This document shows, one piece after another, positions 1 to 64,000 of a stretch of 64,000 nt of DNA (positions within the stretch are counted from its first letter, which is position 1; every line of letters starts with the position of its first letter). The notes beneath the pieces are model-generated. The model did no database searches and was not told the DNA's origin. It saw only the letters and a list, made by a program, of their open reading frames with translations. The position numbers and the translations under genes were made by a program. Location: positions 62,001 to 126,000 of the IMG/VR virus record IMGVR_UViG_3300025770_000870. One strand, written 5' to 3'.

Positions 1-1146
1 GTTGATGCCGGATTTGAAATTGATGTAAGTGTAGTGTCACCAGCAACAACAGTGCAGTTAGGTGATCCAAACTCAACTACCACTGATGGAAGAGTCCCAG
101 CATATGGGTATTATGACTATTCATGGTCAGCATTAATATATGGAGCAGCTGAGGTAGGTGTACCGATTATCATAGATGAAATACAATTTGATGTTGATAA
201 CAATATCAATACAACTATGAATAATCAAAAGATTTTCATGGCCCATACAACCATGAATACGTTTCCTAATGGAAGCGAACCGGTAGATGGAGATATTGAA
301 ATATCTGATTGGACATTAGTTTATACTGGAGATATAACTTGGACCCATGGATGGAATTCAATACCGTTAGACGCTACATTTATGTATAATGGACTCGGAA
401 ACTTACTTATTAAAACAATTAATGAACATGGGTCATGGACTTTTGATTATCCTGAATTTAGGTACACTGCAAAAGCTAACACAGTAGTATATAATTATGC
501 TGACGGTGGAATGCCTGGCCCATTAGGTTGGAGAAATAACCTCAGACCTAATATGAGGCTTGGGTTTGGTGGCGGTGGTGGTTCACTACCAATTGAATTA
601 TTATCCTTTGGTGTTGAGTCTAACGATGCAAATGATGTGGTGGTTGAATGGACTACAGCATCACAGAGCAACAATGACTACTTTACAGTTCAACGAAGTG
701 TTGATGGATATGAGTGGGAGGAAGTAACTAAAATCACTGGTTGTGGTAACTGTAATAGTCAGATAGATTACACATATTTAGACAGGAATCCATATACTGG
801 CGTTTCATATTATAGATTGATGCAAACAGATTATGATGGAGTATTTGAAATATTTGCACCACAGTCCGTTACTATCGCAAACAATCAAACAATAGGATTA
901 CATATTATACCTAATCCTGCAATAGATAACATCCAATTAGAGTTAGTATATCCAGATCCATTACATCGAGACTATAATCATGATGTACGAATATACAATT
1001 CTGATGGAGTAGAAGTTTATAAGAAGTTTTATATGGGTGAGTTAGAGGATTTTAACATTGATATTAAGAAACTTAAAACTGGATATTATATCATAAACAC
1101 TAAAGGCGATCGAGTTAAAGGTACTGGAAAGTTTATAAAAGAATAG
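1..1146 (+). CDS. Secreted protein with T9SS (Por) type A C-terminal sorting domain; 5' end outside window
   Basis: Frame open from base 1. LPIELLSF..W.TASQSNNDYFTVQRS..YYRLMQTDYDG module, then IIPNPA...IYNSDG...GYYII...KFIKE C-terminal domain typical of Bacteroidota T9SS cargo. Confidence 0.85.
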   Translation, partial: VDAGFEIDVSVVSPATTVQLGDPNSTTTDGRVPAYGYYDYSWSALIYGAAEVGVPIIIDEIQFDVDNNINTTMNNQKIFMAHTTMNTFPNGSEPVDGDIEISDWTLVYTGDITWTHGWNSIPLDATFMYNGLGNLLIKTINEHGSWTFDYPEFRYTAKANTVVYNYADGGMPGPLGWRNNLRPNMRLGFGGGGGSLPIELLSFGVESNDANDVVVEWTTASQSNNDYFTVQRSVDGYEWEEVTKITGCGNCNSQIDYTYLDRNPYTGVSYYRLMQTDYDGVFEIFAPQSVTIANNQTIGLHIIPNPAIDNIQLELVYPDPLHRDYNHDVRIYNSDGVEVYKKFYMGELEDFNIDIKKLKTGYYIINTKGDRVKGTGKFIKE

Positions 1147-1163
1147 GACGGTATATAATAACT

Positions 1164-1394
1164 TTATAAAGTTTTGATTATATTTGATTGTTTTAAAATT
1201 TCACTTATATCTTTTTGATTATACCAAATATATTCACTATTGGGATAACTAACACCGAAAAAGGGACCAGTACCTTCCTTATCCGTTCTTTTATATAATG
1301 GTAGGTTTTTCCCACTTTGTAATATCACTCCTTCTTTATCTTTGTGAATAAATCTAATACCTATCCTCGGTCTCAATACTTCTATATTCATCAT
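1164..1394 (-). CDS. Hypothetical protein
   Basis: ORF in a minus-strand run; start moved to MMNIEV to avoid overlap with the upstream gene. Confidence 0.55.
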   Translation of the reverse strand: MMNIEVLRPRIGIRFIHKDKEGVILQSGKNLPLYKRTDKEGTGPFFGVSYPNSEYIWYNQKDISEILKQSNIIKTL

Positions 1395-1407
1395 TATATT
1401 TCTTTTA

Positions 1408-1602
1408 CTATATGAAAAGCCAACCCACAATATCCAGATTAGTATCATTATCAATTTTTTCTTCTTTAAACTTCAAGAAGCTTTCTTTGTTTGCAAATTG
1501 AGCAACTGATTGGTTACCATTAGTTTTATTTTTAAAGTGAATATAACCCACCATGCTATTCTTTTTAAGTTCTTCTACGTTTGGTATTTTTACTATCATC
1601 AT
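1408..1602 (-). CDS. Hypothetical protein
   Basis: 64-aa ORF; ATGA overlap with the upstream ORF. Confidence 0.55.
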   Translation of the reverse strand: MMIVKIPNVEELKKNSMVGYIHFKNKTNGNQSVAQFANKESFLKFKEEKIDNDTNLDIVGWLFI

Positions 1603-1772
1603 ATATTATTTTTATTTCGGAGAATTAATAGATTTTCCATTCTCATTCGAAGTTCTATAATCTTATACTCATCTGTCTCAGATTCTATCATTTCTTCTAC
1701 TATATCGATAGAAGAATCTATCATCATTGATGATAATGCTTCATCTACTTCTTCATCTGTTAGTTGTTTCAT
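1599..1772 (-). CDS. Small acidic hypothetical protein (57 aa, not in ORF track)
   Basis: MKQLTDEEVDEALSSMID...; TAATATATA box 5 nt upstream (1778-1786). Confidence 0.65.
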   Translation of the reverse strand: MKQLTDEEVDEALSSMMIDSSIDIVEEMIESETDEYKIIELRMRMENLLILRNKNNI

Positions 1773-1808
1773 ATTATTATATATTACTTAGTTCTGAAAG
1801 ATGTTAAA

Positions 1809-3053
1809 TTACATTTCTCCTTTAAGTGTTTCTAATTGGTTACTGACCTCAGTAAGTCTTAGATTTGAATCTTCGAATATACCATCAAAGTGTTCTTCTG
1901 ATACTAAGGTTTGGTTCTTATCAACTCCAGTAGTGATAGTTTCGATGTTATATTCTATTTCAGATAAGTTAGTCCATATCTTGTTTAGTGACTCTCCTAA
2001 ATTTTCACCAATACTCGATATTTTATTTTCAACATCACTGAGGTCTAATATAGATACTTCATTTGATTGTTTAAGTTTCGACATACTTATACCCGATGTT
2101 ATCATATACCTACCAAGTGATTTAGCGCTCGTGTTAGGTAAACTAGAATTCAATACATAAATATAAACTTTATAAGCTTGTTTAAGAGCTATTATATAAT
2201 AATCACATAATTGATCTTCTTCCAACGTTCTATGATCAATTCCATTTTGACTAACTAATTTAATATTTCCTTTATCAGCACCATAATCAACAAATTTGAT
2301 TTGATATGTATCTAGTCCATTTTCACCAATGACATCAGCTTTCTTATTATCATCAGGTACCGTACCATTAAGAAGACCTCCTATAAAAGACTCAAATAAG
2401 AACCCAGCACTTGTAGCATTAAAATGATCTTTCATCTCTTGTAAGTATTTCAATAGCATGATAGCTGATATCTTTTGTTGTATTACTTGTGTAGCATTTG
2501 AATTATTATATCCGCGGATGCCTAATGGGTTATTTAGTTTATTTAACTTTTCTCTTAACCCAGTCAGCCCTGTTCTATTACTAAGTGGTTTAGAGAACCT
2601 TTTAATCTTTTTGATAACCTCCATATCAATCTTAACATTGACCCAACCACTCGCCTCAGTATCGATTATATTAGAATATTCTGGTATAGATGGTGTCGGA
2701 TCAGTTTCATCCTCCCAGTCTTTGTTTCTTACCCATGGATTACCCAATTCATCAGTAACCACTTCTCCATCAAAGTTTCTCAATTGGTGATTTCCATTAA
2801 AATCAAATCCAACTAAAAATCCATTCTTGTCGATACCACCAATATATTCATGTTCTCTATTTCTTCTTAATTTATCAGTGTTATAATTCCAGTCCTTATC
2901 AATAATTATCTCAATTAAGTTACCACCTCTTCTGATATTTACTATATGTCCTTTCTTCTTAACTAATCTACCATCATTACCAATTATCTTATCAAGAACT
3001 TTTATACTTGTTCCTAATTCCTTTTTTTCGTTAAATCTTTTTAGGTGTTTCAT
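1809..3053 (-). CDS. Leader-tagged protein with putative PD-(D/E)xK nuclease-like domain
   Basis: Start MKHLKRFNE 5 nt after TAATATATA. GFLFESF...KADV...YQIK spacing resembles restriction-endonuclease-fold motifs. Confidence 0.5.
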   Translation of the reverse strand: MKHLKRFNEKKELGTSIKVLDKIIGNDGRLVKKKGHIVNIRRGGNLIEIIIDKDWNYNTDKLRRNREHEYIGGIDKNGFLVGFDFNGNHQLRNFDGEVVTDELGNPWVRNKDWEDETDPTPSIPEYSNIIDTEASGWVNVKIDMEVIKKIKRFSKPLSNRTGLTGLREKLNKLNNPLGIRGYNNSNATQVIQQKISAIMLLKYLQEMKDHFNATSAGFLFESFIGGLLNGTVPDDNKKADVIGENGLDTYQIKFVDYGADKGNIKLVSQNGIDHRTLEEDQLCDYYIIALKQAYKVYIYVLNSSLPNTSAKSLGRYMITSGISMSKLKQSNEVSILDLSDVENKISSIGENLGESLNKIWTNLSEIEYNIETITTGVDKNQTLVSEEHFDGIFEDSNLRLTEVSNQLETLKGEM

Positions 3054-3119
3054 TGACATATATATTAAAAATAAATACTAGATTTGATATACACAATTTG
3101 GCGAAATCATCAGAAATAC

Positions 3120-3152
3120 AAAAAGGCCCTGAGTAAAACTCAGAACCTTTTT
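3120..3152. terminator. Intrinsic terminator downstream of cspA
   Basis: AAAAGG-CCCTGAG-taaaa-CTCAG-aa-CCTTTTTT hairpin with A/T tails. Confidence 0.6.
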
Positions 3153-3178
3153 AATTGATTTTTCTAATTGATTTTTAA

Positions 3179-3376
3179 TTAATCAACTAACCCAACATCA
3201 ACAGCAGTCTTGCCTTTACGACCCTCACCTTCTGTGTATGTTACCTTATCAGATTCTCTTATCTCCACACCTTCTAATAGTCCTGTTATGTGTACGAAGA
3301 TATCTTCGCCTGTTTCATCATTATTAATGAATCCGAATCCTTTCGAATCATTGAAAAATTTTACTGTTCCTTGCAT
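3179..3376 (-). CDS. cspA: Cold-shock protein
   Basis: GTVKFFN..KGFGFI (RNP1) and DIFVH (RNP2); 65 aa. Confidence 0.95.
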   Translation of the reverse strand: MQGTVKFFNDSKGFGFINNDETGEDIFVHITGLLEGVEIRESDKVTYTEGEGRKGKTAVDVGLVD

Positions 3377-3505
3377 TATTTATTTATTTATTTTATTCTT
3401 TACTCAAAATGAGCTTGTTATTTACATTATACGTTGTTATTATAATTAGTTTAATAATTTATCATTTTTTTACGATACACAATTATAAAATTATAAATAA
3501 GTTTT

Positions 3506-3514
3506 TAATATATA
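3506..3514 (+). promoter_or_regulatory. TAATATATA putative phage late-promoter box (representative of ~33 copies seen)
   Basis: Recurs in sense orientation, usually 4-6 nt before start codons, including before structural genes. Confidence 0.75.
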
Positions 3515-3518
3515 CTTT

Positions 3519-3929
3519 ATGAATCATATAAAATCATATAAAATATTTGAATCCGAGTTGGGTTATGTTAGTAAACCAATCGATATAAAGTTCGATATAA
3601 AGACTGCTAAATTTGATTATAATAGAAATACAAAATATAGACATGGTATTGATAGGGTTATTAATGATGATGAAATAATTGAAATTGTCGAAAAGGGTAT
3701 GGAAAAATTAACCATTGATTTGATGAATGATAATTTGGATATTGGTGATAGATTCGTGTTGAAAGGTGAGGGTTTTGATGGTGATATGTTAAATTTAGTT
3801 TGTCAGTTAAATCCTGGTGAGAATTTTTTCACATTGATGATCATAACTGCTATGCGTAAAGAGGATTTCACAGGACATAGAAATCAATATATCTTGAATG
3901 TAGATACACAACAACATCATTACGAATAA
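3519..3929 (+). CDS. Leader-tagged hypothetical protein
   Basis: MNHIKSYKIFES leader; TAATATATA at 3506-3514. Confidence 0.75.
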   Translation: MNHIKSYKIFESELGYVSKPIDIKFDIKTAKFDYNRNTKYRHGIDRVINDDEIIEIVEKGMEKLTIDLMNDNLDIGDRFVLKGEGFDGDMLNLVCQLNPGENFFTLMIITAMRKEDFTGHRNQYILNVDTQQHHYE

Positions 3930-4759
3930 TGAGATATTTAAATAAATATAATATCTATAAAGGTGATTTCTTGTTAGAAAGTTTGAATGAGTCTATTGAT
4001 GTAGGTTCTTTTACATCTAAAATAAAAAATTATCTAAGTAATTTGAATAAGAATCAAATAAAAGAATACTATAAAAAATTCATTGAAAAGGTATCAAAAC
4101 TACCAAAAACAACAAAAAAGGCTATTTTAATAGGAGTTATACCAATATTTGCGTTAAATCTTAGTTCTGCTGACTTAGAACAATCAAGTGATCCAGTTGT
4201 TATAGAGGTTGTTAGTGAAGTAGAAACTTTAGAAGTGCAAGAACCAGTAGAAGAAATTGTAGAAGATAATTTCAAAAAAGGTTATGATTTTGTTTTAACA
4301 CAAAACGGGTGGGATTCTATACGAGATGAAGAGAAATTAAGATTATATCCGTATGATATAGGTGATGGTAAAATAACAGTTGGATGGGGACATGCCGAAG
4401 ATATCACTACATCTAAATATAAGATAGGTAATAAGATAAGTAAAGAGGAAGCTCAGAAATTATTAAAAGATGATTTGACATTAGCTGCTGATGCTGTTAG
4501 GCAAGTTTTCGTGGAGTGGAAAGAGAAGGATATAGATGTTGAAATAACACAAGATATGTTTGATGCTTTAGTTTCAATAACATTTAACATTGGTGTTGGT
4601 GGTATGAGAAATTCGGACTTTATACAAGACTTAAAGAAAGGAGATTATAAAGCTTGTGCTAATAGTATGAGAATACATAAGAGTAATCTATTTGAGAAGT
4701 TCCCTGGGTTAGAAACAAGACGAGGTAGAGAAGCTGATATTTACTTGAAAAATTATTAA
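3929..4759 (+). CDS. GH24 phage lysozyme with N-terminal leader and hydrophobic segment
   Basis: E.E.LRLYPYD.GDG.ITVGWGH catalytic motif; FDALVSITFNIG; GL..RR..E. Confidence 0.9.
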   Translation: MRYLNKYNIYKGDFLLESLNESIDVGSFTSKIKNYLSNLNKNQIKEYYKKFIEKVSKLPKTTKKAILIGVIPIFALNLSSADLEQSSDPVVIEVVSEVETLEVQEPVEEIVEDNFKKGYDFVLTQNGWDSIRDEEKLRLYPYDIGDGKITVGWGHAEDITTSKYKIGNKISKEEAQKLLKDDLTLAADAVRQVFVEWKEKDIDVEITQDMFDALVSITFNIGVGGMRNSDFIQDLKKGDYKACANSMRIHKSNLFEKFPGLETRRGREADIYLKNY

Positions 4760-4779
4760 ATAAAAAAATAAATAATATC

Positions 4780-5061
4780 ATGAAGACGGAAGAAGAATTA
4801 TCAAAAGAAAGTCAACCACAATATTTCACTTGGTTGTGGAGGAATAAAAAAACAGAGATATTACTTACCTTTGTTGGTATTGTATCATGTATTTTAACTA
4901 CACCGATAATACTAGATCCTATGAACGAAAACCCAATTATTGTAATGATTTTAGCTTTTATTGCAATATATGGATTTACTGTTGGTATGGCATTACAACC
5001 ATACACAATATATAAAAAATTAGTTAAGATGAATTATTGGTCACGTAATTCTCCTTATTAG
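4780..5061 (+). CDS. Two-TM membrane protein next to lysozyme
   Basis: Two hydrophobic segments; holin-like role possible but not demonstrable. Confidence 0.6.
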   Translation: MKTEEELSKESQPQYFTWLWRNKKTEILLTFVGIVSCILTTPIILDPMNENPIIVMILAFIAIYGFTVGMALQPYTIYKKLVKMNYWSRNSPY

Positions 5062-5079
5062 AAATAATATATAGAAAGT

Positions 5080-5376
5080 ATGAAATACTTAAAGACATTT
5101 GAAAATTATGGAATAGTAGAATCTGTTTCTTTCAATAGAAAGGATAAGGCTAGAATACTAACATTAAATGATAGAGCTACTGATGAGGATCACTTAATTA
5201 GACTAGCTGTTAATATGGCGAACGCTATTGGTAGAAATGTTGAAAAAGGAAGTGAGAACGAATATATCTCTGGTAAGAAAGCCTTTCAAAGAGGATTAGC
5301 AGCAGAAGATGAGAACTTCCACGAGGTAGCTCAGATATTTTTTGATAGAGCAAAAGAATTGGGATTCGAAGAATAA
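5080..5376 (+). CDS. Leader-tagged hypothetical protein
   Basis: MKYLKTFEN; TAATATATA at 5065-5073. Confidence 0.75.
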   Translation: MKYLKTFENYGIVESVSFNRKDKARILTLNDRATDEDHLIRLAVNMANAIGRNVEKGSENEYISGKKAFQRGLAAEDENFHEVAQIFFDRAKELGFEE

Positions 5377-6762
5377 TCATATAAATCTATACTTTTGAGA
5401 ATTATAATTTTTCTCGAATTGTTCTTGTGATAATTCCACACCCCCATGAATTGTCATTCCTAAAGTCTTTCCATTTAGAAAGTTTCCGACAGCAGACCTA
5501 TCACACCCAATATTGAATCCATTTGTAACGCTACTAGTCAATGTAGTTATAGTTATAGTATCTTCTAATACACCATTAATGTATAATTTAGCGTTTCCAT
5601 TTTCAACCGCTGAACATCCTATGTGATACCACGTATTTATTACAGGCGTAGTTGTAGCCGTCAAATTATCATTCACCGAAGCGTTTATTACAGTCGCTCT
5701 TAGTAAGTTTGGATTACCCGCATTAATCCTGATTAAAAAGTTTCTATTGTTAGCATTATCATTATATTCAGACCGATACTCGCCTAAAAATGCGTTTATA
5801 TAGATCCATTGCTCAAAACTAAAGGTAGATCCTATATCAGCAACAGGTAGAATCGGAAAACTTACATATTCGTCCGTGCCATCCATATCCAAAACCCCAT
5901 CGGTTATGGTTAAACCATTTCGAAGCTCTCCTATCATTGTTGGATCTACTATATTCTTTATCAGATTACTTCCCCACTTATTAGTAAGTTGATTCGACTT
6001 CGTAATTATTTGACTTGACGTGTACACACCTTCTGCTACGAACATTTCCCCGTAAAATATATTGCCTGATCCCGTTAATGTCGATTGACCGTGACCTAAA
6101 TAAGTAGCGCCTAAAGTCGCTAAAATAGCAGTTGCAGATGCGTTTATTGGTTTAGTTCCATAAGACACACCATCAACAAATAATTCCATTAACTTATTTG
6201 ATATTGATATTTTCAATGCGTAAATGTGTAAACTATCTATACTTTGGTCGGGTATTGTCCAAGTCGAAACTTCTTGCGTAGCCGTTCCTTGCCATTTATT
6301 AACACTCCTAAAAGTTGTTGATGTCGTGTGATTAATTGTTATTCCGTTAACTAATGGATTGATTGAAGTTGGCATTGAAAATATATTTCCATTGCTATAA
6401 TCGAATGTGGAATACATTATAAGTAACTCCAAAATACCATCTGCACTATATGAAGATGTTTGCACACCATTAGATGAGGTAACATCGTACCCGACACTTA
6501 AATTTCGATTGCTATAGTTCTCGTAAAATATAAACTCTTCGCCTACTGCCGAGGTTCCCGTATAGCCATTTCCACTTTGGTCGGGAACTACCAATATATT
6601 ATCGAGATTATTTAATCCCGTTATCTTAGAAAAATCCCAATGGAGTTTAATATTTGAATCAACTACATCTGGATAATTGGTTACCACAGATAGTTTATTA
6701 CCCGTATCAGATTGAAACGTTCCTGAACTTGTTATTGCTGATTTAAATCCTCCTGTGCTCAT
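5377..6762 (-). CDS. LamG/concanavalin A-like two-domain protein (tail fibre/receptor-binding)
   Basis: LDMDGTDEYV, FSFEQWI, WYHI, LYINGV and NYNSQKYRF motifs. Confidence 0.8.
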   Translation of the reverse strand: MSTGGFKSAITSSGTFQSDTGNKLSVVTNYPDVVDSNIKLHWDFSKITGLNNLDNILVVPDQSGNGYTGTSAVGEEFIFYENYSNRNLSVGYDVTSSNGVQTSSYSADGILELLIMYSTFDYSNGNIFSMPTSINPLVNGITINHTTSTTFRSVNKWQGTATQEVSTWTIPDQSIDSLHIYALKISISNKLMELFVDGVSYGTKPINASATAILATLGATYLGHGQSTLTGSGNIFYGEMFVAEGVYTSSQIITKSNQLTNKWGSNLIKNIVDPTMIGELRNGLTITDGVLDMDGTDEYVSFPILPVADIGSTFSFEQWIYINAFLGEYRSEYNDNANNRNFLIRINAGNPNLLRATVINASVNDNLTATTTPVINTWYHIGCSAVENGNAKLYINGVLEDTITITTLTSSVTNGFNIGCDRSAVGNFLNGKTLGMTIHGGVELSQEQFEKNYNSQKYRFI

Positions 6763-7490
6763 AAGTATCTATGTTTTTGTACTTCGTAATTATATAGTAT
6801 CTGTTCGGGAGTTAATACTGCACTATGTATAGTTGTTAGACCGAGAGTTCCTTGAAGTGTATATTGATTAAAGGCATTTAGTTGCAACCTACCTAATACC
6901 CATATATTATTTACTAAATCCGTACCGTACTGCGTTATGGGATTAATTGAATCGCTAACATCAGCAACCTTAACCCCATTAATAAACATTTCAGCATCCA
7001 ATACATCTGAGGGTGCAGTATAAACTATGTTCATCCAATCTCCTTGATTATAAGGAACTGTTGCGGGAATAGACCCATTACCCGAACCACCTTTTATTAA
7101 CTGATTAAGGCAATTAACCGACACTTCATTTGATGCTGCTTGTCCACTATTTCGACCCATACTTATTACCACAGCACCGCTTGAGCGACTTATGATATAT
7201 GAACTAAAGATATTTCTTTCTTCTTGAACCCAAGTGGAAAGTGTATAAGGTCTATCTGCTGCTCCTAAAGTTATTTGTGCTAATGGACTACTCGCTACAT
7301 TCACTTGGTCATCGACACCATCAAAAACTATACCTTTGTCAGAGAATGTTGTACCATTTTCTAAAAGGAGTTCTCTATGCTCAACAACATCTCTTATAGT
7401 AGTAGCGTCTTTACGCATAATTAAATTAGCACCATCAAAAGAGTACCTTAGATTGTCCTTTACTATTGATTTACGTGCGAAGTGTCCCAT
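6759..7490 (-). CDS. LamG-like protein
   Basis: IVKDNL...FDGVDDQV, YTLSTWV, MFINGV, NYEVQKHRY. Confidence 0.8.
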   Translation of the reverse strand: MGHFARKSIVKDNLRYSFDGANLIMRKDATTIRDVVEHRELLLENGTTFSDKGIVFDGVDDQVNVASSPLAQITLGAADRPYTLSTWVQEERNIFSSYIISRSSGAVVISMGRNSGQAASNEVSVNCLNQLIKGGSGNGSIPATVPYNQGDWMNIVYTAPSDVLDAEMFINGVKVADVSDSINPITQYGTDLVNNIWVLGRLQLNAFNQYTLQGTLGLTTIHSAVLTPEQILYNYEVQKHRYL

Positions 7491-7491
7491 C

Positions 7492-7752
7492 TTATCCTTC
7501 TATAAGCCCTATTGGTAATGTCCATTCTACCGTTGCCATTACTGCTAATATCTCTTCGTGAGTGTATGTAGGTATGGTTGGTGTAATTACTGATACACTA
7601 CTTGGTATATCTCCCTCCCATTTTAATACAAATTCTGTTTCATCAATATTCTTACGAACTGTATCAGCAGATGTCTGTTGGACTTGTGAATAATCTACGT
7701 TATTTAATTCAGCTATCGGTGCTATTGCGTATGTCTTATTATTGTGTGCCAT
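7492..7752 (-). CDS. Small phage protein associated with LamG fibre cassettes
   Basis: VDYSQV.QTSADTVRK...FVLKWEG..P...YTHEEIL..M...EW pattern; position inside the cassette. Confidence 0.7.
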   Translation of the reverse strand: MAHNNKTYAIAPIAELNNVDYSQVQQTSADTVRKNIDETEFVLKWEGDIPSSVSVITPTIPTYTHEEILAVMATVEWTLPIGLIEG

Positions 7753-7760
7753 AACTTTCT

Positions 7761-8480
7761 TTAATTTATATATCTTGATTTTTGTGCTTCGTAATTATCT
7801 AGTGCTTCTGCTTGGGTTAATTCTTTGTTGTAGATAACTAACTTTTTAAGACTTCCTTCTAAATAATTTGCAGACTCGTTAAATCTTCTACCGATTACAA
7901 ATCTAGCATTTGCACCAATCGCTATTGGAGAAGCACTTAAAGTATCATAGAATGTGACTAAAGTATCTTCAACGCCATCAGTATAAATGTGTATGCCCGA
8001 AACTAAACTACTACCATCATAAGTAACTACGTGGTGGTGTATTCCATCGTTATACGTGTTTGTTGTTCTTACTGCAACCCCATTAGTAGTCGGTGTATTA
8101 ACTAAACTGAAACCTAAAGCACCTAAAGGGGTATTTCGATATAACACTCCCCAACCTCTGTATGAATTATCAGTTCCTTGTCTGCCACATACCCAATCAA
8201 ATACCGAACCCGTAGATTTATCTATCCAAAATTCAATAGTAAATGAATCAGTCCTCTCGAACTTGGCAAAGTCTTCATCAGCAAAATCAATCCATTGGTC
8301 AACACCATCAAGTTCCATTCCATCATCAACTACTGTAATTCCGTTTTGAAAAGTTCCATCATTACGAGCCACTAAGTCACGAATGGTACTGCCTGAATTC
8401 GGATAAGATACTTTATTGTCAGCATCTATAAGTAACCCAGAATTTGTTACTATTGGTATTTTATGATAGTGTACTCCCAT
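7761..8480 (-). CDS. LamG-like protein
   Basis: DA.N..SYP.SG, LDGVDQWI, FTIEFWI, HHVVTYDG, IYTDGV, NYEAQKSRY. Confidence 0.85.
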   Translation of the reverse strand: MGVHYHKIPIVTNSGLLIDADNKVSYPNSGSTIRDLVARNDGTFQNGITVVDDGMELDGVDQWIDFADEDFAKFERTDSFTIEFWIDKSTGSVFDWVCGRQGTDNSYRGWGVLYRNTPLGALGFSLVNTPTTNGVAVRTTNTYNDGIHHHVVTYDGSSLVSGIHIYTDGVEDTLVTFYDTLSASPIAIGANARFVIGRRFNESANYLEGSLKKLVIYNKELTQAEALDNYEAQKSRYIN

Positions 8481-8494
8481 AATTATGATATTTT

Positions 8495-9172
8495 TTATAC
8501 TATTGTTGTGTTAAATACACTTGTTACTATCCACGCAGCTACTGTTGCCTCATATATTAGTTCTACTGAATCTCCTATATCGTTAAATGTTATAGTTGTA
8601 TATCCTAAAAGGCTTGTGGGTGTTAGTGTTACTTTATCAGTAGGATCACCTTCAGTAGTATATAATATTGTTATTCTCTGACCTTCAATACCATTTGGTA
8701 AGTCTAAAAAATCTGATGTGGTTGTGGTTGTTATTTTAGTAATACTTTTTGTAACATCTATACTTGCTGTAGTTCCTGTTGATGTTATGGTATAACTATT
8801 TAGATTTACGTCTATTGTGTTTGTGCTTAAAGTAGTATCTCCCGTCACATCATTATAGTTTAACTCTAAAGGAACACCACTCGTTTGAAATGGATTTCCC
8901 ATTTGAATTAACCAATCGGCATCCGCATACATAATATCATTACCACTTACATCGGCTACTCCAAATAGTTGACCATCTTTATCGTCAGTGATTGTGAATA
9001 GACCTCCCGTAGTTCCATCAAAAGTAATGTTAGAAGCAGCAACTCCTGCTGTTGCTGATTGAACAATTTTAATAGCGTCAGATTCCAATGCCGCAGTTGA
9101 TATAAACTTTAAATCACCATCTAGTTTTATATCACCATCTAGTATTTCCGCATTTCCGTATATTTTTGCCAT
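8495..9172 (-). CDS. Putative tail fibre/virion structural protein
   Basis: Thr/Gly-rich beta-type sequence heading the LamG operon; TAATATATA at 9223-9231. Confidence 0.6.
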   Translation of the reverse strand: MAKIYGNAEILDGDIKLDGDLKFISTAALESDAIKIVQSATAGVAASNITFDGTTGGLFTITDDKDGQLFGVADVSGNDIMYADADWLIQMGNPFQTSGVPLELNYNDVTGDTTLSTNTIDVNLNSYTITSTGTTASIDVTKSITKITTTTTSDFLDLPNGIEGQRITILYTTEGDPTDKVTLTPTSLLGYTTITFNDIGDSVELIYEATVAAWIVTSVFNTTIV

Positions 9173-9285
9173 ATCCCGTTATTTATTTTACAATCGACTT
9201 AAAATATATAATTGTAATATAGTATATATTAATTTTTTAATAAAAAATAGTTTGTGTTTCTAAATAATACGAAAAATAAATAAAA

Positions 9286-9981
9286 TTACTTACAGTGATA
9301 ACAATTCTTACCAAAATTTTCACACCATTGGTCTATTGTGCAGAAAGCTTCCATATATTTAATATATCCCCTTAACCCTTGGCATATAAATTTATCCCAG
9401 TAATTATACTTTATTGTATAATTCCATAAATCAATTTCACTCCAATTATACTTATCTTTTATATACTTAGCCACTTGATATCCAGTTCTATCAGCACCGG
9501 CTGTGCAGTGTATAAGAACTTTACCCCTTCTTAAATATGGTTGTATAATATCTAAGGATTCAACATAACCACTATCTTTCTTATAACCCAAATGTGCATT
9601 AACCCATACAAACTTTTTACCTAAACTTTCAACCAATTTTCTCTCAGAGTTAATACCAACACCAGTACCTTCTAACGCATTCATTCTAACTACAACATCT
9701 ATATCATAATTAGTTATTATTGACTTTAATTGAGATAGTGATGGTTGGTTTGTTCTAAAAACATTGTTACCACCAGGAACAGTATCAAATTTAGATGGTA
9801 GGTTATTTATCCTAATAAATGTGTCCTTTACAACCTCACCCACCTCATTGTTATTTTCAACATTTTCAGTTAATTTATAATTACTAATAGAAACACCTTG
9901 ATTATTTGAATAAATTGATAAAATTATAAAACTTGATATAAGTAATAAAGATGATATTAATATAATATTTATTCTTGACAT
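9286..9981 (-). CDS. Protein tyrosine/dual-specificity phosphatase with N-terminal membrane anchor
   Basis: VLIHCTAGADRTG P-loop (CX5R); FRTNQP; hydrophobic N-terminus. Confidence 0.85.
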   Translation of the reverse strand: MSRINIILISSLLLISSFIILSIYSNNQGVSISNYKLTENVENNNEVGEVVKDTFIRINNLPSKFDTVPGGNNVFRTNQPSLSQLKSIITNYDIDVVVRMNALEGTGVGINSERKLVESLGKKFVWVNAHLGYKKDSGYVESLDIIQPYLRRGKVLIHCTAGADRTGYQVAKYIKDKYNWSEIDLWNYTIKYNYWDKFICQGLRGYIKYMEAFCTIDQWCENFGKNCYHCK

Positions 9982-10069
9982 ATGATATATATCACACTAA
10001 AAATATGTATATTGTATTTATAGTTGAAACTATTTAAAATTAGTTACATATACAATAAAAATAAAAATT

Positions 10070-10288
10070 ATGAAAGATTACAAAAAATGGACAGAAGACG
10101 AAGTAGCTTTAGTTAGAGCTGCAATTAAAAACAATGCAGAGGATATGAACTATCTAACCAAAGCACTTAACAGAACAGAGGGTAGTGTATCTTGTAGATT
10201 GGGAAGGGAAAGAATGTCAATGGGTTTAGAATCAAACTATACTGGTGAAACTATTGGTCATGTTAAGACAGAACCTATTTTAATATAA
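10070..10288 (+). CDS. Small HTH/Myb-like protein
   Basis: KKWTEDE...L.RTEGSV..RL pattern. Confidence 0.55.
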   Translation: MKDYKKWTEDEVALVRAAIKNNAEDMNYLTKALNRTEGSVSCRLGRERMSMGLESNYTGETIGHVKTEPILI

Positions 10289-10317
10289 ACAAATTAAAAA
10301 ATTATACTATAATTTTA

Positions 10318-10405
10318 GTCGATGAGGTGGTGTGGGTTACGCGATCCTTAGACGTAAGGATTGGTCTTAAATGGCTAATTAGGGTTCGATTCCCTGACAT
10401 CGACC
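10318..10405 (+). tRNA. Atypical tRNA-like gene (long variable arm, 8-nt anticodon loop, no encoded CCA); identity undetermined
   Basis: Acceptor GTCGATG/CATCGAC; D-loop with GG; ATCCT/AGGAT anticodon stem; TGGTC/GGCTA variable arm; TTAGGG-TTCGATT-CCCTGA T-arm. Confidence 0.7.
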
Positions 10406-10430
10406 TCCGGTTTTAATAAAGTTAGACAAG

Positions 10431-11267
10431 TTATGATAGTTGGTATTCGGAAAACTTCAATATCTTACTTTCATTGAAGTAATTATCCACTGGGTTTATT
10501 TCTTTGCTATATGATACCTCAGTTTCGATTTCTTCATCAGGAAATAGTTTAGGAAACTTTATATTCTTTATCTTATCTATAACTCTCTTAACCGCTAATA
10601 TACCAATATCATTAAATGATTTCAACCCTTTGATTATATCAACCATGAAATGTTTTATAGCAAAAACACCAACACCAATACCAGTTACTATTAATTTACC
10701 GACACCATCAGTAGATATCGCAGTTAAAATTGATGATATTGAAGTATCACTTTGTTGACCAATATCATTAAATATCAACGCAAATGGTACAAATAAGGCT
10801 GTATAAGCAAACATTTCACCAAAAGATGTTACTATTTTACCCAATTTAGATGATATAAAGTTAAAAACGTTCTTAATACCTTTCATTGATGTTATAAGTG
10901 GTTTTATTAAATGAAATATATTTTCATTCTTTAATTTGGTAATTAAGTCTTTATATTTCTCTTTAGGTTCACTTAATAAAATACCCATTAAACAAACAGT
11001 TAAATAAACAATACTTGATTTGGAAATCTCTTGTGGTAATTCCATTTCTGTTACAAGCTTCTCTATTATAGGATATAATCCCTTAACAGCTGGAGCGAAA
11101 ACAAACACAAATGAATATTCATAACCTAATTGATTCATAAGTTTTTTAACACTACCATCCGGTTCTTCCTTATTATGATGATGAACAGCTGCTTGTCCCG
11201 GTGTCTTATTTTCCAATAAAAAATTACATTCTCTTTCTGTGATATAATCACTATACTTATTAATCAT
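10431..11267 (-). CDS. Leader-tagged protein with hydrophobic helices
   Basis: MINKYSDYITE...FLLE; TTATATATA variant box 4 nt upstream; leader-like ILKFSEY repeated at the C-terminus. Confidence 0.7.
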   Translation of the reverse strand: MINKYSDYITERECNFLLENKTPGQAAVHHHNKEEPDGSVKKLMNQLGYEYSFVFVFAPAVKGLYPIIEKLVTEMELPQEISKSSIVYLTVCLMGILLSEPKEKYKDLITKLKNENIFHLIKPLITSMKGIKNVFNFISSKLGKIVTSFGEMFAYTALFVPFALIFNDIGQQSDTSISSILTAISTDGVGKLIVTGIGVGVFAIKHFMVDIIKGLKSFNDIGILAVKRVIDKIKNIKFPKLFPDEEIETEVSYSKEINPVDNYFNESKILKFSEYQLS

Positions 11268-11286
11268 ACACTATATATAAATATAT

Positions 11287-11376
11287 CTAGATACTTTTCG
11301 AAATGTTAGCGAATAGATATTTTATATCAAGTGTATTGATAGATTCGAATAATTTATATCAACTTATATACTTCAT
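11287..11376 (-). pseudogene. Truncated leader-family gene MKYIS*YKLFESINTLDIKYLFANISKSI*
   Basis: TAATATATA (11382-11390) then ATG; in-frame TGA at codon 6; LDIKY..F matches ORF 12596. Confidence 0.65.
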
Positions 11377-11414
11377 TGCTCTATATATTAATAACGAATT
11401 AGTATATTTGTTAT

Positions 11415-11540
11415 ATGAATTGGTACGACTAATTCACCCTATGTGAAGGTAGGTAAATTTCAAACATGACTTCTCCTCTCTGTTTGTTTCGCCTAGCTGA
11501 GCGAGCTCCACTTTTTTGTAGGAAGCGAATCAGTTTTTTT
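11415..11540 (+). ncRNA. Candidate structured small RNA or leader
   Basis: TATATTTG promoter at 11403-11410; consecutive hairpins; ends in a T-run; no long ORF. Confidence 0.4.
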
Positions 11541-11545
11541 ATTAT

Positions 11546-11812
11546 ATGATAATATTTAATACCATAAAGAAAGCAGAACATTATGTCTCCTACTGTAACA
11601 AGAAGGTTGATCGGGAAGAGGGTGGATATGATTGGTCCTCTGTAAGAACTTTTATAGAGGGTGAATATATTATATGCAATAGCTCCGGTGATGGTTGTGG
11701 TTGTGGGTGTGATGATTATATGTATGATTATAATGAAGTAATTGGTCGTATAAAATCGTATGATAAAAAAAGTATTCGTGGTAATAAACTAAAACAGATC
11801 ATCGGTTTTTGA
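11546..11812 (+). CDS. Hypothetical protein with C-terminal RxxK[IL] tag
   Basis: GCGCGC motif; ends IRGNKLKQIIGF. Confidence 0.7.
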   Translation: MIIFNTIKKAEHYVSYCNKKVDREEGGYDWSSVRTFIEGEYIICNSSGDGCGCGCDDYMYDYNEVIGRIKSYDKKSIRGNKLKQIIGF

Positions 11813-11880
11813 ACAGATTTGAACAGAAAAAAATCTACAATATCTCAATAAATAAATAATTTATATTAATATATATAAAT

Positions 11881-12390
11881 ATGTTATTAAAGTATAAACT
11901 TTTTTTAGAAAAAAAATTCGATTCTAGAAAAGATATTGAGGGTTATGTAGATGCCAATGAATTGGTTGGACAAAGACTTTGGTTTCATACCAATAGGACT
12001 AATCGTAATAACGGTAATAATGGGATGATTGGTGTTTATAGTACATCACCTTCTGGTAGAAAAAAGGGTTTAGCTGGTAGGTATACGAATGAAGTTAGAC
12101 TAACAGATCCTATTTTCTTTCAGACCTCAATAGCAGGATCTGATACTATAAAGGCTACAAAAAAGAGAGGTTTAATAGCAGGAGTTTCGGGTGTAGTTGT
12201 TGAAACAAATAATGATATAAATAATATGATTCCGATAACTTACAACCCCAACGAAAATGGGTATTTTCATGAGGTGGGAGATGTGGATGCAAAAGAAATA
12301 ATATCGGGTAGTGAGGTATATTTCAACTCAACAGAAGATGGACAATGGTTTATCTATGTGAAAAATCCCGTGTATCAATTACTCAAATAG
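11881..12390 (+). CDS. Leader-tagged hypothetical protein
   Basis: MLLKYKLFLE; TAATATATA at 11867-11875. Confidence 0.75.
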   Translation: MLLKYKLFLEKKFDSRKDIEGYVDANELVGQRLWFHTNRTNRNNGNNGMIGVYSTSPSGRKKGLAGRYTNEVRLTDPIFFQTSIAGSDTIKATKKRGLIAGVSGVVVETNNDINNMIPITYNPNENGYFHEVGDVDAKEIISGSEVYFNSTEDGQWFIYVKNPVYQLLK

Positions 12391-12595
12391 AAAATAAACC
12401 GAGTTCCGATTCAAATATTACTCCAAAAATATATAAGCCAAAAAATTGGTCGTTGAGTAGCACTGGATTTATAACAATACCAAATTATTGGATTGAAGGA
12501 AGACAACCAGATTTACGTTTAGATATCTACGACATATACTTTCTTAAAGTGGTAATATTAATTTATGATATGTTTATTTTTAATATATAACTATA

Positions 12596-13150
12596 ATGAA
12601 ACACCTTATAAGATATAATGAGTCTGATGAGTCTGATGATAATAAATTAGATATTAAGTATATAGAATCTTGCTTTGCTGAATTAATAGATAATTATATT
12701 GATTATAATAATGGTTATTTAGGAAGAAATAGTTGGACGAAAAATCCTATTACTAGTAGTTTAGAATATGGTGCTGAGGATTATTACAGTAATGAAAGTT
12801 GGTCTATTAGGTTATTACTTGAAGGAACACCAACAAATATGTCTGATGATCTATCCGATGGTAGTATAAAAACATCAGGGGTTCATAGATCATCATATAG
12901 AATTGGATATAAGTTAGGTAAGTTAGTCAAGGACGCAAATGAAAAACTTGAGATATTAAAGGAAATTGAAGTGGGTGTTAAACGAATTAAGGAAAAATAC
13001 CCATCATATAATATAGATTTCAATAAACAATTTACACATAGTAAGGATACACAAACCACGATACAAGAATTTATAGTTGTTGGTATTAGTCAACCACATT
13101 CAGATCGTTTACGACAGGTTAAATATAACTGGAAAGACGCGAATATTTAA
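12596..13150 (+). CDS. Leader-tagged paralog-family protein
   Basis: MKHLIRYNES; YIESCFAELID; TAATATATA at 12581-12589. Confidence 0.75.
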   Translation: MKHLIRYNESDESDDNKLDIKYIESCFAELIDNYIDYNNGYLGRNSWTKNPITSSLEYGAEDYYSNESWSIRLLLEGTPTNMSDDLSDGSIKTSGVHRSSYRIGYKLGKLVKDANEKLEILKEIEVGVKRIKEKYPSYNIDFNKQFTHSKDTQTTIQEFIVVGISQPHSDRLRQVKYNWKDANI

Positions 13151-13500
13151 AAGATAATTGTATTAATTTTATATCCTCTTTCAAACATTTTATAAGCTCT
13201 CAGAAAATCTTCTTGTTTCGTAAATAAGCTTATTAAATAGTTTTCAAATTCTACACCAGTGTAACCATCCATGAGCGAGTTTCTAATTCCTCCTACCTTT
13301 ATAACAATACCTTCATAATCAAAGACAGAATGATCAGTGTCTATATCAATACTAAAATTACTCAAAAGGAATCCTATGTGTTTCGCTTTTTCTAAGTATT
13401 CTAATCCGATTTTATCATCATAATCACCACACATTATATCATTGAGGTTTTCACTTAAACCTCCAAAAGTTTTAAATGGTGTTTTATCCAAATGTTTCAT
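13147..13500 (-). CDS. Hypothetical protein with C-terminal tag variant
   Basis: Ends ERGYKINTIIF; TATATTTG promoter at 13593-13600. Confidence 0.6.
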   Translation of the reverse strand: MKHLDKTPFKTFGGLSENLNDIMCGDYDDKIGLEYLEKAKHIGFLLSNFSIDIDTDHSVFDYEGIVIKVGGIRNSLMDGYTGVEFENYLISLFTKQEDFLRAYKMFERGYKINTIIF

Positions 13501-13624
13501 TTAATAAATTTACTGTGTATAATATAATCGACATACACATCAACCATATTAAAAACTTGTTAATATTTTCTTTATACTTTTTATACATATCACAAATATA
13601 AGGATTATTATTAATATATAACAT

Positions 13625-14056
13625 ATGAAACATCTCAAAAGAATAAATGAGTTATATCTAACATCAGATGTGTCTAGTGTTATAGATGATATATTATTGG
13701 AGATTAATGATATACCTAAGTTTGTTGGTCTTAATTGGAATCATACGGATCGTTTGGGTCGGGCATCTGAACATAGTTTTTTGGTTATTATTAAGTTGAG
13801 TGAGGGTATAGAAGATGGTATGGATTATGGTGTTGGTTTAGATGAGGAAATAACAGAAACTATTAAAAGGTTATTAGAATTTATGACAAGCAATCGATAT
13901 GAATACTTGATGGAATTTGGAACAGATAACATACCACCTGGTACTTCAAAAAAAGAATTAAGTGATTATATTAGGAAGTTTGAATATAGTGAATTATCTG
14001 ATAATGATTTAACTATGTGGGTGGATGAATTTATAAGAATAACTTTTACAAAATGA
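13625..14056 (+). CDS. Leader-tagged paralog-family protein
   Basis: MKHLKRINE; VIDDILLEIND; TAATATATA at 13612-13620. Confidence 0.75.
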   Translation: MKHLKRINELYLTSDVSSVIDDILLEINDIPKFVGLNWNHTDRLGRASEHSFLVIIKLSEGIEDGMDYGVGLDEEITETIKRLLEFMTSNRYEYLMEFGTDNIPPGTSKKELSDYIRKFEYSELSDNDLTMWVDEFIRITFTK

Positions 14057-14472
14057 GATACATGAAAACATATGAATCATTTGGGAATCCCTTTGGTAAC
14101 AGTCCGAGGGATAGACGAATCAAGTTGTACAGTTTCCCCAGGGCAACACTTTTACTTGAAATCGAGGATATTCTAAGAGAGTTAGAGGATAATAATATAC
14201 GTGTTGAGGTATATTTTTGGGATGGTGTTGAGGTTTTCTTAACCAGTAGAAACGAACATGAAGTTAGAAGAGGCTTACTAGCTCCTGATACATTCCCATA
14301 TGAGGTTATAAAACCTAATATAGAGCATCTAGTTTCTTTCTTAGAAGAAATTGGATATAAAATTAAAAGTATTCATAATATTGTTAATCTTGAATCAAGA
14401 GGATCAATAACTCAATATCCTGATTTGGATGGTGAAGAAATAGGTAGATTGGAATTTAGATTTATCAAATAA
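14053..14472 (+). CDS. Leader-tagged paralog-family protein
   Basis: MRYMKTYESF; IEDILRELED; ATGA overlap. Confidence 0.75.
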   Translation: MRYMKTYESFGNPFGNSPRDRRIKLYSFPRATLLLEIEDILRELEDNNIRVEVYFWDGVEVFLTSRNEHEVRRGLLAPDTFPYEVIKPNIEHLVSFLEEIGYKIKSIHNIVNLESRGSITQYPDLDGEEIGRLEFRFIK

Positions 14473-14653
14473 TTAATTACTTTATAAACAATACAACATT
14501 TAATTTTTAGTTCCATTTTTCTAATTCATATTCCTTTAAGGTTATCCAAATACCAAGTATTCTATGTTGTAAAGCTCTAGTAGTAACTAAACAAGTTGCC
14601 TTGCGGTTTCGGATAGTAAAAATATTTTTAGTTTTTATTCTATACATAGTTAA

Positions 14654-15013
14654 TTATTTTAAAATACTATTGATTTTTTCATCACGAATCTCTAATAGTA
14701 GTTGATCTTTATCAAACTCAGGGTAAGCAAATTCACCGACACATACTTGTGTGTGTCCATCTTTGACATAGAGTTCCCAAGCATCTCCAATACCTTGTCC
14801 AATACCAGATATCTTAAAAATATTATCTGGTTTGGTTTTAGAAAATTTAATTATATCTTCTTCGTATGAATACCACTCACACCATGAATCTGCGTCTGAA
14901 TCACCATATCTATCAAAGGCGTATTTAGCACTATCAGAAAAATTTCTAAATTTATTAATTAACTTATTACTACCCTCCACAATAGTAAATTGATACTTTG
15001 TTAAATATGACAT
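14654..15013 (-). CDS. Hypothetical phage protein with C-terminal tag
   Basis: Probable start MSYLTKY; ends EIRDEKINSILK. Confidence 0.7.
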   Translation of the reverse strand: MSYLTKYQFTIVEGSNKLINKFRNFSDSAKYAFDRYGDSDADSWCEWYSYEEDIIKFSKTKPDNIFKISGIGQGIGDAWELYVKDGHTQVCVGEFAYPEFDKDQLLLEIRDEKINSILK

Positions 15014-15070
15014 TAAACCAAATCTTTTATATCTTTGAATAAAAATAATAATCACCCCTCGATAATATCA

Positions 15071-15274
15071 TTAAACTTTATATTTTTCAAGGTAAGTATC
15101 AAATGTTTTATCACATAAATCATTTCTAAAACCTTTAATAATAGTCTTATAGAAATATCCCGTATGTCTTTTAGCATACAAGTCAATAACATTACTAGCG
15201 TTACCGCAATCATTCATAGTTTCACAACCAGAAATAATTTCAGTTACTTTATCAATTTCAAAATCTGTGTTCAT
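15071..15274 (-). CDS. Hypothetical protein
   Basis: 67-aa ORF; TACATTTG promoter at 15310-15317. Confidence 0.6.
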   Translation of the reverse strand: MNTDFEIDKVTEIISGCETMNDCGNASNVIDLYAKRHTGYFYKTIIKGFRNDLCDKTFDTYLEKYKV

Positions 15275-15355
15275 AGTTTATATTTTTTAATTATTACTTT
15301 ATTTATATACAAATGTAAGGATATTATCATACTAATACAAATTAATATATACTTT

Positions 15356-15496
15356 ATGGAAGGAATGAGGAAAATTATTATGTTTAGTCTTGTAATGATA
15401 GTGTTAAGTTCTTGTGGAGTACTCAAGGGTGGTAAAGGTAAATGTGAGTGTGAGGACTGGGGTCGAAGAGAGTCTGAAAAGACTGATAGTGTATGA
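15356..15496 (+). CDS. Small lipoprotein
   Basis: MRKIIMFSLVMIVLSSC lipobox; TAATATATA at 15343-15351. Confidence 0.6.
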   Translation: MEGMRKIIMFSLVMIVLSSCGVLKGGKGKCECEDWGRRESEKTDSV

Positions 15497-15882
15497 AATA
15501 CCTAAAAAAATTCAATGATATAAGATTCGAAATAGAAGAATCTGATTCAACTAAAATACGTATGTATGATGTTGATGAAAAAGTTGGTTATTCATCAGTA
15601 ACTATAAAGGATAATATTTTTGATAAATGGAATTTACATGATGATTTAGAAGTTGATCCGATAAAAAATACTAAAAGCTTATACATTCTAGGAATATCAA
15701 TGAGGAATAGGAGAACAGGTTATGGTTCTAATTTAATAAACTATATTGAGGAATATGCTAATAAGAAAGGATGTGAATACATCACACTAAGTTCTATTAC
15801 CGATGCTTTGGGGTTCTGGAAAAAAATGGGATATGAAGTTTATAGTATGGGTGATTACTATTCAATGTATAAGAAGTTATAA
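15493..15882 (+). CDS. Leader-tagged GNAT acetyltransferase
   Basis: MKYLKKFND; RRTGYGSNLI acetyl-CoA motif; ALGFWKKMGY. Confidence 0.85.
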   Translation: MKYLKKFNDIRFEIEESDSTKIRMYDVDEKVGYSSVTIKDNIFDKWNLHDDLEVDPIKNTKSLYILGISMRNRRTGYGSNLINYIEEYANKKGCEYITLSSITDALGFWKKMGYEVYSMGDYYSMYKKL

Positions 15883-15905
15883 ACCTTATTGATATTGCTT
15901 ATATA

Positions 15906-16229
15906 ATGTTTATGGATTTAGTAGAAATAAGATATGTTGGTGATAAGAGTTGGTCAGTTGTAACTCGATTCTTAGCAACAGGGATGTCTGGGATTGAAAT
16001 GAGAGAGATTGATAAAAATGGACCTAAATTAACTCTAATCAACAATCTAAATAAAGAATTTATCAAAGAGCGTACTTGTAATTGGGAGAAGGAGGATTAT
16101 GAATACACAACACCATGTGGTGTTAATTTCGATTGTGATAAAGTTACTAAAATTAACGATAATAACCTTGGTTATGTCCTCCACTACTGTCCAAATTGTG
16201 GTGGTAAGTTAGATTTAAATCTAATTTAA
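15906..16229 (+). CDS. Zn-ribbon protein
   Basis: TPCG...YCPNCGGKL. Confidence 0.6.
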   Translation: MFMDLVEIRYVGDKSWSVVTRFLATGMSGIEMREIDKNGPKLTLINNLNKEFIKERTCNWEKEDYEYTTPCGVNFDCDKVTKINDNNLGYVLHYCPNCGGKLDLNLI

Positions 16230-16238
16230 ATCTATTGG

Positions 16239-16706
16239 TTAACTTTTACCTATTCTCCATGCGTTTTTAACAACTCTTTTAATTTTAGTAGAATCTTCAT
16301 AGTTACCAATTACGACACCATCTTTGATAGTGAATGCGTGTGATGTAACTTGTAGTATGTAAGTACCTTTATCATATTCTTTTATGAAAGTACCAACAGT
16401 CATTTTACTCTTACCATTGTTAGTTTTTAAGTGGTTTTTATTAATGGTATTTACCGTTTTTCGATTTAATCTAAGGTTATCATTATTCATACCATTCATA
16501 CCTGGTGCGAATCCATATGTTCCTTTTTTATTTTTACGGCTGAATTTATTACAGACCCATTTATGTGATTTATCGTATGTCATACCAGATGCGGATGCAA
16601 TGGCTCTAACAACACAGTCATTATTTTCTTTTTTAGCAATAACCGAATCTCTGTATCCGTTAATCGCGGCTGATGAAGATGTATAAGGAATTTTTTTTGT
16701 TTTCAT
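16239..16706 (-). CDS. Conserved phage protein (NDCVVRAIA...HA), possible papain-like fold
   Basis: Cys in DCVVRA and His in SHAF. Confidence 0.6.
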   Translation of the reverse strand: MKTKKIPYTSSSAAINGYRDSVIAKKENNDCVVRAIASASGMTYDKSHKWVCNKFSRKNKKGTYGFAPGMNGMNNDNLRLNRKTVNTINKNHLKTNNGKSKMTVGTFIKEYDKGTYILQVTSHAFTIKDGVVIGNYEDSTKIKRVVKNAWRIGKS

Positions 16707-16759
16707 AGTAGTGATTTTTATTTCTACTAAGATACGGAATTTATATCAATTAAAAAAAT

Positions 16760-17272
16760 TTATTTATTAAGTATTTTATTAAGTTTAGTATCTCTTAGTG
16801 TTGATTTACCTATAATATTGTGTATTTTCTTCATTGATTTATCACAATTATCTTTTGAATTTTTATTAAATTCATTTTTATAATCAGCATACTTTTGGTA
16901 AAAGAATTTATAATCTTTTTCCTTTATATCTCCTTTGTGTGAGAAGAAGGTACCAGCTGATAAATAGATTGCGGATATTGTAAATATCCCACCTTCAATT
17001 TTATACTTTACTTTTAAGTCTACCTTATTTTTAGAAAATTTTATTTCTTCATAGTTCACTCCCAAATCCCAATTATCAATTTGTACTGAATGGAATATGT
17101 CCTCGAATGTGTCTTCAATATATTTGTCCTCGTTGAAGCTTTTTATTTCAACAAATTCATCCTTTATGTTTTTTGGAATTACTTTTGATTTTTTTCCTTT
17201 ATTCATCTTAATACCCAAATAGGAATATGTACATAATATGGCAATAATTCCTATAAGTAATAATATATTCAT
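16760..17272 (-). CDS. Membrane-anchored protein with C-terminal tag
   Basis: N-terminal TM; ends LRDTKLNKILNK. Confidence 0.7.
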   Translation of the reverse strand: MNILLLIGIIAILCTYSYLGIKMNKGKKSKVIPKNIKDEFVEIKSFNEDKYIEDTFEDIFHSVQIDNWDLGVNYEEIKFSKNKVDLKVKYKIEGGIFTISAIYLSAGTFFSHKGDIKEKDYKFFYQKYADYKNEFNKNSKDNCDKSMKKIHNIIGKSTLRDTKLNKILNK

Positions 17273-17289
17273 TTTGTAATTTTTTTTAA

Positions 17290-17480
17290 TATTGTTTTCA
17301 TTAAAGTAGTCTAATGAAAGATTAACTTACTGATATCAATGAACCTCACTGTGTTGAATTTAACAGACTCTTTAAGAGGTTTGATAGTCTTAGTAGTATT
17401 CTCTATAATAGTTAGCTCAGTCCTCTAAAAAGACACCCAGTTGTGATTCTTAGTCTATCAACCGGGTTATTGTTTTCATT
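17290..17480 (-). ncRNA. Structured intergenic element bounded by a 13-bp direct repeat
   Basis: TATTGTTTTCATT at 17290-17302 and 17468-17480; nested stems between them. Confidence 0.45.
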
Positions 17481-17481
17481 T

Positions 17482-17955
17482 TTATTTTTCAAAATAATCA
17501 GTTAATTCATCCTTCAATATCTCTCTATATTTTAGAGTTCCTATTCCGTTATCTAGATAAATCCATATTATTGGTTTCATTTTACTAATGAATTCTCTCA
17601 TTTCATCAGTAGCAACTTCTGACCACCTTTCATCTAAGACAGATAAATTATCAACCTTGATGTAATATCTACTACCAACTTTACAACTACCAGATGGGAT
17701 TTCTTTTATACAAGTATATAACTCAACCAAATCATTATCGATATCGATATTACATTTAATATCTTCTTCTTTAGATAATTCAGATTTTAAATCTATAAGA
17801 TCTGTCTTATGTTTGAGCAAATACTCTTTAATAATTGGATCATTATCATCAAAAATATTTAATGCGTTAGTTAATACTACATGTTTGTTTTCTAAATTAG
17901 CAGCATTCTCAAAGTCTGATTCGAATTGTTCTATTGTGTAAGAAGTTTCTATCAT
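17482..17955 (-). CDS. Hypothetical protein
   Basis: 157-aa ORF in a minus-strand run. Confidence 0.7.
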   Translation of the reverse strand: MIETSYTIEQFESDFENAANLENKHVVLTNALNIFDDNDPIIKEYLLKHKTDLIDLKSELSKEEDIKCNIDIDNDLVELYTCIKEIPSGSCKVGSRYYIKVDNLSVLDERWSEVATDEMREFISKMKPIIWIYLDNGIGTLKYREILKDELTDYFEK

Positions 17956-17991
17956 GTGTATAATTTTAGAGGGGATATTAACCCCCTATTT

Positions 17992-18180
17992 TTACGAAAG
18001 AATACCTTTTCCAAGAATAAGTGGAGAAGCATCTTTGTTTGTTGTTATGGTAAAAAGATTTTCATATTCCTTTATGATAAGAGCTTTATCACCGAACATT
18101 TTTTTATAGTTCTCTCTAGCATAAGCTTCAACTTCATCTCTTACTGAATCTTCCATTATAATTTCTTCTTTTCTTTTCAT
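17992..18180 (-). CDS. Hypothetical protein
   Basis: 62-aa ORF. Confidence 0.6.
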   Translation of the reverse strand: MKRKEEIIMEDSVRDEVEAYARENYKKMFGDKALIIKEYENLFTITTNKDASPLILGKGILS

Positions 18181-18229
18181 TTCTTTTCTTTTTATAGGTT
18201 TATAATTGAATACAAAAATACAAATCTAT

Positions 18230-18487
18230 TTAATATATTCCTAATTTATTTAACTTTTTTATTCTATTATTAATTTTTTTTATTCTATACTGAGTATTTT
18301 TATAATTATTCATTATACAACTCTTCATAACAAGAGCCATATAGTCAAACTCTTTAGTGTTCTTGTTTGGTTTATAATGATGATAATGGTGTAACTTGGT
18401 TTTGTTAATAATGTCTTTTTTATTAATAAACCCAGTTATACCTGAATTTTTGACCAACCTTTCATATAAATCATCAAAATCTAACAT
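18230..18487 (-). CDS. Hypothetical protein with tag-like C-terminus
   Basis: Ends NRIKKLNKLGIY. Confidence 0.6.
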   Translation of the reverse strand: MLDFDDLYERLVKNSGITGFINKKDIINKTKLHHYHHYKPNKNTKEFDYMALVMKSCIMNNYKNTQYRIKKINNRIKKLNKLGIY

Positions 18488-18496
18488 TTTATAAAA

Positions 18497-18694
18497 CTAC
18501 TTTCCATTTATATTTGATGCTATTGACAAAACCTCATAACTACAACCATTATCAGAATTTTCATTCATAACTTCAGCAAGTTTATTTGCTACGTTTACTT
18601 GTGGTATTTCTAATACCTCACTATAACCATTTGTTAAAAATACATGGCTCTTCTTACCACTTTTGATAAGGGTTTTTTTAATTACATAAATCAT
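18497..18694 (-). CDS. Hypothetical protein
   Basis: 65-aa ORF. Confidence 0.65.
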   Translation of the reverse strand: MIYVIKKTLIKSGKKSHVFLTNGYSEVLEIPQVNVANKLAEVMNENSDNGCSYEVLSIASNINGK

Positions 18695-18757
18695 ATTTCT
18701 CTATTTTTTAATTTTCAATTATACAAAAAGTCTATTTTATAAATATAAGTAAATTAT

Positions 18758-19015
18758 TTACAATACCTTTCTAATTCTTACTTTTTTATATTTAAATTTT
18801 TCAATAACTATTGTATCTGTACAAGACCAATTAGACTCTTCTATATAAATACAAAATTTATCACAATTATAATCTTCATAGTGTGAGTGATGTGATGGTA
18901 TTGTTATAGTATCCTCTATTACTAAAATTTCCACACCATCATGAACATAATGTTCTGTGGTTTTACAAGATGTGAATATTATTGTAAGTGTTAGTAAGTA
19001 TATTAATATCTTCAT
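18758..19015 (-). CDS. Lipoprotein
   Basis: MKILIYLLTLTIIFTSC lipobox. Confidence 0.65.
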   Translation of the reverse strand: MKILIYLLTLTIIFTSCKTTEHYVHDGVEILVIEDTITIPSHHSHYEDYNCDKFCIYIEESNWSCTDTIVIEKFKYKKVRIRKVL

Positions 19016-19043
19016 TTTATTATTTTTATCTATTACTATTTGA

Positions 19044-19277
19044 TTAATACCATATTTGAAAATATCTGAAAATATTCCCGGGCTCTTCTTTATCCATTGA
19101 TAAGTAAATTGGTAGATTTTGGTCATGGTCATTATCCATTATTTGAATATCACTATCTGATATATGAAGTATTTCATATTCCTTACCAGGTGTTAAAAGA
19201 ACAGTCATTGGGTAAATACAAGTTAGTTTTTCACCAACTGATATTTTTCTACTATTAATTGATATTTTCTTTGACAT
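19044..19277 (-). CDS. Hypothetical protein (SH3-like beta)
   Basis: TATCTTTG 4 nt before ATG; LT.GKEYEI pattern. Confidence 0.65.
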   Translation of the reverse strand: MSKKISINSRKISVGEKLTCIYPMTVLLTPGKEYEILHISDSDIQIMDNDHDQNLPIYLSMDKEEPGNIFRYFQIWY

Positions 19278-19300
19278 ATAACAAAGATAAGGAAAATATA

Positions 19301-19735
19301 TTAAAGTTTACGATATTTTAATATTATATCTATATGTGATGTTTCCATATCTTTGATATGTTTTAATTTGGAATATGAATGTTTTTTATTCATACGAGAG
19401 TCATCTATATGATTAAATTCTCTATATGTTAACTTCCAAAGTTCTAACCCATATTCTTTCTGTAAGAGTGGTAATGCGAAGTTAAGAACTCCCATAACAT
19501 CATAGACTTTAAATCTACTAAAACTTGGTAAGGTATATCTTTCTACAATCTTATCGATTTCTATTTTAACGTGTGGTGTCAATTCCATATTCATTTTAAC
19601 TTCAACAGTAAACCCCAAATCACTTAATTCGATTAGAGATTCCTCCACAACATATTTTAAATCTGTTGAAGTATCCTTCTTTTTCTTAAAGAAAGAAAAG
19701 TTATTAAATAATTCATATGTTTTGATATACTCCAT
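19301..19735 (-). CDS. Leader-tagged paralog-family protein
   Basis: MEYIKTYELF; VEESLIELSDLGFTVEV; TAATATATA at 19740-19748. Confidence 0.75.
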   Translation of the reverse strand: MEYIKTYELFNNFSFFKKKKDTSTDLKYVVEESLIELSDLGFTVEVKMNMELTPHVKIEIDKIVERYTLPSFSRFKVYDVMGVLNFALPLLQKEYGLELWKLTYREFNHIDDSRMNKKHSYSKLKHIKDMETSHIDIILKYRKL

Positions 19736-19758
19736 TGTTTATATATTATTTAGGTATT

Positions 19759-20463
19759 TCATTTATTCTTAAATATTTCTAAATCTTTGAAGATGGTATC
19801 CAATAACATCTTTAATCCTTTTTTAGAACTAACAATATAATTAATATATTCTTTAAGGACCTTTTCATTATTACATTGTAGTTTTAATAAATATGATTCT
19901 CTTCCTTGTAAACAAGAGATTGGGTGTATCTCAAAATGTAAGTTATCAACTTGTGTGTAACTCTTATTATTAACAGGGCTAACTTCATCTAATGAATTAT
20001 ATGGTGATGATAGTTCTGGTTTATATTCATTATTAGTATAAGTTATAAATTTATACTTACCATCATCTTCCAAACCATATTTATCATCTGTTGTGAAGTC
20101 GGTATGCCAATCATCTATATAATTGATTTGATCAAATCCTATATCAATTGTATTCGCAGTCGTTGACCAATAACTTTTTTCCAAAGATTTATCATAAAAT
20201 GATAATTGTTCTAAAACTTGCATCAATGTTTTGAATGTATAATGTTTATAAGCATTAGCACCACTTGGTCCCTCACTATCTTTATTACCATCATATTTTG
20301 TTATGATGTATTGTTCTTCGTGTTTATAGAAAAGGAATTTAATACCATCGACAGCCATTACATGAAATCTAGTAATTCCATTATCTATTAAAGTATAATC
20401 TAATTCATTATCTTTTATAAATTGTATAATCTTATCTTTATCCTCTTTGGTGATTTCTATCAT
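19759..20463 (-). CDS. Hypothetical protein
   Basis: 234 aa; shares the palindromic promoter with ORF 20489. Confidence 0.75.
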   Translation of the reverse strand: MIEITKEDKDKIIQFIKDNELDYTLIDNGITRFHVMAVDGIKFLFYKHEEQYIITKYDGNKDSEGPSGANAYKHYTFKTLMQVLEQLSFYDKSLEKSYWSTTANTIDIGFDQINYIDDWHTDFTTDDKYGLEDDGKYKFITYTNNEYKPELSSPYNSLDEVSPVNNKSYTQVDNLHFEIHPISCLQGRESYLLKLQCNNEKVLKEYINYIVSSKKGLKMLLDTIFKDLEIFKNK

Positions 20464-20466
20464 AGT

Positions 20467-20486
20467 TTTATATATTAATATATAAA
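20467..20486. promoter_or_regulatory. Perfect 20-bp palindrome containing back-to-back TAATATATA boxes
   Basis: TTTATATATTAATATATAAA fills the 25-bp gap between divergent ATGs. Confidence 0.75.
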
Positions 20487-20488
20487 GT

Positions 20489-20935
20489 ATGAAATACTTG
20501 AGAACTTATAAAATATTTGAGTCTGTTGATTTGGTTGAGTTGGAATCAACCGTGGATGATATATCTTTAGAGATAAAGGATTTGGGCTATGAAGTAATGA
20601 TTTATATGCTAAGGAACTTCGTTAGTGTTGAAGTAATATCAAAAAGGTCAGAAAATCTTTATTCTAAATGGACGCAAGATAGGGAGAATTTTTCAAAGAA
20701 GGAATATAATAAGTGTTCTGAGGTTTTGGATAGATTGGAAGATTTTTTGAAATCGGAAGGTATGTTAATTTATTCAAAGAACTTAATTCGGGTATCACAA
20801 GTTAATTACTCAAATTATTCACAATTCGAACATGGTGTATGTGATCAAGGGTATGATAGCACAGGTACTTGGGAATATAACGTGATGTATCATCTTCCAC
20901 CTCCAAAACCTTTATATCCAAGAAAAATAAAGTAA
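20489..20935 (+). CDS. Leader-tagged paralog-family protein
   Basis: MKYLRTYKIFES; VDDISLEIKDLGYEV. Confidence 0.75.
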   Translation: MKYLRTYKIFESVDLVELESTVDDISLEIKDLGYEVMIYMLRNFVSVEVISKRSENLYSKWTQDRENFSKKEYNKCSEVLDRLEDFLKSEGMLIYSKNLIRVSQVNYSNYSQFEHGVCDQGYDSTGTWEYNVMYHLPPPKPLYPRKIK

Positions 20936-20940
20936 TAGTT

Positions 20941-21636
20941 ATGATAAATTGGCAAGGGTATGAGTGGTTGAGTGAAGAGAGATGGGGAGAATATCACCCA
21001 AATAAACCTATTGTTTGGTATGATCCATCAGCTATTGAGATAGACTCCCTCGATGTTCTAAAACTAAAATGTAGGTCTAATCCAAAAACTTTTGATGATA
21101 TTATCATCCCAATTGGTACCGGTTTGATATCTTGTACTACTGAGTTTGGATATGGTAAGTTTGAGATATGTGCTAAGTTACCAGATGGTCCTTTTGTTTG
21201 GCCAGCATTTTGGATGTGGTCTTTTGATTCTTGGCCACCAGAAATAGATGTATTTGAGGGTTATACTAATAAAAGGAATAGTTATTTTAATTGGAGTTTA
21301 CGTTCTTTACTTGGTAAATTCTGGGCAGTTAATTCGAATATACATCTTGGATCATCACCAGATAATTATATGATGGGTGCAAAATCTCATTGGTTGGGTT
21401 GGAAAAGTCCAAGTAAAGTTTTTAATAAGTATGGTGTAATTTGGACAGATAAAGAAATAAAAATATTATTTAATGATAGAGTTGTTAGGGAAATAAAAGA
21501 TGAAAAGGTTATAATCCAGTTACGGGGTAAGAAGATGAATGTTATAATAAATAATTCTATACAAGATGGTTATATGGAAACTGATAGACCGGCTCATGAA
21601 ATGATAGTTAAATATTTCACATACGAAAAATACTAA
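20941..21636 (+). CDS. GH16 glycoside hydrolase (laminarinase-like)
   Basis: YGKFE..AKLP.G..WPAFW...EIDVFE (ExDxxE). Confidence 0.9.
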   Translation: MINWQGYEWLSEERWGEYHPNKPIVWYDPSAIEIDSLDVLKLKCRSNPKTFDDIIIPIGTGLISCTTEFGYGKFEICAKLPDGPFVWPAFWMWSFDSWPPEIDVFEGYTNKRNSYFNWSLRSLLGKFWAVNSNIHLGSSPDNYMMGAKSHWLGWKSPSKVFNKYGVIWTDKEIKILFNDRVVREIKDEKVIIQLRGKKMNVIINNSIQDGYMETDRPAHEMIVKYFTYEKY

Positions 21637-21716
21637 CCAAATAATTCATTGGTTAAGTCTTTGTTTTTGTGTGGTAAAGAATAAGATGTTGATAATACAA
21701 ATTAATATATACAATA

Positions 21717-21923
21717 ATGAAAAATTTGAAAGAGAGTGATAGTTGGGCTGGTTCTAATTACGCTTATAACCAAACAATAGTACCTAGAAATACTGAGATA
21801 TTTAAAGTAAATGATCCTATATCCTATAAGTGTGATAGTTGTGAGTTTGAATTTTTCACTTATACTAAAGAGCAAGACTACTGTACCCTTTGTGGATCAG
21901 AAGATATAAAACAAATAAATTAA
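21717..21923 (+). CDS. Zn-ribbon protein with short leader
   Basis: CDSC...CTLCGS; TAATATATA at 21703-21711. Confidence 0.65.
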   Translation: MKNLKESDSWAGSNYAYNQTIVPRNTEIFKVNDPISYKCDSCEFEFFTYTKEQDYCTLCGSEDIKQIN

Positions 21924-21925
21924 TA

Positions 21926-22282
21926 ATGAAATTAAAAAGATTTAATGAGGATATCACAGATGATTCTGTTATACCAACAGGAATTCCCAATCCAGAGAAT
22001 GATATGTTCCAAACAAGTATATTTGCTGATATAGAAGGTGATTTGGAAGATATGTCACCCGGAGAAGCAGAAGATTATCTATCAAGTATAATTGTTTTCT
22101 GTAACCAACAGATTAAAGGCATCATTGAGGAAGAAGTGGATGAAGAAGAAGTGGATGAAGAAGATGAAAGAAGATATGATGATAGAGAAAATTATGGTAC
22201 AGATGATGAATCAAGATATGATGATACAGTAGCACGTAACATCAGAAATTATAAATACGGAAACCATCCTGATGAAAAATAA
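21926..22282 (+). CDS. Leader-tagged acidic protein
   Basis: Start MKLKRFNED; EEEVD repeats. Confidence 0.7.
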   Translation: MKLKRFNEDITDDSVIPTGIPNPENDMFQTSIFADIEGDLEDMSPGEAEDYLSSIIVFCNQQIKGIIEEEVDEEEVDEEDERRYDDRENYGTDDESRYDDTVARNIRNYKYGNHPDEK

Positions 22283-22517
22283 TAATAAAATAATGAAAAA
22301 AATAATTAAAAAAGTAAAGTGTTATTTTGAGAAAGTTAAGAACTTCTTAAATAGATTTAATCTAATAAATGGTTGGAAAAATGGATCAGGTTCTAAACAA
22401 GGAGATAAATATATTCTCGAATTAAGACTTGGTAAGTTAACTGTGGTTGAGTTGGATATTGATTTGAATAAATCATTTAGATTAACATTATTTAACTTTG
22501 CTATATCCTTTAAGTAA
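22272..22517 (+). CDS. Hypothetical protein
   Basis: 81-aa ORF coupled to the previous gene. Confidence 0.6.
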   Translation: MKNNNKIMKKIIKKVKCYFEKVKNFLNRFNLINGWKNGSGSKQGDKYILELRLGKLTVVELDIDLNKSFRLTLFNFAISFK

Positions 22518-22518
22518 A

Positions 22519-22773
22519 TCACTTTAATGCTTTATATGACTCGTTATACATGAAATGATATAACATGCCTATGATCATGGAAAAGATGCCTATGATTAGT
22601 ATTGGTGATATAATAACACCAATGCTTTTATATCTAAACATAGATAAAAGTAATACAAGTCCACCCAAAGATAAAAACAATAATGTTTTTATCTTAATTG
22701 ATGATAAAAATTTATCTACATCACCACCATAATTGGTATCTACTATTTTCTTAACTTCCTTTTCAAATTCCAT
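22519..22773 (-). CDS. Two-TM membrane protein
   Basis: Two hydrophobic segments. Confidence 0.6.
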   Translation of the reverse strand: MEFEKEVKKIVDTNYGGDVDKFLSSIKIKTLLFLSLGGLVLLLSMFRYKSIGVIISPILIIGIFSMIIGMLYHFMYNESYKALK

Positions 22774-23114
22774 TATTTACTTAATTTATCCTTTAGTTTT
22801 ATTAATCCAAACATTTGTTCTTCTCCTCGGCCATCGAATTTACGTTTATTATTTAATATCCATTCTAAATCAACAATTCTTTTATTACAATTCTTTATAT
22901 AGTAAACACCATACTTAATTCTTGAAGATTTAAGGTTATTCCAATCAGCAATCATAACTTCGTCTATATCAATATTTTTATTTTTTAGAAGAACCTTCAT
23001 GAAATTAAACGACCTTATAGTAAGTTGTGTTTTTATATCAACTATATTTTTACCTCCTTTGAAGGATTGTATTATGGTTCTATCAACCATCTGTAATATT
23101 TTTTCTGGACTCAT
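22773..23114 (-). CDS. Hypothetical protein
   Basis: TATATTTG 4 nt before ATG. Confidence 0.7.
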   Translation of the reverse strand: MSPEKILQMVDRTIIQSFKGGKNIVDIKTQLTIRSFNFMKVLLKNKNIDIDEVMIADWNNLKSSRIKYGVYYIKNCNKRIVDLEWILNNKRKFDGRGEEQMFGLIKLKDKLSK

Positions 23115-23283
23115 ATTACAAATATAGTAAATTAATTTGAATATATAAAGTTTATGTCGGATTTTTTTATGGTACTATCAAATATAAACAAATGATATAA
23201 AATAAACAAATGATATATTATTTAATATATAGGTGTGTTAGTTTTGCTATTTGTGTAATGATATTTAATTTAAAATAAAAGTT

Positions 23284-23538
23284 ATGGGAGAAGATAATCA
23301 TAAGAAGGATCAACAAGAAGTTATTAAAAAACAAGCTAGTTATCTCGAAAAGTCTATAAAGGAAAAGACAAAGGAACTGAAATTTGTACAAAACACCTGT
23401 AAACATCCAGAAGAATCGATAAAACTTAAAGATATGAATCCAAGTGGTGCATCTGATATAAGAAAATGTTGTGATTCTTGTGGACATGTTTTAGGATATC
23501 CGAGTAAAACTGAAATGGATAATTGGATAGGTAAATAA
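23284..23538 (+). CDS. Coiled-coil/Zn-binding small protein
   Basis: CKH...CDSCG; TAATATATA at 23223-23231. Confidence 0.65.
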   Translation: MGEDNHKKDQQEVIKKQASYLEKSIKEKTKELKFVQNTCKHPEESIKLKDMNPSGASDIRKCCDSCGHVLGYPSKTEMDNWIGK

Positions 23539-23546
23539 TTACTTTT

Positions 23547-23999
23547 CTATATTAATCTATTATCATTTAGTAAACCAGTACCCAAAGCCGCGGTAGTAGC
23601 TAATACATCACATCTTTCATTTTCTTCATGTCCGTTGTGCCCCTTAACCCAATTAAAATTTATATTGAAATTGTTGTGTATGTTTAAGTATCTTCTCCAA
23701 AGGTCTTCATTTTTCTTACCGCCAAAGTTTTTCTTCTTATCCCAATTAAAAACCCATCCTTTGCTAATAGAGTCAACGACATATTTTGAATCAGAATAAA
23801 CTTCTATTCTATATTTGGTATTTTTAATTGCTTCTAAAGCAACGATTATAGCAAGTAACTCCATTCGGTTATTCGTTGTGTGGATATATCCTTGTGATAG
23901 TTCTTTGACTTTACCTTTGAACTTCATGACAACTCCATAACCACCCGGACCAGGGTTACCACGAGAACTACCATCTGTATATATGTAAATTTTATCCAT
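23547..23999 (-). CDS. rnhA: Ribonuclease HI
   Basis: IYTDGSSRGNPGPGGYG, TTNNRMELLA, SDSKYV, WVKGHNGHEENERCD. Confidence 0.97.
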   Translation of the reverse strand: MDKIYIYTDGSSRGNPGPGGYGVVMKFKGKVKELSQGYIHTTNNRMELLAIIVALEAIKNTKYRIEVYSDSKYVVDSISKGWVFNWDKKKNFGGKKNEDLWRRYLNIHNNFNINFNWVKGHNGHEENERCDVLATTAALGTGLLNDNRLI

Positions 24000-24307
24000 T
24001 ATATTTTTATGGATTTCCATACCTCCACGGGGTTATTTTTTTGTTCAACTTTGAAAACACTTTTAAATGGTGTTTTGAAAACTCTAACTGTTATACCTGT
24101 TTTTGAATTAGAAAATTCTTTGATTGATTTAAAATCATCTGTTCCATAAGAATATAAAGATTTGAATCTCTTGTCGATTTCGCCTTTTTTATTTATGCGA
24201 TTAATCAAATAACAAAAAGAGTTTGATTCTTTAATTCCTGTATAAAACCTAGTCATTACTAATCTACGTTTGGTATCTACTTTTGGGGAAAATTTTTTGT
24301 ATCTCAT
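23999..24307 (-). CDS. Basic hypothetical protein
   Basis: TATCTTTG 4 nt before ATG. Confidence 0.65.
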   Translation of the reverse strand: MRYKKFSPKVDTKRRLVMTRFYTGIKESNSFCYLINRINKKGEIDKRFKSLYSYGTDDFKSIKEFSNSKTGITVRVFKTPFKSVFKVEQKNNPVEVWKSIKI

Positions 24308-24335
24308 AATACAAAGATACGGAAAATAATCCGAA

Positions 24336-25061
24336 TTACAAAATCGACTTTATCTCATTTACTTTATCCTCACTCAATAACTTAGACATAACTCTCCAAA
24401 ATATATCATCATTATCAGCCATTGATTCTGATAATCTAAAAATAGGAATTGGTTTTTCTATATTTTTTAATTCCATCTCAAAGATATAAAACAACATAAA
24501 TTCTTTAGATATCAAAATAACTTCTGGATTATCAACTAACAATTTATCATAATTATCACTTTTCATTATATCAAATGATGCTGGGTAAAAATGTTCGATA
24601 AGTCTGTTATATAAATGGAATCCAATAGATGCTTTAGTATCACCAAATAATTTAGTATTAGCTTCTATTCTAGATGTTCTATTTATAACAGTCCCAACAT
24701 AAGTATTTAATAAACCTGTTCCAACTTCCCATATGTTACCGGAGTCAGATCCTATACCAAATGATGCTTTTACTCCAGTGATACTAACAAAGTCATTACA
24801 TAATTTATTTAAAGCTCTGTGTGTTGATAATAGATAAGCGTATCCTTCAATATAATTTTTATCTGATAAAAATATTGTTAATACTCCATCACCGGTTGTA
24901 CCCATATGTATATCATCGGATATAATATTAGCTATATCTGATTGTATTTGATAATAAGACTCGATGAAATTTAAAAATTCATTGGATTGTTTATATTGAA
25001 AGTTTTCAAATAACCCACTAAAATTCCTGATATCTGTTAATATTGTAGTCGCTGATTTCAT
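24336..25061 (-). CDS. Stand-alone class III adenylate/guanylate cyclase domain protein
   Basis: LTDIRNFS, GDGVL, G..IN.TSRIE motifs; TATCTTTG promoter. Confidence 0.85.
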   Translation of the reverse strand: MKSATTILTDIRNFSGLFENFQYKQSNEFLNFIESYYQIQSDIANIISDDIHMGTTGDGVLTIFLSDKNYIEGYAYLLSTHRALNKLCNDFVSITGVKASFGIGSDSGNIWEVGTGLLNTYVGTVINRTSRIEANTKLFGDTKASIGFHLYNRLIEHFYPASFDIMKSDNYDKLLVDNPEVILISKEFMLFYIFEMELKNIEKPIPIFRLSESMADNDDIFWRVMSKLLSEDKVNEIKSIL

Positions 25062-25110
25062 AAATACAAAGATAGATAAATTTTATCATATATCAATATA
25101 TTATAAGTAT

Positions 25111-25380
25111 TTATATTTTATTCCTAGATTTTTCTTCTTTACCACAAAAAAAACATTTAATATATCTTTTATCATCACTACCAACTATCCTTTTATCACA
25201 TTGACTTAGACACTTAGCCTGTGGTATAACTTCTTCTTTACCAACTAACTTAATTCTATTTGGTTTGAAGAATTTAATCACAACATCATCACCATTTTCA
25301 GAAACGACCTTACCTAATCTACCTCTCACAGTAACTATATCATCTTTTGTGAATTCTTCAAATAATTTTAAATGTAACAT
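25111..25380 (-). CDS. Leader-tagged small protein (KOW/SH3-like plus Zn ribbon)
   Basis: MLHLKLFEEF; TAATATATA at 25385-25393. Confidence 0.7.
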   Translation of the reverse strand: MLHLKLFEEFTKDDIVTVRGRLGKVVSENGDDVVIKFFKPNRIKLVGKEEVIPQAKCLSQCDKRIVGSDDKRYIKCFFCGKEEKSRNKI

Positions 25381-25431
25381 AAGTTATATATTATAATTAA
25401 TATATAAAGAAATAATAAAAAATATAATTAT

Positions 25432-25818
25432 ATGAAATATTTAAAGAAATTTTTCGAAGACCTTGAGGAAGCTCAAGAAGAAGTAGTACAGGCACAGAGT
25501 GAAGGTGATATGGATGCTTGTATTGAGGCTTGTAATAAATGTGCTGAGATATGTAAAAGGTGTGCTGATGAGTGTGCTAAGAATGATAATGAAGAGTGTG
25601 CTAAGAATTGTACAGAATGTGCTTTATTATGTGAATTATGTGCTACAGCTTGTGAGAGTGGATCAACTAGATCTAAAGATATCTGTGAGTTGTGTGTAGA
25701 TTGTTGTAAAGACTGTGTTGAGTCATGTGATGATTGTGGTTCAGAAACTTGTACAGAATGTTCAGCGGCTTGTAATGTTTGTATAGAAGAGTGTATGATG
25801 TGTCTTGAGTCCATGTAA
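25432..25818 (+). CDS. Leader-tagged Cys-rich four-helix bundle, copper-storage (Csp/DUF326)-like
   Basis: MKYLKKFFE; 25 Cys in CxxxCxxC helical repeats. Confidence 0.8.
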   Translation: MKYLKKFFEDLEEAQEEVVQAQSEGDMDACIEACNKCAEICKRCADECAKNDNEECAKNCTECALLCELCATACESGSTRSKDICELCVDCCKDCVESCDDCGSETCTECSAACNVCIEECMMCLESM

Positions 25819-25836
25819 AAAAAATATTTAGAAAGT

Positions 25837-25989
25837 ATGCTTAATCGAAAATATATAACGGAGTCTGAATTTATTAATTGGCTTAAGGGATATTTAGATG
25901 CTATTGATGCTAATAGTATAACCTACAAAGAGTATGAAAAAATATTAGAAAAATTAGTATTAGTCAAGCCTAAAGATTACGAAGATTGA
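25837..25989 (+). CDS. Small phage protein (50 aa, not in ORF track)
   Basis: MLNRKYITESEFINWLKGYLD... Confidence 0.55.
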   Translation: MLNRKYITESEFINWLKGYLDAIDANSITYKEYEKILEKLVLVKPKDYED

Positions 25990-26011
25990 GTCTAAACTCA
26001 TTACAATATTA

Positions 26012-26626
26012 TTAATTTTTTATAATCCCTAAATCTTTTAATGCTAGATAACCAAAGTAAGCTCCGAATAGAGCCATAAATAAGAATCCTGACATAACAC
26101 TAACGATAATTAATAACACTGATGTTACTAAAGAAACTTTAGCCGCTATTGAAAATGCTTGTCCTCGGTTGATTCCTAATTTTCTACTTTTTATTGATAA
26201 TAAATCTCTTAAAATTCTACCACCATCCATTGGATATATTGGGAGAATGTTAAATACGAACAGTAATAGGTTAACCATCATAAATGAATCAATGAATGTG
26301 TTTGGATAAACAAAACTAATCAACATTCCAATGAAATATAGAGTTAGATTACTTATTGGACCTGCGGCCGTGATTGGAATAGAATCTCTCTCGTGTATAT
26401 TAGAATCAATAGAGGCAGATCCACTAAATAAACCAACCTCAATACCATATACTCTATAACCCCTTCTGTTAGCTACAAAAGCGTGTGCCATTTCATGCAA
26501 TATTACTGATATAAAAATTGAAACTGCAATCGGTATTGGTGTTATTATAAATATAATCAGGAAGAGTAGGTTCAGATTAACTGGTGTTCCCTGGAATGTA
26601 AATAACTTAAATATTAAATTTGTCAT
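26012..26626 (-). CDS. Site-2 protease (peptidase M50)
   Basis: HEMAH, AGP.SN, FNILPIYPMDGGR. Confidence 0.92.
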   Translation of the reverse strand: MTNLIFKLFTFQGTPVNLNLLFLIIFIITPIPIAVSIFISVILHEMAHAFVANRRGYRVYGIEVGLFSGSASIDSNIHERDSIPITAAGPISNLTLYFIGMLISFVYPNTFIDSFMMVNLLLFVFNILPIYPMDGGRILRDLLSIKSRKLGINRGQAFSIAAKVSLVTSVLLIIVSVMSGFLFMALFGAYFGYLALKDLGIIKN

Positions 26627-26742
26627 AACTAATTTTTCTTTGCTTTATATTTCATTTATACAAATATAGTTATATTATATCAAGAACCATAAAAAGTGTT
26701 TAATTATTTAATATATAATTGTATAAAAATCACTACAAAAAC

Positions 26743-26958
26743 ATGGCATTACCGATGGTATCTTTTAAGGAATTTGTAAAAAACCCAATAGTGGCTCTAT
26801 TATTTATGTGCTTAATGGCTATTGGATATTTATATATTGATAATAAATCAACATTAACCACACAAATAGAGACTCTACAAGTAGAAGTAATTAACTTAAA
26901 GAAGGATTATAAAGAATTGAATGATAAATTCATAGAAACAATACAAAAAATGAAATGA
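26743..26958 (+). CDS. Single-TM coiled-coil protein (holin/spanin-like)
   Basis: F.KNPIVALLF TM followed by coiled coil; TAATATATA at 26709-26717. Confidence 0.65.
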   Translation: MALPMVSFKEFVKNPIVALLFMCLMAIGYLYIDNKSTLTTQIETLQVEVINLKKDYKELNDKFIETIQKMK

Positions 26959-27542
26959 AAAATTTTTTAGTTATATTTTCAGCATTTTGTTTATTATTAA
27001 CATTAGTGGTAATAATCAGAAGTAATCAACATATGTATGAACACGATTATGAAGATGCTCAATCTAATATAGATAGTATGAAAATTGAAAAAGACAGTCT
27101 ATTTCAATTAGCGGATGATGTGTTAGATATCGTTTTTCATGAAAAAGAAATGAAGGACTCTATCGTTAGTAATTTAGACTATCAAGTTAAGAATAGTGAA
27201 ATTACTATCGAACAACAGGTTCGTCAACTAAAGGAATTATTAAGGGAATCTAATGAATCTAATGAATTTGCATTAGAACAAAAGGATATAGCTATACAGG
27301 TACAGAGAATGGCTCAATTAGAAAAGGAAAAAGCTGAAATGGCAAGAATGATATCACAGAAAAAATATCAAGAACTTCTAAAAGAGAATATGATGTTATT
27401 GGAAGAGATAAAGAACTTTAAGGAACTTACTGAAAAAGTTGTGTTAGATAATATCGAAATATCTGATACTTTAAGTGTTGATGATATAGATATCAAAAAG
27501 GATAAGAAGAAGAAAAACAAGAAGAAAAAGAATAAAAATTAA
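26955..27542 (+). CDS. Membrane-anchored coiled-coil protein
   Basis: N-terminal TM, long coiled coil, Lys-rich tail. Confidence 0.7.
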   Translation: MKNFLVIFSAFCLLLTLVVIIRSNQHMYEHDYEDAQSNIDSMKIEKDSLFQLADDVLDIVFHEKEMKDSIVSNLDYQVKNSEITIEQQVRQLKELLRESNESNEFALEQKDIAIQVQRMAQLEKEKAEMARMISQKKYQELLKENMMLLEEIKNFKELTEKVVLDNIEISDTLSVDDIDIKKDKKKKNKKKKNKN

Positions 27543-27598
27543 TCTAAAAATTTGATTAGTTTATCATCTCTATTTAAATCTTTATATCCACTAAAATT
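27539..27598 (-). pseudogene. Orphan 3' end of a C-terminally tagged gene (..GYKDLNRDDKLIKFLD*)
   Basis: Fills the gap after the EEP gene; carries the RDxKL tag but no start codon. Confidence 0.4.
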
Positions 27599-27600
27599 AT

Positions 27601-28332
27601 TTACAAAATTATTATGATTGGTAAATGATCTGATAATTTTCTTTTATCATTTTTATATTCAAACTCAAAAACCTCAGAATGGTTTATCTTAATACCCCTT
27701 TCTACAAAGAAATGGTCATAACTATTTTTACTAATACTACCATCCCTTTTGAATGTGGTCGGCTCACCCACCAAAGGACATTGGAAATTTACCAATAGTG
27801 GTATATAAATTATATGTTTAGATGTTAGATTAAAATCCCCACAAAGTATTCCATCTTTATAGTTATATAAATGTTTTATTTCTCCTTGTGGGTTTTTTGA
27901 CGCTGGTACAATGTGAACTTGTCTTATTATAATTTCCTCACATTTATATTTGAAGTGAGCAATATAAGGTTCTCTATTAATCGAATCCTCTAATGTTACA
28001 TCTAAGTAAGCTGTGTCTAATTCAACATCTTTACTATAAAGGTAAGCGTATCTTTCTGTTCCTCTACCAGTAGTCTTGTCGGATATAACATAATTATAAT
28101 TTAATATGTTTGCTAATTGTATAATACAAGAGTCCCCATACTTATTTGTCACCAATTCCTGAATAGCTATTATATCAGCATTTGATTGTATCATAACATC
28201 AGCTATTGCTGGTACAATGGTATCTTTCTTGAATTTTGATTCTCCTAAATATTGTATATTCCAAGACATAATAACCTGAGAGAAGGTTATAGTTGGAAGT
28301 AAAAGTGATAGTATTAAGATTATTTTTTTCAT
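27601..28332 (-). CDS. Secreted endonuclease/exonuclease/phosphatase (DNase I-like)
   Basis: Signal peptide; SWNI, AIQE, GDFN, YDH, LSDHLP. Confidence 0.9.
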   Translation of the reverse strand: MKKIILILSLLLPTITFSQVIMSWNIQYLGESKFKKDTIVPAIADVMIQSNADIIAIQELVTNKYGDSCIIQLANILNYNYVISDKTTGRGTERYAYLYSKDVELDTAYLDVTLEDSINREPYIAHFKYKCEEIIIRQVHIVPASKNPQGEIKHLYNYKDGILCGDFNLTSKHIIYIPLLVNFQCPLVGEPTTFKRDGSISKNSYDHFFVERGIKINHSEVFEFEYKNDKRKLSDHLPIIIIL

Positions 28333-28394
28333 GTAGTTATATATAAAGATATACCCTTGTAAATTATTAGACTATTTATTTAATATATAAATAC

Positions 28395-29861
28395 ATGAAA
28401 TCTTACACAGAGTTTCTTTTAGAAAAAAAGGAAAATGATTTATTGGAATTACTCAATGAGGCTGTATTTATTATGGCACCGGAAATGAGTGATATAATAG
28501 ATGAGTTATATAATAGTGAAGAGGGTTATTCTAAAATAGCTAAATGTTTCTATATGTTAGATATGGAAGACATAGACACTCAGATAAGTTATCTAAACTT
28601 AGGAGATGATAATTCAACTATAACATTCCTAAAACCAGAAAAAGTTGATAAGATAAGAAAGGAAAAAGAATGGACAATAAATGATGTGTGGGTAAATGTC
28701 AAAGGTAATGGTATTAGAGTTGGGAGGTTAACTAGAAAGGTTATCGAACTTTATAATAAATCAAGAAGTGTAAAAACCACTAAAGCGACTAATTCTTCCA
28801 TAAGTGATGTTAAATTTACAGATCAAGAAATCGAGAAGTTTGTAAATGCTTACAAATCTCAATATGATTTTAATAATAATATAATGGATAATTTTAGTTT
28901 AGTATCAAGTGAAGATGATATTAAAGAAGCTTATTTAGAAGATAATTATTATAGTGGTGATGGTACACTTGGTGGTTCTTGTATGAGAAACGATGATGCT
29001 CAAAATTACCTTGAATTATATCATAATACATCAGTAAATCTATTGGTATTGAAATCAGCAAATAATAAAATTATGGGAAGATCTGTTATATGGACCCTAA
29101 GTGATGGTAGGAAATTTATGGATAGAACTTACACGAATAGAGATTCTGATGTTGATTTGTTTATAAAATATGCTCAAGAGAATAGATATATTTATAAAGC
29201 GGAACAAGACTCACGAGCCCACACTTATTTTTATGAACCTGGTGATAATTATAACAACAGCTCATTTATACAATTGGAATCAAAAGTTTATGAATTTAGT
29301 ATTGGTAATAATGGGGGCGAGGAATTTCCTTATATGGACACAATGAAATATCTTTACTGGGAAGAAGGTATTATACGCAATTATAAAGATAAATCAAATT
29401 ATTATATCAAATTGGAAGATGTTGATGGTTGGTGTGATTGTGCTGAATGTGATGGCGAAGGTAGAGAAGAATGTAATAAGTGTGATGGTGATGGTAACAA
29501 TACATGTGAAGATTGTCGTGGGTATGGGTATGAGGAATGTAGTAGATGTAATGGATATGGTGATAATATGTGTAAAGAATGTGATGGTGATGAGGAAGTT
29601 GAGTGTGAAGAATGTGATGGTGAAGGTTATATAGATGGGGAAACGTGTGGTACTTGTGGTGGATCCAGTAAGGTTACTTGTGTTACTTGTGATGGATATG
29701 GTACAGAAAATTGTTCAAATTGTGATGGTGATGGTAGAGAAGAATGTGGTGAGTGTAATAACAACGGAACAATTGAATGTGAGACTTGTGATGGTGATGG
29801 TGAAGGTGAATGTAGTAGATGTGGGGGATATTCTCATAGAGATTTTTTTGTTAGTAATTGA
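28395..29861 (+). CDS. Leader-tagged protein with SCM/FMDRxY domain and 12 DnaJ-type CxxCxGxG repeats
   Basis: MKSYTEFLLE; GTLGGSCM; GRSVIW..DGRKFMDR; paralog of ORF 39078. Confidence 0.8.
   Translation: MKSYTEFLLEKKENDLLELLNEAVFIMAPEMSDIIDELYNSEEGYSKIAKCFYMLDMEDIDTQISYLNLGDDNSTITFLKPEKVDKIRKEKEWTINDVWVNVKGNGIRVGRLTRKVIELYNKSRSVKTTKATNSSISDVKFTDQEIEKFVNAYKSQYDFNNNIMDNFSLVSSEDDIKEAYLEDNYYSGDGTLGGSCMRNDDAQNYLELYHNTSVNLLVLKSANNKIMGRSVIWTLSDGRKFMDRTYTNRDSDVDLFIKYAQENRYIYKAEQDSRAHTYFYEPGDNYNNSSFIQLESKVYEFSIGNNGGEEFPYMDTMKYLYWEEGIIRNYKDKSNYYIKLEDVDGWCDCAECDGEGREECNKCDGDGNNTCEDCRGYGYEECSRCNGYGDNMCKECDGDEEVECEECDGEGYIDGETCGTCGGSSKVTCVTCDGYGTENCSNCDGDGREECGECNNNGTIECETCDGDGEGECSRCGGYSHRDFFVSN
29694..29730. 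repeat. 37-bp perfect inverted repeat with 39245-39281
   Basis: GGATATGGTACAGAAAATTGTTCAAATTGTGATGGTG, in frame in both Zn-finger paralogs. Confidence 0.85.
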
Positions 29862-29862
29862 T

Positions 29863-29979
29863 CAAGAAGAATTTGATTATTTATCAAACACATACACAAT
29901 TCTATATTAGAGGATCATAAATTCAACATATTAGTTGATAAGACAGAAAACGGAACAAAAAATAAAAATTAAAAGATGA
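29863..29979 (+). pseudogene. Probable histidine-kinase C-terminal relic
   Basis: QEEFDYLS.TYT / ILEDHKFNILVDKTENGTK / IKIKR* in shifting frames; stop overlaps the response-regulator start. Confidence 0.45.
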
Positions 29980-30410
29980 TAGATTCAATTTTATTAGTGG
30001 ATGATGAAGACTTATTTCACTTGGTTTTCGAAGATGCGTGTAGCTTATTAGATATAACGTTATCATTAGAAAGTTTAACATCTGCTGATGAAGCAGAAAA
30101 TCTATTCAAAGAATATTTTCAAAATAAAAATATCGATAAACCAGAATGTGTATTCGTAGATTTGAATATAATCGGATCATCATTCGATGGTATAGAATTA
30201 ATTAGAAAGATTAATTTCGAATATGGTAATGGTGTTGTTCTTGGTATAATTTCATCATCAGGTGAAGTAGAAGAGCAATCAAAGGCTATAGGGGCTGGTG
30301 CTCAATTCTGGATAATTAAATCAGATGATATAGAACCTAGATTGGAAGAGTTTAGAAAGGACTACAAAGGTTATAAGAACCGAACAAACCCATTTAAAAT
30401 ATATAAATAA
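29976..30410 (+). CDS. Stand-alone response regulator receiver
   Basis: ILLVDDE, FVDLN (phospho-Asp), DGIELIRKI, ISSS, IIK. Confidence 0.9.
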   Translation: MIDSILLVDDEDLFHLVFEDACSLLDITLSLESLTSADEAENLFKEYFQNKNIDKPECVFVDLNIIGSSFDGIELIRKINFEYGNGVVLGIISSSGEVEEQSKAIGAGAQFWIIKSDDIEPRLEEFRKDYKGYKNRTNPFKIYK

Positions 30411-30412
30411 TA

Positions 30413-31093
30413 ATGAAAATTAAAGTTGATAAAGGAACTAGGAAACAATTACTTGATATCTATAAATCAAAAAGGATTTATTTAGAGGGTAATATTTTGA
30501 AGTTAATTGATTGTGATGGTGATGAAGAATTTCAACTTTATGTGGAGGCCGCTATCAATAAAGATAAGGAGGTAAGAAGGAAAAGATTAGATATAACCAA
30601 AAGAGTACAGTCACAGAATACTGAACTAGTAAATGGTCAGAATGAAAATGATAGAGTAAATAAACAACTAATAAAAGCTTTAGATGAAGCTGAAAAATCT
30701 AAATCTCGAGCAGTTAGTGCGAAGGATGAAGCAGAGAAATCTAAAGATGAGGCTAATGAATTGAGATTAGAAGCAGAGGAAGCGAGGGTAGAATCTGAAA
30801 AAGCTAGAATGGAATCTGATAACGCTAAAAATTCTGCTGAAAATGATTTAGAATTAATACAAAAGAAAAGTCAATTTGAATTAATAGGCACGATTGTTAA
30901 AGTTTCACTTTGGGTTATTTTGGGAGTTGGTGTATCAACAACTTTAATATACACAACAGCTTTATTCTTAGGTGTGGATACAACCGGATTATTTACAACT
31001 TGGAGCAATATAATTGGTATTTTATTAACAAATTCATTTAGTATAATTGGTACGATAATGGGTGTTAAATATGCACTTGGTAATAAGGAATAA
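30413..31093 (+). CDS. Coiled-coil protein with two C-terminal TM helices
   Basis: AEKSK-type coiled-coil repeats; 2 TM. Confidence 0.75.
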   Translation: MKIKVDKGTRKQLLDIYKSKRIYLEGNILKLIDCDGDEEFQLYVEAAINKDKEVRRKRLDITKRVQSQNTELVNGQNENDRVNKQLIKALDEAEKSKSRAVSAKDEAEKSKDEANELRLEAEEARVESEKARMESDNAKNSAENDLELIQKKSQFELIGTIVKVSLWVILGVGVSTTLIYTTALFLGVDTTGLFTTWSNIIGILLTNSFSIIGTIMGVKYALGNKE

Positions 31094-31102
31094 AATATAG
31101 TT

Positions 31103-31381
31103 TTAGATATTTAATCTTTTGTATTTTTTTGATTCTACCCAACGAACTATAAATCTACCAGATCCACTATATCTTGAGTTAGTATCACATATAAGTTTAT
31201 TTGTTTTTTTATTGAATTTAAAATCCACCTTTCTAAGTTCATCACATACGACTTGTGATACTTTTAGTACATATATTTTCTTACCGACTCCAAAATCGTA
31301 ACAAAAGAGACCGTTCAGTCCTCTCATCTCAATGAAACTAGATTTTGAGTTATTCTTAACTGCACTAGAAAGTAAATTCAT
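31103..31381 (-). CDS. Hypothetical protein
   Basis: 92-aa ORF. Confidence 0.55.
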   Translation of the reverse strand: MNLLSSAVKNNSKSSFIEMRGLNGLFCYDFGVGKKIYVLKVSQVVCDELRKVDFKFNKKTNKLICDTNSRYSGSGRFIVRWVESKKYKRLNI

Positions 31382-31605
31382 ATTTTATGTAATAATTTAT
31401 GTAATATTCTAAGTTGTGATAAATCTGAATTTGCATCCTCAACACTCTTATAAAGAAATAATATTTTTTCAGTATTACTCTTTTTATATTCTAGTCTAAA
31501 TTCATCATCTATTAGAATTACTTTCATGTCATTTAATGAATTCTGATCTCTTAGAATTTCATAGAAGTCTGTCTGGAAGGCGTAATTTTTTAGTTTTTGT
31601 AACAT
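31378..31605 (-). CDS. Hypothetical protein
   Basis: 75-aa ORF; ATGA overlap. Confidence 0.6.
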   Translation of the reverse strand: MLQKLKNYAFQTDFYEILRDQNSLNDMKVILIDDEFRLEYKKSNTEKILFLYKSVEDANSDLSQLRILHKLLHKI

Positions 31606-31744
31606 AATTATTTTTTATAAAGATAGGTATGTTATTATTACTAAAGAAATTTAAAAAGTTTTAATTATTTATACACATATAAAAAATTATACTAATCTAT
31701 ATAATTCATAATATTTGTATATATTTGATATAAATACAATTCAA

Positions 31745-31942
31745 ATGAATAAATTTAAGAAAGGACAAAGAGTATTTTACCTTTTGATGGGTAGTACTTG
31801 TCAATCGAATATTGTGGATTTTTATACTAAAGATGGTATAATCTTTTACGTTGATGATTTATTTGATAATATTAAAGAATTTTATTTATTCACGAATAGA
31901 AAGAGTTGTATAGAATTTCACCAAAATAGTTTTAAAAGTTAA
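31745..31942 (+). CDS. Hypothetical protein
   Basis: MNKFKKGQRVFY; TATATTTG at 31720-31727. Confidence 0.6.
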   Translation: MNKFKKGQRVFYLLMGSTCQSNIVDFYTKDGIIFYVDDLFDNIKEFYLFTNRKSCIEFHQNSFKS

Positions 31943-31952
31943 TATATACAAT

Positions 31953-32153
31953 ATGAAAAATATAAAAACATTTGAAAACTACGAGTACGAAAATTTCACA
32001 TATAGTGATATGGAATTCGCTAAAGAATTATACGAAGAAGGTATGACTGACCCAAAAGACATTGCTAGAGAAATGGATTGGAAAGATGATATGGATGAAG
32101 CAACAGTTAAACAGATGATATACACAATGAAAAAAAGTGGAGAGATAACATGA
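31953..32153 (+). CDS. Leader-tagged small HTH-like protein
   Basis: MKNIKTFEN; TAATATATA at 31940-31948. Confidence 0.7.
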   Translation: MKNIKTFENYEYENFTYSDMEFAKELYEEGMTDPKDIAREMDWKDDMDEATVKQMIYTMKKSGEIT

Positions 32154-32623
32154 AATATTTAAAGAAATTTGATAAAATAGATGAGTCTATTCATGATGGG
32201 ATGGTAAATGTTATTAGAAATATTCTAAGAGAAACTTATGACTCTAATAATGAGGCTAGTATAACTGATGTTATAAATAAATTTGCTGATAAATTATTCA
32301 TTGATGTTTCTGATAGAGAAGCTTTCTCAACTAGTATAATCGGTGAGATTATGGAAGAAAGTTTAAATGAATCTAGGATATATGACTATAAAATACTACC
32401 GGATGAAGCCTTAAAGGAATTAGAGATGTATGTTGATTATAATGATACTGATAATAAAATAGAGGTTGTTCCGGATCCAAGAGTTGATGGGTCTTTTGCT
32501 GTTAAAGTTTATAGAATAAATGATGACTATACTTTCCATTTATTGTGGAACAGAGGTGCTTATGATGAGGTTGAGTTTGATACATTCCCACCAATATCAA
32601 GTGACTTAAAGTTTTTTACCTGA
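32150..32623 (+). CDS. Leader-tagged hypothetical protein
   Basis: MKYLKKFDKIDES; internal SLNES site. Confidence 0.75.
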   Translation: MKYLKKFDKIDESIHDGMVNVIRNILRETYDSNNEASITDVINKFADKLFIDVSDREAFSTSIIGEIMEESLNESRIYDYKILPDEALKELEMYVDYNDTDNKIEVVPDPRVDGSFAVKVYRINDDYTFHLLWNRGAYDEVEFDTFPPISSDLKFFT

Positions 32624-32647
32624 TAAAAAATCATAATAATATAACAA

Positions 32648-33043
32648 ATGAAAACTTTAAATAAATTAAAATTATACGAGGAGTTTGTGGAAGAACCAAC
32701 TATTAATCATTCATATATAAAGGCTAAGATGAAAGAATTATCTGAGTTAGTAAACTATACCTTAAAAAGTGATTTTGATAAAGGCGCTCATTTTGAATAT
32801 GGTATAACAGAAGATGATGTAGAAATTACATTGGTGTATAGAAATCACGAAATAGAGAATTCTATAACATTACAGATACTTTTTAACCTAGACTCATTGA
32901 TATTAGGATTCTATATGGGAGGTCCTGTTGACTATGAGGGCCACGAAGAACACTTTAGGGTGTCTTCAATAGAAGAAGGTATGGAATGTATAGAAAAGAA
33001 AATTTACGACGCTATAGGTGTCTCTGAGAAGAAAGAAATATGA
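32648..33043 (+). CDS. Leader-tagged hypothetical protein
   Basis: KLKLYEEFVEE. Confidence 0.75.
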   Translation: MKTLNKLKLYEEFVEEPTINHSYIKAKMKELSELVNYTLKSDFDKGAHFEYGITEDDVEITLVYRNHEIENSITLQILFNLDSLILGFYMGGPVDYEGHEEHFRVSSIEEGMECIEKKIYDAIGVSEKKEI

Positions 33044-33921
33044 AACACTTAACAACACATAACGAAGGTTTATTCAATTGGAGAAGAAATAGGGGTAAGG
33101 AACCTTTACATAGAGGATTCTCTAAAGATGATATGTACATATCCAGTGGTATTGGATATAAGAAAAGGATTGGTACATCACAATTAAAGGATTCTAATAC
33201 TTTTTACTCTATCCGTTTTCCTGATATGTCTTTAAATATGATAAAACAACACATAGTTTCTAAGAGAGATATTCATTCTAAAGGTATATTTGGTGACTTT
33301 GGTAGTTATAGAACAGACGGGCCTCGATATAGAGAAAAGAGTTGGGTTAAGAGCACATCTGTTTGGTATGATTGTGGGAATATATTTAACTCTCTTAGAA
33401 ATATATCAGATCAATGTGGGTATAGTTTGAATCAGTCTGTTCATGTTACATCTACACAAAAAGATACTAAGATAGTAGAAATAGTAAACTTTTCTTTTTA
33501 TAAATTAACTGGTATTTTATCAGATGGTATTGATGAATGTTTAACACTTTTATATAAGGTTGAAGAAGATGATAATTATTATCAGATAGGTCAGATAGAA
33601 AAAATAGAAGATAGTCCAGAAAGAAATATAGTGGATGAGGTTATAGAGGAAAATTTCTTGGAACTTATGGATGATGGTTTAATTACCTTTAAATCAGAGG
33701 AAATAAAAATAAAGGGTGTTGTTAATTATAAATGTTATGTTAAAGTATCAAAAGATATGACACCACAAGTTCTATTTAAGATATCAGAATGTTTATTAGT
33801 TGCTGCTCAAAGGTTGAATGATATTAACATTGATATTGATATAAAGTCTATGCAACATTCAGAAGATAGAAATACAAGAACTGGTACAACTGATATTGAG
33901 TTTACTGCTATTCAAAGATAA
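33040..33921 (+). CDS. Leader-tagged protein with C-terminal paralog-family domain
   Basis: MKHLTTHNEG; IEENFLELMDDG. Confidence 0.75.
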   Translation: MKHLTTHNEGLFNWRRNRGKEPLHRGFSKDDMYISSGIGYKKRIGTSQLKDSNTFYSIRFPDMSLNMIKQHIVSKRDIHSKGIFGDFGSYRTDGPRYREKSWVKSTSVWYDCGNIFNSLRNISDQCGYSLNQSVHVTSTQKDTKIVEIVNFSFYKLTGILSDGIDECLTLLYKVEEDDNYYQIGQIEKIEDSPERNIVDEVIEENFLELMDDGLITFKSEEIKIKGVVNYKCYVKVSKDMTPQVLFKISECLLVAAQRLNDINIDIDIKSMQHSEDRNTRTGTTDIEFTAIQR

Positions 33922-34453
33922 ATCCTAAATCTCTTAGTCTATCACCGTGGTCAAAAGCAAATCCATTTTTATTCATTTGATTTAATTCTTCAATCGAAAA
34001 CCATCTAGCTGATTGAGCATCATCCATACCGATTATATTGTTACCCATATCTCCAGGAATCTCAACAGTAAACGAATGAGCTTCTACCCATGATGTATCA
34101 CTATTTCTAGGATCTCTATTCTTATCATCAAAAACTCCTAATAGTTTGAATTTAGAATCTTCTATTTCCGATAGGTCTAATCCCGTCTCTTCTAGAATTT
34201 CTCTTTTACCAGCTTGTAACTCAGTCTCTAACCCAGGTTCCCATTCATTACCCCGATTAGCAGTAGTATCAACAAAACCACCAGGAATACTCCATTTATT
34301 TGGTTCTGCCTTAACAGACTCACCTCTTTGTATTAATAATACTTGTTGTGTACCATCAACTGTTCTAGTTACGATAGTATCAGCGGTTGGGTTTGGACCA
34401 ACATATCTTAATGATGGCTTGTCGAATGACTCAAATGTTTTTACAAATTTCAT
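33908..34453 (-). CDS. Leader-tagged NUDIX hydrolase (ADP-ribose pyrophosphatase-like)
   Basis: MKFVKTFESF; WSIPGGFVD...REILEETGL; RDPR; DDA; AFDH. Confidence 0.92.
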   Translation of the reverse strand: MKFVKTFESFDKPSLRYVGPNPTADTIVTRTVDGTQQVLLIQRGESVKAEPNKWSIPGGFVDTTANRGNEWEPGLETELQAGKREILEETGLDLSEIEDSKFKLLGVFDDKNRDPRNSDTSWVEAHSFTVEIPGDMGNNIIGMDDAQSARWFSIEELNQMNKNGFAFDHGDRLRDLGFIFE

Positions 34454-34477
34454 AGTGTATATATTATAAAATTTTTA

Positions 34478-34485
34478 TATATTTG
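34478..34485 (+). promoter_or_regulatory. Bacteroidota sigma70 -7 element TAnnTTTG (representative of ~14 copies seen)
   Basis: TATATTTG/TATCTTTG 4-5 nt before starts at 19277, 23114, 24307, 25061, 34490, 37919 and 43502. Confidence 0.75.
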
Positions 34486-34489
34486 TAGG

Positions 34490-34912
34490 ATGAGTAAATT
34501 ATACGGAGTTGCTTTAATAACCAATTCCAAAATTAGAGATTTGATATTGAGTTATGTTTTAGACGAAGAATCATTCAACAAGAATGATTATGTTTATGAT
34601 GGTGAGTATGATTATATTATTGATATCAATAACACACTCAATACAGATATCTCTAGATATACAAAGGTTTATAAAACATTAAATGGGGCTAAAAGACTAA
34701 GAGATAGTTTTGGAACAGATTCAGTAATGAGACTAAGGTACGCCATACCAGCAGGTGTTGGTTGGAAACGAGAATATAATACACCGACACATCAAGCTGT
34801 TATTATTGATATAACAAAAAAGTGGGATGATATAATCGATAAAAGAATTGAAGAACGTACTAAAATCTTTAATAAAGATATAGAGAGGTTAAAATCAAAG
34901 AAGTCCAAATAA
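34490..34912 (+). CDS. Hypothetical protein
   Basis: TATATTTG 4 nt before ATG. Confidence 0.7.
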   Translation: MSKLYGVALITNSKIRDLILSYVLDEESFNKNDYVYDGEYDYIIDINNTLNTDISRYTKVYKTLNGAKRLRDSFGTDSVMRLRYAIPAGVGWKREYNTPTHQAVIIDITKKWDDIIDKRIEERTKIFNKDIERLKSKKSK

Positions 34913-35320
34913 CAAGTAAGCAACTTGTATAATCAACCCAATAATCATAAAAATAGTTCTATTTCTATAAGTCATTATCTTTGTTAACTTAGCAGTTGAA
35001 GTTGTTGATTGTGATTTCCATTTTAATGGATAAACTTTAGAATCTATTCTATTTCTAGTAACATAATAACTTCCATTATGGAAGAAACTAAATACTAAAG
35101 CCATACCAACAGTATTTAGTATAGAGAACCACCCAATGGTAAATGATAACATAACTCCTATTAATATAAGTATTATACCTCTTTGTGATGCGAACACAGG
35201 GTGTATTTCAAAGTCATTTTTAGATTTTGAAATTCCCTTGAAATACCAATAAAAACCTTCTCTAAATCCCTCTAACATTGAATATAATATCCAAAGTATA
35301 TTTGTTATTAATACTATCAT
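34895..35320 (-). CDS. Membrane protein
   Basis: Three to four hydrophobic segments. Confidence 0.7.
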   Translation of the reverse strand: MIVLITNILWILYSMLEGFREGFYWYFKGISKSKNDFEIHPVFASQRGIILILIGVMLSFTIGWFSILNTVGMALVFSFFHNGSYYVTRNRIDSKVYPLKWKSQSTTSTAKLTKIMTYRNRTIFMIIGLIIQVAYLLFGLL

Positions 35321-35325
35321 AATTA

Positions 35326-36339
35326 TTATTTTTCTACTTTTACTCTAAAGTACAATTCATAAACATCAAAGACTTTAGTAACATCTCTTGAAAATCTTTT
35401 TGGTTCAGTAACAATCTTAAATGTTTTTTGTTCTTCATACCAATAAAATATTGTTATTAATATATTACCATCATTATCAATAATCTTATATCCCCGCTCG
35501 GCACTATGTGATTGTATATGTGGTCTAGATGCTTTAACTGGTACTAATTTTAATTCATGGCTTTCGATTTTACTGTAAAACTTAGTAACCCAAGTGTTGA
35601 ATAAAGACATTAGTTGTTCTCTATTATCAGATTTACCACTATCCATAGCAGTTTTTATAGCCCATTCCGATGGTAGTAAATCATTATTTAATATTCTTAT
35701 TTCATTTGGTAAAGTTCTAAGTTGTGCTTTATATTCATAAGTATCACCACTTGGTCTTCTCCAAGTAGAATCGAAACTTAATGAATACCCTTCTATTCGA
35801 GCACCATCTAGGTCACGGTACCTAACACCTCTGTGGTGATGGTCATCCACTATCTGTAAAGATTTTAATATATCTTCTACACCTTCATAATTAATAAAGG
35901 AATCACTTTGCTCTCTATCGAAAATTATTCTTATTGTAATATGATTTATATTTCTAATTGAATAATACACACTGGCTTTACCATCAAGCATTGATTTTAT
36001 CCTATGTATTGAGTTATAGATAGAGTCTATTATATTTAACTCTGATTCGAAATAAACACTCCCATTCCAATTCCTAACATCACCAGATCCACCATCAGAT
36101 ATAGATTTATCATTAATCGTTCTATCAAGTTCTATTTCGATACCTGGATAATAATCTTTAACATCTCTAGTTCTTCTGTGTGGGTAACCTGTTGATAGTG
36201 ATATGTAAACAGGATCTATCATATAAGTATATCCCAAATCAACCATATCGATAAATATTTCCTCGATATTATCATCATCAGCATTTATTCTTGATAACAA
36301 GTCTTCTTTACTTTCTAATATTTGGGAAAATTTTCTCAC
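35326..36339 (-). CDS. Leader-tagged paralog-family protein (long form)
   Basis: GTG start RKFSQILES; IEEIFIDMVDLGY; TAATATATA at 36345-36353. Confidence 0.75.
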   Translation of the reverse strand: MRKFSQILESKEDLLSRINADDDNIEEIFIDMVDLGYTYMIDPVYISLSTGYPHRRTRDVKDYYPGIEIELDRTINDKSISDGGSGDVRNWNGSVYFESELNIIDSIYNSIHRIKSMLDGKASVYYSIRNINHITIRIIFDREQSDSFINYEGVEDILKSLQIVDDHHHRGVRYRDLDGARIEGYSLSFDSTWRRPSGDTYEYKAQLRTLPNEIRILNNDLLPSEWAIKTAMDSGKSDNREQLMSLFNTWVTKFYSKIESHELKLVPVKASRPHIQSHSAERGYKIIDNDGNILITIFYWYEEQKTFKIVTEPKRFSRDVTKVFDVYELYFRVKVEK

Positions 36340-36373
36340 ATAGATATATATTAAAATAAATCTATTTAAATTG

Positions 36374-36402
36374 AAAAACCCACCGTTACAGCGGTGGGTT
36401 TT
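36374..36402. terminator. Intrinsic terminator
   Basis: AAAACCCACCG-loop-CGGTGGGTTTT. Confidence 0.85.
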
Positions 36403-36405
36403 ATT

Positions 36406-36517
36406 AACTCCTCGTTACAAGTATTAACTATTTTCTTACACCTGAGAACTTGCTAAACCTGGACTCACGGATTCACTTTTCAAGTAGAAAAGCTAACATC
36501 GTGTTAGAGAAGGAAAT
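36406..36517 (-). ncRNA. 6S RNA-like (Flavobacteria-type) long imperfect hairpin
   Basis: Own TATATTTG promoter (36565-36572) and terminator; rod fold TTCCT/AGGAG, TGTTAGCT-TTTCT/AGAAA-AGTTAATA, ACTTGA/TCAGGT, TGAATC/GGTTTA; no ORF. Confidence 0.6.
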
Positions 36518-36650
36518 GAATTAAAGTTGTTTAATTCTGAATGTCTTTCTTTTTATTTATATTACAAATATAGTGAAAAGTTTTTAATAAAAAATAAAAT
36601 TTTACATTTTTAATATATAATACTCATATTAGTTAAAATAAAAACAATAA

Positions 36651-37040
36651 ATGGGTCATATAGAGAAATTTAAGAGTTTTAGTAGAAGAAAAGTGGATAA
36701 AATAAGGAATCTTACTTGGGATGATGTTAAATCATTCGGTAATAAGAGTTGGGTTTACCTTAAACGTGAGAGTGATGAGACAAAACAAGCCGCTATGATT
36801 CTAAACAAAATGATATCTGGTAAAGATGTTACTAACAACGAAAAGAAATTCTTAAAAGAACAGAGCAAAGACCTTGTTAGGATAATATCAACCGGTGCTT
36901 TACCTATACCAATCACAGCTATCTTGGTATCTCTTGGTAAGAAATATAATTTTGAAGTTTTTCCTGGTGATCAAAAAGAATTAAAAGCTCTTATCGAAAA
37001 GGAAAAGGAAGAGTTGGGTGTTGCTATCGAAGAAGAATAA
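36651..37040 (+). CDS. Leader-tagged LETM1-like protein
   Basis: MGHIEKFKSF; ETKQA...EKKFLKEQSKDL.R...LP pattern. Confidence 0.55.
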   Translation: MGHIEKFKSFSRRKVDKIRNLTWDDVKSFGNKSWVYLKRESDETKQAAMILNKMISGKDVTNNEKKFLKEQSKDLVRIISTGALPIPITAILVSLGKKYNFEVFPGDQKELKALIEKEKEELGVAIEEE

Positions 37041-37073
37041 TTAAACCACCAATATTATCGGTGGTCTAAACTA

Positions 37074-37832
37074 TTATTTTAAGTGGGGTAATACTTCTTT
37101 TGCGTAGTAATCATCAAACCCTTCAAGTAATCCAGTAATTGGAGTACTCTTATCAGTTATAATGATTTCATCAATGAAACCAAAGTCTAAAGCTTCTTGT
37201 GAGTTTAACCACTTATCTCTTCTAGCACTTTCTAATACTTCATCAAAAGATTTACCACTATTCTCAGCTAACATCTTAAATAAGATATAATTATACTTCT
37301 CAGATTCCATTTGTGAGATGCGATTATCAGCAACATGTCCTTGTGCACCACTCGATACTTGGTGAATCATAACCTTTGAGAAATTCAAAGATGAACGTTT
37401 GCCTTTTGTACCAGATGATAATAGAATAGAACCCATAGATGCTGCCATACCTGTGTTGATAGTTTCAATATCACAATCGATATATCTCATTACATCAACC
37501 ATAGATAATCCACTTTTAACTGAACCACCTGGTGAATCAATGTGCATCCTAATATCTCTTTTCTCCGCTGCTCCTTCTTCTACGGAATCAAGATACATCA
37601 ATTGTGCTTGTACAACAGTTGACATATTATCATTCACAACACCAGCAACCCATAAAATTCTTTCTCTCATTAATCTAGAGAAAATATCCATTTGAGTTAC
37701 TCTCATTTCTCTTTCTTCAAGTATGTATGGTGTCATACTATTCTCCATTTGTTTTTGGTAATAGTGTAAGTTCATAGAAGATAACCCCTCACTCTTTGCG
37801 TACTTATTAAAATCTTTCCCGTAATCTATCAT
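37074..37832 (-). CDS. clpP: ATP-dependent Clp protease proteolytic subunit
   Basis: MDIFSRLMRERIL, SPGGSV, AASMGS, MIHQ, EALDFGFID. Confidence 0.97.
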   Translation of the reverse strand: MIDYGKDFNKYAKSEGLSSMNLHYYQKQMENSMTPYILEEREMRVTQMDIFSRLMRERILWVAGVVNDNMSTVVQAQLMYLDSVEEGAAEKRDIRMHIDSPGGSVKSGLSMVDVMRYIDCDIETINTGMAASMGSILLSSGTKGKRSSLNFSKVMIHQVSSGAQGHVADNRISQMESEKYNYILFKMLAENSGKSFDEVLESARRDKWLNSQEALDFGFIDEIIITDKSTPITGLLEGFDDYYAKEVLPHLK

Positions 37833-37918
37833 ATTTCTTAATTTAGTTATTAATCATATAAAGAATAATCAAAAAAGTTTAATTGTTATTTAATTACTTT
37901 ATCCTTATATTTGTGATT

Positions 37919-38227
37919 GTGAAAAAGAGTTTAATACTTAAAGGTAAGAGTGAAATCGATAATTTGTTTACAACTGGGTATCCAGTTTCAAGTGATTTTG
38001 TATTTGCTAAAGTTTTATCTTCTGATTCAACTAAATTCCTATTCGCTGTTTCATCTAAGAAATTTAGAAGAGCAGTTGATAGAAATAGAATAAAAAGGTT
38101 GATGAGAGAAGTTACTCGTAAAATAGATATAAGTGGTGTTAAAATTGCTTTTATCTACACCGGAAAATATTTACCGACATACTCAGAAGTAGAATTATCC
38201 ATCAAATCAATAATCGGTAAAATATGA
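37919..38227 (+). CDS. rnpA: Ribonuclease P protein component
   Basis: VSSKKFRRAVDRNRIKRLMRE (RNR motif); GTG start 5 nt after TATATTTG. Confidence 0.9.
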   Translation: MKKSLILKGKSEIDNLFTTGYPVSSDFVFAKVLSSDSTKFLFAVSSKKFRRAVDRNRIKRLMREVTRKIDISGVKIAFIYTGKYLPTYSEVELSIKSIIGKI

Positions 38228-38332
38228 CATATTAAGGAATCTTAACAATATAGTAACAATAAGATAGCACCATTTTATACATTTTTTTGACTTTTAGGTA
38301 TATATAAAATCAAATAAAAATGTATAAAATAA

Positions 38333-38950
38333 ATGAATCTTAAAATAAAATTATTATCATTACTAATGTTATTCACATTTAGTGGTATTTCTCAAATAAA
38401 TTATGAAAATTGGTCAACTCTGAATGTTTGTGGTGGTGTAAGTGATAAATTCAAGGTATACATGGAATTAGAACAAAGGTTCAATCATACAAACAAAAAA
38501 ATAAGATATCTACATGGTGATATTGGATTGGTATATAAAGTAGGTGATAAATTATCTATTGGTGGTTATTACAGAGAGTTATATGAAACTAAAAAGGGTG
38601 TTCGTGTTTCTGAAATTAGACCACATTTGGATATCTTTTATAAATTCAATAAGAATTGGAAAGTAAGAATAAGAAATGAATATCAAATAAAAGAATTTGA
38701 TGATGATATTTATAGACTGAGAATAAGAGGTACTTACAAATTGAACAAATTTGAAAATTTCAATCCATTAATACAAACAGAGGTTTTTTTAACACCAAAT
38801 GGGTTAGTTAGGAATAGATTAAATATAGCGACCTCAATAAAGGTAGGTGATAAATTAATTATAGAACCTGGTTACTTATTAGAATCTAATAATAAGTCAG
38901 GATGGACTAACATACACATTTTGTGGGTTAATACAAAAATTAAATTTTAA
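38333..38950 (+). CDS. Outer-membrane beta-barrel, DUF2490-like
   Basis: Signal peptide; alternating beta pattern (E.RF, R.R.R, RNR); terminal Phe. Confidence 0.75.
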   Translation: MNLKIKLLSLLMLFTFSGISQINYENWSTLNVCGGVSDKFKVYMELEQRFNHTNKKIRYLHGDIGLVYKVGDKLSIGGYYRELYETKKGVRVSEIRPHLDIFYKFNKNWKVRIRNEYQIKEFDDDIYRLRIRGTYKLNKFENFNPLIQTEVFLTPNGLVRNRLNIATSIKVGDKLIIEPGYLLESNNKSGWTNIHILWVNTKIKF

Positions 38951-38954
38951 TAGT

Positions 38955-39060
38955 TTATTTAAGTAAATTACAATATTCTTTGAAGTGTTTGATTCTATCA
39001 TATAATTTTATTGAAAAATAAAGCCGCTGATGCTAAAGGATATTTATCAACCACTATATT
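38955..39060 (-). pseudogene. GH19 lysozyme/chitinase C-terminal relic
   Basis: VVDKYPLASAALFFNK followed in another frame by LYDRIKHFKEYCNLLK*. Confidence 0.6.
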
Positions 39061-39077
39061 AAAAGGTGTGGTTATGG

Positions 39078-40559
39078 TTATTGACAATCATAACAAGGTC
39101 GTTCACCTCTCCCACTACAATCAGAACATTCTATGGTTGAATTACCATCACATTCAGTACAATCTACTTTACCCCTAGCATCACAATCCTCACAATCTAC
39201 ATCATGTTCTTCACCATCAGATCCTTCTTCTGTTATAGTTCCTCCACCATCACAATTTGAACAATTTTCTGTACCATATCCGTCACATTCTGGACAGTCT
39301 CTTTCACCACTACCACCACAATCATAACATTCCACTTCGCCTCCACCACCACATCCCTCACATCTATAATGTGAGCCTTCAGTATCTTCTAATATATAAC
39401 AATTACCACATTCATCTATTGATAGTGTACCATTATCTTTATTCCAATATTTCAAAGTGTCTAAGTAAGGATATTTTTCATATTCACCTGGTTTTATATC
39501 CACGATTATGTTCAAATTTGTATCATCACCATTAGGATCAATACAACTACCATTGGCGTTGGATGCGTTTCCACGTTTTGTATACCAACCATTCTCTTTA
39601 GCATAATCCTTAAATAATTGAACATCAGAATCATTGGCTGTGTATATTCTATCCATAAATCTTTTACCATCTCTCAATTTCCAAAGTAATGCTCTTCCTA
39701 AAATTTTATCTGTATCATCATCTGATTTATAAATAACCAAAGTACAAACTTCTGGATTAGAAATATAGATATCAAAAAATTCCTCATCAACAGCGGACAT
39801 ACAAGAACTACCTAATACGCCCCTCCTTGTCGAGTAATGTGAATAGTGATACCAATATCCTATTTTATCACCAGTAACTTCTTCAAATAGTGAAAATTTA
39901 TCATTAAATTTATCAATTGTTGCTTTATATAAATTAACAAATACTTCAATATCCTTATCAAGGAATTCTATATCATTAGTTTTAAGTAATGCTCTAATAG
40001 CTCTACCTACTTTAACTTCTTGTCTATTCGTTGACCAAATTTTATCCAATCTATCATCAACCTTTCTAATCTTTTCGGCATTTATGACCAATTCTGTACT
40101 TGGGAATTTAACATAAACAAATCTCTTACCCGATTCTTCCGAAACTGTTTCTTTAATAATTTCTCCTAGTTCATCATTTTCTGGTTTTATCAATTCCTCA
40201 CCAGGTGTGAATCCTAAAGCATCGAAAATAGTTTTATTTTTATATTCTCCTCCTTCATTTTTATTAAAAGTTAACCAACCACCATTATTACCAACAAATC
40301 TAACCTTAATATTTTCCTCACTCAGTATTTGTTGTGCTCTTCTATCTGGTATAAATGATACTTTATCATTTTTATCCATTACTATATCAAAATAATTAGA
40401 CCTAACGTCTAAATCTTTATTCTCAACATCTAAAAGTGATTTGGATACTGGGTTCTCTATTTTTGAAAGAGTGAGTCTAAATTTATCAGAATAAACGACA
40501 TCCGACTCCAATATTAACTCTAATGACTCATTTATGAAATCAAAATACTTTTTTAACAT
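39078..40559 (-). CDS. Leader-tagged protein with SCM/FMDRIY domain and 8 CxxC(xGxG) repeats
   Basis: MLKKYFDFINES; GVLGSSCM; ILGRALLW..DGKRFMDRIY; paralog of ORF 28395. Confidence 0.8.
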   Translation of the reverse strand: MLKKYFDFINESLELILESDVVYSDKFRLTLSKIENPVSKSLLDVENKDLDVRSNYFDIVMDKNDKVSFIPDRRAQQILSEENIKVRFVGNNGGWLTFNKNEGGEYKNKTIFDALGFTPGEELIKPENDELGEIIKETVSEESGKRFVYVKFPSTELVINAEKIRKVDDRLDKIWSTNRQEVKVGRAIRALLKTNDIEFLDKDIEVFVNLYKATIDKFNDKFSLFEEVTGDKIGYWYHYSHYSTRRGVLGSSCMSAVDEEFFDIYISNPEVCTLVIYKSDDDTDKILGRALLWKLRDGKRFMDRIYTANDSDVQLFKDYAKENGWYTKRGNASNANGSCIDPNGDDTNLNIIVDIKPGEYEKYPYLDTLKYWNKDNGTLSIDECGNCYILEDTEGSHYRCEGCGGGGEVECYDCGGSGERDCPECDGYGTENCSNCDGGGTITEEGSDGEEHDVDCEDCDARGKVDCTECDGNSTIECSDCSGRGERPCYDCQ

Positions 40560-40597
40560 AATTATATTTCAGTTTTTATATATATTAAATACTATTT

Positions 40598-40879
40598 ATG
40601 AAATATATTAAACCATATAAAATTTTTGAATCAAGATACACTCTTGAGGAATACTTATATGCTGTTTCACAAGAATTTAGTAAGTATAATATCTCTGCGG
40701 TCGGTGTTCGAGAGTTGTTAGATAATTATAAAGTAGCTATCGAAGATGCTATATCAAGTGATGTTGATCCATATACATTTGTAAAAAATATTGCTAATGA
40801 TATGCAATTATCTGATAATGGTGGTTTCATGAGTCATGACACACCGCCTCCGCAACCAACAACGATTAAATATCTATAA
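40598..40879 (+). CDS. Leader-tagged hypothetical protein
   Basis: MKYIKPYKIFES. Confidence 0.75.
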   Translation: MKYIKPYKIFESRYTLEEYLYAVSQEFSKYNISAVGVRELLDNYKVAIEDAISSDVDPYTFVKNIANDMQLSDNGGFMSHDTPPPQPTTIKYL

Positions 40880-40972
40880 TCTATATCTTTTTTCTCATTA
40901 TATAGGAAAACATAAACTTGAGCAGATTATTGAATTGAAAAGTTAATATATACAGAAAGTATTAATTTTATT

Positions 40973-41353
40973 ATGAGAATAAAGAGATTCAATGAAATAG
41001 AAAAATCAGGAGAAATATCTGAAGGTATAGATGCTGATATCTTAGGTATCACAACTAACACTGGTAGAAGAACCGGAACTAGAAGTCCTAATAGAAGAAC
41101 TCAATACTTTTATGATTACTATACTGGTAAGAAAATTAGTGGTAAATCTAAATATGAATTAAACTCTAAAGTTTTTGACTTGGCTAAGAGAGATGATGAA
41201 CTTGGTTTATTAGCTCAATTTTGTTTACAAGTTGAAAGAGATTCAATGACTACTGATTATAGTATTACAGGACAAATGGATAAAGGTGGTTTGTCTGATG
41301 AATTTATACAAAAGATTAAAAATATCAGTGATAATATTGAAGGTGAAGAGTAA
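40973..41353 (+). CDS. Leader-tagged hypothetical protein
   Basis: MRIKRFNE; TAATATATA at 40944-40952. Confidence 0.75.
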   Translation: MRIKRFNEIEKSGEISEGIDADILGITTNTGRRTGTRSPNRRTQYFYDYYTGKKISGKSKYELNSKVFDLAKRDDELGLLAQFCLQVERDSMTTDYSITGQMDKGGLSDEFIQKIKNISDNIEGEE

Positions 41354-41364
41354 ATAAACTTGTT

Positions 41365-41586
41365 TCAATTTAATCTAACTATAACACACCCATAATTTGT
41401 AGGGTGATCAATAACATTAAAATTATAATCATAACAAGTTTCTTTAACGATTTCTTTCATACGATTACTAATACCCGTTATAATTTCAATCTCAATCTCA
41501 TTTTTTTGCATCATTTCCCAAAAGAAGGTATCTAACCTCCTTGACACAAACTCATGTTTAATTCCATGTAAATCTAACTTTTTCAT
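41365..41586 (-). CDS. Stand-alone Smr-domain protein
   Basis: LDLHG, IITG, N.G motifs. Confidence 0.85.
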   Translation of the reverse strand: MKKLDLHGIKHEFVSRRLDTFFWEMMQKNEIEIEIITGISNRMKEIVKETCYDYNFNVIDHPTNYGCVIVRLN

Positions 41587-41603
41587 TTTAATATATATCT
41601 TAT

Positions 41604-41858
41604 ATGAGATATCTGAGAACATACAAAAAGTTTACGGAAAATGCTTACGTAGCAGCATCCACTGCTGGTTCTGGTAGTGTAGTTGCTGCTCAACCTGGAT
41701 CCTTACCTGGTACATTCGGAACAGATGGGTCTGGTGATATTGGGTTTACCTTTAAGAAGGAGAAAAGAAAAAAAGGTGATGTTACCGAGGTTAGTGATTT
41801 GAGAGACCTAGAAGAGGTTGAAATTGAGAAGGTTGATGATATAAAAATCAAAAATTAA
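41604..41858 (+). CDS. Leader-tagged low-complexity protein
   Basis: MRYLRTYKKFTEN; TAATATATA at 41589-41597. Confidence 0.7.
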   Translation: MRYLRTYKKFTENAYVAASTAGSGSVVAAQPGSLPGTFGTDGSGDIGFTFKKEKRKKGDVTEVSDLRDLEEVEIEKVDDIKIKN

Positions 41859-41871
41859 TAAGTTATTTAAA

Positions 41872-42142
41872 ATAAAAAAGAAACTGATTTACATCTGTGT
41901 GATCAGATATAATTTCAGTCTCTTTTCTTACGAGTCCAGAAGTTCACAATTTCATTTACTCTACTACACACCTTTTAATTCAACCGTATCGGTATAGCTA
42001 ATACTAATCTACTGCGGATTAAACAGATAAAGAATCCATAACCTCGGTAAAAGTTATCCCAATTTTCATCACAAGTTACCGCGAGTGATTTATATGAGAG
42101 TGATTAAACACTTTTTTAATTTCGGTATAAATTAAATACCTT
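41872..42142 (-). ncRNA. Candidate ~270-nt structured RNA
   Basis: TATATTTG promoter (42147-42154); at least five hairpins; long terminal hairpin with T-tail; no long ORF. Confidence 0.55.
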
Positions 42143-42155
42143 AATACAAATATAG

Positions 42156-42431
42156 TTATTTTATTTTAATATTTGATCTTTTTTTATTATTATATTTCTG
42201 AGCTTTCTCCTTGATATCGGTCAGAGACATACCAAATATTAATGCGATTATTATTATAACTACTGACAATAAAGCAGTTGATATGATAATCAAAAATGGT
42301 ATCCATAATGGAGATGTTACCCACCACCAAGACCAAGTTGCGACCATACCTACTTCAGCTAATTTTAATCCCAAAAATAGGAGGAAAATTAACACAGGTA
42401 AACTCAAACCACTGTTATTAGATTTTGACAT
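42156..42431 (-). CDS. Membrane protein of the phage WSWWWV.SPLW family
   Basis: LKL.G...WSWWWVTSPLWIP. Confidence 0.8.
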   Translation of the reverse strand: MSKSNNSGLSLPVLIFLLFLGLKLAEVGMVATWSWWWVTSPLWIPFLIIISTALLSVVIIIIALIFGMSLTDIKEKAQKYNNKKRSNIKIK

Positions 42432-42503
42432 ACAATCTTTTTTATTTTATACCTATTTCTTATAATAAGTTTTCTATTTTTTTTTGTGAATATATGAGAT
42501 TGA

Positions 42504-42698
42504 TTATGTAACTGAGACTTTTCTTATTTCAATGTATTCACTTTCATATCCATCATATAAGTCTTTCCTATCCAAAGTCCAACGGCTCACACCCAATTGC
42601 TCATTACCATAATGAGCGTATAATTTTCCGAGGTTAACAAACACCTCTACTCTGTTCGTCAATTTCCAACGAATATAAATTATAGTTTGACTTCTCAT
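42504..42698 (-). CDS. Hypothetical protein
   Basis: 64-aa ORF. Confidence 0.6.
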   Translation of the reverse strand: MRSQTIIYIRWKLTNRVEVFVNLGKLYAHYGNEQLGVSRWTLDRKDLYDGYESEYIEIRKVSVT

Positions 42699-42722
42699 AT
42701 ATATTATAAAAAGAAGAGAGAA

Positions 42723-43502
42723 TTATACTCTCTCTTCCCAAAGTTCACCAATATTAAGTAATCGATGTTGTATACCATACATATTTATAGTAGCACTTCT
42801 GTGGAAGTGACCATAATAGTGGTGTGTGATATCATTACCATTTAATCTCAATAAATGAAACATATCTGTTATTTGATTTCGTTCAAATAACAGATCGGTT
42901 TTTAATTCTGTATCACCAGTATCTCTAATTATACCTTCAACAAAAGGACCAAGTCCAATGCTATTATCAACAGGACAATAATCGGGTGAGTTATGTGTAA
43001 CTACAATATCGATGTCTTTCATGTTAGCTATTTTATCACGATCTAATACGAATACTTCATCTTTCCACCAACTTTGACCTGGGTGTATTGTATAGTCACC
43101 TTTTCTTTGTTTATCAGTTCTTCTCCAATTTCTATCAACACTCACAGCACCACCAACACAAAGTATATTTTTTGTTTCGGTAAATCCTAATGTATCTAAT
43201 TCTAAATTAAGGATGGTGTAGTCTGGAATAAGTTTAATATTACTAAATCCAAATGGGTCATTATCGAAATAAGGTTTGAAGTCATGATTACCACGAATTG
43301 CGTATAACATGATGTTATTCTTCTCAAGAATAGTATTTACATATCCTAATGTTCGGCGCTCTTTCTCAAGAGTAGCAAAACCAACACCAAAGTCACCAAC
43401 TTGAATTATGATAGCATCTTTTATATCATACTGCTTAACATATTGATTAATCAAGTTAAAATTTCCGTGGATATCACCGAGATATAAAATTCTTTTTTTC
43501 AT
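42723..43502 (-). CDS. Calcineurin-like metallophosphoesterase
   Basis: GDIHG, GDFG, RGNHD, VTH, GHFH; start MKKRIL 4 nt after TATATTTG. Confidence 0.92.
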   Translation of the reverse strand: MKKRILYLGDIHGNFNLINQYVKQYDIKDAIIIQVGDFGVGFATLEKERRTLGYVNTILEKNNIMLYAIRGNHDFKPYFDNDPFGFSNIKLIPDYTILNLELDTLGFTETKNILCVGGAVSVDRNWRRTDKQRKGDYTIHPGQSWWKDEVFVLDRDKIANMKDIDIVVTHNSPDYCPVDNSIGLGPFVEGIIRDTGDTELKTDLLFERNQITDMFHLLRLNGNDITHHYYGHFHRSATINMYGIQHRLLNIGELWEERV

Positions 43503-43568
43503 ATTACAAATATAAGTAAAATTTACAGAAGGCAAAAATTATTTATAGTATATCATGATGTTACATGA

Positions 43569-43781
43569 TTAACTTATACTTTTGAACCTTTTTTTACCAC
43601 TCTCTACATTAGAATTCCAATTATCGAGGGGTCTAGCATGGTATGATCCGAAAAGAATTGATTTGTAGATAACTAGCTTATCACCATTCTCGCTATGTGG
43701 GGCCATAAATAAAAATTCATATACACCACCTTTATAATGCCTGTATTTCCCACCAGGCTCGGGATATTTTACTTTTTCCAT
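43569..43781 (-). CDS. DUF1653-family protein
   Basis: YRHYKGG.YE...A.HSE...VIY...ARP. Confidence 0.85.
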   Translation of the reverse strand: MEKVKYPEPGGKYRHYKGGVYEFLFMAPHSENGDKLVIYKSILFGSYHARPLDNWNSNVESGKKRFKSIS

Positions 43782-43812
43782 ATAAATAATATGTAGTAAG
43801 TAAGTGAAAGTT

Positions 43813-44256
43813 TTAATTTTTTATTAAATATCTCACAACAGAATCCCAATTTTCGAATTTATCAGAACCAAAGTGTAACCACTCTCCTTCAAATTCTGGT
43901 TGTCCATCAGCGTCACTATCATCAATTAGGTATTCACCCTTCAATAATGATTTGTCACCACACAGAACCATTCTTTGAACAACGTCAAATCCTAAGTGGT
44001 CCCAAATCCATTGTGCCTTTTCTGTGAAACAATTTACGTTTCTAAATGAAGGTCTTGTTAGAATCCAAACATCATATTTTTCTTCTAGTTTCCTAAATGA
44101 ATCAATTGCACCAGGCATTTCTTCTAATTTAAGAAAAAATCCCCATTGAGATTGTGGATATTTTTGCTCAGGATATTTTTCTAAAGCTTCTGATGCGGCT
44201 TTGAAAAAATCACAAAGGACTCCATCCATATCTACGTAAACTTTTTTTCTTTTCAT
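43813..44256 (-). CDS. 5'(3')-deoxyribonucleotidase (HAD, NT5C-like)
   Basis: VYVDMDGVLCDF; EK..W; DKSLLKG.YLIDD. Confidence 0.92.
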   Translation of the reverse strand: MKRKKVYVDMDGVLCDFFKAASEALEKYPEQKYPQSQWGFFLKLEEMPGAIDSFRKLEEKYDVWILTRPSFRNVNCFTEKAQWIWDHLGFDVVQRMVLCGDKSLLKGEYLIDDSDADGQPEFEGEWLHFGSDKFENWDSVVRYLIKN

Positions 44257-44411
44257 AATATTTCTTTTAATTTTCTACTTCGAAAAATGTTACTTTCTAT
44301 GAAATAACAAGTAAGGTACTTATAAGTGTGTTCATAATATAATATACAGAATTAATATATAATATTATAATTATAGTTGATAATTATAGATTAGTTTAAA
44401 TAAGGAACAAC

Positions 44412-44945
44412 ATGAAACATATAAAAAGATTTGATGAGGTTATTAAAGTCGATATTAAAGTCGGTGATACTGTCCTTGGTGGTCGATTTAAGAATAAGAA
44501 AACCCTTGTTAAGAAAATAGGTAAAAATAAAAAAGGTGATATAACTATTAATGATAAGCCTTTGCTTAAATATAGAATCATAAAAGAAGATGTTGATATT
44601 AAAGATGTTGTTACTTATTACTTATCACATTTAATAGATGATGGATTCGTAGCTTATGATGGAGATGAATTTATAAGAATTTTCAAACCAAAGTATGGTG
44701 ATGTTTATACTTATACGAATTTAATAGAATTTAATTTTGCTGAAATAGCTGGTGATATAATCAGGTTTGTTAATTCAGTGGACGATATTAAAAATATATC
44801 ATATATGACAATTGCTGAAAAACCAAAAGAGTATAAAATGCAAGGTGGTGGTGTGTTATTTGATAATTTGGAAAGAAATGTTATTGATATTAATAATTTA
44901 GAACAAGTCAATATGGATATGTATTCATTGACTATATTATTTTAA
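44412..44945 (+). CDS. Leader-tagged protein (KOW-like plus paralog-family domain)
   Basis: MKHIKRFDE; IKVGDTVLGGRFKNK; YLSHLIDDGF. Confidence 0.75.
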   Translation: MKHIKRFDEVIKVDIKVGDTVLGGRFKNKKTLVKKIGKNKKGDITINDKPLLKYRIIKEDVDIKDVVTYYLSHLIDDGFVAYDGDEFIRIFKPKYGDVYTYTNLIEFNFAEIAGDIIRFVNSVDDIKNISYMTIAEKPKEYKMQGGGVLFDNLERNVIDINNLEQVNMDMYSLTILF

Positions 44946-44997
44946 TATAATGTAAACTTTTACATGGTCAAGAAATAAAAGAAATAAATCTTTAAAA

Positions 44998-45261
44998 ATG
45001 TCAAAATCAGAAAACGTTAAAGTTAAGAAGAAAACCACTAAGAAACCTAGTGCTAAAAAAACTACTCAGAAGAAAGTAGTTAAGAAACCTAAAGTTATTA
45101 AAGACCTAAGTTTATGGGCCTTAAACGAGAATAACGAAATCGAAAAAGTTATTGTACCACTTAAATATAAATTGGATTATATTAAAAGATTCGGTGTTAT
45201 GGAAATAACAAATAAAACGGAGTTAAAAACTTGGTTAGAAAATATTAAATTAGTAGGATGA
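44998..45261 (+). CDS. Lys-rich hypothetical protein
   Basis: Histone-like KKTTKK N-terminus. Confidence 0.65.
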   Translation: MSKSENVKVKKKTTKKPSAKKTTQKKVVKKPKVIKDLSLWALNENNEIEKVIVPLKYKLDYIKRFGVMEITNKTELKTWLENIKLVG

Positions 45262-45704
45262 TTAAAATATCAATGGGTTCGGACCATGCTGGTTTTGAAT
45301 TAAAACAGGAAATTAAAAAATACCTTCACACACTTGGTAATAAAGTTGAAATAAGTGATAAGGGTTGTTTTGTTGAGGAAAGGTGTGACTACCCAGACTA
45401 TGCACATTTAGTTGCAGAAGATGTTGAAAAAGATATATGTGATTTTGGTATATTAGTTTGTGGATCAGGTAATGGTATAAATATGTCAGCTAATAAATGG
45501 GATGGTGTTAGATCTGCATTATGTTGGAACTCCGAAATAGCTAATATGGCGAGACTTCATAACGATGCTAATATACTAACACTACCTGGGAGATATATTT
45601 CGGTAGAAGACGCAATAGAGTGTGTGTGTGAGTTTATGAAGACCGAATTTGAAGGTGGTAGACACTCCGATAGAGTTGAAAAAATATCTATTTGTAGATC
45701 CTAA
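45258..45704 (+). CDS. rpiB: Ribose-5-phosphate isomerase B
   Basis: GSDHAG, DYPD, CGSGNG, ARLHNDAN, FEGGRH..RV. Confidence 0.97.
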   Translation: MIKISMGSDHAGFELKQEIKKYLHTLGNKVEISDKGCFVEERCDYPDYAHLVAEDVEKDICDFGILVCGSGNGINMSANKWDGVRSALCWNSEIANMARLHNDANILTLPGRYISVEDAIECVCEFMKTEFEGGRHSDRVEKISICRS

Positions 45705-45809
45705 AATTGGTAAAAATAAATTCGATGAAATTTATTAAAATTTCAAGGTTTTGGTATAAAGTGATAATATAAAGTTAATAGATATATTACAAAAAATAAC
45801 ATCTTACTT

Positions 45810-46043
45810 ATGAAAAATTTCGATAACAACCTTAGAGAATTTACTATTTCACATTTAAATGGAAATAAAATAGATGAAGATTATAAATTTCTTGTTGAGA
45901 AATTTATTTTTTATATGGATGCTTATTGTGCTGAAATGAAAACCACAGATAGTGAAGTTTTAAACAATGATAAGTTATATAAAACGGTATCTTCTCTTTT
46001 TAAGAGTGTTATTATGGAGAAGCAACTTAATATGGTTGTTTAA
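45810..46043 (+). CDS. Hypothetical protein
   Basis: 77-aa ORF. Confidence 0.6.
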   Translation: MKNFDNNLREFTISHLNGNKIDEDYKFLVEKFIFYMDAYCAEMKTTDSEVLNNDKLYKTVSSLFKSVIMEKQLNMVV

Positions 46044-46445
46044 TTAAAAGTTTGTGTGTGCTACACCATCACCGAATGTAACATATTCCTTTTCTTTTTC
46101 TTTTGTAAAAGAAAGATATTTATCAATAGGATAATGTTCACGATCTTCGGTATCTTTTTCGAACCATTCTGATATTTTCATTAAGTCACGTATCCTCTCA
46201 ATTATATCTTTTAGGTTTGAAGAATCTGGTGTTTCCTTATATTCTTTCCATTGAATTCTAACAAATATTTGATCACTTTTGGGTAACATCTTACTAACAT
46301 TTATAGAAAATCCTTCGTCTTCCAATTCCATACAAATATCCTTTATCGTTTGTACCAAACAATCTGTTTCTTCGTTATCATATCCCATTCTACAAGGTTT
46401 GGAAACGTTTGAGTTAAATTCATTTATAGATTTTAGATATCTCAT
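46044..46445 (-). CDS. Leader-tagged paralog-family protein
   Basis: MRYLKSINEF; IKDICMELEDEGFSINV. Confidence 0.75.
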   Translation of the reverse strand: MRYLKSINEFNSNVSKPCRMGYDNEETDCLVQTIKDICMELEDEGFSINVSKMLPKSDQIFVRIQWKEYKETPDSSNLKDIIERIRDLMKISEWFEKDTEDREHYPIDKYLSFTKEKEKEYVTFGDGVAHTNF

Positions 46446-46963
46446 TTTTCGTAAGGAGCAAATATGTGTTCCCAGGGGATAATATCTTCTGTGTGATACA
46501 TAGCAATATCAAATCTAATACCATGTTCACCATCACCTTGAAATACCGAGGACTCTAAAGAAAAATTAAGTATTTTGAATTTATACCCAAAATCTTTTAT
46601 TTTAATTAACGAATCAGAAAACTCATTAAAGAATTCAATTGTACTAGACATTTGTTTATCATTTACATCTCTAATTGATGATGATAAATCATCAAATCTT
46701 AATCTAAGTGTATATCCTTTATAAAGAGGTTTATCTATGTAATTTATTCTATCTCTAACTTCAAAGTTTTCATCAACTAAAGTATGTGTTGAGTTTTTAA
46801 TTCCTATAATTTTACCACCTAAATCAACCAATTCTAAGAAAAATTCTTTTAACTCACCATCTCTATTATATTCAGATCTCATGATAGCTAATTCAAACCA
46901 ACCATCTCCCTCGCCCGATTCGTTTATCATCTCTACATTATTATAATTCTTTAAGTATTTCAT
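46442..46963 (-). CDS. Leader-tagged paralog-family protein
   Basis: MKYLKNYN..MINES; LKEFFLELVDLG; TAATATATA at 46968-46976. Confidence 0.75.
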   Translation of the reverse strand: MKYLKNYNNVEMINESGEGDGWFELAIMRSEYNRDGELKEFFLELVDLGGKIIGIKNSTHTLVDENFEVRDRINYIDKPLYKGYTLRLRFDDLSSSIRDVNDKQMSSTIEFFNEFSDSLIKIKDFGYKFKILNFSLESSVFQGDGEHGIRFDIAMYHTEDIIPWEHIFAPYEK

Positions 46964-46973
46964 TAACTATATA

Positions 46974-47194
46974 TTATTTTCCTTTGAAGAAATTCCAAAA
47001 TCCACCGACTTTCTTTTTAGGATATTCAACTGCTTGTGGTTTGATTGGTTCTTCTGGTTTATTTAACTCTCCATTACTATACCACATATTTCTCTTATCT
47101 TTAGATAGTCTTGGTATTCTGGGGAATCGGTGTTGACTCCATTTTTATTTAATATCGATTTAGCGTATGCTATATTTTCATTAATAATACTCAC
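46974..47194 (-). pseudogene. Internally deleted/frameshifted gene
   Basis: GTG-SIINENIAYAKSILNK...REICG then frameshift to ...PKKKVGGFWNFFKGK*; TTATATATA box 4 nt upstream. Confidence 0.55.
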
Positions 47195-47211
47195 GTTGTA
47201 TATATAAAAAC

Positions 47212-47246
47212 AAAAAAACCCAATCACTTTTGGTGATTGGGTTTTT
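47212..47246. terminator. Intrinsic terminator after the FKBP gene
   Basis: AAAAACCCAATCAC-ttttg-GTGATTGGGTTTTT. Confidence 0.9.
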
Positions 47247-47265
47247 ATATCAATATGTTTGGTTA

Positions 47266-47712
47266 TTAAGCCTCTGTTGTCTCAGTAGCAGTTGCTTGAA
47301 TATCAATAACTTCAATGTCAAATTGGATATCTTTCCCAGCTAACGGGTGATTACCATCAATCACAATGTGATTTTCTTTAATCTCTTTAACTTTTACTGG
47401 TGTACTTTGACCATTGTCTGATTGTGCTTCAAGTGTTAATCCAACTTCAACATCCCCAGGCATTTGGTCTTTAGGTACTTCTACAATTAGGTCTTCTCTT
47501 ACTGGTCCGTAAGCATCTTCTGGTGTTAAAAACTCTGTGTTGACTTTATCTCCTATATTTTTACCGATTAAAACGTCTTCAAATCCCGGAATTATTTGTC
47601 CAGAACCAATTTGAAACGTTAAGGGATCTCTTCCCTGTGATGTGTCAAAAGTTGTTCCATCAGTTAATTTACCAGTATAATGAACGCTAACTACATTTCC
47701 ATTTTCTATCAT
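47266..47712 (-). CDS. FKBP-type peptidyl-prolyl isomerase (SlyD/SlpA-like)
   Basis: VHYTGKL.DG..FD, IIPGFE, PEDAYG, IDGNHPLAGK. Confidence 0.95.
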   Translation of the reverse strand: MIENGNVVSVHYTGKLTDGTTFDTSQGRDPLTFQIGSGQIIPGFEDVLIGKNIGDKVNTEFLTPEDAYGPVREDLIVEVPKDQMPGDVEVGLTLEAQSDNGQSTPVKVKEIKENHIVIDGNHPLAGKDIQFDIEVIDIQATATETTEA

Positions 47713-47759
47713 AATAATTAATTTATTTTTAAGTTATATTATTAATTCTTTTTTTGTTG

Positions 47760-47882
47760 TTATAATTGGTTAATTAATAACCATTTTTTATATTTAAGTG
47801 TGTTACTTAGAAAGTCATCTATTTCATATTCAACTGAATCTGTTGGTACCTCAATTATTAATATATTATCTTTTATAATCAT
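47760..47882 (-). CDS. Small hypothetical protein (40 aa, not in ORF track)
   Basis: MIIKDNILIIEVPTD...; TAATATATA at 47935-47943. Confidence 0.45.
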   Translation of the reverse strand: MIIKDNILIIEVPTDSVEYEIDDFLSNTLKYKKWLLINQL

Positions 47883-47973
47883 AATTCTTAAATGTTTGTA
47901 TATTTATATATTTTTCTTAAATGTTTTTGTTAATTATATATTAAACTTTTTGTTATTATTAATTAGAATTAAT

Positions 47974-48663
47974 GTGAGAGAATCTTTCGAAGAATATAAA
48001 AAAACAATAGAAACCTTAATTATCAACTTCAAATATCTATATGATGGTGATGTTAAATCATCTAGTAATAAATCATACTCTGGTAGTATATCACATAAAA
48101 ACACTTCACCTAGTTTTGTTATAAATTGTATAAATCAAATATACGATGAAAGTATTCAATCGATGATCGATAAGTCAATACCAATGAGTATAGGATTAAA
48201 AACTGAACCATTGATAGGTAAACCAAGTAATGTGGCTGATAATATATTTTATTATATTGATAAATTAAAAACAAACTCATTCAAACCTCTTTATGTTTTT
48301 TGTTCATATAATGGAAGAAAATTATTTGGTATAACTAAAGAAATTAATAAAAACAAGCCTTTCCCGGGACACTTTTATGATATAGAAAAGTATCATAGTA
48401 GATCATATGACTTATATTTATCACCTATACTAATTAATGATAAAGAAGATGATATTGAGATTTATGTAACTGACAAATCAATACAAAGCTTAGTTTATTC
48501 TATACAAAATATGGATTATAAAATTTCAAAAGATGATGAATCATACAAACATACAATGTCTTATCATTTTTATGATTGTGACTTTACCTGTTATAAATTG
48601 ATAATCAAGGATGTATCTAAATGGAGGGATGAGAAAATAAATGAAATATTAAATGAGAATTGA
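47974..48663 (+). CDS. Hypothetical protein with C-terminal tag
   Basis: Probable GTG start RESFEEY; ends WRDEKINEILNEN. Confidence 0.65.
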   Translation: MRESFEEYKKTIETLIINFKYLYDGDVKSSSNKSYSGSISHKNTSPSFVINCINQIYDESIQSMIDKSIPMSIGLKTEPLIGKPSNVADNIFYYIDKLKTNSFKPLYVFCSYNGRKLFGITKEINKNKPFPGHFYDIEKYHSRSYDLYLSPILINDKEDDIEIYVTDKSIQSLVYSIQNMDYKISKDDESYKHTMSYHFYDCDFTCYKLIIKDVSKWRDEKINEILNEN

Positions 48664-49060
48664 TTGTGATAGTTTGGATTTTGGATTGGAATGTTATGAT
48701 CCAAGTTCTTTAGAGGAACGAAATAGATTAAAATCTAGTAAATTAGTTAAGGATTTATTGAAAATAAATAATAAAATGGAACCTAGAAGAAACTATATGG
48801 TTATATCAATGAATGTCTTTAATCTATTAGAGTATCACGATAGATTTGAACATATAAAATTATCTAGTAAAAAAGAAATAGGCCCATTAACACTTGTTGG
48901 TTATATAGGTGGTTTAGATTGTTATGTAGATTTAAATATGAAACATAATAACATACTATTACATTACGATAAACAAGTTATTCGTAATCTTAGATTAGAA
49001 TCTATATTAGATGATAGTAATATTATTGATGATGAGGTTGAAATTGAAGTGATAATTTAA
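48653..49060 (+). CDS. Protein resembling a fragment of gp23-type major capsid protein, with tag
   Basis: NYMVIS..V...LE....F...VGYIGG..CYVD; IRNLRLESIL. Confidence 0.5.
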   Translation: MRIDCDSLDFGLECYDPSSLEERNRLKSSKLVKDLLKINNKMEPRRNYMVISMNVFNLLEYHDRFEHIKLSSKKEIGPLTLVGYIGGLDCYVDLNMKHNNILLHYDKQVIRNLRLESILDDSNIIDDEVEIEVII

Positions 49061-49093
49061 CTGGACTAAAAGATTTTTATCTCACCTAACATA

Positions 49094-51106
49094 TTATTTA
49101 TTATTGTTATTGAATTTCTCAAATTTAGCGATAATCTTTTTATTTGTATTATCGATAGTCATTAAGCTTTTCCTATCCGTTTTCATTCCTTTTCCAGCAC
49201 CGGCCCTAATAAATTCTTCTTTTGTTACTGTTGATGGTGTACCATCGTTATTAACTAATTGATATTCGAAATTTTCATTAGTATCTTGTCCTAATAACTT
49301 AACACCTTTGGTATCATAATCAACATCCTCTCCAGATCTAGCAGTATCTATCTTTTCTTTAAGAGCATTTACAAAATCTCTAGCTATCTTCTTTAATACA
49401 TCAACATATTTATCTGTATCATAAGCTATTTTCATCATAGCTTTATTATATTTTAATAGATTAAGACCAGCGATATTTGTAATTGATGGGTGACCTCCAC
49501 TATTTCTTATTACAATTTCCCATACTGGAATTTTGAGATTATTTAATAGTGTTTTTTGTTCGTAAGATAAATCTTTATGTAAAACATTCATAGCTTCTTC
49601 TAATCCATCTTCTTTAATATCAACATTAAGAATAGTTCTACCCTCTTTCTTAAATACACAATCAGAATAAAAAGCTTCTAAATCAGAATATTTAAATCCA
49701 ACACCTTCGTATGAATCACCTTCATCCTTCTTCATTTTTTTCCAATCTTGTGAATTTTCAAATTCATTCTTAATTGATTCTAATGATATATAATACTTAC
49801 TCATCATTGGTTCATACTTAGCTAATACTTCTTTAGAGATTTCTCCTAAGTTAATATCTTTAAGTATTTTCTCCTTAAATGGATTACAAGAAACTTGTAC
49901 AAGACCCATTGGCCAAACAATACAGATAAATTCCGCATCCGGGAAATTCTTAAATGGTGTATATCTATCATAAGAACCTGGTTTAATCATACTACCACCT
50001 CCATATTGCATAAGTATTTTATAATCTTCATCAATATGAATACCCTTTATAGAACTCTTACCATTGAGAGCTTTTCTTCCTAACCAAGTAACGCTATAAA
50101 CATTTTTCGGTTTATCTTCAATATAATTTTTATCAAATAATCTATCAACATACTTAACATACTCTTCGTTAGATATTCCTAGCTTCTTAGCTAATTCAAC
50201 ATCTTGAGAGGCTGGCATTCTGTGTATATTTTTTAGGATGCTTAATTCGGTTCTACCAATTTCCATAACATCACCACTTTCACTTTCAACGAATCCGTAA
50301 TCCTTCATTCTCTCGATATAGTTAGTAAGGTTTGTTTTTATTTCTTCTGGTGTTGCTAATCTACCAAGCTTATCGCTTGTTTTTGCATTATTAATATAAT
50401 GTCTAATATTGTTAAACATTGAGTATAAACTCGCAGTTGAGTCTAATAATAAACACTCAAGTATATTCTTATTTATGTGATCTCTTTTACCATCTAATGA
50501 TTTAACAGTTATTCTTTTATTCTTATAAGCTAATAATAATCTATTAACCACTAATCCCATCATAAATCTATTCTTTTGTGGTGTTTCTGCCTTTTCATAT
50601 TTGAATATAGAATTTTGAACATCTTCTGGCTTAATATTATTTCTCAAGAAATCTGCTGAATCAATTGTTTGAATCATTTTTATATCTTGTGCCGTGAATA
50701 TATCTGAATATGAAACTTCACCTGATATAATCTCAACATTTGATCTAGCTGATTTGAAATATGTTGATTCTGTGTCCTCAGCACCAACTTGTTTATCATG
50801 ATGATCCGATTGTATATGGAACATTGGTTTACCGTGTGCGAAATCAACTAAAACTTTTAATGTATCAGGTCTTCCGTTTTTAACAGCATACTCTAATCCA
50901 CCATATTGAATGATATGACAATCAACTGTTTCTATTTGATAGTAATTTTTTAAGAATACACTCATAGCTAATGCTGATGTTACTCCATCTAAATCTTTGT
51001 GAAAGTATATCTCACATTCTTTATATCCTTTAGTTATAGCTTTTATGTTTCTTAAACCTACTTCCTCGTTTACAAACTCAGTATATTTTTTCATATTATT
51101 TTTCAT
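49094..51106 (-). CDS. Leader-tagged DHH-family phosphoesterase with inserted wHTH-like segment
   Basis: MKKYTEFVNE; HKDLDGV.S, LVDF, SDHH, GGH; TAATATATA at 51134-51142. Confidence 0.8.
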   Translation of the reverse strand: MKNNMKKYTEFVNEEVGLRNIKAITKGYKECEIYFHKDLDGVTSALAMSVFLKNYYQIETVDCHIIQYGGLEYAVKNGRPDTLKVLVDFAHGKPMFHIQSDHHDKQVGAEDTESTYFKSARSNVEIISGEVSYSDIFTAQDIKMIQTIDSADFLRNNIKPEDVQNSIFKYEKAETPQKNRFMMGLVVNRLLLAYKNKRITVKSLDGKRDHINKNILECLLLDSTASLYSMFNNIRHYINNAKTSDKLGRLATPEEIKTNLTNYIERMKDYGFVESESGDVMEIGRTELSILKNIHRMPASQDVELAKKLGISNEEYVKYVDRLFDKNYIEDKPKNVYSVTWLGRKALNGKSSIKGIHIDEDYKILMQYGGGSMIKPGSYDRYTPFKNFPDAEFICIVWPMGLVQVSCNPFKEKILKDINLGEISKEVLAKYEPMMSKYYISLESIKNEFENSQDWKKMKKDEGDSYEGVGFKYSDLEAFYSDCVFKKEGRTILNVDIKEDGLEEAMNVLHKDLSYEQKTLLNNLKIPVWEIVIRNSGGHPSITNIAGLNLLKYNKAMMKIAYDTDKYVDVLKKIARDFVNALKEKIDTARSGEDVDYDTKGVKLLGQDTNENFEYQLVNNDGTPSTVTKEEFIRAGAGKGMKTDRKSLMTIDNTNKKIIAKFEKFNNNNK

Positions 51107-51144
51107 ATCAGTATAATAATTTTCTTTATTCTTTATATATTAAA

Positions 51145-51588
51145 TTAGACAACGTATTTTATTTTTATGTCTTCTATTCGATGCATAAATATTTTAAGTT
51201 GATATCCCACTACCTTTGACTTCGAAATATACCATCCAAAATCACCCAATCTATCATTTGTGGTTTCTATTATTTCTTTAAATTCACTAGATTTTATATA
51301 ATCTTCTAATTCTTCTTTTTGTCTTCCGACATCATTAGCATTCCGTTGAACCAATTCCTGAAAGACACATCTTATATAAGGTATAGATTCTATAACCATT
51401 TTACCATCCTCTTTATCAACTGATGTATCTCTTTGGATAAGATTTTTATCAAAGTATGTTGATGTATTATATCCAGCATCCGATATATCAACAAACATAT
51501 CCTCAATGTATTCCTTTGTTAATCCATTATAATGTTCTTCCTTTGGTACTAACATTTCCCAACCTTCGAATGTCTTTAAATATTTCAT
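51145..51588 (-). CDS. Leader-tagged paralog-family protein
   Basis: MKYLKTFEG; IEDMFVDISDAGY. Confidence 0.75.
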   Translation of the reverse strand: MKYLKTFEGWEMLVPKEEHYNGLTKEYIEDMFVDISDAGYNTSTYFDKNLIQRDTSVDKEDGKMVIESIPYIRCVFQELVQRNANDVGRQKEELEDYIKSSEFKEIIETTNDRLGDFGWYISKSKVVGYQLKIFMHRIEDIKIKYVV

Positions 51589-51595
51589 TATTTCA

Positions 51596-52990
51596 TTATT
51601 TCTTTAAGAATTGCTTACCATATGATTTCATAATACCCTTATCAGTTCCTTTCTCTCCATCAGCATCAAACTTAGTATCAAAGAAGTTATTATAATCAGT
51701 AACAATCTTAACATCTGAATCCATTGTTGCATAAGGACCTAGTTTACCTGATCGATAAACACCACCTCTCATATCACCATTTAAATAACCTCCTACAAAA
51801 TAACAATTGGTTAATTTACTACGCTCAACATTACAATTTAATATCTTTGTATCTTCTGCATCAGAGTTATTTAATTTTGATTTAGATACTTGTGAATTTA
51901 TTATGTTAGTTCCCATAAAGAAACAATCATCAAATATACCCTCGACATTACAGTTTATTAATTCATATCCTTTTATGGTAGATGTTCCTTTTATATTAGC
52001 ATCAACAACCTCCATGGTTTGATCAGTTGTTACATAATTGATAATACACTCTTTCATATCTTCCGAACCTTCTATTATATTATAAAGTTTTGTATAAATT
52101 TTACCATAATATGCAGAAACGATATCATATGAGTGATTCTGGTCTATTTGTATTTGTATAGTTGGAAAATCGATTATAAAATTATCATAACTTGATAAGT
52201 TCTTATAATTCAATATATTTTCTTCTAAATAATCTTCTAATTTATTAATATCTTCTGAATTGAAATCAGATCTAACTGAATCATAAACATTAATAATAAA
52301 TCTTTCCAAGAAGTAAATTAATTGTCCAATATTTTTCTCGTAATCTTCACCCCCGATATATCTAAATTCTAACCTTTGTGTTTCTCTGGTATTACTTATG
52401 TTAGTGAAGTTTATACCATAATATTTATCATTTGGTAATCTCATGTTGTTTTTAACAACACCAATTGGTATGTTAAAAAAATCATATTCCTTAAATGGAA
52501 TCATTTTCTTAATACTCTTAGCATAAACATTTGATTTCCTTGATGGATAAGCTCTGTATATCTCTTCTTCATCAGTATTTAATATTAATTTTAATACATT
52601 TAGATCATTTAGATCCATATCATCATCAGTAAAAGATATATTAAAGTGTACTGATGACTTCTCATTTGTATATCCATAATTTTGTATGAACTTTAGAATC
52701 TTAATTAAGAAGTATTTAGCATTATAAAAATCCATTGGTCCAGTCACTATTTCAACCATATTGGAACCACCAGATAAATCAGGTTCTATTTTGAAATTAT
52801 TTGCATCTGGTTTGAAGTCTGAGTGATATTGTCTAAATCCCCAAACTTTCACTGGATTAAGTTCCTGATTCAATAATTCAAGTGTTTTATAATAAGATAA
52901 ATCCTTTAAATAAAATTCAAACTCGAAACCAACTTGTGATTTTTTGAGCTTGTTTGTTTGGCTTAGAAATTTATCAGAGTATTTTCTCAT
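51596..52990 (-). CDS. Putative amidoligase (COOH-NH2 ligase) with beta-helix-like C-terminus
   Basis: GFEFEF, D.S...EIVT.P, SVHFNIS, KYYGIN, EFRY; TAATATATA at 52996-53004. Confidence 0.75.
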   Translation of the reverse strand: MRKYSDKFLSQTNKLKKSQVGFEFEFYLKDLSYYKTLELLNQELNPVKVWGFRQYHSDFKPDANNFKIEPDLSGGSNMVEIVTGPMDFYNAKYFLIKILKFIQNYGYTNEKSSVHFNISFTDDDMDLNDLNVLKLILNTDEEEIYRAYPSRKSNVYAKSIKKMIPFKEYDFFNIPIGVVKNNMRLPNDKYYGINFTNISNTRETQRLEFRYIGGEDYEKNIGQLIYFLERFIINVYDSVRSDFNSEDINKLEDYLEENILNYKNLSSYDNFIIDFPTIQIQIDQNHSYDIVSAYYGKIYTKLYNIIEGSEDMKECIINYVTTDQTMEVVDANIKGTSTIKGYELINCNVEGIFDDCFFMGTNIINSQVSKSKLNNSDAEDTKILNCNVERSKLTNCYFVGGYLNGDMRGGVYRSGKLGPYATMDSDVKIVTDYNNFFDTKFDADGEKGTDKGIMKSYGKQFLKK

Positions 52991-53059
52991 AATAGTATAT
53001 ATTAAAAATAAATATTCTAATAAGTTCGAAGAGAATGTTATATTTCAATATATATGATT

Positions 53060-53170
53060 ATGAAATCTTGTAACAAATGTGAATTTTATAAAATGACACC
53101 AATAAGTATAATAAAGTCTTTAGATAACCTATTATACACTAAAGATAATTCAAAATTAAATAAAATATAA
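53060..53170 (+). pseudogene. Internally deleted HNH-type homing endonuclease relic
   Basis: MKSCNKC start fused to TPISIIKSLDNL...KDN.SK.NK end. Confidence 0.5.
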
Positions 53171-53171
53171 T

Positions 53172-53561
53172 ATGGAATTCTTTTGTGTATATTGCAAGAC
53201 TCGCAAGAAGTTTGATAAGTTTGTTAAAGTTAACAAAATTAAAAATAAGTATATTGTTGATATACGAAGGATTGTTGATGAAGAAGAAGTCGATTTCACT
53301 GATGATAAGACTTACCTCAAAATATTAATCTTTAATAAAATTCAACAAGCAATAGATAAGAAAAAGGATATTTACTATATTCCAGATTTTGACAAAGACT
53401 TTGCAATCGAGAAATTATTAAACCTTAAAAAGATATTAGCCGAGAATAACTTCAATGTTCTCATTTTTTACAACGAATTCAGAAAGAATCCAGAAATAAT
53501 GGATGATGTTCTATCAAACCTTTCTAAATTTTCAAATTCGCAAATTATTCGCGATTATTAA
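53172..53561 (+). CDS. Hypothetical protein
   Basis: 129-aa ORF. Confidence 0.7.
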   Translation: MEFFCVYCKTRKKFDKFVKVNKIKNKYIVDIRRIVDEEEVDFTDDKTYLKILIFNKIQQAIDKKKDIYYIPDFDKDFAIEKLLNLKKILAENNFNVLIFYNEFRKNPEIMDDVLSNLSKFSNSQIIRDY

Positions 53562-53629
53562 ATAAATAAAGATGTATAATTATTAGTAGAGATTACTAAT
53601 AATTAATATATACTAAAAAGATATTATAT

Positions 53630-55450
53630 ATGGCAATATTAGGAGGATCACCACTAGGACTTATAGGTATTAAAAGTACCCCATCTAGAGATGGTATGTC
53701 AACTTTTAATGCTGGGAACTCTCGTAATGTTAATGTTAATAAATATAACACAGGTAAACCTAATGAGGGTAGTGCTAAAGGAGGAATGGTATCATTATTC
53801 AGTGGTGGTAATGTTGTAAAAGCGTGGGGTAATATTAAAGCTGCAGGGACCGAGATGGATTCAACTGGACTTACGGATAATTTCAAAGGAACTTCTAGAT
53901 CAACATTACACAACAATGATATTTATGATACTAGTGTGTTAAATTTAATAGAGAAATTATCAACTACTCCAGCAAGGCTAAGACCATCTGATTTTGCTTA
54001 TCTCAAAGATTTAGGTCGTTATCCAAATAATAGACTAATGATAGCTAGAAGATTTGGTGGAGCAATTGGTGATGATATTATCGGAAAATCTAGAAAGCCG
54101 GACGTACAGGCGCTGTTGATAACATGGAAACCAGAGGGTGAAGAATTTTTTGAAATTTCATTTAGTGAAGACTGGGAAGATGCTGCTGCTGATTTTACTG
54201 GTATAATAAATGAAATGGGTGAAGACTTCTTGGGTAAGAGTGTTGGTAGCGGTATGGGAGCTGCTTTGGGATCTATACCACTCCCTGGATTCACAGAAGG
54301 TTTACAAAGACAATTCATGAAAAATTTAGGGATATTTGATAAGCTCCCAACAAATTCTAAAGGTATCGAGATTTTACCAGCAGGTAACCCTAATATAATT
54401 AAAATGGCCAAGAAAAGGAAAACTATCAATGCTGCTGACAAGGGTAGTGGTTTGAAATGTAGCTTTGCGGTGAAAATGGTGTGTGAATATGAGCAGAAGT
54501 TTATTTCGGGTATAGATCCAACAATTGTTTGGCAGGATTTATTAGGCACTATGTTAAGGTTCGGTACTTCTAAAAAATCAAGTTATGGATTATCAAAAGA
54601 TTTTGTTAAAAAAGTAGGTGAATGGTCTACAGATCCAGGTAAAGCTGTCGCATTTATTGCTAAAAAACTTTCATCCGCGGTCAATGCAATCGCTGATGAA
54701 GTTTATGAATTAATTGCAGCCATGACAGAAGATAAAGATGATAAAGAGGATAGGTTAGAAGAAGAAGCTGCTGAAGCAGGTAATCTAGCTACGGCGTTCT
54801 TCAAAGGCTTACTCGCTGATATTAAGAGCTCAGTTGAATCAACTGTTCTTAAATATAAACATGATATAATGGGTGTTGCTAACGCATTATCTGGTATGCC
54901 GTCAACACCTTGGCATATAACAATTGGAAACCCATTAAGACCTATGTTTTGTTCAGGTGATATGTTAGTTGAGGACACCAGATTAATCGTTGGTGCGGAT
55001 TTAGCATTTAATGATCTACCATCTAAAATAAGAGTTGAGTTTACTCTGAAAAATTCTAGACCTTGGGGTTTAGGTGAAATAGCTAGTAAATTTAATACTG
55101 GTAATATACGTACTGTGAATACTATTAGGGATTTTTCATCATTAAAAGCTGGTCAAACTTTACACAACTCACCACTTGAGAATGTTCCAACTCCAAAGGC
55201 CGAACCAGTGGGATCAGGACCCGGGGTTTCTAATACAGCCGCTGGTGTTGATAATACCAATAGTGGAGTAACAACTGAAAACAAAGAAGTGGAAGTGGTT
55301 GTTCCTGAGGCTGGAAGTGGATCAGAACCTGAATCTGTTGTAACCGATGGAGAGACCACATCCCCTACTGAAGTACAAGTAGCCGCCGAAGCCGCTGCCG
55401 CCACAGCCGCCGCAGCCGCAGCACCAGAATCAGAAACACCTGCCCCATAA
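53630..55450 (+). CDS. Putative baseplate/tail structural protein
   Basis: PWHITIGNP..PMF...DLP...VEFTL pattern; precedes the gp53-like gene; TAATATATA at 53604-53612. Confidence 0.6.
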   Translation: MAILGGSPLGLIGIKSTPSRDGMSTFNAGNSRNVNVNKYNTGKPNEGSAKGGMVSLFSGGNVVKAWGNIKAAGTEMDSTGLTDNFKGTSRSTLHNNDIYDTSVLNLIEKLSTTPARLRPSDFAYLKDLGRYPNNRLMIARRFGGAIGDDIIGKSRKPDVQALLITWKPEGEEFFEISFSEDWEDAAADFTGIINEMGEDFLGKSVGSGMGAALGSIPLPGFTEGLQRQFMKNLGIFDKLPTNSKGIEILPAGNPNIIKMAKKRKTINAADKGSGLKCSFAVKMVCEYEQKFISGIDPTIVWQDLLGTMLRFGTSKKSSYGLSKDFVKKVGEWSTDPGKAVAFIAKKLSSAVNAIADEVYELIAAMTEDKDDKEDRLEEEAAEAGNLATAFFKGLLADIKSSVESTVLKYKHDIMGVANALSGMPSTPWHITIGNPLRPMFCSGDMLVEDTRLIVGADLAFNDLPSKIRVEFTLKNSRPWGLGEIASKFNTGNIRTVNTIRDFSSLKAGQTLHNSPLENVPTPKAEPVGSGPGVSNTAAGVDNTNSGVTTENKEVEVVVPEAGSGSEPESVVTDGETTSPTEVQVAAEAAAATAAAAAAPESETPAP

Positions 55451-55465
55451 AAATAATTAATATAA

Positions 55466-55993
55466 ATGAACTTTAAATCACTTGCTGAGTATATAGGAAT
55501 AAATAAGTATCGAGAATTAGGTGATAATGAAGATGTTTTTTATGATTTGTTTTCATCTACGTTTAAGTATAATCAACGTATAGTATTATCAGAATATAGA
55601 GTTCCTAAGGGGTTTGATATGAGATTAGATTTGGTGTTTCAGGAAATGTATAATTTAGAGCCTAATGAAGTTGGTAATTATTTAGAAGATATGGATGTTA
55701 TATACTTTATCAATAATATTGATAATCCACTTAATATAAAGGAAGGACTTGTATTAAAATATCCGCCCGATTTGGGTAACCTACGTGAGTTTAGAGTTCT
55801 TAATGTTGATGATGATATTAATCATAAAGATAGAGTGAAAGAGAAATTAGCATACCCTAATAAGTCAACTCGTAAAGATAAGTCTAGAGAAAATTTTGTC
55901 AAAAATGGGTATTCACTACCACCAGTAGTATTAGAAACACCCAGGCCACCAGTTTCAGTAAAAGATGGTAAATTCAATATTGGTGGACTTTGA
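55466..55993 (+). CDS. Baseplate wedge protein (T4 gp53/LysM-like)
   Basis: Y.V.....MRLDL....Y...INNIDNPLNIKEG..L.YP. Confidence 0.7.
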   Translation: MNFKSLAEYIGINKYRELGDNEDVFYDLFSSTFKYNQRIVLSEYRVPKGFDMRLDLVFQEMYNLEPNEVGNYLEDMDVIYFINNIDNPLNIKEGLVLKYPPDLGNLREFRVLNVDDDINHKDRVKEKLAYPNKSTRKDKSRENFVKNGYSLPPVVLETPRPPVSVKDGKFNIGGL

Positions 55994-56012
55994 TAAATTT
56001 TATAAATAGTTT

Positions 56013-58130
56013 ATGGCTAAAGAACCGGATGTATCAGTAAGAGTTAGAGCAATTAATACAAATCTAGATGAGAGGCACTCAGGGTTGGGTGATATAGAGG
56101 TTCGTGTTATTCATGAGGGTGGTAAAAAATATAAAGTCGCTTGGATTCCTAAGGGTGGATACGGATATGTTACGGAATTTAAAAAGAAAGGCAAATATGA
56201 ATTATACACTGCTGAAAACTTTATACATGCTGTGATTTATCAAGCAACTAAGATTAAACTTGGAGGAAATTCTTCTATCGTTGATGTTAATGATTATAAA
56301 TTATTTGGTGATGATCAATATTATGAGATAATACAAAATCCCTTTGAGCAAAATCCCCCATTGTATAGATCTTTTGGTAATGATCCATATTATTTAAATA
56401 ATCAAACTAAAGTCAGTATATTTTGGTTTATAGGTGATAAACAATCTATATCTAGATTGGAGTTTAGTAAAACTTATGCACAAACTGAAGCAGTTAACTC
56501 AGTTAATGCGGTAACTGGGAATTTCGAACTTCGGGCGACATTTGGAGGTACAGAGGGTGTGTGGTCAGGTGGTGCTCTTTGGAGTCTTCCTAATGGTCGA
56601 GAGAAATTACGAAATACCAGAGATACAAATGGTGAGGGTATATTTAGTGAGGGTAATACATATGATGACAAGGCTGCTTGGGGTCAAATTTATGGATTAT
56701 ATATTGAATCTGATAATACATATGAAGACCCGTTAAATATTATAGAATATAAGAAATGTGATATAAAGAAATATGTCTTGATAGAGCATAAAGAATCCGG
56801 TGAGAAATTCACACTTGAGGAGAATATGACAGATTTCGTGGGCCCCTTCACAGGAGAAATAGAAAAACAATATGGGTTTGAAATAGATGGGGAAATACTC
56901 GATGTGGAAATACTCGAGTCTATCTTGACTATTTGGAAAAAAAAGGTTGCTGATTATGATGCACTTGATGTTTGTTATAAGGACTATGGGAATACCAAAG
57001 GTAAGGATTTACCTAAACACTTTTCTTGTAATGAGGTTGAGTATAGAAGTCCTATACAAATAGAACCAAAAGAACCGGAACCTACACCAAACGAAGAATC
57101 TGTACAAACACAGGGCACACCAAAGATTAAACTGAGTGTTGTTTTACCGGAAGATTTCGAGTTGAAGGTTAAAGAAGATTTAGATGAGGTTAAAGTTTAT
57201 ATAGGTGATCCACCATCAGATGGTTTTGTTTTCCAGGATGATTTTGATAATCTAGAAGAGTTGGATCCTGAATATATGGAGTCTGATTTTGAAGGAAGTC
57301 AAGAGGTGATAAATACACCAGAAGAGGTTGAAGAAAATATGGAGGTTGCTAAAGTTGATAATACTGGACCTCCTTCCGCTGTAATATCAACTGGTGATTT
57401 TACGTGCTCTGAGCCCCGTCAATCATCCGATAGCACCTTTCAGAATAATAAAGTACCTTATTATTTCCAATATGATACTAGATGGAATTATGTCATATTT
57501 GGATTATCGAAGGAAAAACAGTTTATAGAGGATGAAATCTTACCAGCGCTTTCAAGAGGTTCTTCAGGTAAGCTATATACTGTTAATTTTAAAGGAAGTA
57601 GTTATAAGATACAATGTGATCATAGAAGTGGGGATAAAGGGTATTCCGGAATTGGAGGTGGTGGGTGTGGTCCTACTAGTTTGGCTATGGTTAGTAATTA
57701 CTGGGCAAAAAGGAATGGTAAAGGAGTTTATACATCCCCTGTAAAAACAGCAAAAATGATATGTGATCTAGCTATCAGTGCTCGACCTGGTCCACCATGT
57801 AGCGGTACTGCCATGCGTACAGTAGAAAAAAAATGTAATGACACACTATCTTCGTTATTCGGTTTTAAATTACGGAAAGTCAGTAAGGAGCAAGCGATTT
57901 CTAGAATTAAAAGTGGAAATCCAGTTATATGGCAATGTAGGCAAGGATCAGGTTACAACAAAACGGGTGGTAAGAAGAAGTATGGTGGTCATTATATGGT
58001 GATATCCGAATTTAGAGATGGTAAATTTTGGGTAAGTGATCCTGGTAATAAATCCAAAAAGGGTATTGTATATTTAGATTCCACGTTGAGTACTTGTAAA
58101 GGTTATTACTTTGAATGTTATAAGGCATAA
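56013..58130 (+). CDS. Virion-associated protein with C-terminal C39-like cysteine peptidase
   Basis: VPYYFQ.D.RW, GCGPTSLAM, GGHYMVI, VSDPG. Confidence 0.8.
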   Translation: MAKEPDVSVRVRAINTNLDERHSGLGDIEVRVIHEGGKKYKVAWIPKGGYGYVTEFKKKGKYELYTAENFIHAVIYQATKIKLGGNSSIVDVNDYKLFGDDQYYEIIQNPFEQNPPLYRSFGNDPYYLNNQTKVSIFWFIGDKQSISRLEFSKTYAQTEAVNSVNAVTGNFELRATFGGTEGVWSGGALWSLPNGREKLRNTRDTNGEGIFSEGNTYDDKAAWGQIYGLYIESDNTYEDPLNIIEYKKCDIKKYVLIEHKESGEKFTLEENMTDFVGPFTGEIEKQYGFEIDGEILDVEILESILTIWKKKVADYDALDVCYKDYGNTKGKDLPKHFSCNEVEYRSPIQIEPKEPEPTPNEESVQTQGTPKIKLSVVLPEDFELKVKEDLDEVKVYIGDPPSDGFVFQDDFDNLEELDPEYMESDFEGSQEVINTPEEVEENMEVAKVDNTGPPSAVISTGDFTCSEPRQSSDSTFQNNKVPYYFQYDTRWNYVIFGLSKEKQFIEDEILPALSRGSSGKLYTVNFKGSSYKIQCDHRSGDKGYSGIGGGGCGPTSLAMVSNYWAKRNGKGVYTSPVKTAKMICDLAISARPGPPCSGTAMRTVEKKCNDTLSSLFGFKLRKVSKEQAISRIKSGNPVIWQCRQGSGYNKTGGKKKYGGHYMVISEFRDGKFWVSDPGNKSKKGIVYLDSTLSTCKGYYFECYKA
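57225..57247. repeat. 23-bp perfect inverted repeat with 63248-63270
   Basis: TTTGTTTTCCAGGATGATTTTGA, encoding FVFQDDF in both hydrolase genes. Confidence 0.85.
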
Positions 58131-58225
58131 AATCTCACATTAGTTATTACGGAGATAACGAGTTCTATGATAGTTTATCAAACTAATCGAGTGGTTATTT
58201 AAGAACAAGAATACTATCAATATAA

Positions 58226-58444
58226 TTACCAAGTTCTGATAGAACTTAAAGGTGTATTTCCTGAGTTAGGAGCTGCATCTACAAGTACTAATAAATTAGA
58301 TAAAGCTAATTCATATGTTGTTCCGGTAGCGGATAAATTAACTTCCGGCATAATAGCAATGAATAATCCGGGATCGTTTCTTCCTGAAGTAGCAAGTCCG
58401 GATGGTTGATAATGTATGTTTATTAGATATGTAGGATTTACCAT
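58226..58444 (-). CDS. Small protein, tandem duplicate B
   Basis: MVNP.YLINI...MPEVNLSATG.TYELAL...PLSSIRTW. Confidence 0.75.
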   Translation of the reverse strand: MVNPTYLINIHYQPSGLATSGRNDPGLFIAIMPEVNLSATGTTYELALSNLLVLVDAAPNSGNTPLSSIRTW

Positions 58445-58465
58445 TTTAAGTATTTTTAATTATTT

Positions 58466-58720
58466 TTACCAAGTTCTGATAGAACTTAAAGGTCCATTTA
58501 CTGGGTTAGGAGCTGCATCCACAAGTATTAATAAATTATCTAAAGCTAATTCATATGTTGATCCAGTAGCGGATAAATTAACTTCCGGCATACCAGCAAC
58601 GAAACAAGCAGGTCCATATGTGTTTACTGATGATGTTACACCACCAACATTTACGAGTTGTTGTCCACTAAGATGAGATGGACTATAAGATATGTTTATT
58701 AGATATGAAGGATTTACCAT
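58466..58720 (-). CDS. Small protein, tandem duplicate A
   Basis: Near-identical to ORF 58226-58444; TAATATATA at 58742-58750. Confidence 0.75.
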   Translation of the reverse strand: MVNPSYLINISYSPSHLSGQQLVNVGGVTSSVNTYGPACFVAGMPEVNLSATGSTYELALDNLLILVDAAPNPVNGPLSSIRTW

Positions 58721-58758
58721 TTTAATTAGTATATTTTTAATTATATATTAATTTTCAA

Positions 58759-60303
58759 TTATATAAATTTATCGAAATCACTTTTTCTGATAAGTGTGTA
58801 TGTAAAGGTATCTTTATTTGTAACTTTTACTTGATTTTCACAATTATTCATAAACTGTTTAAATTGTCTAGATTTCTTAAATACCTGACAGCCTTTCGAC
58901 CAGTTATAAACATTATTAGAACTACCACCTTTACTAGATCTGTGTATATTTATACCAAATGATCCTTCTTCTGTACTAGCTTTGAAGTTATATGCTCCAT
59001 CTTTATCATTTCTGTGTACTATACTCTTGGCGTATTTTAGACATTTATGATCTTTTTTACCCTGGTGTAATCCTATCTTATATTGATCGATATATTGACC
59101 AAGTGCTAACACAGCAACATTTTTCGGTAACTTCTTAGTCTTCGGTATAAAACCTGGAGTTGTAGTTACATTATATTCCATCGATATCCATGTGTTATTC
59201 ACATTTTTAAAGAAAACATAAATAGTATCATCAAATTTATTCGAAACGGTTCCATCATCTTTAGTTCTAATACCAACTATATTCATCATACCAACTTGGT
59301 CATAAACCACATAACCCTTTGATTGCATAAACCTTACCCACTTATTTACTTCCTCATTAGATTCTGTTGATGTCAGATCTATTGGTGGATTTGTGTTTTC
59401 TGCTGGTACATCGTCCGGTTCTCCATCCGTTGCTGGTGCAACATAATCTTCATCATATTCTTGCTTAGGACCATCTAGAGGTTTGAAATCTTCATCAGTT
59501 TTAGCTGTCATATCATTTTCAATTCCTCCTACTTCTTCTGGACCCTTTGTTGAATCCCAAGCATCCCCTACTTGTGGATCATCTTGTCTTTCAGGGAAAG
59601 AGTGGCATCTAACAGCAGTTACTTTATTATTATCTACTATATTAACGTGATGTGATAGAAAGACCGGATCTCTCAAAGATTTATATTTTAATAGAACTGA
59701 TATCATTTCTGGATTTGGTACAACCGGAGCTCCCAAGTTTCCTAAATAAGGACCGGCTTTGCTACCCAATAGGTTATCCACAAACTCATCAAACCAATCC
59801 ATCCAATGATTACCTAATATAGCTTGTTGTGAAGCACCAGCATCCCCAATATTAACATCTCTATTATTATCTTTAAGATTTAAATCAATTGTATCTTCTG
59901 TTATATTAATATTATTATACTTATAGTCTATTTTAAGTCCTTCATCATCATTAACATAAATTTGTGTTTTGTGATCAAAAATCAAAGACTTCATCGATTT
60001 ATAATTATCACCATCTAAAGATTCTAACTTCTTTTCTAAATTTACATTGTAGTGATCTGAGAATATGAATTCTGGTTTATATTCATCACCTTGGTCAAAA
60101 ACAACAATTAAAACTTTACCCTTTTCTGGTACATTAAATTCATTACCATTTATATCTTTCCATGGTGTAGCCCAGGGTAAATCCTCTAGCTTCATTTCAT
60201 CAAAAATATCCATAACCCTAACTTTAACTCTCCCGAGTTTCTTAGGATCTGCATTGTCTTCGACAACACCTATATATGTTTTGTTAGCTTCTACTTTATT
60301 CAT
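58759..60303 (-). CDS. gp5/VgrG-like baseplate spike (OB-fold) with C-terminal peptidoglycan-active domain
   Basis: YIGVVEDN.DP.KLGRVKVRV..LPWA.P..VPEKG; C-terminal TT.PG...GINIH...WSKGCQV (L,D-transpeptidase-like His/Cys). Confidence 0.85.
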   Translation of the reverse strand: MNKVEANKTYIGVVEDNADPKKLGRVKVRVMDIFDEMKLEDLPWATPWKDINGNEFNVPEKGKVLIVVFDQGDEYKPEFIFSDHYNVNLEKKLESLDGDNYKSMKSLIFDHKTQIYVNDDEGLKIDYKYNNINITEDTIDLNLKDNNRDVNIGDAGASQQAILGNHWMDWFDEFVDNLLGSKAGPYLGNLGAPVVPNPEMISVLLKYKSLRDPVFLSHHVNIVDNNKVTAVRCHSFPERQDDPQVGDAWDSTKGPEEVGGIENDMTAKTDEDFKPLDGPKQEYDEDYVAPATDGEPDDVPAENTNPPIDLTSTESNEEVNKWVRFMQSKGYVVYDQVGMMNIVGIRTKDDGTVSNKFDDTIYVFFKNVNNTWISMEYNVTTTPGFIPKTKKLPKNVAVLALGQYIDQYKIGLHQGKKDHKCLKYAKSIVHRNDKDGAYNFKASTEEGSFGINIHRSSKGGSSNNVYNWSKGCQVFKKSRQFKQFMNNCENQVKVTNKDTFTYTLIRKSDFDKFI

Positions 60304-60310
60304 TATATTC

Positions 60311-62167
60311 TTATCTTCTTTGACCGCCATTAGAGAATCCACCACCAACTGCACCACCCAATGAGTCTCCTAAAAACCCAACTAAATCACCCCTTACATC
60401 ATAGAAAAATCTTTGTGACACATTACTACCAGCATTCAATAATGAACCTTGTTCTCCTGGGCCAAGCTCATATATATTTTTGGGTGGTGGTATCGTACCT
60501 CCCTGTAATGATATTGCTGCTTTATTTAATGTTCTGGCTAATAATTGTGCTTTTGTGTTTATAACACCTTGTAATTCTTTTTTAGCAGATGATACCAATC
60601 TATCCTTAGCTTTTTTTGCCGCAGCTTTAGCCTTTCCTTTAGATGCTTTCTTATCTCCTTCTAAACTTTCCCCATCACTCGGTGGATCATCAGCGGTTAG
60701 GACTTCAGGAGCCAGTATAATTTCTGTTGTTCCTAATTTATTTATACTTTTTAAAACAAATGGTGATTCAACACCATTTTCTCTTAACTTATTTTTACCA
60801 ACTGTGAAGAAATTTGGTATTGATGTGTCTCCAACTGATTGTGTTCCTCTTGCTCCTGGGTTACCAATTTTCCAAATAGCACCACTATCATAACCAACAT
60901 AGCTACCAAAACCATCACCGGTTGGTACAAACTTTTCAAATTTAACGGCTGAGTATTTATAATCAAATGTTACTGGTGTTGTGCCTTGCGCAGCAATACT
61001 ACCCATGTCTATCTGAGCTGGGTGAGGTAGTTGGTCAAAAAAGAATTGACATTCTCTTAGAGAATAAACATATCTAGATACATTATCCTTTATTATTTCT
61101 AAATTACCAGTCTCTACTGCTTTTCTAACCCTGTTAAAATTTCTACATTCCGAAACTACTATATCACAATTAAATCTCAATAGATTCTCAGGAATCATTC
61201 CCTTACCATTTGGTTTAGACCAATATAATAATTTATAAAGATGTGTTAAAGTACCAACACTCAAAGAAACATCTTCCAAAAAGTCTAATGTTATGACATC
61301 TTTTCTATAATCAGTAATATATTTTAATGTTCCTGGTTTATTACTCTCTACTAAGAAGTTTAGACCTGTTATTTTTTGTATATAATAACCCATATAAGCT
61401 TTTTTACCCAATTGAAAAATTGATTTCGAGTTATCAAAACTAGCTGAGTTTACACCACTATTACTCATTGTTGTTTGTTCTGGATCAATCCTTAATGTTC
61501 CTTTTGTTTTGAAAAATTTCAAAAATTGTTGCTTAAAATCCTCATATACTGGTATCCTAGCGGCCATTTCATTTATTCCCTTATATTGATTTAAAAAATC
61601 TATCACAGATCCGTTTAATAATGGTGATGATATACCATCAATTATTAAATCAAATCCATACATAACCGGATCATTATTTTCGAATGGTGTTGCTTTGAAT
61701 TGACTCAATCTTAAATCAGAAGCACCTTCTGAATTTTCAATTGGTGTTAACCCATCAATTATTTGTAAACCGTGTTTAAAATAATCCGTTTTATTATCAT
61801 CAAATATCATATAATGATCTCTCATGGAATAAGGGATATCTTCTAAATCTGCACTTGATTTCGGTAAATCTTTACTTTCGTTAAATCTATCCGTAGTATC
61901 TAAATCAATTAAACCATTTGGTGTTATTTTCTGACCTAACCAATCTTCATATTCATATTGTCCATATTTAATTTTAACAGCTTCTTGCTGCTTCCCAAAA
62001 ACAGACAATGATGGTTGTATCAAAACTGGTGGTAAGAATCCAGAAGTTTTTGAAAAATCGGGATTTACTAATGTTTGTGGCCAAGGATTACTCACAAAAG
62101 CAATAATACTTGATGCTGAGTTAGATATTTTCTCTTTTAAATCTGTGATTTTGTCGAATACTCCCAT
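60311..62167 (-). CDS. Putative tail/baseplate structural protein
   Basis: Upstream of the gp5-like gene; IPENLLRF motif; TAATATATA at 62175-62183. Confidence 0.55.
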   Translation of the reverse strand: MGVFDKITDLKEKISNSASSIIAFVSNPWPQTLVNPDFSKTSGFLPPVLIQPSLSVFGKQQEAVKIKYGQYEYEDWLGQKITPNGLIDLDTTDRFNESKDLPKSSADLEDIPYSMRDHYMIFDDNKTDYFKHGLQIIDGLTPIENSEGASDLRLSQFKATPFENNDPVMYGFDLIIDGISSPLLNGSVIDFLNQYKGINEMAARIPVYEDFKQQFLKFFKTKGTLRIDPEQTTMSNSGVNSASFDNSKSIFQLGKKAYMGYYIQKITGLNFLVESNKPGTLKYITDYRKDVITLDFLEDVSLSVGTLTHLYKLLYWSKPNGKGMIPENLLRFNCDIVVSECRNFNRVRKAVETGNLEIIKDNVSRYVYSLRECQFFFDQLPHPAQIDMGSIAAQGTTPVTFDYKYSAVKFEKFVPTGDGFGSYVGYDSGAIWKIGNPGARGTQSVGDTSIPNFFTVGKNKLRENGVESPFVLKSINKLGTTEIILAPEVLTADDPPSDGESLEGDKKASKGKAKAAAKKAKDRLVSSAKKELQGVINTKAQLLARTLNKAAISLQGGTIPPPKNIYELGPGEQGSLLNAGSNVSQRFFYDVRGDLVGFLGDSLGGAVGGGFSNGGQRR

Positions 62168-62226
62168 AATGATTTATATATTAAAAATATCCTACTCTAA
62201 TAGAAGTTTGTTGAAAATTAAGGTGA

Positions 62227-64000
62227 TTAAGCAGGGGCGTATTTACCAGTACCATTTTTTTCGGCTCTAACATCATTATAAGTAGCTAAAGCAGCTTCAC
62301 ACTTCTTTATTCTTTCACCAGCGTGATGTTTGTAATAGTCCCTATTGGATACTCCGTTTTTATAGATTGCATCAGGCTTCTTTAGTGGTCGGCCGACTGA
62401 ACCAGGAACCTCAAAGTCACATAAAATTGCTTCACAATAAGCACCTATTGTTTGTGTTGGCTTACCACCCTTTTGGTTGATAAAAGTACCATTCTTTATC
62501 AACTTAGCTGAATTACCAGATGGAATACCAGCGAACATTTTTTGAATTCTACCTCCTTTACCGGAGCTCTGAGTCAATTCAGATATTAAAAAGGCACATT
62601 GTGCCTCAAATAAATAAGGCACTGATTTCAAATATACTTCGAGTTTATTTAAAGTATCTCTTCCAATCTTAACAGTTCCGCCTCCATGTGGTCTTGGATC
62701 TGTATCAAGGAATCCATTCTTCAAAGCTGAAGTCTTAACTCCTTTGTTAGTTAGATACTCACCACAAAATTTCTCCATGTTATATCTCCTTGAATATGTC
62801 CATTGAGCTAAGCCGAGACCAGAGAATACTTGACATTTACCTTTCTTACACGTATAATGTTTTACTGATCCTTGTTTTGCGTTCTCTTTTGACCACCGTT
62901 TTGCACCCATCCCACCGGGTACTATGTAATTTGCTTGATTTTCAATATTCCAAAATTTAAAACTTGATTCTGCATCGATATTACCACAGATACCAGCTGC
63001 TTGGTCTTTTGTAAACCCGCCCTCCTTGATTAACAATTCCATCAAAATATAAATCGCCTGTCGTTTCGTTTGGTTGTTACTAGGTGATGCTGGTGTAGGA
63101 GGTTCACCAGTAGCTGGATCAGCGTCTGGATCATTGGATCCATTCTGTTCCCGCGCCTCATCCCGCTCCTCAGCTGCTTCTGCTTCTGCCTCCTCTTGAC
63201 CTAAGAATGCAGTTTCTCGGTACTCATCGTCCAATTCACCAAGTTGTTCAAAATCATCCTGGAAAACAAACCCACCGGGTTCGATTAGTGTTAATTTACC
63301 AATTTTTGAATCTACTATTATTGATAAAGAATCTTCATATGATTTGAGAGAATCGTTACTAGTTGTTCCGCCGCTTGCACTTCCACTTGATAAAGGAAGA
63401 AACACTCCCTCAATTTCAACATTGAATGTTATTATATTTTTTTTTGATTCTACATCACCGCTTTGTGAACCCGTAATTACAGGCGCGGGCTCTTCTACTT
63501 CTTCTTCTGGTAGTAATTTTATGGGGCTTTTATACTCTACTAATTCTCCTGAATAATATAAACCTTTTTCACTTTTAGCAGGTGTTGAATTAGCCGCCCC
63601 CAATCTACCACCACCTTCGGGGTTATATATGTTACAAGCCACACCATTACCAAATATTTTATTAGTGTTCCCATCCTTCGCTGGCCACCTACCGAGTGAT
63701 GTTTCCTGTGGATCTATCAACTCACATTGACCAACATTATAATTAGGTACTTTTTTATTCCAAGCAGATAGTATATCATTTATGATATCAACATCATCAA
63801 CATTACCAGTATATTTCTTTTCTTGCTTCTCTAATTTTGTTGTGGTAGATTTCCCAGTATCGTCATAAGTCGTTTCATATCCAACCTTAGTAGATAATTC
63901 TAATAAATTATCCTCTGTTATATAAAGAACAGATTCTTCGGTCTTCCATTGTGGATCAAAAGAAGGGTCACTAGGAGTCCGTATGGTTACCGACTTAATT
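62227..64000 (-). CDS. Virion-associated protein with C-terminal phage tail lysozyme (Phage_lysozyme2-like); 5' end outside window
   Basis: Frame stays open to base 64000; AAGICGNI.AES, GLAQWT..R, Q..FL..EL, FEVP. Confidence 0.85.
   Translation of the reverse strand, partial: IKSVTIRTPSDPSFDPQWKTEESVLYITEDNLLELSTKVGYETTYDDTGKSTTTKLEKQEKKYTGNVDDVDIINDILSAWNKKVPNYNVGQCELIDPQETSLGRWPAKDGNTNKIFGNGVACNIYNPEGGGRLGAANSTPAKSEKGLYYSGELVEYKSPIKLLPEEEVEEPAPVITGSQSGDVESKKNIITFNVEIEGVFLPLSSGSASGGTTSNDSLKSYEDSLSIIVDSKIGKLTLIEPGGFVFQDDFEQLGELDDEYRETAFLGQEEAEAEAAEERDEAREQNGSNDPDADPATGEPPTPASPSNNQTKRQAIYILMELLIKEGGFTKDQAAGICGNIDAESSFKFWNIENQANYIVPGGMGAKRWSKENAKQGSVKHYTCKKGKCQVFSGLGLAQWTYSRRYNMEKFCGEYLTNKGVKTSALKNGFLDTDPRPHGGGTVKIGRDTLNKLEVYLKSVPYLFEAQCAFLISELTQSSGKGGRIQKMFAGIPSGNSAKLIKNGTFINQKGGKPTQTIGAYCEAILCDFEVPGSVGRPLKKPDAIYKNGVSNRDYYKHHAGERIKKCEAALATYNDVRAEKNGTGKYAPA

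What the first reader, a model, noticed from the sequence alone, without database searches (positions are those of the whole stretch)
12596..51588. Dispersed ~11-member paralog family (I-x-D/E-x-F/L-x-E/D-L-x-D-x-G) found only on leader-tagged genes
Seen: the helix motif recurs at 12596 (IESCFAELID), 13625 (IDDILLEIND), 14053 (IEDILRELED), 19735 (VEESLIELSDLG), 20489 (VDDISLEIKDLG), 33040 (IEENFLELMDDG), 36339 (IEEIFIDMVDLG), 44412 (YLSHLIDDG), 46445 (IKDICMELEDEG), 46963 (LKEFFLELVDLG) and 51588 (IEDMFVDISDAG), plus a pseudogene at 11376. Several share a later helix (I.RL..FM/L...GY). Copies are highly diverged, on both strands and not clustered. Inference: a diversifying small alpha/beta scaffold of packaged proteins, as expected for anti-defence or host-takeover effectors, or a head-core binding module.
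Basis: partly seen in the sequence, partly recalled or inferred. Interest (0 to 1): 0.72.

Follow-up and report, generated by a model that had tools for sequence, protein, structure and literature searches.

The report
Fast-evolving tagged protein family in megaphage
A huge uncultured phage of Bacteroidetes carries about 30 very divergent copies of one small, unannotated alpha/beta domain, each behind a conserved N-terminal tag resembling the peptide phage T4 uses to load proteins into its capsid, so they may be injected proteins, though packaging is not shown.

Summary
The motif is real and far above chance: 23 ORFs match against 2.7±1.5 in shuffles, and 14 against 0.3 among leader-tagged ORFs. 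The coordinates given are gene starts, or gene ends on the minus strand.

An HMM built only from foreign homologues recovers 13625, 14053, 19301, 20489, 46044 and 51145 (E 2e-6 to 3e-15). 44412 and 35326 join through subfamily profiles. 33040 is probable. 46442 is supported only at fold level. 12596 is unsupported. The relic at 11376 exists.

The family is larger than stated: 18 copies in this 242-kb record, about 30 in the roughly 545-kb genome it belongs to, 18 and 33 in two published 634- and 642-kb phages, and 817 clusters in 1.8 billion proteins. None has a Pfam match or a name.

AF2 gives alpha-beta-beta-alpha-beta-beta with a disordered leader. No solved structure matches significantly.

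One copy is 40% identical to its orthologue while its neighbours are 81-93%.

The leader resembles the T4 capsid-targeting sequence, and the genome has a T4-type capsid protein, portal and maturation protease.

Best reading: internal-protein-like cargo. Packaging is untested.

The parts
13625..14056 (+). Family member, 143 aa. Leader MKHLKRINE; helix-1 motif IDDILLEIND at nt 13682-13711.
   Evidence: Foreign-domain HMM E 1.8e-8. hhalign 90.7%.
14053..14472 (+). Family member, 139 aa, in tandem with 13625 (4-nt overlap). Leader MRYMKTYESF; motif at nt 14161-14190.
   Evidence: HMM E 3.4e-11. hhalign 96.8%. Leave-one-out E 3e-6.
19301..19735 (-). Family member, 144 aa. Leader MEYIKTYELF; motif at nt 19613-19648.
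   Evidence: HMM E 1e-9. hhalign 92.5%.
20489..20935 (+). Family member, 148 aa. Leader MKYLRTYKIFES; motif at nt 20552-20587.
   Evidence: HMM E 2.1e-14. hhalign 97.2%. Linked to the out-of-window cluster by iterated search.
46044..46445 (-). Family member, 133 aa. Leader MRYLKSINEF; motif at nt 46311-46346. This is the member that was modelled.
   Evidence: HMM E 3.2e-15. AF2 model: H25-43, E46-52, E60-66, H75-91 at pLDDT 70-87, with residues 1-21 disordered.
51145..51588 (-). Family member, 147 aa. Leader MKYLKTFEGW; motif at nt 51472-51507.
   Evidence: HMM E 1.6e-6. Its orthologue in LR745206 is 40% identical while the flanking genes are 81-93%.
44412..44945 (+). Family member, 177 aa, with about 65 extra N-terminal residues. 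Degenerate motif YLSHLIDDG at nt 44619-44645.
   Evidence: Paralogue of record ORFs 20740-21180 and 21664-22107: phmmer 7e-5, iterated 7e-35. Family HMM alone gives 0.04.
35977..36276 (-). N-terminal family domain (aa 22-121) of the 337-aa ORF 35326-36339. Degenerate leader (M/V)RKFSQILES; motif at nt 36232-36267.
   Evidence: A 5-sequence subfamily profile matches the family profile at 91.5%, E 8.5e-7. A paralogue in LR745206 (locus L016) carries the canonical leader MKYLKAYKIFES.
33637..33849 (+). Probable C-terminal family domain (aa 200-270) of the 293-aa ORF 33040-33921. The leader MKHLTTHNE is 200 aa upstream; motif at nt 33643-33678.
   Evidence: hhalign 61%, E 8e-5 over 69 columns. HMM best domain 0.002.
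46442..46963 (-). Member at fold level only, 173 aa, in tandem with 46044. Motif at nt 46817-46852.
   Evidence: The sequence match is limited to leader plus helix. The AF2 model has the same alpha-beta-beta-alpha-beta-beta order. It shares 11 of its top-50 structural neighbours with the 46044 model.
12596..13150 (+). Unproven member, 184 aa. It has the leader and a partial motif IESCFAELID, but no D-x-G turn.
   Evidence: HMM E above 10 and hhalign 0.7%, the same as negative controls. Related to record ORF 24252-24641 (phmmer 0.002). Only weak Atlas leads to the same fold class.
11287..11376 (-). Decayed relic: a leader with an in-frame stop at codon 6, MKYIS*YKLFESINTLDIKYLFANISKSI*.
   Evidence: Direct translation. 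It resembles the N-terminus of 12596 (…LDIKYIESCFAELID).

Best explanation
Shown:
- The window is part of a roughly 545-550-kb uncultured megaphage of the Mahaphage type.
- It carries a lineage-specific, fast-diverging multigene family. The unit is a conserved, disordered N-terminal tag of 10-12 residues (consensus MKYLK[TK][FY][EN].F[ES]), a variable linker, and one small soluble domain ordered alpha1-beta-beta-alpha2-beta-beta.
In 223 foreign copies it reads [ILV]-K-D-I-[CLF]-L-[ED]-L-x-D-x-G-[FY].
- No conserved catalytic-type residues are evident in the alignments. Conservation is confined to the tag, alpha1 and alpha2.

Inferred:
- In the alpha1 motif the hydrophobic positions (1, 4, 5, 8) would face the sheet. 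The three conserved acidic positions (3, 7, 10) would then form an exposed stripe. This comes from helical periodicity, not from coordinates.
- The domain is therefore a non-enzymatic binding module with a shared handle and a variable surface.
- The tag works like the T4 capsid-targeting sequence. It takes the protein into the prohead core and is probably removed by the head maturation protease after the conserved Glu.
- The family would then be the counterpart of the T4 internal proteins: cargo delivered with the DNA, diversifying under pressure from host defence or takeover targets.
For: Family reality
- The profile of 14 leaderless members finds 817 proteins at E<=1e-3 in 1.84 billion representatives. 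Many carry 2-5 tandem domains.
- An HMM built only from foreign domains recovers 19 ORFs of this record.
- Leave-one-out searches, with and without the motif, rank held-out members near the top of about 900 ORFs.
- Six-frame counts: 18 in G000, 19 in the overlapping 483-kb record with 7 shared, 18 in LR745206 and 33 in LR756502.

Fold
- Two independent AF2 models give the same element order.
- They share 11 of their top-50 neighbours among 48,161 chains.

Fast evolution
- The family member is 40% identical to its orthologue while its neighbours are 81-93%.
- A decayed relic shows that dead copies erode.

Tag acts at the protein level
- Synonymous codons vary freely in the tag.
- It is predicted to be disordered.
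- It has no hydrophobic signal or membrane segment.
- It also sits on NUDIX, lysozyme and GNAT proteins.
- Internal copies in fused multi-domain proteins are decayed: 30 of 90 retain a remnant.

Likeness to the T4 capsid-targeting sequence
- T4 ipI begins MKTFKEFTS and ipII/ipIII begin MKTYQEFIAE, read from AF158101. The family tag MKYLKTFES shares 5 of 9 positions with ipI.
- Two other window proteins begin MKSYTEFLLE and MKKYTEFVNE.
- The genome has a Gp23-type capsid protein, a portal and a head maturation protease.
- An 84-aa tagged protein continues, right after the tag's Glu, as a copy of the capsid protein segment that follows an I-N-E site.
- T4 targeting and cleavage, and paralogue families of head ejection proteins in giant phages, are established (PMC5694885, citing Mullaney and Black 1996).
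Against: - There are no virion proteomics, cleavage data or expression timing for this phage or any relative. All relatives are metagenomic.
- The residue three before the tag's conserved Glu is L/I only in the long form (K-L-F-E-S). In the short forms it is T or F, which does not fit the T4 rule.
- T4 gp61.1 also begins MKTFKEF and is annotated in the record only as a hypothetical protein, with no head role given. Such an N-terminus therefore does not prove packaging.
- The upstream TAATATATA motif precedes all kinds of genes, so it gives no timing.
- The complex prediction with the protease/scaffold ORF gave no answer.
- The domain has no sequence similarity to T4 IPI-III.
- Fast divergence could also reflect weak constraint.
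- About 46 tagged ORFs in 242 kb is far more cargo species than any known phage packages.
Confidence: 0.42

Rival explanations
1. The family is real but is not packaged. These are cytoplasmic host-takeover or anti-defence proteins made after infection. The conserved N-terminus serves another purpose, such as efficient initiation on near-leaderless mRNAs in a host without Shine-Dalgarno use, protection from N-terminal degradation, or recognition by a phage chaperone.
For: - Many tagged genes have TAATATATA only 4-6 nt before the ATG, which implies near-leaderless mRNAs.
- Most leader residues (K, Y, L, I, F, N) are the ones encoded by A/T-rich codons.
- T4 gp61.1, annotated only as a hypothetical protein, begins MKTFKEF too.
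- Small, fast-evolving, clustered phage genes are typical of early accessory regions.
Against: - The order of residues is conserved, not just the composition.
- G/C-ending synonymous codons are common. AAG is the majority codon at position 5, and TAC and CTA are frequent, so A/T richness is not what is selected.
- Several tagged genes lie inside operons with no promoter motif.
- The tag is conserved across phages whose domains share under 25% identity.
Confidence: 0.3
2. The family is a structural component of the head interior (core, inner body or filler) rather than a set of effectors. The conserved acidic helix binds the scaffold or a basic partner, and the many paralogues simply bulk out a very large capsid.
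For: - Giant phages have large paralogue families of internal head proteins with no known activity, for example the 20-member SPN3US family B (PMC5694885).
- Tandem multi-domain versions occur.
- The conserved handle with variable remainder fits a structural role.
Against: - Structural parts that must fit together usually evolve more slowly than the 40% identity seen between otherwise 81-93% identical phages.
- Copy number varies from 18 to 33 between relatives.
- This cannot be separated from the main explanation without experiments.
Confidence: 0.15
3. There is no family. The motif is a chance or compositional recurrence of an acidic amphipathic helix in small acidic proteins of an AT-rich genome.
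For: - Pairwise phmmer finds nothing among the eleven.
- Background proteins are also acidic: median pI 5.3 against 5.1 for the family.
- 12596 and, by sequence alone, 46442 match only over the helix.
Against: - Shuffles give 2.7 hits against 23 observed.
- A foreign-only HMM recovers the members at E down to 3e-15.
- Sixteen other tagged proteins used as negative controls score 1.4% or less.
- 817 database proteins match the profile.
- Similarity persists when the motif is removed.
Confidence: 0.03

Closest known systems
Phage T4 internal proteins IPI, IPII and IPIII with their capsid-targeting sequence
   Same: - A short conserved N-terminal tag of similar sequence sits on otherwise unrelated small proteins: MKTFKEFTS and MKTYQEFIAE in T4 against MKYLKTFES here.
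- Both genomes have a Gp23-type capsid protein and a head maturation protease.
- From my own knowledge of T4: the IPs are dispensable and polymorphic among T-even phages, and IPI* is an injected anti-restriction protein.
   Different: - There is no sequence similarity in the mature parts.
- There are about 30 paralogues of one domain here, against three unrelated proteins in T4.
- Roughly 46 or more tagged genes occur in 242 kb.
- Packaging and cleavage are untested.
- The residue three before the Glu does not always fit the T4 L/I-x-E rule.
Paralogue families of head ejection or inner-body proteins in giant phages (SPN3US families A and B; phiKZ gp93-95, Pfam PF12699)
   Same: These are large, variable-number families of internal head proteins in jumbo phages, some processed by the prohead protease (PMC5694885).
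   Different: - No Pfam match of any kind was found, including PF12699.
- The tag here is short and T4-like, unlike their propeptides of over 100 residues.
- The phage lineage is different (Bacteroidetes megaphages).
Circularly permuted ferredoxin-like (alpha-beta-beta)x2 domains: periplasmic domains of PilO, GspL/EpsL/XcpY and PulM/PulL, and ribosomal protein S6 permutants
   Same: Same order of secondary-structure elements. These are the best structural neighbours of both models.
   Different: - Z is at most 6.4 and Foldseek E is above 0.04, which is the level of a common arrangement.
- There is no sequence similarity.
- The family has no membrane anchor.
- No functional inference is justified.
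phrog_1341 (unknown function)
   Same: 6 of 74 family sequences match it weakly, best E 9e-5.
   Different: The match in this genome covers about 44 model positions at E 1.5e-4. The PHROG has no annotation, so it is at most a distant relative.

Membership tests
The tagged (alpha-beta-beta)x2 domain family defined here (HMM of 239 foreign domains) | Significant match to a profile built without this genome's sequences | tested here: met
   Met for 13625, 14053, 19301, 20489, 46044 and 51145 (E 2e-8 to 3e-15; 51145 at 1.6e-6). Met through subfamily profiles for 35326 (91.5%) and 44412. 33040 reaches 61%, E 8e-5. Not met for 46442 and 12596.
The tagged (alpha-beta-beta)x2 domain family defined here | Shared fold, alpha1-beta-beta-alpha2-beta-beta | tested here: inconclusive
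   Only two members were modelled, 46044 and 46442. Mean pLDDT is 62 with cores at 70-87. They have the same element order and share 11 of their top-50 neighbours. No direct superposition was possible. 12596 was not modelled.
The tagged (alpha-beta-beta)x2 domain family defined here | N-terminal leader MK[YH][LI]K..[FY] | tested here: met
   All 19 ORFs of the record that the HMM recovers carry it (P about 3e-27). So do 115 of 171 foreign homologues by a strict regex. 35326 has a degenerate form.
T4-type capsid-targeted internal proteins | Conserved N-terminal tag of 10-20 residues similar to the T4 capsid-targeting sequence | tested here: met
   The T4 tags were read from AF158101. The family tag shares 5 of 9 positions with ipI. 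Two other window proteins fit M-K-x-Y-x-E-F-h-x-E. This is resemblance only.
T4-type capsid-targeted internal proteins | T4-type head module with a prohead maturation protease in the same genome | tested here: met
   PF07068 Gp23 at E 3.9e-24. Portal phrog_213 at 9e-58 and head maturation protease phrog_207 at 1.6e-30. The Pfam S77 protease match is below its cut-off.
T4-type capsid-targeted internal proteins | Tag removed by the prohead protease at an L/I-x-E site | not testable with these tools
   Only indirect evidence exists. A tagged 84-aa protein aligns its tag Glu with an I-N-E site in the capsid protein's N-terminal region. Short-form tags lack L/I three residues before the Glu.
T4-type capsid-targeted internal proteins | Presence in the virion and ejection with the DNA | not testable with these tools
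   No cultured relative is known. Tenacibaculum phage PTm1 has no member. The complex prediction gave no answer.
T4-type capsid-targeted internal proteins | Sequence homology of the mature protein to IPI, IPII or IPIII | tested here: not met
   The family HMM scores 0 bits or less against T4 ipI, ipII, ipIII and gp61.1.
PilO / GspL / GspM periplasmic domain | Significant structural or sequence similarity | tested here: not met
   Best Z is 6.4 and Foldseek E is at least 0.046. There is no Pfam PilO or T2SSM hit.
PilO / GspL / GspM periplasmic domain | N-terminal membrane anchor | tested here: not met
   The maximum 19-residue Kyte-Doolittle mean is 1.12 or less in all eleven.
Any Pfam or annotated PHROG family | Match above the curated threshold | tested here: not met
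   Pfam found none and the database homologues carry no precomputed Pfam domain. PHROGs gave only weak hits to unannotated families.

The most novel reading that the evidence does not exclude
A clade of Bacteroidetes megaphages has expanded the T4 capsid-targeting principle into a general loading system. A single N-terminal tag of about 10 residues would mark dozens of genes per genome for packaging into the giant capsid and co-injection. These include a roughly 30-member hypervariable binding-domain family plus NUDIX, lysozyme and GNAT enzymes. The result would be a pre-made protein arsenal far larger than any known phage carries, with the (alpha-beta-beta)x2 family as its fast-evolving inhibitor library.
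Probability: 0.3. Interest if true: 0.85.

Novelty: new variant of a known kind. Interest (0 to 1): 0.62.

Why it matters
Megaphages are known only from metagenomes, and most of their genes have no annotation. This analysis defines one of their largest gene families: hundreds of clusters, 18-33 copies per genome, no Pfam match and no annotated PHROG. It also links the family to a simple, testable sequence tag.

If the tag is a capsid-targeting signal, it would allow the injected proteome of uncultured huge phages to be predicted from sequence alone. It would help explain part of what the extra capsid and coding capacity is for. It would also offer a portable tag for protein packaging in phages of Bacteroidetes. 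The hypervariable domains would then be candidates for new inhibitors of bacterial defence systems.

If the tag is not a targeting signal, the family still marks a fast-evolving interface between these phages and their hosts.

Tried and rejected
- Pairwise phmmer among the eleven, with leaders trimmed, found no mutual hits. Profiles were needed.
- Pfam and PHROGs on all members found nothing usable. phrog_1341 is a weak, unannotated match.
- Foldseek against PDB and AFDB clusters, and VIA-align wide, gave no significant match for either model. GGDEF/HATPase-like rows in the ESM Atlas have TM below 0.6 and were treated as a generic alpha/beta sandwich.
- tblastn of 46044 against 50,697 phage records gave no match. 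A consensus-like homologue hit only the two huge uncultured phages.
- The cultured Bacteroidetes jumbo phage PTm1, which I recall as having published virion proteomics (not checked here), has no family member, so it cannot serve as a proxy.
- Profile-profile comparison of the 46442 and 12596 subfamilies with the family matched only leader plus helix.
- Complex prediction of the protease/scaffold ORF with 46044 returned "no answer". I do not use it as evidence.
- Full-text search for the leader peptides and for megaphage paralogue families found no prior description.
- I considered and rejected the idea that the helix motif is a protease site. It lies in the best-predicted helix of the fold (pLDDT about 87), and L/I-x-E is not consistently present.
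- I considered and rejected a secretion or lipoprotein signal. There is no hydrophobic core.
- Net charge does not distinguish the family from the background.

Full report
**Context**

The window is bases 62,001-126,000 of a 241,918-bp linear IMG/VR virus record with 30% G+C. CheckV rates it 89% complete. It is a fragment of something larger:
- A 483,262-bp record overlaps it from about 62.4 kb onwards.
- The same proteins occur on a 551,101-bp contig.
- The only GenBank phages with DNA similarity are the 634,780-bp LR745206 and the 642,428-bp LR756502.

Genomes of 634 and 642 kb are among the four largest reported in PMC7162821. That paper places all its largest genomes in the Mahaphage clade and predicts Bacteroidetes hosts for genomes over 634 kb. 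I matched the two records to that paper by length only.

The record encodes a Gp23-type major capsid protein (PF07068, E 3.9e-24), a portal, and a 713-aa protein whose first 340 residues are a head maturation protease.

**The observation**

All eleven coordinates are the starts of ORFs, or their ends on the minus strand. Every quoted peptide is present. The motif positions are listed under "parts".

Each ORF begins with a leader such as MKYLKTFE, MKHLKRINE or MRYLKSINEF. The motif follows 20-37 residues later, except in two cases:
- 33040, where it starts at residue 202.
- 44412, where it starts at residue 70.

A strict regular expression for the motif hits 23 ORFs of the record, against 2.7±1.5 in residue shuffles. 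Among the 46 leader-tagged ORFs it hits 14, against 0.32.

The consensus of 74 sequences is F....I.D...RL..YL...G.

The "pseudogene" is a 90-nt relic on the minus strand starting at 11376. It is a leader with a stop at codon 6.

**Is it a paralogue family?**

Pairwise phmmer with leaders removed finds nothing among the eleven.

*Searches within the record*
- Iterated searches inside the record link 20489, 46044, 51145 and 13625 to a dense cluster of copies at 8-26 kb and at 40.7 kb of the record.
- They link 14053 to two of those copies.
- They link 44412 to two others.

*Leave-one-out tests*
- Leave-one-out HMMs give E 3e-6 to 8e-5 for 14053, 19301, 20489, 46044 and 51145.
- The members were picked by the motif, so I repeated the test with the motif and close paralogues removed.
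- Individual E-values become marginal. However, seven of the eleven window candidates still rank 1st-8th among about 900 ORFs (0-based ranks 1-7), so the similarity extends beyond the helix.
- The rest rank lower: 35326 rank 10, 33040 rank 14, 12596 rank 54 and 19301 rank 71. 19301 therefore rests on tests that include the helix.

*External evidence*
- A profile of 14 leaderless members finds 817 proteins at E<=1e-3 among 1.84 billion cluster representatives. Many have two to five tandem domains.
- None has a Pfam domain or a name.
- ESM Atlas neighbours are all viral hypothetical clusters.

*HMM built only from foreign sequences*

I built an HMM from 239 foreign domain instances, all under 60% identical to anything in this record. 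It recovers 19 ORFs of the record at E<1e-3. In the window:

| ORF | E-value |
|---|---|
| 46044 | 3e-15 |
| 20489 | 2e-14 |
| 14053 | 3e-11 |
| 19301 | 1e-9 |
| 13625 | 2e-8 |
| 51145 | 2e-6 |

hhalign gives the same order. Sixteen other leader-tagged proteins used as negative controls all score 1.4% or less.

*The doubtful four*
- **35326.** With orthologues and paralogues from the two huge phages, the N-terminal domain matches the family at 91.5% (E 8.5e-7) from helix 1 to helix 2. One paralogue has the canonical leader.
- **33040.** The C-terminal domain reaches 61% (E 8e-5).
- **46442.** It has ten orthologues, but its profile matches only leader plus helix.
- **12596.** It behaves like a negative control. 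Its only link is a weak one to another record ORF that has the motif.

**Fold**

- The AF2 model of 46044 used a 74-sequence alignment. It has a disordered leader (residues 1-21), then H25-43, E46-52, E60-66 and H75-91 at pLDDT 70-87, and two less certain strands.
- The model of 46442 gives H36-47, E50-63, E81-90, H102-124, E127-137 and E148-161. The order is the same: alpha-beta-beta-alpha-beta-beta.
- The two models share 11 of their top-50 neighbours among 48,161 PDB chains. About 0.05 would be expected by chance.
- The shared neighbours include S6 circular permutants, the periplasmic domains of XcpY, EpsL and PulL, and some phage neck or terminator proteins.

I take this as fold-level support for 46442. 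No match is significant (Z at most 6.4, Foldseek E at least 0.046). The fold class is a circularly permuted ferredoxin-like sandwich, and no function follows from it.

**Anatomy of the motif**

In 223 foreign copies the motif reads [ILV]-K-D-I-[CLF]-L-[ED]-L-x-D-x-G-[FY]. The main conservation figures are D3 85%, E/D7 86%, D10 91% and G12 72%.

Positions 1, 4, 5 and 8 are hydrophobic. Positions 3, 7 and 10 are acidic and spaced i, i+4, i+7. This fits an amphipathic helix with an exposed acidic stripe, capped by D-x-G. That reading is an inference from helical periodicity.

In the one orthologue pair inspected, the leader, helix 1, helix 2 and the strand after it are conserved, and the loops are not. 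I saw no conserved set of polar residues of the kind an active site would need.

**Evolution**

In a syntenic block shared with LR745206, 51145 is 40% identical to its orthologue. The three flanking genes are 82%, 81% and 93% identical. Copy number differs between relatives: 18, 33, and about 30 here.

Foreign multi-domain proteins carry decayed leaders between their domains. 30 of 90 non-first domains keep an [FYIV](N)ES remnant, against a 9% background, and some keep a complete internal MKHLKKFNES. They therefore look like fusions of tandem leader-plus-domain genes, and the leader appears to be maintained only at a true N-terminus.

**The leader**

- 46 ORFs of the record carry it, 18 of them in the window.
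- Synonymous codons vary freely, for example TAT/TAC, TTA/CTA/ATA and AAG/AAA. Conservation is therefore at the protein level.
- It has no hydrophobic core.
- It also heads a NUDIX hydrolase, a phage lysozyme and a GNAT acetyltransferase.

I read the T4 capsid-targeting sequences directly from the T4 genome: ipII and ipIII begin MKTYQEFIAE and ipI begins MKTFKEFTS. The family leader MKYLKTFES shares five of nine positions with ipI. Two other window proteins begin MKSYTEFLLE and MKKYTEFVNE, which fit the ipII/ipIII pattern.

An 84-aa tagged protein (41604-41858) continues straight after its leader Glu as a copy of the capsid protein segment that follows an I-N-E site (BLASTP E 4e-9). T4 protease sites are L/I-x-E. 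This suggests, but does not show, that the leader Glu is a maturation cleavage site.

**Mechanism**

*Shown:* a virus-specific, multi-copy, fast-diverging family of a small soluble domain behind a conserved, disordered N-terminal tag, in a phage with T4-type head assembly genes.

*Inferred:*
- The tag targets proteins to the prohead and is cleaved off.
- The domain is a binding module with a shared acidic handle and a variable surface.
- The proteins enter the host with the DNA.

The T4 internal proteins and the head paralogue families of SPN3US and phiKZ are the nearest precedents (PMC5694885).

*Against this reading:*
- There are no proteomic data.
- The residue three before the Glu is inconsistent.
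- T4 gp61.1 has the same kind of N-terminus and is annotated only as a hypothetical protein.
- The TAATATATA upstream motif precedes every kind of gene and gives no timing.
- The complex prediction gave no answer.

I put the packaged-cargo reading at about 0.4, a cytoplasmic accessory-protein reading at about 0.3, and a purely structural head-interior role at about 0.15.

**Verdict**

The family is larger and more clustered than described, and one listed member (12596) is unsupported. The family is not in Pfam, and PHROGs gave only weak hits to unannotated families. The full-text searches I ran found no description of it. The functional interpretation is plausible and testable but unproven.

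Noticed in passing
window 28395-29861 (+) and 49094-51106 (-): Two large proteins (488 and 670 aa) begin MKSYTEFLLE and, from Met5, MKKYTEFVNE. Both fit the T4 ipII/ipIII capsid-targeting pattern M-K-x-Y-x-E-F-h-x-E more closely than the family leader does.
   Followed up: partly
window 41604-41858 (+); record 200440-202170 (capsid protein): An 84-aa leader-tagged protein continues after its leader Glu as a copy of capsid protein residues about 44-70 (NAY..AS..G.G.VVAAQP.SL.G), BLASTP E 4e-9. In the capsid protein this segment follows an I-N-E site, a candidate T4-type maturation cleavage. A second small Gp23-like fragment lies at record 223673-223780.
   Followed up: partly
whole record; e.g. 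window 12581-12589, 13612-13620, 20476-20484: TAATATATA occurs 103 times in the record, and 78 of these lie within 40 nt upstream of an ORF. The gap to the ATG falls into two classes. A 4-6 nt gap is mostly seen on small genes, including many leader genes. A 19-29 nt gap is mostly seen on large genes, including the portal and fibre-sized ORFs. It looks like a phage promoter, and the short-gap class implies near-leaderless mRNAs.
   Followed up: partly
window 33908-34453 (-), 3929-4759 (+), 15493-15882 (+): The same N-terminal leader heads a NUDIX hydrolase, a phage lysozyme and a GNAT acetyltransferase. It therefore acts as a portable tag on unrelated folds.
   Followed up: partly
whole record versus IMGVR_UViG_3300027996_002186 (483 kb) and a 551-kb contig: The 242-kb record is a fragment. 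The 483-kb record overlaps it from about 62.4 kb on, and identical proteins sit on a 551-kb contig. The real genome is therefore about 545-550 kb, although CheckV calls the fragment 89% complete.
   Followed up: partly
record 8-26 kb (locus L001), outside the window: This is the main hotspot of the family, with 13 copies. Several are in head-to-tail tandem with 4-nt overlaps, and some are near-identical pairs such as 20740-21180 and 21664-22107.
   Followed up: yes
foreign homologues P0004, P0005, P0010, P0040: These proteins carry 2-5 tandem family domains separated by decayed or intact internal leaders, such as ...NEMKHLKKFNES.... They look like in-frame fusions of tandem genes.
   Followed up: partly
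window 56013-58130 (+), 58759-60357 (-), 5377-6762 (-): A 705-aa protein has a C39-like peptidase domain. A 532-aa protein has a baseplate gp5/VgrG-type OB domain. A 461-aa protein has a LamG/concanavalin-like domain. The window therefore also holds tail or baseplate genes.
   Followed up: no
record 198213-200354: The head maturation protease is the N-terminal 340 residues of a 713-aa ORF. The C-terminal half has no match and could be a fused scaffold.
   Followed up: no

What the first reader, a model, noticed from the sequence alone, without database searches (positions are those of the whole stretch)
25432..25818. Copper-storage-like Cys bundle fused to the packaging leader
Seen: MKYLKKFFE leader, an acidic linker and 25 Cys in CxxxCxxC helices. 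Established: Csp/DUF326 four-helix bundles bind many Cu(I) ions. Inference: a metal or redox sink carried in the virion or injected at infection, an unusual cargo for a phage head.
Basis: partly seen in the sequence, partly recalled or inferred. Interest (0 to 1): 0.6.

Follow-up and report, generated by a model that had tools for sequence, protein, structure and literature searches.

The report
Tagged copper-storage protein in a megaphage
A marine giant phage encodes a small protein whose core is lined with cysteines like bacterial copper-storage proteins. It also carries a short N-terminal tag found on about one in seven of this phage's proteins; the tag resembles phage T4's capsid-targeting peptide, but loading into the virion is untested.

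Summary
Window 25432-25818 (+) encodes a 128-aa protein with 25 Cys, no His, an MKYLKKFFE start and an acidic linker.

It belongs to the Csp/DUF326 family:
- Pfam score is just over the cutoff.
- The best solved relative by sequence is BsCsp3 (E 3.8e-8).
- The AlphaFold model (pLDDT 96) superposes on Cu(I)-BsCsp3 (rmsd 1.5 A).
- The Cys lie on one face of each of the four helices.
- It is under strong purifying selection (dN/dS 0.06) against its ortholog in the 635-kb phage LR745206.

The genome is a marine megaphage of at least ~545 kb with T4-type head genes.

The "leader" is real. An M-K-[YH]-[LI]-K-x-[FY] N-terminus sits on 51 of 361 ORFs, which are otherwise unrelated. It is conserved as a peptide rather than as DNA, recurs in related megaphages, and is nearly absent from 596 Gb of prokaryote genomes. 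It resembles the T4 internal-protein targeting peptides, and half of the tagged genes share a promoter-like motif with head genes. Cleavage or packaging is not shown.

Best reading: a host-derived, His-free Csp3 variant that sequesters Cu(I) in the infected cell. Virion cargo stays a live rival. Copper binding itself is untested.

The parts
25397..25406 (+). Promoter-like motif TTAATATATA. Its AATATATA core starts 33 nt before the ATG.
   Evidence: Read. The 8-mer lies within 70 nt upstream of 28/51 leader genes against 64/310 other ORFs (Fisher p 1e-6), clustered at -12/-13 or -27 to -37. It is also upstream of the portal, head protease, TerL and the 153-162 kb structural cluster, and absent at helicases and a nuclease. 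Function as a promoter is inferred.
25432..25818 (+). Coding sequence of the 128-aa Csp3-like protein (stop codon included).
   Evidence: Pfam DUF326/Csp 21.1 bits against a cutoff of 20.4, or 27.2 bits with neighbouring repeats in frame. BsCsp3 E 3.8e-8. dN/dS 0.057 against the LR745206 ortholog.
25432..25458 (+). N-terminal tag MKYLKKFFE (residues 1-9), an amphipathic peptide shared with about 14% of the phage's ORFs.
   Evidence: Synonymous codons in the tag follow genome-wide usage, so it is conserved as a peptide. Hydrophobic moment is 0.73. The first 17 residues are identical in the LR745206 ortholog although dS is saturated.
25459..25515 (+). Acidic helical linker (residues 10-28, DLEEAQEEVVQAQSEGDMD). 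It contains L11-E12-E13, a hydrophobic-x-Glu site of the kind T4-type prohead proteases cut.
   Evidence: The AF2 model has one continuous helix over residues 2-50, with pLDDT 87-91 in this part. Leader proteins have a median net charge of -3 over residues 9-30 against 0 for others, and 34/51 against 79/310 have [LIFYVM]-x-E in residues 7-16. Cleavage is not shown.
25516..25581 (+). Helix 1 core segment (residues 29-50) with Cys 30, 34, 37, 41, 44, 48.
   Evidence: The Cys lie on one helical face, resultant 0.90.
25591..25659 (+). Helix 2 (residues 54-76) with Cys 56, 60, 63, 67, 70, 74.
   Evidence: resultant 0.90. By my reading of the alignment, C60, C70 and C74 are extra relative to BsCsp3 (D, A and M there).
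25672..25737 (+). Helix 3 (residues 81-102) with Cys 85, 88, 91, 92, 95, 99, 102. The helix 3 - loop - helix 4 junction has Cys/Asp where classical Csp3s have the His motif.
   Evidence: resultant 0.77. The classical His motif is described in PMC10155185.
25744..25812 (+). Helix 4 (residues 105-127) with Cys 107, 110, 114, 117, 121, 124, and Met 122, 123 (and 128) near the end.
   Evidence: resultant 0.83.

Best explanation
The ORF is a real, selected phage gene. It encodes a non-classical (His-free, all-thiolate) member of the cytosolic copper-storage protein family Csp3. It is a four-helix bundle whose core is lined by six layers of Cys, 24-25 thiols in all. Such a core should fill with Cu(I) as thiolate clusters, about 20 or more ions per monomer by analogy with solved Csp3s. 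The gene was probably captured from a Bacteroidota-like host. It has no secretion signal, so it would act in the cytoplasm of the infected marine bacterium, and it is transcribed from a phage promoter-like element shared with head genes. There it would act as a high-capacity sink for Cu(I), or another soft metal. That could protect a long megaphage infection from copper toxicity, or control copper availability. The same phage also encodes a secreted HMA (CopZ/MerP-type) metal-binding protein. The N-terminal MKYLKKFFE tag plus acidic linker is a phage-added module shared with about 50 otherwise unrelated proteins. Its role is unresolved; a T4-CTS-like prohead-targeting function is the leading candidate and is listed as a rival. 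Shown here: family membership, fold, Cys geometry, selection, tag modularity and distribution. Inferred: metal binding, the metal's identity, timing of expression and site of action.
For: - Family by sequence: Pfam DUF326/Csp over cutoff. PDB sequence hits are BsCsp3 5fig E 3.8e-8, Nmul_A1745 3lmf, PA2107, MtCsp3, Ccsp and Csp1.
- Fold: AF2 pLDDT 95.9 with four helices. Foldseek's top hits are all Csps, led by Cu(I)-BsCsp3 6wkt (TM 0.88 by target, rmsd 1.5 A).
- Cys geometry: all Cys on one face per helix. The 25 Cys is at the top of the family; the median is 19 for 109 homologs of 95-150 aa.
- Selection: dN/dS 0.057 with 24/25 Cys kept at saturated dS.
- Cytosolic type: no hydrophobic or twin-Arg signal.
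- Origin: in the tree the phage Csp-likes group with leaderless proteins (SH-aLRT 92). One of these lies in a Bacteroidota MAG, in a bacterial context next to OsmC and RpoN.
- Second metal gene: G000 13364-13696 (-) is a signal-peptide HMA protein, PF00403 E 2.5e-12.
- Occurrence: the stretch is held in marine metagenomes from at least 15 studies, and a 250-nt contig of a metatranscriptome run lies inside the ORF.
- Published function: Csp3s bind about 16-20 Cu(I) per monomer and protect against Cu toxicity (PMC5171941, PMC10155185).
Against: - No metal-binding measurement exists. The Pfam score is marginal, because the model is a 21-residue repeat.
- The protein has no His, whereas studied Csp3s have 4-7.
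- Phage relatives carrying the same tag have lost most Cys (14, 11 and 6 Cys in P0009, P0053/P0071/P0157 and P0162). The family's common function may therefore not need a full Cu core.
- No copper enzyme was found in the three megaphage records: no multicopper oxidase and no Cu-SOD.
- The HMA gene is absent from LR745206.
- The RNA-library contig does not prove transcription.
- The shared tag may mean the protein does not act, or not only act, in the producing cell.
Confidence: 0.55

Rival explanations
1. The MKYLK-type N-terminus is a capsid-targeting sequence like that of the T4 internal proteins. It docks the Csp-like protein, and dozens of other tagged proteins, onto the scaffolding core of a T4-type prohead. 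The prohead protease removes it after a Glu (E9 or L11-E12-E13). The bundle is then packaged with the DNA and injected into the next host as a pre-made metal or thiol sink.
For: - Head genes are T4-type: MCP Pfam Gp23 E 2.7e-26, portal Portal_T4 E 2e-56, head maturation protease phrog_207 E 1.6e-30 with weak Peptidase_S77 hits.
- The tag sits on 51 ORFs that fall into 46 BLASTP clusters once 12 residues are trimmed. This matches the T4 IPs, 'a highly diverse set ... with only a conserved CTS' (PMC3012670).
- Sequence resemblance: T4 IPI starts MKTFKEFTS against the consensus MKYLKTFES. T4 IPII/III start MKTYQEFIAE against MKSYTEFLLE of window ORF 28395.
- 34/51 tags are followed by hydrophobic-x-Glu within residues 7-16, against 25% of other ORFs. 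Giant-phage proteases cut after Glu, for example at TFE-275 (PMC5694885).
- The promoter-like motif is shared with portal, protease and TerL.
- Two tagged ORFs lie inside structural operons: G000 171966-172526 next to the tail sheath, and 204029-204523 after the MCP/peptidase genes.
- All three near-complete leader-bearing viral records tested have a Gp23-type MCP.
Against: - Nothing shows cleavage or virion presence.
- 14% of ORFs is far more than any known CTS set.
- The Csp gene's neighbours are RNase H, an M50 peptidase, an EEP nuclease, a receiver domain and GH16, not head genes.
- The model makes tag, linker and helix 1 one continuous helix with no obvious flexible cleavage site.
- T4 gp61.1, a hypothetical protein that I do not know to be packaged (own knowledge), also starts MKTFKEF.
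- The similarity is over 9-10 residues made of the commonest amino acids in AT-rich genomes.
- A protein with net charge about -20 is an odd companion for packed DNA (inference).
- No cultured relative with proteomics carries the tag: PTm1 and HTVC008M are negative.
Confidence: 0.3
2. The bundle is not a copper store. The thiol-lined core could bind another soft metal (Zn, Cd, Hg, Ag), act as a redox or sulfur buffer, or be on its way to becoming an ordinary helical bundle with a protein-binding (for example inhibitor) role.
For: - Tag-bearing relatives keep the fold signature while replacing most Cys with hydrophobic residues, leaving 6-14 Cys.
- The protein is His-free and very acidic.
- The phage's HMA protein has a MerP-like periplasmic layout with a CxxC and a C-terminal CC.
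- No copper enzymes were found in the genome.
- Only one physiological Csp3 function is known so far (PMC10155185).
Against: - In this protein and its 80%-identical ortholog, 24/25 Cys survive saturated synonymous divergence.
- The layer geometry matches Cu(I)-loaded BsCsp3 at 1.5 A.
- All characterised members with this architecture bind Cu(I) with very high affinity.
Confidence: 0.12
3. The shared N-terminus is not a sorting signal. It could be an expression element (a translational ramp for often leaderless late mRNAs), or a membrane-binding amphipathic helix that places the proteins at the inner membrane.
For: - Codons 2-3 are AAA-TAT and AT-rich.
- 17 of the 29 motif occurrences upstream of tagged genes lie at -12 to -14, abutting the ATG. 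This would give leaderless or nearly leaderless transcripts.
- The tag is strongly amphipathic, with Lys flanking an aromatic face.
Against: - Synonymous sites inside the tag vary as in the rest of the genome, so selection acts on the peptide.
- Conserved aromatic positions 7 and 10 and the Glu lie beyond a 3-5 codon ramp.
- The exact MKYLK[KT]FE coding pattern occurs only 6 times in 596 Gb of prokaryote genomes, against more than 116 viral stretches. It is therefore not a general host translation optimum.
- The Csp gene itself has about 20 nt between the motif and the ATG.
- The acidic segment after the tag would disfavour anionic membranes (inference).
Confidence: 0.15

Closest known systems
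Cytosolic copper storage proteins Csp3 (BsCsp3/YhjQ 5fig/6wkt, MtCsp3 5arm, SlCsp3/Ccsp 6ei0, RkCsp3 6zif)
   Same: Same Pfam family and the same four-helix bundle, with rmsd 1.5-2.3 A and 26-35% identity. Cys sit at core positions of all four helices, and there is no export signal.
   Different: It has 25 Cys against 16-19, and no His against 4-7. The classical helix 3 - loop - helix 4 His motif is replaced by Cys/Asp. It has a 28-residue N-terminal tag plus acidic helix that is absent from bacterial members. It is encoded by a phage. Oligomeric state and Cu binding were not tested.
Csp1 (exported copper storage protein of methanotrophs, 5fjd)
   Same: Same fold and a Cys-lined core. Met residues lie near one end of the bundle, as in the phage protein's C-terminal CMMCLESM.
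   Different: From my own knowledge, Csp1 has 13 Cys and a Tat signal peptide for export. The phage protein has no such signal and nearly twice as many Cys. The sequence match is weaker (E 0.22).
T4 internal proteins IPI, IPII, IPIII and their capsid targeting sequence
   Same: A short N-terminal peptide is shared by otherwise unrelated small proteins. The composition is similar (MKTFKEFTS and MKTYQEFIAE against MKYLKTFES, MKYLKKFFE and MKSYTEFLLE). A Glu follows a hydrophobic residue. The phage has gp20/gp21/gp23-type head genes.
   Different: T4 has a handful of CTS proteins; this phage tags about 51 ORFs in 242 kb. Neither cleavage nor packaging is shown here. The resemblance covers only 9-10 residues, and a similar start occurs on T4 gp61.1.
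Propeptide-bearing ejection/inner-body proteins of giant phages (SPN3US, phiKZ, 201phi2-1)
   Same: These are large myophages with T4-related prohead proteases. They process many head proteins after Glu, and paralogs can share identical N-termini (PMC5694885).
   Different: Those propeptides are mostly longer than 100 residues. No sequence relationship to them was found here, and no proteomics exists for this lineage.
Metallothioneins
   Same: Cys-rich, high-capacity binders of Cu(I) and soft metals (own knowledge).
   Different: Metallothioneins are unstructured without metal. This protein is a pre-formed helical bundle with Cys at a/d-type positions.

Membership tests
Csp / DUF326 (PF03860), copper storage proteins | Match to the family HMM above Pfam's gathering score | tested here: met
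   21.1 bits against a cutoff of 20.4, or 27.2 bits when neighbouring repeats in the frame are summed. It is marginal because the model is a 21-residue repeat. It is backed by phmmer hits to solved Csps, with BsCsp3 at E 3.8e-8, and by 199 homologs at E <= 1e-3 in 1.8 billion representatives.
Csp / DUF326 (PF03860), copper storage proteins | Four-helix bundle superposable on solved Csps | tested here: met
   AF2 mean pLDDT 95.9 and pTM 0.83, with helices 2-50, 54-76, 81-102 and 105-127. The top 20+ Foldseek PDB hits are Csps, with TM up to 0.91 by target and rmsd 1.3-2.4 A.
Csp / DUF326 (PF03860), copper storage proteins | Many Cys, all pointing into the bundle core | tested here: met
   There are 25 Cys, 6-7 per helix, at 3/4 spacing. 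The helical-wheel resultant is 0.77-0.90 per helix.
Csp3 subgroup (cytosolic) | No signal peptide (Csp1 has a Tat leader) | tested here: met
   The N-terminus MKYLKKFFEDLEEAQEE is charged and amphipathic. It has no twin-Arg and no hydrophobic core region. This was judged by eye; no predictor was run.
Classical Csp3 (MtCsp3/BsCsp3/SlCsp3 type) | [quoted passage not shown] | tested here: not met
   The protein has no His. The aligned segment is C99-D-D-C102-G-S-E-T-C107 against GKHDHDHC in BsCsp3. It is therefore a non-classical variant. PMC10155185 shows the motif is not essential for Cu(I) uptake.
Csp3 subgroup (cytosolic) | Homotetramer of bundles | not tested
No other test was run.
Csp / DUF326 (PF03860), copper storage proteins | High-stoichiometry, high-affinity Cu(I) binding | not testable with these tools
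   This needs anaerobic Cu(I) titration and competition assays. It is inferred from architecture only.
T4-type capsid targeting sequence (CTS) proteins | Short N-terminal peptide shared by otherwise unrelated proteins of one phage | tested here: met
   51/361 ORFs carry it. They fall into 46 BLASTP clusters after 12 residues are trimmed. The tagged proteins include Csp-like, GNAT (window 15493-15879) and HD-domain proteins.
T4-type capsid targeting sequence (CTS) proteins | Phage builds its head with gp20/gp21/gp23-type portal, protease and capsid protein | tested here: met
   Portal_T4 E 2e-56, Gp23 E 2.7e-26, and phrog_207 head maturation protease E 1.6e-30, with Peptidase_S77 below cutoff.
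T4-type capsid targeting sequence (CTS) proteins | Sequence similarity to known CTS peptides | tested here: inconclusive
   By my count from the sequences, 5 of 9 positions are identical to IPI, and ORF 28395 shares 6 of 10 with IPII/III. The stretch is too short for statistics. T4 gp61.1 shares the IPI start.
T4-type capsid targeting sequence (CTS) proteins | Removal by the prohead protease and presence of the mature protein in virions | not testable with these tools
   Only a compatible hydrophobic-x-Glu site can be pointed to. No cultured relative or proteome is available, and PTm1 and HTVC008M lack the tag.

The most novel reading that the evidence does not exclude
The MKYLK-type peptide is a T4-like capsid-targeting sequence used on an unprecedented scale. 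On this reading, a lineage of marine and freshwater megaphages with T4-type heads loads 50-100 different small proteins into the capsid and injects them ahead of the DNA. The cargo would include a ready-made 24-thiol Cu(I) sponge, a GNAT acetyltransferase and DnaJ-type zinc-finger proteins.
Probability: 0.28. Interest if true: 0.85.

Novelty: new variant of a known kind. Interest (0 to 1): 0.6.

Why it matters
Copper-storage proteins are known only from bacteria, and only one physiological role has been shown: feeding the spore laccase CotA.

A phage copy under strong selection would add copper buffering to the list of host processes that large phages control. It has more thiols than any studied member and no histidine, and it sits in a phage that also encodes a secreted HMA metal-binding protein. 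It would also give bioinorganic chemists a natural all-thiolate variant to study. Neither the paper library nor 50,697 deposited phage records describes such a phage protein. The only deposited copy is an unannotated ORF in LR745206.

The tag may matter more than the protein. It is a peptide-level signature on about one in seven ORFs of an uncultured megaphage lineage, and it is virtually absent from cellular genomes. This yields a directly testable list of candidate virion or ejected proteins, or of some other phage-specific sorting pathway, for phages that cannot yet be grown.

Tried and rejected
**Family and literature searches**
- NCBIfam and PHROGs gave no meaningful family for the protein.
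- Ten tagged ORFs gave no PHROG assignment, apart from one GNAT.
- Ten longer tagged ORFs gave almost no Pfam domains, apart from one HD domain.
- A search for the peptide strings returned only unrelated papers.
- 'Copper storage protein' plus 'phage' found no paper on a phage Csp.
- A search on conserved N-terminal tags in jumbo phages found nothing relevant.

**Searches for related phages and contexts**
- tblastn of 50,697 phage records found only LR745206.
- The contexts of relatives P0008, P0009 and P0053 were too short to say anything.
- Mar_Mega_1 (OU342829) is not in the phage collection.

**Copper partners**
- No multicopper oxidase and no Cu,Zn-SOD was found in the three megaphage records.

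**Cultured phages carrying the tag**
- Pelagibacter phage HTVC008M has 0 matches and Tenacibaculum phage PTm1 has 2 loose matches, so no proteomic link exists.

**Other steps**
- PDB sequence searches with the 714-aa virion protein (G000 160049-162193) and with the protease found nothing.
- The careful ML tree did not finish, so the quick tree was used and most forks are unresolved.

**Rejected readings**
- A chance ORF is rejected by Cys statistics, homology and dN/dS.
- The antisense ORF 25473-25814 as a gene is rejected.
- A Sec/Tat or lipoprotein signal for the tag is rejected, because it is charged and has no hydrophobic core.
- A DNA-level repeat as the cause of the shared start is rejected by synonymous variation.

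**Compliance with operator notes**
- Read laying was given 5,101 letters.
- Only table 11 was used.
Full report
**1. The observation**

Window 25432-25818 (+) is an ATG-to-TAA ORF of 128 codons. The product has 25 Cys, all TGT, plus 21 Glu and 10 Asp, and no His, Trp or Pro.

The Cys fall into four blocks with 4-3-4-3-4 spacing:
- block 1: 30, 34, 37, 41, 44, 48
- block 2: 56, 60, 63, 67, 70, 74
- block 3: 85, 88, 91, 92, 95, 99, 102
- block 4: 107, 110, 114, 117, 121, 124

Cys makes up 19.5% of the protein against 1.0% over all ORFs of the genome (binomial P about 6e-25). It is the most Cys-rich of 361 ORFs. The N-terminus reads MKYLKKFFE and is followed by DLEEAQEEVVQAQSEGD. The 113-codon antisense ORF (25473-25814) is a mirror of the TGT periodicity and has no support.

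**2. What the protein is**

Sequence evidence:
- Pfam places it in DUF326/Csp at 21.1 bits (cutoff 20.4), or 27.2 bits when the repeats in the frame are summed.
- Against PDB sequences the best match is B. subtilis Csp3 (5fig/6wkt, E 3.8e-8). Next come Nmul_A1745, PA2107, MtCsp3, Streptomyces Ccsp and Csp1.
- An exhaustive phmmer search of 1.8 billion representatives found 199 homologs at E <= 1e-3.

Structural evidence:
- With 112 of those homologs as alignment, AlphaFold2 gives a very confident model (pLDDT 95.9). It has four helices at 2-50, 54-76, 81-102 and 105-127.
- Foldseek's top PDB matches are all copper storage proteins, led by Cu(I)-loaded BsCsp3 (TM 0.88 by target, rmsd 1.5 A, 33% identity).

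Differences from studied members:
- Studied Csp3s have 16-19 Cys and 4-7 His, and the classical ones carry a His motif in the helix 3 - loop - helix 4 turn.
- This protein has 25 Cys; the family median is 19 for 109 homologs of similar size.
- By my reading of the alignment, it has Cys where BsCsp3 has D, A, M, I and H.
- It has no His at all.

So it is a member of the family by every feature I could test, and a non-classical, all-thiolate variant. Tetramer formation and metal binding were not tested.

**3. It is a selected gene of a marine megaphage**

The genome:
- The window is part of a 241,918-bp IMG/VR viral record with 30% GC.
- An identical protein lies on a 483-kb viral contig. That contig is collinear with this record from about position 62,447, so the genome spans at least ~545 kb.
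- An 80.5%-identical ortholog lies in LR745206.1, a 634.8-kb uncultured phage. It was the only hit among 50,697 deposited phage records.
- PMC9723777 places LR745206 among the largest megaphages and notes a SusC-like gene in it.
- Head genes are T4-type: portal Portal_T4 E 2e-56, capsid protein Gp23 E 2.7e-26, head maturation protease phrog_207 E 1.6e-30, and TerL.

Selection and occurrence:
- Between the two orthologs dN/dS is 0.057 with dS saturated. 24 of 25 Cys are kept, and the first 17 residues are identical.
- Local synteny is kept: a 241-aa ORF lies upstream and an M50 peptidase downstream.
- The stretch is held in seawater and marine metagenomes from at least 15 studies.
- A 250-nt contig of a metatranscriptome library lies inside the ORF. 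This is compatible with expression but does not prove it.

**4. The leader**

In this genome:
- 51 of 361 ORFs start with M-K-[YH]-[LI]-K-[TK]-[FY], usually followed by E/N/K, x, F, E.
- After 12 residues are trimmed, these 51 proteins form 46 BLASTP clusters. The peptide is therefore a tag on unrelated proteins, not the head of one paralog family.
- The tagged set includes the Csp-like protein, a GNAT acetyltransferase (window 15493-15879) and an HD-domain protein. Most are small ORFans, some in arrays.
- Synonymous codons inside the tag follow genome-wide usage, so selection acts on the peptide.

In other genomes:
- A strict DNA pattern finds 28, 33, 53 and 57 copies in this record, the 483-kb contig, LR745206 and LR756502. 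The reversed control gives 0, 0, 0 and 1.
Every hit is at the start of an ORF.
- The same pattern hits only 6 places in 596 Gb of prokaryote genomes.
- The mid-size contigs with the tag are 6-25% fragments. All three near-complete tagged records tested (385-676 kb) have a Gp23-type capsid protein.

In the Csp family:
- Bacterial Csp3s lack the tag.
- At least nine phage-type Csp-like proteins from other metagenomes keep it (MK[HY]LK[KR]FFE...) although the domain has diverged to 30-45% identity.
- In a quick tree they group together with a few leaderless proteins (SH-aLRT 92). One of those is from a Bacteroidota MAG, in a clearly bacterial context next to OsmC and RpoN.
- The simplest history is capture of a Bacteroidota-type Csp3 followed by addition of the tag.

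**5. Is it a packaging leader?**

Evidence in favour:
- The phage has T4-type head genes.
[quoted passage not shown] That sequence is a 10-residue peptide cut off by gp21 (PMC10229621).
- Read from the T4 record, IPII/IPIII start MKTYQEFIAE and IPI starts MKTFKEFTS. Compare the consensus MKYLKTFES and, closer still, MKSYTEFLLE on the Cys-rich 488-aa ORF at window 28395.
- Two thirds of the tags are followed by hydrophobic-x-Glu within residues 7-16, against a quarter of other ORFs. The Csp protein has F-F-E9 and L-E-E13.
- A promoter-like TAATATATA lies within 70 nt upstream of 55% of tagged genes against 21% of others. It clusters at -12/-13 or about -30.
- The same motif precedes the portal, protease, TerL and the main structural cluster, but not helicases or a nuclease. 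That fits a late promoter.
- The Csp gene has the motif at 25397-25406.
- Two tagged ORFs sit inside tail and head operons.

Evidence against:
- Nothing shows cleavage or virion presence.
- 14% of ORFs is far beyond any known CTS set.
- The Csp gene's neighbours are accessory genes.
- The model shows tag, linker and helix 1 as one helix.
- The similarity spans 9-10 residues of common amino acids.
- T4 gp61.1, which I do not know to be packaged (own knowledge; the record calls it hypothetical), starts exactly like IPI.
- By my own estimate the 8-mer motif is expected about 100 times by composition alone, against 159 observed. Only its positional clustering carries weight.

I put the packaging reading at about 0.3.

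**6. Mechanism proposed**

The most likely account is as follows:
- The phage makes a cytosolic Csp3-type bundle late in infection.
- Its six layers of thiolates take up Cu(I) as clusters, as in solved Csp3s.
- This buffers copper in the infected cell.

A second metal gene supports a metal-handling theme. G000 13364-13696 (-) encodes a signal-peptide HMA protein with a CxxC and a C-terminal CC. No copper enzyme that might receive the metal was found.

One caution: tag-bearing relatives have lost most Cys (14, 11 or 6). What the wider phage family has in common may therefore be something other than a full copper core. The 25-Cys form is, however, clearly maintained in this phage and in LR745206.

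**7. Novelty**

- The paper library holds no report of a phage Csp.
- Deposited phages hold only the unannotated LR745206 copy.
- BFVD holds two unannotated look-alikes, one from an uncultured marine phage and one from a Megaviridae environmental sample.
- I found no description of the shared N-terminal tag.

I rate the protein a new variant of a known kind. The lineage-wide tag is the more surprising element.

**8. Limits**

- Metal binding, oligomeric state, timing, processing and host are all inferred.
- The complex prediction could not be run.
- The tree is a quick one with few columns.
- The ORF set is my own ATG-to-stop call, not a curated annotation.

Noticed in passing
G000:C1:13364-13696 (- strand; L002:13364-13696), outside the window: A 110-aa protein with a signal peptide (MKYKILLLSIALFFTTFINAQ), an HMA heavy-metal-associated domain with a CGSC motif, and a C-terminal PVCCKPGG. 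Pfam HMA E 2.4e-11. It is a second thiol-metal protein in the same phage, next to a small multi-pass membrane ORF (13752-14096). It is absent from LR745206.
   Followed up: partly
window 28395-29861 (+) and 39078-40559 (-): Two Cys-rich proteins of about 490 aa (27 and 21 Cys). ORF 28395 matches the DnaJ/BSD2 cysteine-rich zinc-finger domain in PDB (E 2.7e-4); ORF 39078 had no Pfam hit. ORF 28395 starts MKSYTEFLLE, which is very like the T4 IPII/IPIII capsid-targeting peptide MKTYQEFIAE.
   Followed up: partly
P0006 (locus L013:40-1053, and two Logan contigs of 7.5 and 16.6 kb): In another phage, the tag plus the first three helices of a Csp-like bundle (21 Cys) are fused in frame to a terminase large-subunit ATPase-like domain (Pfam Csp + Terminase_6N). 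The C-terminal part matches this phage's TerL at 33% identity. The Walker A lysine seems to be missing (SRQIGAT). The fusion was seen on 5 contigs.
   Followed up: partly
G000 genome-wide; in the window for example 25397-25406 (+) and 25385-25392 (- strand, for ORF 25111-25380): The promoter-like motif TAATATATA occurs in two spacing classes: abutting the ATG (start at -12/-13), which would give leaderless mRNAs, and about 27-37 nt upstream. It precedes the portal, head protease, TerL and the structural cluster, but not helicases or a nuclease. It also occurs before tagged ORFs in many AT-rich IMG/VR contigs.
   Followed up: partly
window 24336-25061 (-): A 241-aa ORF that is adjacent to the Csp gene in LR745206 and separated from it here by an 89-aa ORF. 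To my eye its motifs (DIRNFSG ... GDGVLTIF ... NRTSRIE) recall class III nucleotidyl cyclases. The only support is a PDB hit to a guanylyl cyclase domain at E 0.63, with no Pfam hit. This is a lead only.
   Followed up: partly
window 26012-26626 (-): A membrane Peptidase_M50 (site-2 protease type, E 2.4e-16) lies downstream of the Csp gene, on the opposite strand, in both this phage and LR745206.
   Followed up: no
G000:C1:19638-25466 (outside the window); also LR756502 11122-15638: Arrays of about ten consecutive small ORFs that all start with the MK[YH][LI]K tag. Several share a second motif about 20 residues in (I-x-D-I-[LF]-[LS]-x-[LV]-x-D-x-G), which suggests expanding paralog families.
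   Followed up: no
G000 (242 kb) against G001 = IMGVR_UViG_3300027996_002186 (483 kb): The two records are collinear with an offset of about 62,446 bp, so the phage genome spans at least ~545 kb. CheckV's '89% complete' for the 242-kb record is therefore far off.
   Followed up: partly
BFVD entries A0A8D9FR86 and A0A5J6VLP3: These are two unannotated viral proteins with a Csp-like fold. One is a 'putative fusion protein' of an uncultured marine phage (116 aa, rmsd 1.5 A). The other is a 193-aa protein of a Megaviridae environmental sample (33% identity over 98 columns).
   Followed up: no
window 15493-15879 (+): A 129-aa GNAT acetyltransferase (Pfam Acetyltransf_1 E 1.4e-7, domain at residues 26-114) carries the same MKYLKKF tag. 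It is an enzyme bearing the leader.
   Followed up: partly
T4 NC_000866 18966-19130 (-), gene 61.1: T4 gp61.1, a 54-aa hypothetical protein encoded next to the primase gene, begins with exactly the same 21 nucleotides (MKTFKEF) as internal protein IPI.
   Followed up: no

What the first reader, a model, noticed from the sequence alone, without database searches (positions are those of the whole stretch)
41872..42154. Unassigned ~270-nt structured RNA with repeated ACCG loops and a potential kissing pair
Seen on the minus strand after a TATATTTG promoter: TTTAATTT-ATACCG-AAATTAAA; ATCAC-TCGCGGTAACTT-GTGAT; ATAACTT-TTACCG-AGGTTAT; GGATT..AATCC; TAT-ACCG-ATA; and a long terminal hairpin with T-tail. 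TACCGA occurs three times, and loop CGGTAA is complementary to the neighbouring loop TTACCG. It lacks RNase P RNA and tmRNA signatures. Inference: a novel phage ncRNA, either a protein sponge or a tertiary-folded RNA.
Basis: partly seen in the sequence, partly recalled or inferred. Interest (0 to 1): 0.6.

Follow-up and report, generated by a model that had tools for sequence, protein, structure and literature searches.

The report
New structured RNA of huge phages
A gap between two genes of a roughly 480-kb marine phage holds a single-copy gene for a 220-275-nt non-coding RNA with seven conserved helices and a covarying loop-loop contact; it matches no known RNA family, it shows up on its own in ocean RNA libraries, and its function is unknown.

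Summary
The feature is real. Window 42154-41869 (minus strand) is a stand-alone RNA gene. It has a Bacteroidetes-type -7 promoter box (TATATTTG), a 220-nt conserved core and a long hairpin with a U tail.

- **Relatives:** Twelve distinct homologues exist. Two are in 634-kb and 642-kb huge phages (LR745206, LR756502) and ten in marine, freshwater and other environmental metagenome contigs. Similarity starts at the promoter box and ends at the terminator.
- **Structure:** The proposed structure pairs in 97.6% of alignment cells, against 33-42% when partners are slid. 17 pairs show compensatory changes.
- **Redrawn helices:** Only one of the three ACCG motifs sits in a loop, so the sponge idea fails.
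- **Known families:** No Rfam family, tRNA or tmRNA matches.
- **Expression:** In three metatranscriptomes from two studies, 100%-identical contigs lie on the RNA gene. In two of them nothing else of the 3.1 kb is covered.

Function is not shown. My best inference is a trans-acting RNA that works through its shape, as a scaffold or decoy. A self-assembling RNA is the most novel reading still open.

The parts
42166..42172 (-). Possible upstream promoter element ATATTAA, 11 nt before the -7 box
   Evidence: The same element at the same spacing precedes several TAnnTTTG boxes in the window. It is not conserved in the RNA's distant relatives, so it is tentative.
42147..42154 (-). -7 promoter box TATATTTG (Bacteroidetes consensus TAnnTTTG)
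   Evidence: It is kept in the homologues, with two slightly degenerate versions, while the sequence upstream is unrelated. The same box lies 4 nt before the ATG of about 7 genes in the genome. The consensus itself is from my own knowledge of Bacteroides and Flavobacterium promoters.
41869..42142 (-). Predicted primary transcript, about 265-274 nt, from predicted start A42142 to the U tail
   Evidence: The start is placed by analogy with the leaderless genes. The end is the hairpin plus U tract. The gene is single-copy in the genome.
41935..42152 (-). Stretch covered by metatranscriptome contigs (strand not given by contigs)
   Evidence: X18 covers 41936-42152, X19 covers 41937-42150, X17 covers 41935-42079. 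All are 100% identical. Neighbouring genes are uncovered in X18 and X19.
42124..42140 (-). P1 hairpin GGUAU/AUACC
   Evidence: helix 1: 100% paired, and 4 of 5 pairs change on both sides.
42099..42112 (-). P1a, variable hairpin AGUG/CACU, absent from distant relatives
   Evidence: it is an insertion present only in the window subgroup.
42058..42098 (-). P2 (CUCA/UGGG) enclosing P3 (AUCAC/GUGAU, 42089-42068) with a conserved internal loop
   Evidence: helices 2 and 3: P2 is 100% paired with 2 covarying pairs. P3 is 96% paired, and L060 changes C-G to U-A.
42076..42081 (-). L3 segment CGGUAA, 5' partner of the loop-loop pairing
   Evidence: helix 4: 100% paired. Pair 73-104 is U-A in 9 sequences and C-G in 2, plus L060.
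42038..42057 (-). P4 hairpin AUAACUU/AGGUUAU with loop UUACCG (42050-42045), 3' partner of the loop-loop pairing
   Evidence: helix 5: 100% paired, with one covarying pair (C-G, U-G, U-A).
42016..42037 (-). P5 hairpin GGAUU/AAUCC with conserved loop, followed by the invariant GCAGUAG
   Evidence: helix 6: 100% paired, with 2 covarying pairs. Invariant columns are listed.
41963..41998 (-). P6 helix GCUAUACC/GGUGUAGU enclosing the conserved GAAYUAAAAG
   Evidence: helix 7: 96% paired, with 3 covarying pairs (C-G/U-A in 5 against 5 sequences).
41932..41961 (-). P7 (GAGU/ACUC) with inner P7a (GAA/UUC)
   Evidence: helices 8 and 9: 95% and 85% paired, with covarying pairs. The RNA contigs stop at 41935-41937, just before the 3' strand of P7, so P7 is the least certain helix.
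41869..41929 (-). Terminal hairpin (41929-41876) and U tail (41879-41869): intrinsic terminator
   Evidence: every homologue has its own long hairpin followed by UUUUUAUUUU, although the stem sequences differ.

Best explanation
This is a gene for a stable, trans-acting, tertiary-folded non-coding RNA. It belongs to a clade of huge aquatic phages (about 480-640 kb) whose sequenced relatives are predicted to infect Bacteroidetes.

Shown:
- It is a separate conserved unit. Conservation begins at a host-type -7 promoter box and ends at an intrinsic terminator.
- It is single-copy.
- It folds into seven conserved helices.
- Six bases of loop L3 (CGGUAA) pair with six bases of loop L4 (UUACCG), and this pairing covaries.
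- RNA matching it exactly is assembled from ocean metatranscriptomes in which the flanking genes are largely or wholly absent.

Inferred:
- It acts through its shape, not by base-pairing with a target and not as a leader of a downstream gene.
- Purine-rich unpaired segments are invariant (GAAA, UGAAAAU, GCAGUAG, GAAYUAAAAG). Together with the locked loop-loop contact they suggest a compact body that binds a partner, a phage or host protein or the ribosome, as a scaffold or decoy during infection.

My confidence that it is a real structured, expressed ncRNA is about 0.9. My confidence that it is a partner-binding scaffold or decoy rather than one of the rivals is about 0.4. The figure given below is for the whole statement.
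For: - **Homologues:** 12 distinct sequences at 70-93% identity, including the 634-kb and 642-kb phages LR745206 and LR756502.
- **Sharp borders:** Conservation runs from the TAnnTTTG box to the U tail, with unrelated flanks in distant relatives.
- **Structure:** RNAalifold predicts 45 pairs, 16 of them compensatory. For my structure with the pseudoknot, 97.6% of cells pair against 33-42% for slid partners. 17 pairs change on both sides, and 0 of 500 shuffles reach the observed score.
- **Strand:** Many G-U pairs, a better fold on the minus strand and the direction of promoter and terminator all point to the minus strand.
- **Copy number:** One copy in the own record, in a 483-kb contig and in both large phages.
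- **Expression:**. Three RNA runs from two studies hold only about 7% of the 3.1-kb stretch. The 100%-identical contigs of 145-217 nt lie on the RNA gene.
- **No conserved neighbour:** Distant relatives have different flanking genes, and in most lineages the next gene is convergent.
- **Host link:** The large relatives belong to the Mahaphage clade, predicted to replicate in Bacteroidetes (PMC7162821). The promoter box fits that phylum.
Against: - No partner is identified and no conserved neighbour gene gives a lead.
- The RNA contigs start at 42150-42152, 8-10 nt upstream of the start predicted from the promoter box. They stop at 41935-41937, before the terminator hairpin. The true ends are therefore unsettled, and the RNA may be processed or may partly derive from read-through of the upstream gene.
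- Contigs give no strand and no reliable level of expression.
- The covariation in the loop-loop pairing may rest on only one or two evolutionary events.
- With 12 sequences from about 5-6 lineages, statistical power is limited.
Confidence: 0.55

Rival explanations
1. The RNA assembles with itself. L3 of one molecule pairs with L4 of another, giving dimers, rings or larger RNA-only bodies, as in phi29 pRNA rings and the ROOL and GOLLD cages.
For: The two loops are complementary over 6 bases and covary. Covariation cannot tell pairing within a molecule from pairing between molecules. P4 follows P2 with no linker, so P2/P3 and P4 could stack end to end and point the two loops away from each other. 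In ROOL and GOLLD, kissing loops first found by covariation turned out to be intermolecular (bioRxiv 10.1101/2024.12.08.627333). The RNA appears abundant.
Against: There is no direct evidence. The 6-nt and 5-nt strands of the P2/P3 internal loop could let P3 fold back onto P4 within one molecule. No Rfam match to pRNA, ROOL or GOLLD. No tRNA genes nearby, unlike many ROOL and GOLLD loci.
Confidence: 0.15
2. It is a processed, stable 3' piece of the upstream gene's mRNA (a 3'-UTR-derived RNA), not a primary transcript of its own.
For: The RNA contigs reach 42150-42152, upstream of the predicted start and 4-6 nt after the stop codon of ORF 42156-42431. No terminator lies between that ORF and the RNA.
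Against: The upstream gene differs between lineages, while the TAnnTTTG box directly before the RNA is kept in the homologues. The upstream ORF is not covered in X18 or X19.
Confidence: 0.1
3. It is a base-pairing regulatory sRNA, or a sponge that titrates a factor through repeated UACCG motifs.
For: TACCGA occurs three times, against about 0.06 expected. There are conserved unpaired segments.
Against: Two of the three motifs are in stems, and the third copy is not conserved. No repeat array. Complements of the unpaired segments occur in the 242-kb record only at the level expected for AT-rich 9-11-mers, with no clustering at gene starts. That is a weak negative, because neither the host nor the rest of the genome was searched.
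Confidence: 0.08
4. It is a cis-acting leader (riboswitch-like sensor plus terminator) that controls read-through into downstream genes.
For: A large conserved fold directly precedes a terminator. In L002 and L022 a same-strand gene follows within a few bases.
Against: In the window subgroup, L001 and the L052/L056/L030 lineage the next gene is convergent. The downstream genes are unrelated between lineages. No Rfam riboswitch matches.
Confidence: 0.07
5. It is not an RNA gene at all, but a short coding region or a DNA-level site.
For: None beyond the fact that contigs do not give the strand.
Against: The longest ORF in the stretch is 32 aa. Substitutions are compensatory in helices with G-U pairs on one strand only. 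RNA is detected. The standard genetic code fits the window, so no hidden frame is expected.
Confidence: 0.02

Closest known systems
phi29-family packaging RNA (pRNA, Rfam RF00044)
   Same: A phage-encoded small structured RNA with its own promoter. Two loops are complementary to each other and covary among relatives.
   Different: No match to the Rfam model even at E up to 10. pRNA belongs to small phi29-like phages, and its loops pair between molecules to form a ring on the portal (own knowledge). Here the phages are 480-640 kb, the RNA has seven helices, and whether the pairing is within or between molecules is unknown.
GOLLD and ROOL (large ornate phage and prophage RNAs)
   Same: Orphan, highly structured RNAs of phages with conserved kissing loops. 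Function is unknown. Those RNAs form RNA-only assemblies.
   Different: They are far larger (GOLLD often above 800 nt), are often beside tRNA genes and are in Rfam. This RNA is about 220-275 nt, has no tRNA gene within the 64-kb window and has no Rfam match.
IMES RNAs and other abundant orphan RNAs of marine metatranscriptomes
   Same: Structured RNAs known mainly from marine sequence data and conspicuous in RNA libraries (own knowledge).
   Different: Those families are in Rfam and did not match. This one is tied to a defined clade of huge phages.
6S RNA
   Same: An abundant, stable regulatory RNA of about 200 nt that acts by binding a protein (RNA polymerase).
   Different: 6S is one long irregular hairpin with a central bubble (own knowledge). 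This RNA is multi-branched with a pseudoknot and has no Rfam match.

Membership tests
Any Rfam 15 family (4227 models, including RNase P, tmRNA, SRP, 6S, pRNA, GOLLD, ROOL, HEARO, riboswitches) | Score at or above the family's gathering threshold | tested here: not met
   No match in the window or in nine homologous loci. With E up to 10 there are only three noise hits (miRNA and snoRNA models, 13-18 bits).
tmRNA / tRNA | tRNA-like acceptor domain, plus a tag reading frame for tmRNA | tested here: not met
   ARAGORN finds no tRNA or tmRNA in the 64-kb window.
phi29-type pRNA | Two mutually complementary loops that covary | tested here: met
   L3 and L4 are 100% paired in all sequences, with U-A replaced by C-G in three.
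phi29-type pRNA | Loop pairing is intermolecular and builds a ring on the portal | not testable with these tools
   This needs native gels, cryo-EM or mutant complementation.
phi29-type pRNA | Sequence and structure match to RF00044 | tested here: not met
   No match.
GOLLD / ROOL | Match to the Rfam model; frequent position beside tRNA genes | tested here: not met
Riboswitch or other cis-regulatory leader | A conserved same-strand gene directly downstream | tested here: not met
   The next gene is convergent in most lineages, and the downstream genes are unrelated.
Independent transcription unit with Bacteroidetes-type promoter | TAnnTTTG -7 box just upstream of the conserved RNA | tested here: met
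   Box at 42154-42147, kept in the homologues. The same box lies 4 nt before ATG at several genes. Promoter activity itself was not tested.
Intrinsic (Rho-independent) terminator | Stable hairpin followed by a U tract | tested here: met
   Hairpins of -17 to -28 kcal/mol followed by UUUUUAUUUU in 10 of the 11 sequences folded; L022 ends in a different U-rich tail. The simple scan missed it because the stem has few G-C pairs.
Repeat-based RNA sponge or type III antitoxin-like RNA | Tandem or multiple equivalent repeat units presenting the same motif | tested here: not met
   No tandem repeats and only short two-copy repeats. Two of the three UACCG motifs are in stems.

The most novel reading that the evidence does not exclude
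The covarying L3-L4 pairing is intermolecular, and the RNA self-assembles into a closed dimer, a ring or a larger RNA-only body inside infected cells. That would make it a compact (about 220 nt) huge-phage counterpart of pRNA rings and the ROOL and GOLLD cages. It would be a third, unrelated case of quaternary RNA structure in phages.
Probability: 0.15. Interest if true: 0.85.

Novelty: categorically new. Interest (0 to 1): 0.65.

Why it matters
Huge phages carry hundreds of kilobases of unexplained sequence, and almost nothing is known about their non-coding RNAs. This one is conserved across marine, freshwater and other aquatic relatives, and its DNA also occurs in seawater and brine metagenomes. 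It has a complex fold with a tertiary contact of the kind seen in ribozymes, riboswitches and RNP scaffolds. It appears in ocean RNA libraries in which the neighbouring genes are largely or wholly absent.

It is short enough to transcribe in vitro and to study by probing or cryo-EM without culturing the phage. A defined partner or assembly state would show a new way in which very large phages handle Bacteroidetes hosts.

"New" here means a new RNA family with no detectable relative. The general category, orphan structured phage RNAs, has precedents.

Tried and rejected
- **Rfam:** Searched at gathering and at permissive thresholds, on the window and on nine homologous loci. Nothing found.
- **ARAGORN:** Nothing found.
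- **Another genetic code:** Not indicated. The standard code tiles the window with ORFs.
- **Coding reading:** The longest ORF in the stretch is 32 aa.
Not conserved.
- **Conserved neighbour gene as a clue to function:** None. PHROGs and NCBIfam give only generic or no hits for flanking genes in the window and in relatives.
- **Antisense targets in the 242-kb record:** Matches at chance level only.
- **Paralogues:** None. One copy per genome with model R1.
- **Bacterial or archaeal genomes:** 14 pattern hits were all rejected by the model. The best was 21.6 bits, against more than 200 bits for true members.
- **Further IMG/VR relatives by a looser pattern:** 80 listed loci out of at least 118 hits, none matching the model.
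- **Further relatives in 50,697 phage records:** Searched with the two most divergent members as queries. Only LR745206 and LR756502 were found.
- **Published catalogue of about 10,000 viral structured-RNA candidates (PMC10690425):** Its models are at most 151 nt and its supplements are not held, so overlap could not be checked.
- **Extra pseudoknots:** A pairing of the P5 loop CUGUU with downstream AGUAG is possible but invariant, so it is unsupported.
- **ORF 41365-41622 as an Smr-like nuclease (LDLHG motif, from memory):** Not confirmed by PHROGs, NCBIfam or PDB sequence search.

Full report
**1. What is at the coordinates**

The finding lies in a 297-nt gap between two convergent ORFs. One is 42156-42431 (minus strand, 91 aa), a Trp-rich membrane-type protein matching phrog_1374. 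The other is 41604-41858 (plus strand, 84 aa).

The minus strand folds to -63.5 kcal/mol, with z = -2.9 against dinucleotide shuffles; none of 200 shuffles does as well. The plus strand gives z = -1.7. The standard genetic code fits the window, and the longest ORF inside the stretch is 32 aa.

**2. Where the window comes from**

The window is part of a 241,918-bp viral record. The same RNA region occurs letter for letter in a 483-kb IMG/VR contig rated 98% complete and in a 492,776-bp metagenome contig. The phage genome is therefore probably close to 490 kb.

The only matches among 50,697 phage records are LR745206 (634,780 bp) and LR756502 (642,428 bp). The 634-kb and 642-kb genomes of Al-Shayeb et al. 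2020 belong to the Mahaphage clade and are predicted to replicate in Bacteroidetes (PMC7162821). The DNA of the stretch is held by 16 marine, seawater and brine metagenome runs from at least 13 studies.

**3. Homologues and borders**

One pattern scan of metagenome contigs, filtered by BLAST, gave ten further distinct versions at 72-93% identity. They come from marine, freshwater and other environmental contigs. Together with the two large phages this makes 12 distinct relatives.

In the alignment with flanks, similarity begins at the box TA(T/C)ATTTG. It runs through about 220 nt of core and resumes at UUUUUAUUUU after a hairpin whose sequence differs between lineages. The sequence upstream of the box is unrelated in distant relatives.

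Flanking genes are kept only among close relatives. In L052/L056/L030, L002, L022 and L060 the neighbours differ, and in most lineages the next gene is convergent. The unit that is conserved is the RNA gene itself. Model R1 finds one copy per genome.

**4. Structure**

RNAalifold on 11 full-length sequences predicts 45 pairs, 16 of them with compensatory changes. The results were:

| Measure | Result |
|---|---|
| Cells forming standard pairs | 97.6% |
| Same measure with 3' partners slid 1-3 columns | 33-42% |
| Pairs with changes on both sides | 17 (48 cells) |
| Shuffles reaching the observed covariation score | 0 of 500 |

The helices, in window coordinates, are:

| Helix | Coordinates (5' strand / 3' strand) | Note |
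|---|---|---|
| P1 | 42140-42136 / 42128-42124 | GGUAU/AUACC; UCCAU/AUGGA in L022 |
| P1a | 42112-42099 | optional hairpin |
| P2 | 42098-42095 / 42061-42058 | |
| P3 | 42089-42085 / 42072-42068 | |
| P4 | 42057-42051 / 42044-42038 | |
| P5 | 42037-42033 / 42020-42016 | |
| P6 | 41998-41991 / 41971-41963 | |
| P7 | 41961-41958 / 41935-41932 | with inner P7a |
| Terminal hairpin | 41929-41876 | followed by the U tail |

(Coordinates.) Many G-U pairs fix the strand as minus.

CGGUAA in L3 (42081-42076) and UUACCG in L4 (42050-42045) pair in every sequence. L002, L022 and L060 carry GGCAA with UUGCC. On a tree of the RNA this corresponds to one or two events.

In the window the first one resembles P4 and may be a local alternative fold.

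**5. Promoter and ends**

TATATTTG (42154-42147) matches the Bacteroidetes -7 consensus TAnnTTTG (own knowledge). In this genome the same box sits 4 nt before the ATG of about seven genes with long ORFs, often preceded by a TATATATTAA-like element. That arrangement looks like promoters of leaderless mRNAs. By analogy the RNA would start at A42142.

The metatranscriptome contigs, however, start at 42150-42152 and stop at 41935-41937. Contig ends are not RNA ends. Still, their agreement within 2 nt in two studies is unexplained.

The 3' stop coincides with a site where the window differs from its relatives: G in the window, AA in the others. That could break an assembly graph. The 5' extension may reflect read-through from the upstream gene, a second start site, or processing.

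**6. Expression**

Four RNA runs held only 5-7% of the words of a 3.1-kb stretch. When laid, three of them (X17 and X19 from one study, X18 from another) gave 100%-identical contigs on the RNA gene:

| Run | Contig length | Coordinates |
|---|---|---|
| X17 | 145 nt | 41935-42079 |
| X18 | 217 nt | 41936-42152 |
| X19 | 214 nt | 41937-42150 |

Nothing else of the stretch is covered in X18 and X19. X17 has one other piece, at 42568-42726. DNA carry-over would not single out the RNA gene, so I read this as a transcript much more abundant than the neighbouring mRNAs. Contigs give neither strand nor level.

The fourth run, X20, holds a relative at about 90-95% identity with many flanking genes covered. 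It has almost no coverage of the RNA gene at the likeness threshold used, which is not informative.

**7. What it is not**

- No Rfam family matches the window or nine homologous loci.
- ARAGORN finds no tRNA or tmRNA.
- There are no tandem repeats.
- No homologue turned up in a scan of one genome per prokaryote species.
- Complements of its unpaired segments are not enriched in the phage record.

**8. How it most likely works**

- **Shown:** a conserved, single-copy, separately bounded RNA gene; a multi-helix fold with a covarying loop-loop contact; transcripts in nature.
- **Inferred:** it acts in trans through its three-dimensional shape. Invariant purine-rich joining segments and a locked tertiary contact are typical of RNAs that bind a partner or catalyse a reaction. 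The lack of a conserved downstream gene argues against a leader. The lack of repeats or targets argues against a sponge or an antisense RNA.

I favour a scaffold or decoy that binds a protein or the ribosome, at about 0.4 given that the RNA is real.

The main rival is self-assembly. P4 follows P2 without a linker, so P2/P3 and P4 may stack end to end with L3 and L4 pointing apart. In that case the covarying pairing would be between molecules. This was found for kissing loops of ROOL and GOLLD that had first been seen by covariation.

**9. Comparison and novelty**

It works somewhat like pRNA, ROOL/GOLLD or 6S in being a phage or regulatory RNA that acts by shape. It is a member of none of them, since the model matches were tested and not met. 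It is a new RNA family confined, as far as searched, to one clade of huge aquatic phages. I could not check whether part of it is among the unnamed candidates of PMC10690425.

Noticed in passing
window 43514-43507 (-), 34478-34485 (+), 23126-23119 (-), 24319-24312 (-), 25074-25067 (-), 13600-13593 (-), 11403-11410 (+): A TAnnTTTG box lies 4-5 nt before the ATG of several ORFs and is often preceded by TATATATTAA about 10-11 nt upstream. This looks like a class of host-type promoters giving leaderless mRNAs. A spacer of 4 nt occurs 7 times in the 242-kb record, against 0-2 for the four control motifs.
   Followed up: partly
window 42568-42726: One metatranscriptome (X17) also holds a 159-nt, 100%-identical contig here. 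It lies over the small ORF 42504-42698 (-) and next to a terminator-like hairpin at 42739-42711. This may be another abundant short transcript.
   Followed up: no
window 41604-41858 (+); L056:116-1015; L030:1764-2456: The 84-aa protein next to the RNA recurs as a domain of larger proteins (300 and 231 aa, one with a CxxC...CxxC stretch). In the freshwater relatives these lie upstream of the RNA on the same strand. There are no family hits, and the protein-atlas neighbours are unnamed viral clusters.
   Followed up: partly
window 41365-41622 (-): An 85-aa ORF with an LDLHG motif reminiscent of Smr nuclease domains (from memory). This was not confirmed: only phrog_3977 (unknown function, E 0.005) and weak similarity to phage collar protein/gp127 chains (E 0.075).
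   Followed up: partly
whole window / G000: The record is 241,918 bp and rated 89% complete. The same RNA region is identical in contigs of 483,262 and 492,776 bp, so the record is probably about half of a 490-kb genome.
   Followed up: partly
window 42864-42895: A perfect 13-bp inverted repeat (ATCTGTTATTTGA...TCAAATAACAGAT) lies inside ORF 42723-43535 (metallophosphoesterase-like). The terminator scan flagged it on both strands.
   Followed up: no
window 40500-43600, run X20: A marine metatranscriptome holds contigs 90-95% identical to many of the flanking genes, so a related phage was transcriptionally active in that sample.
   Followed up: no
window 41905-41898 and homologues: The loop of the terminal hairpin is semi-conserved (AUCACA, GUCGCA, AGUCGCAA) although the stems differ. 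The hairpin may therefore be more than a terminator.
   Followed up: no
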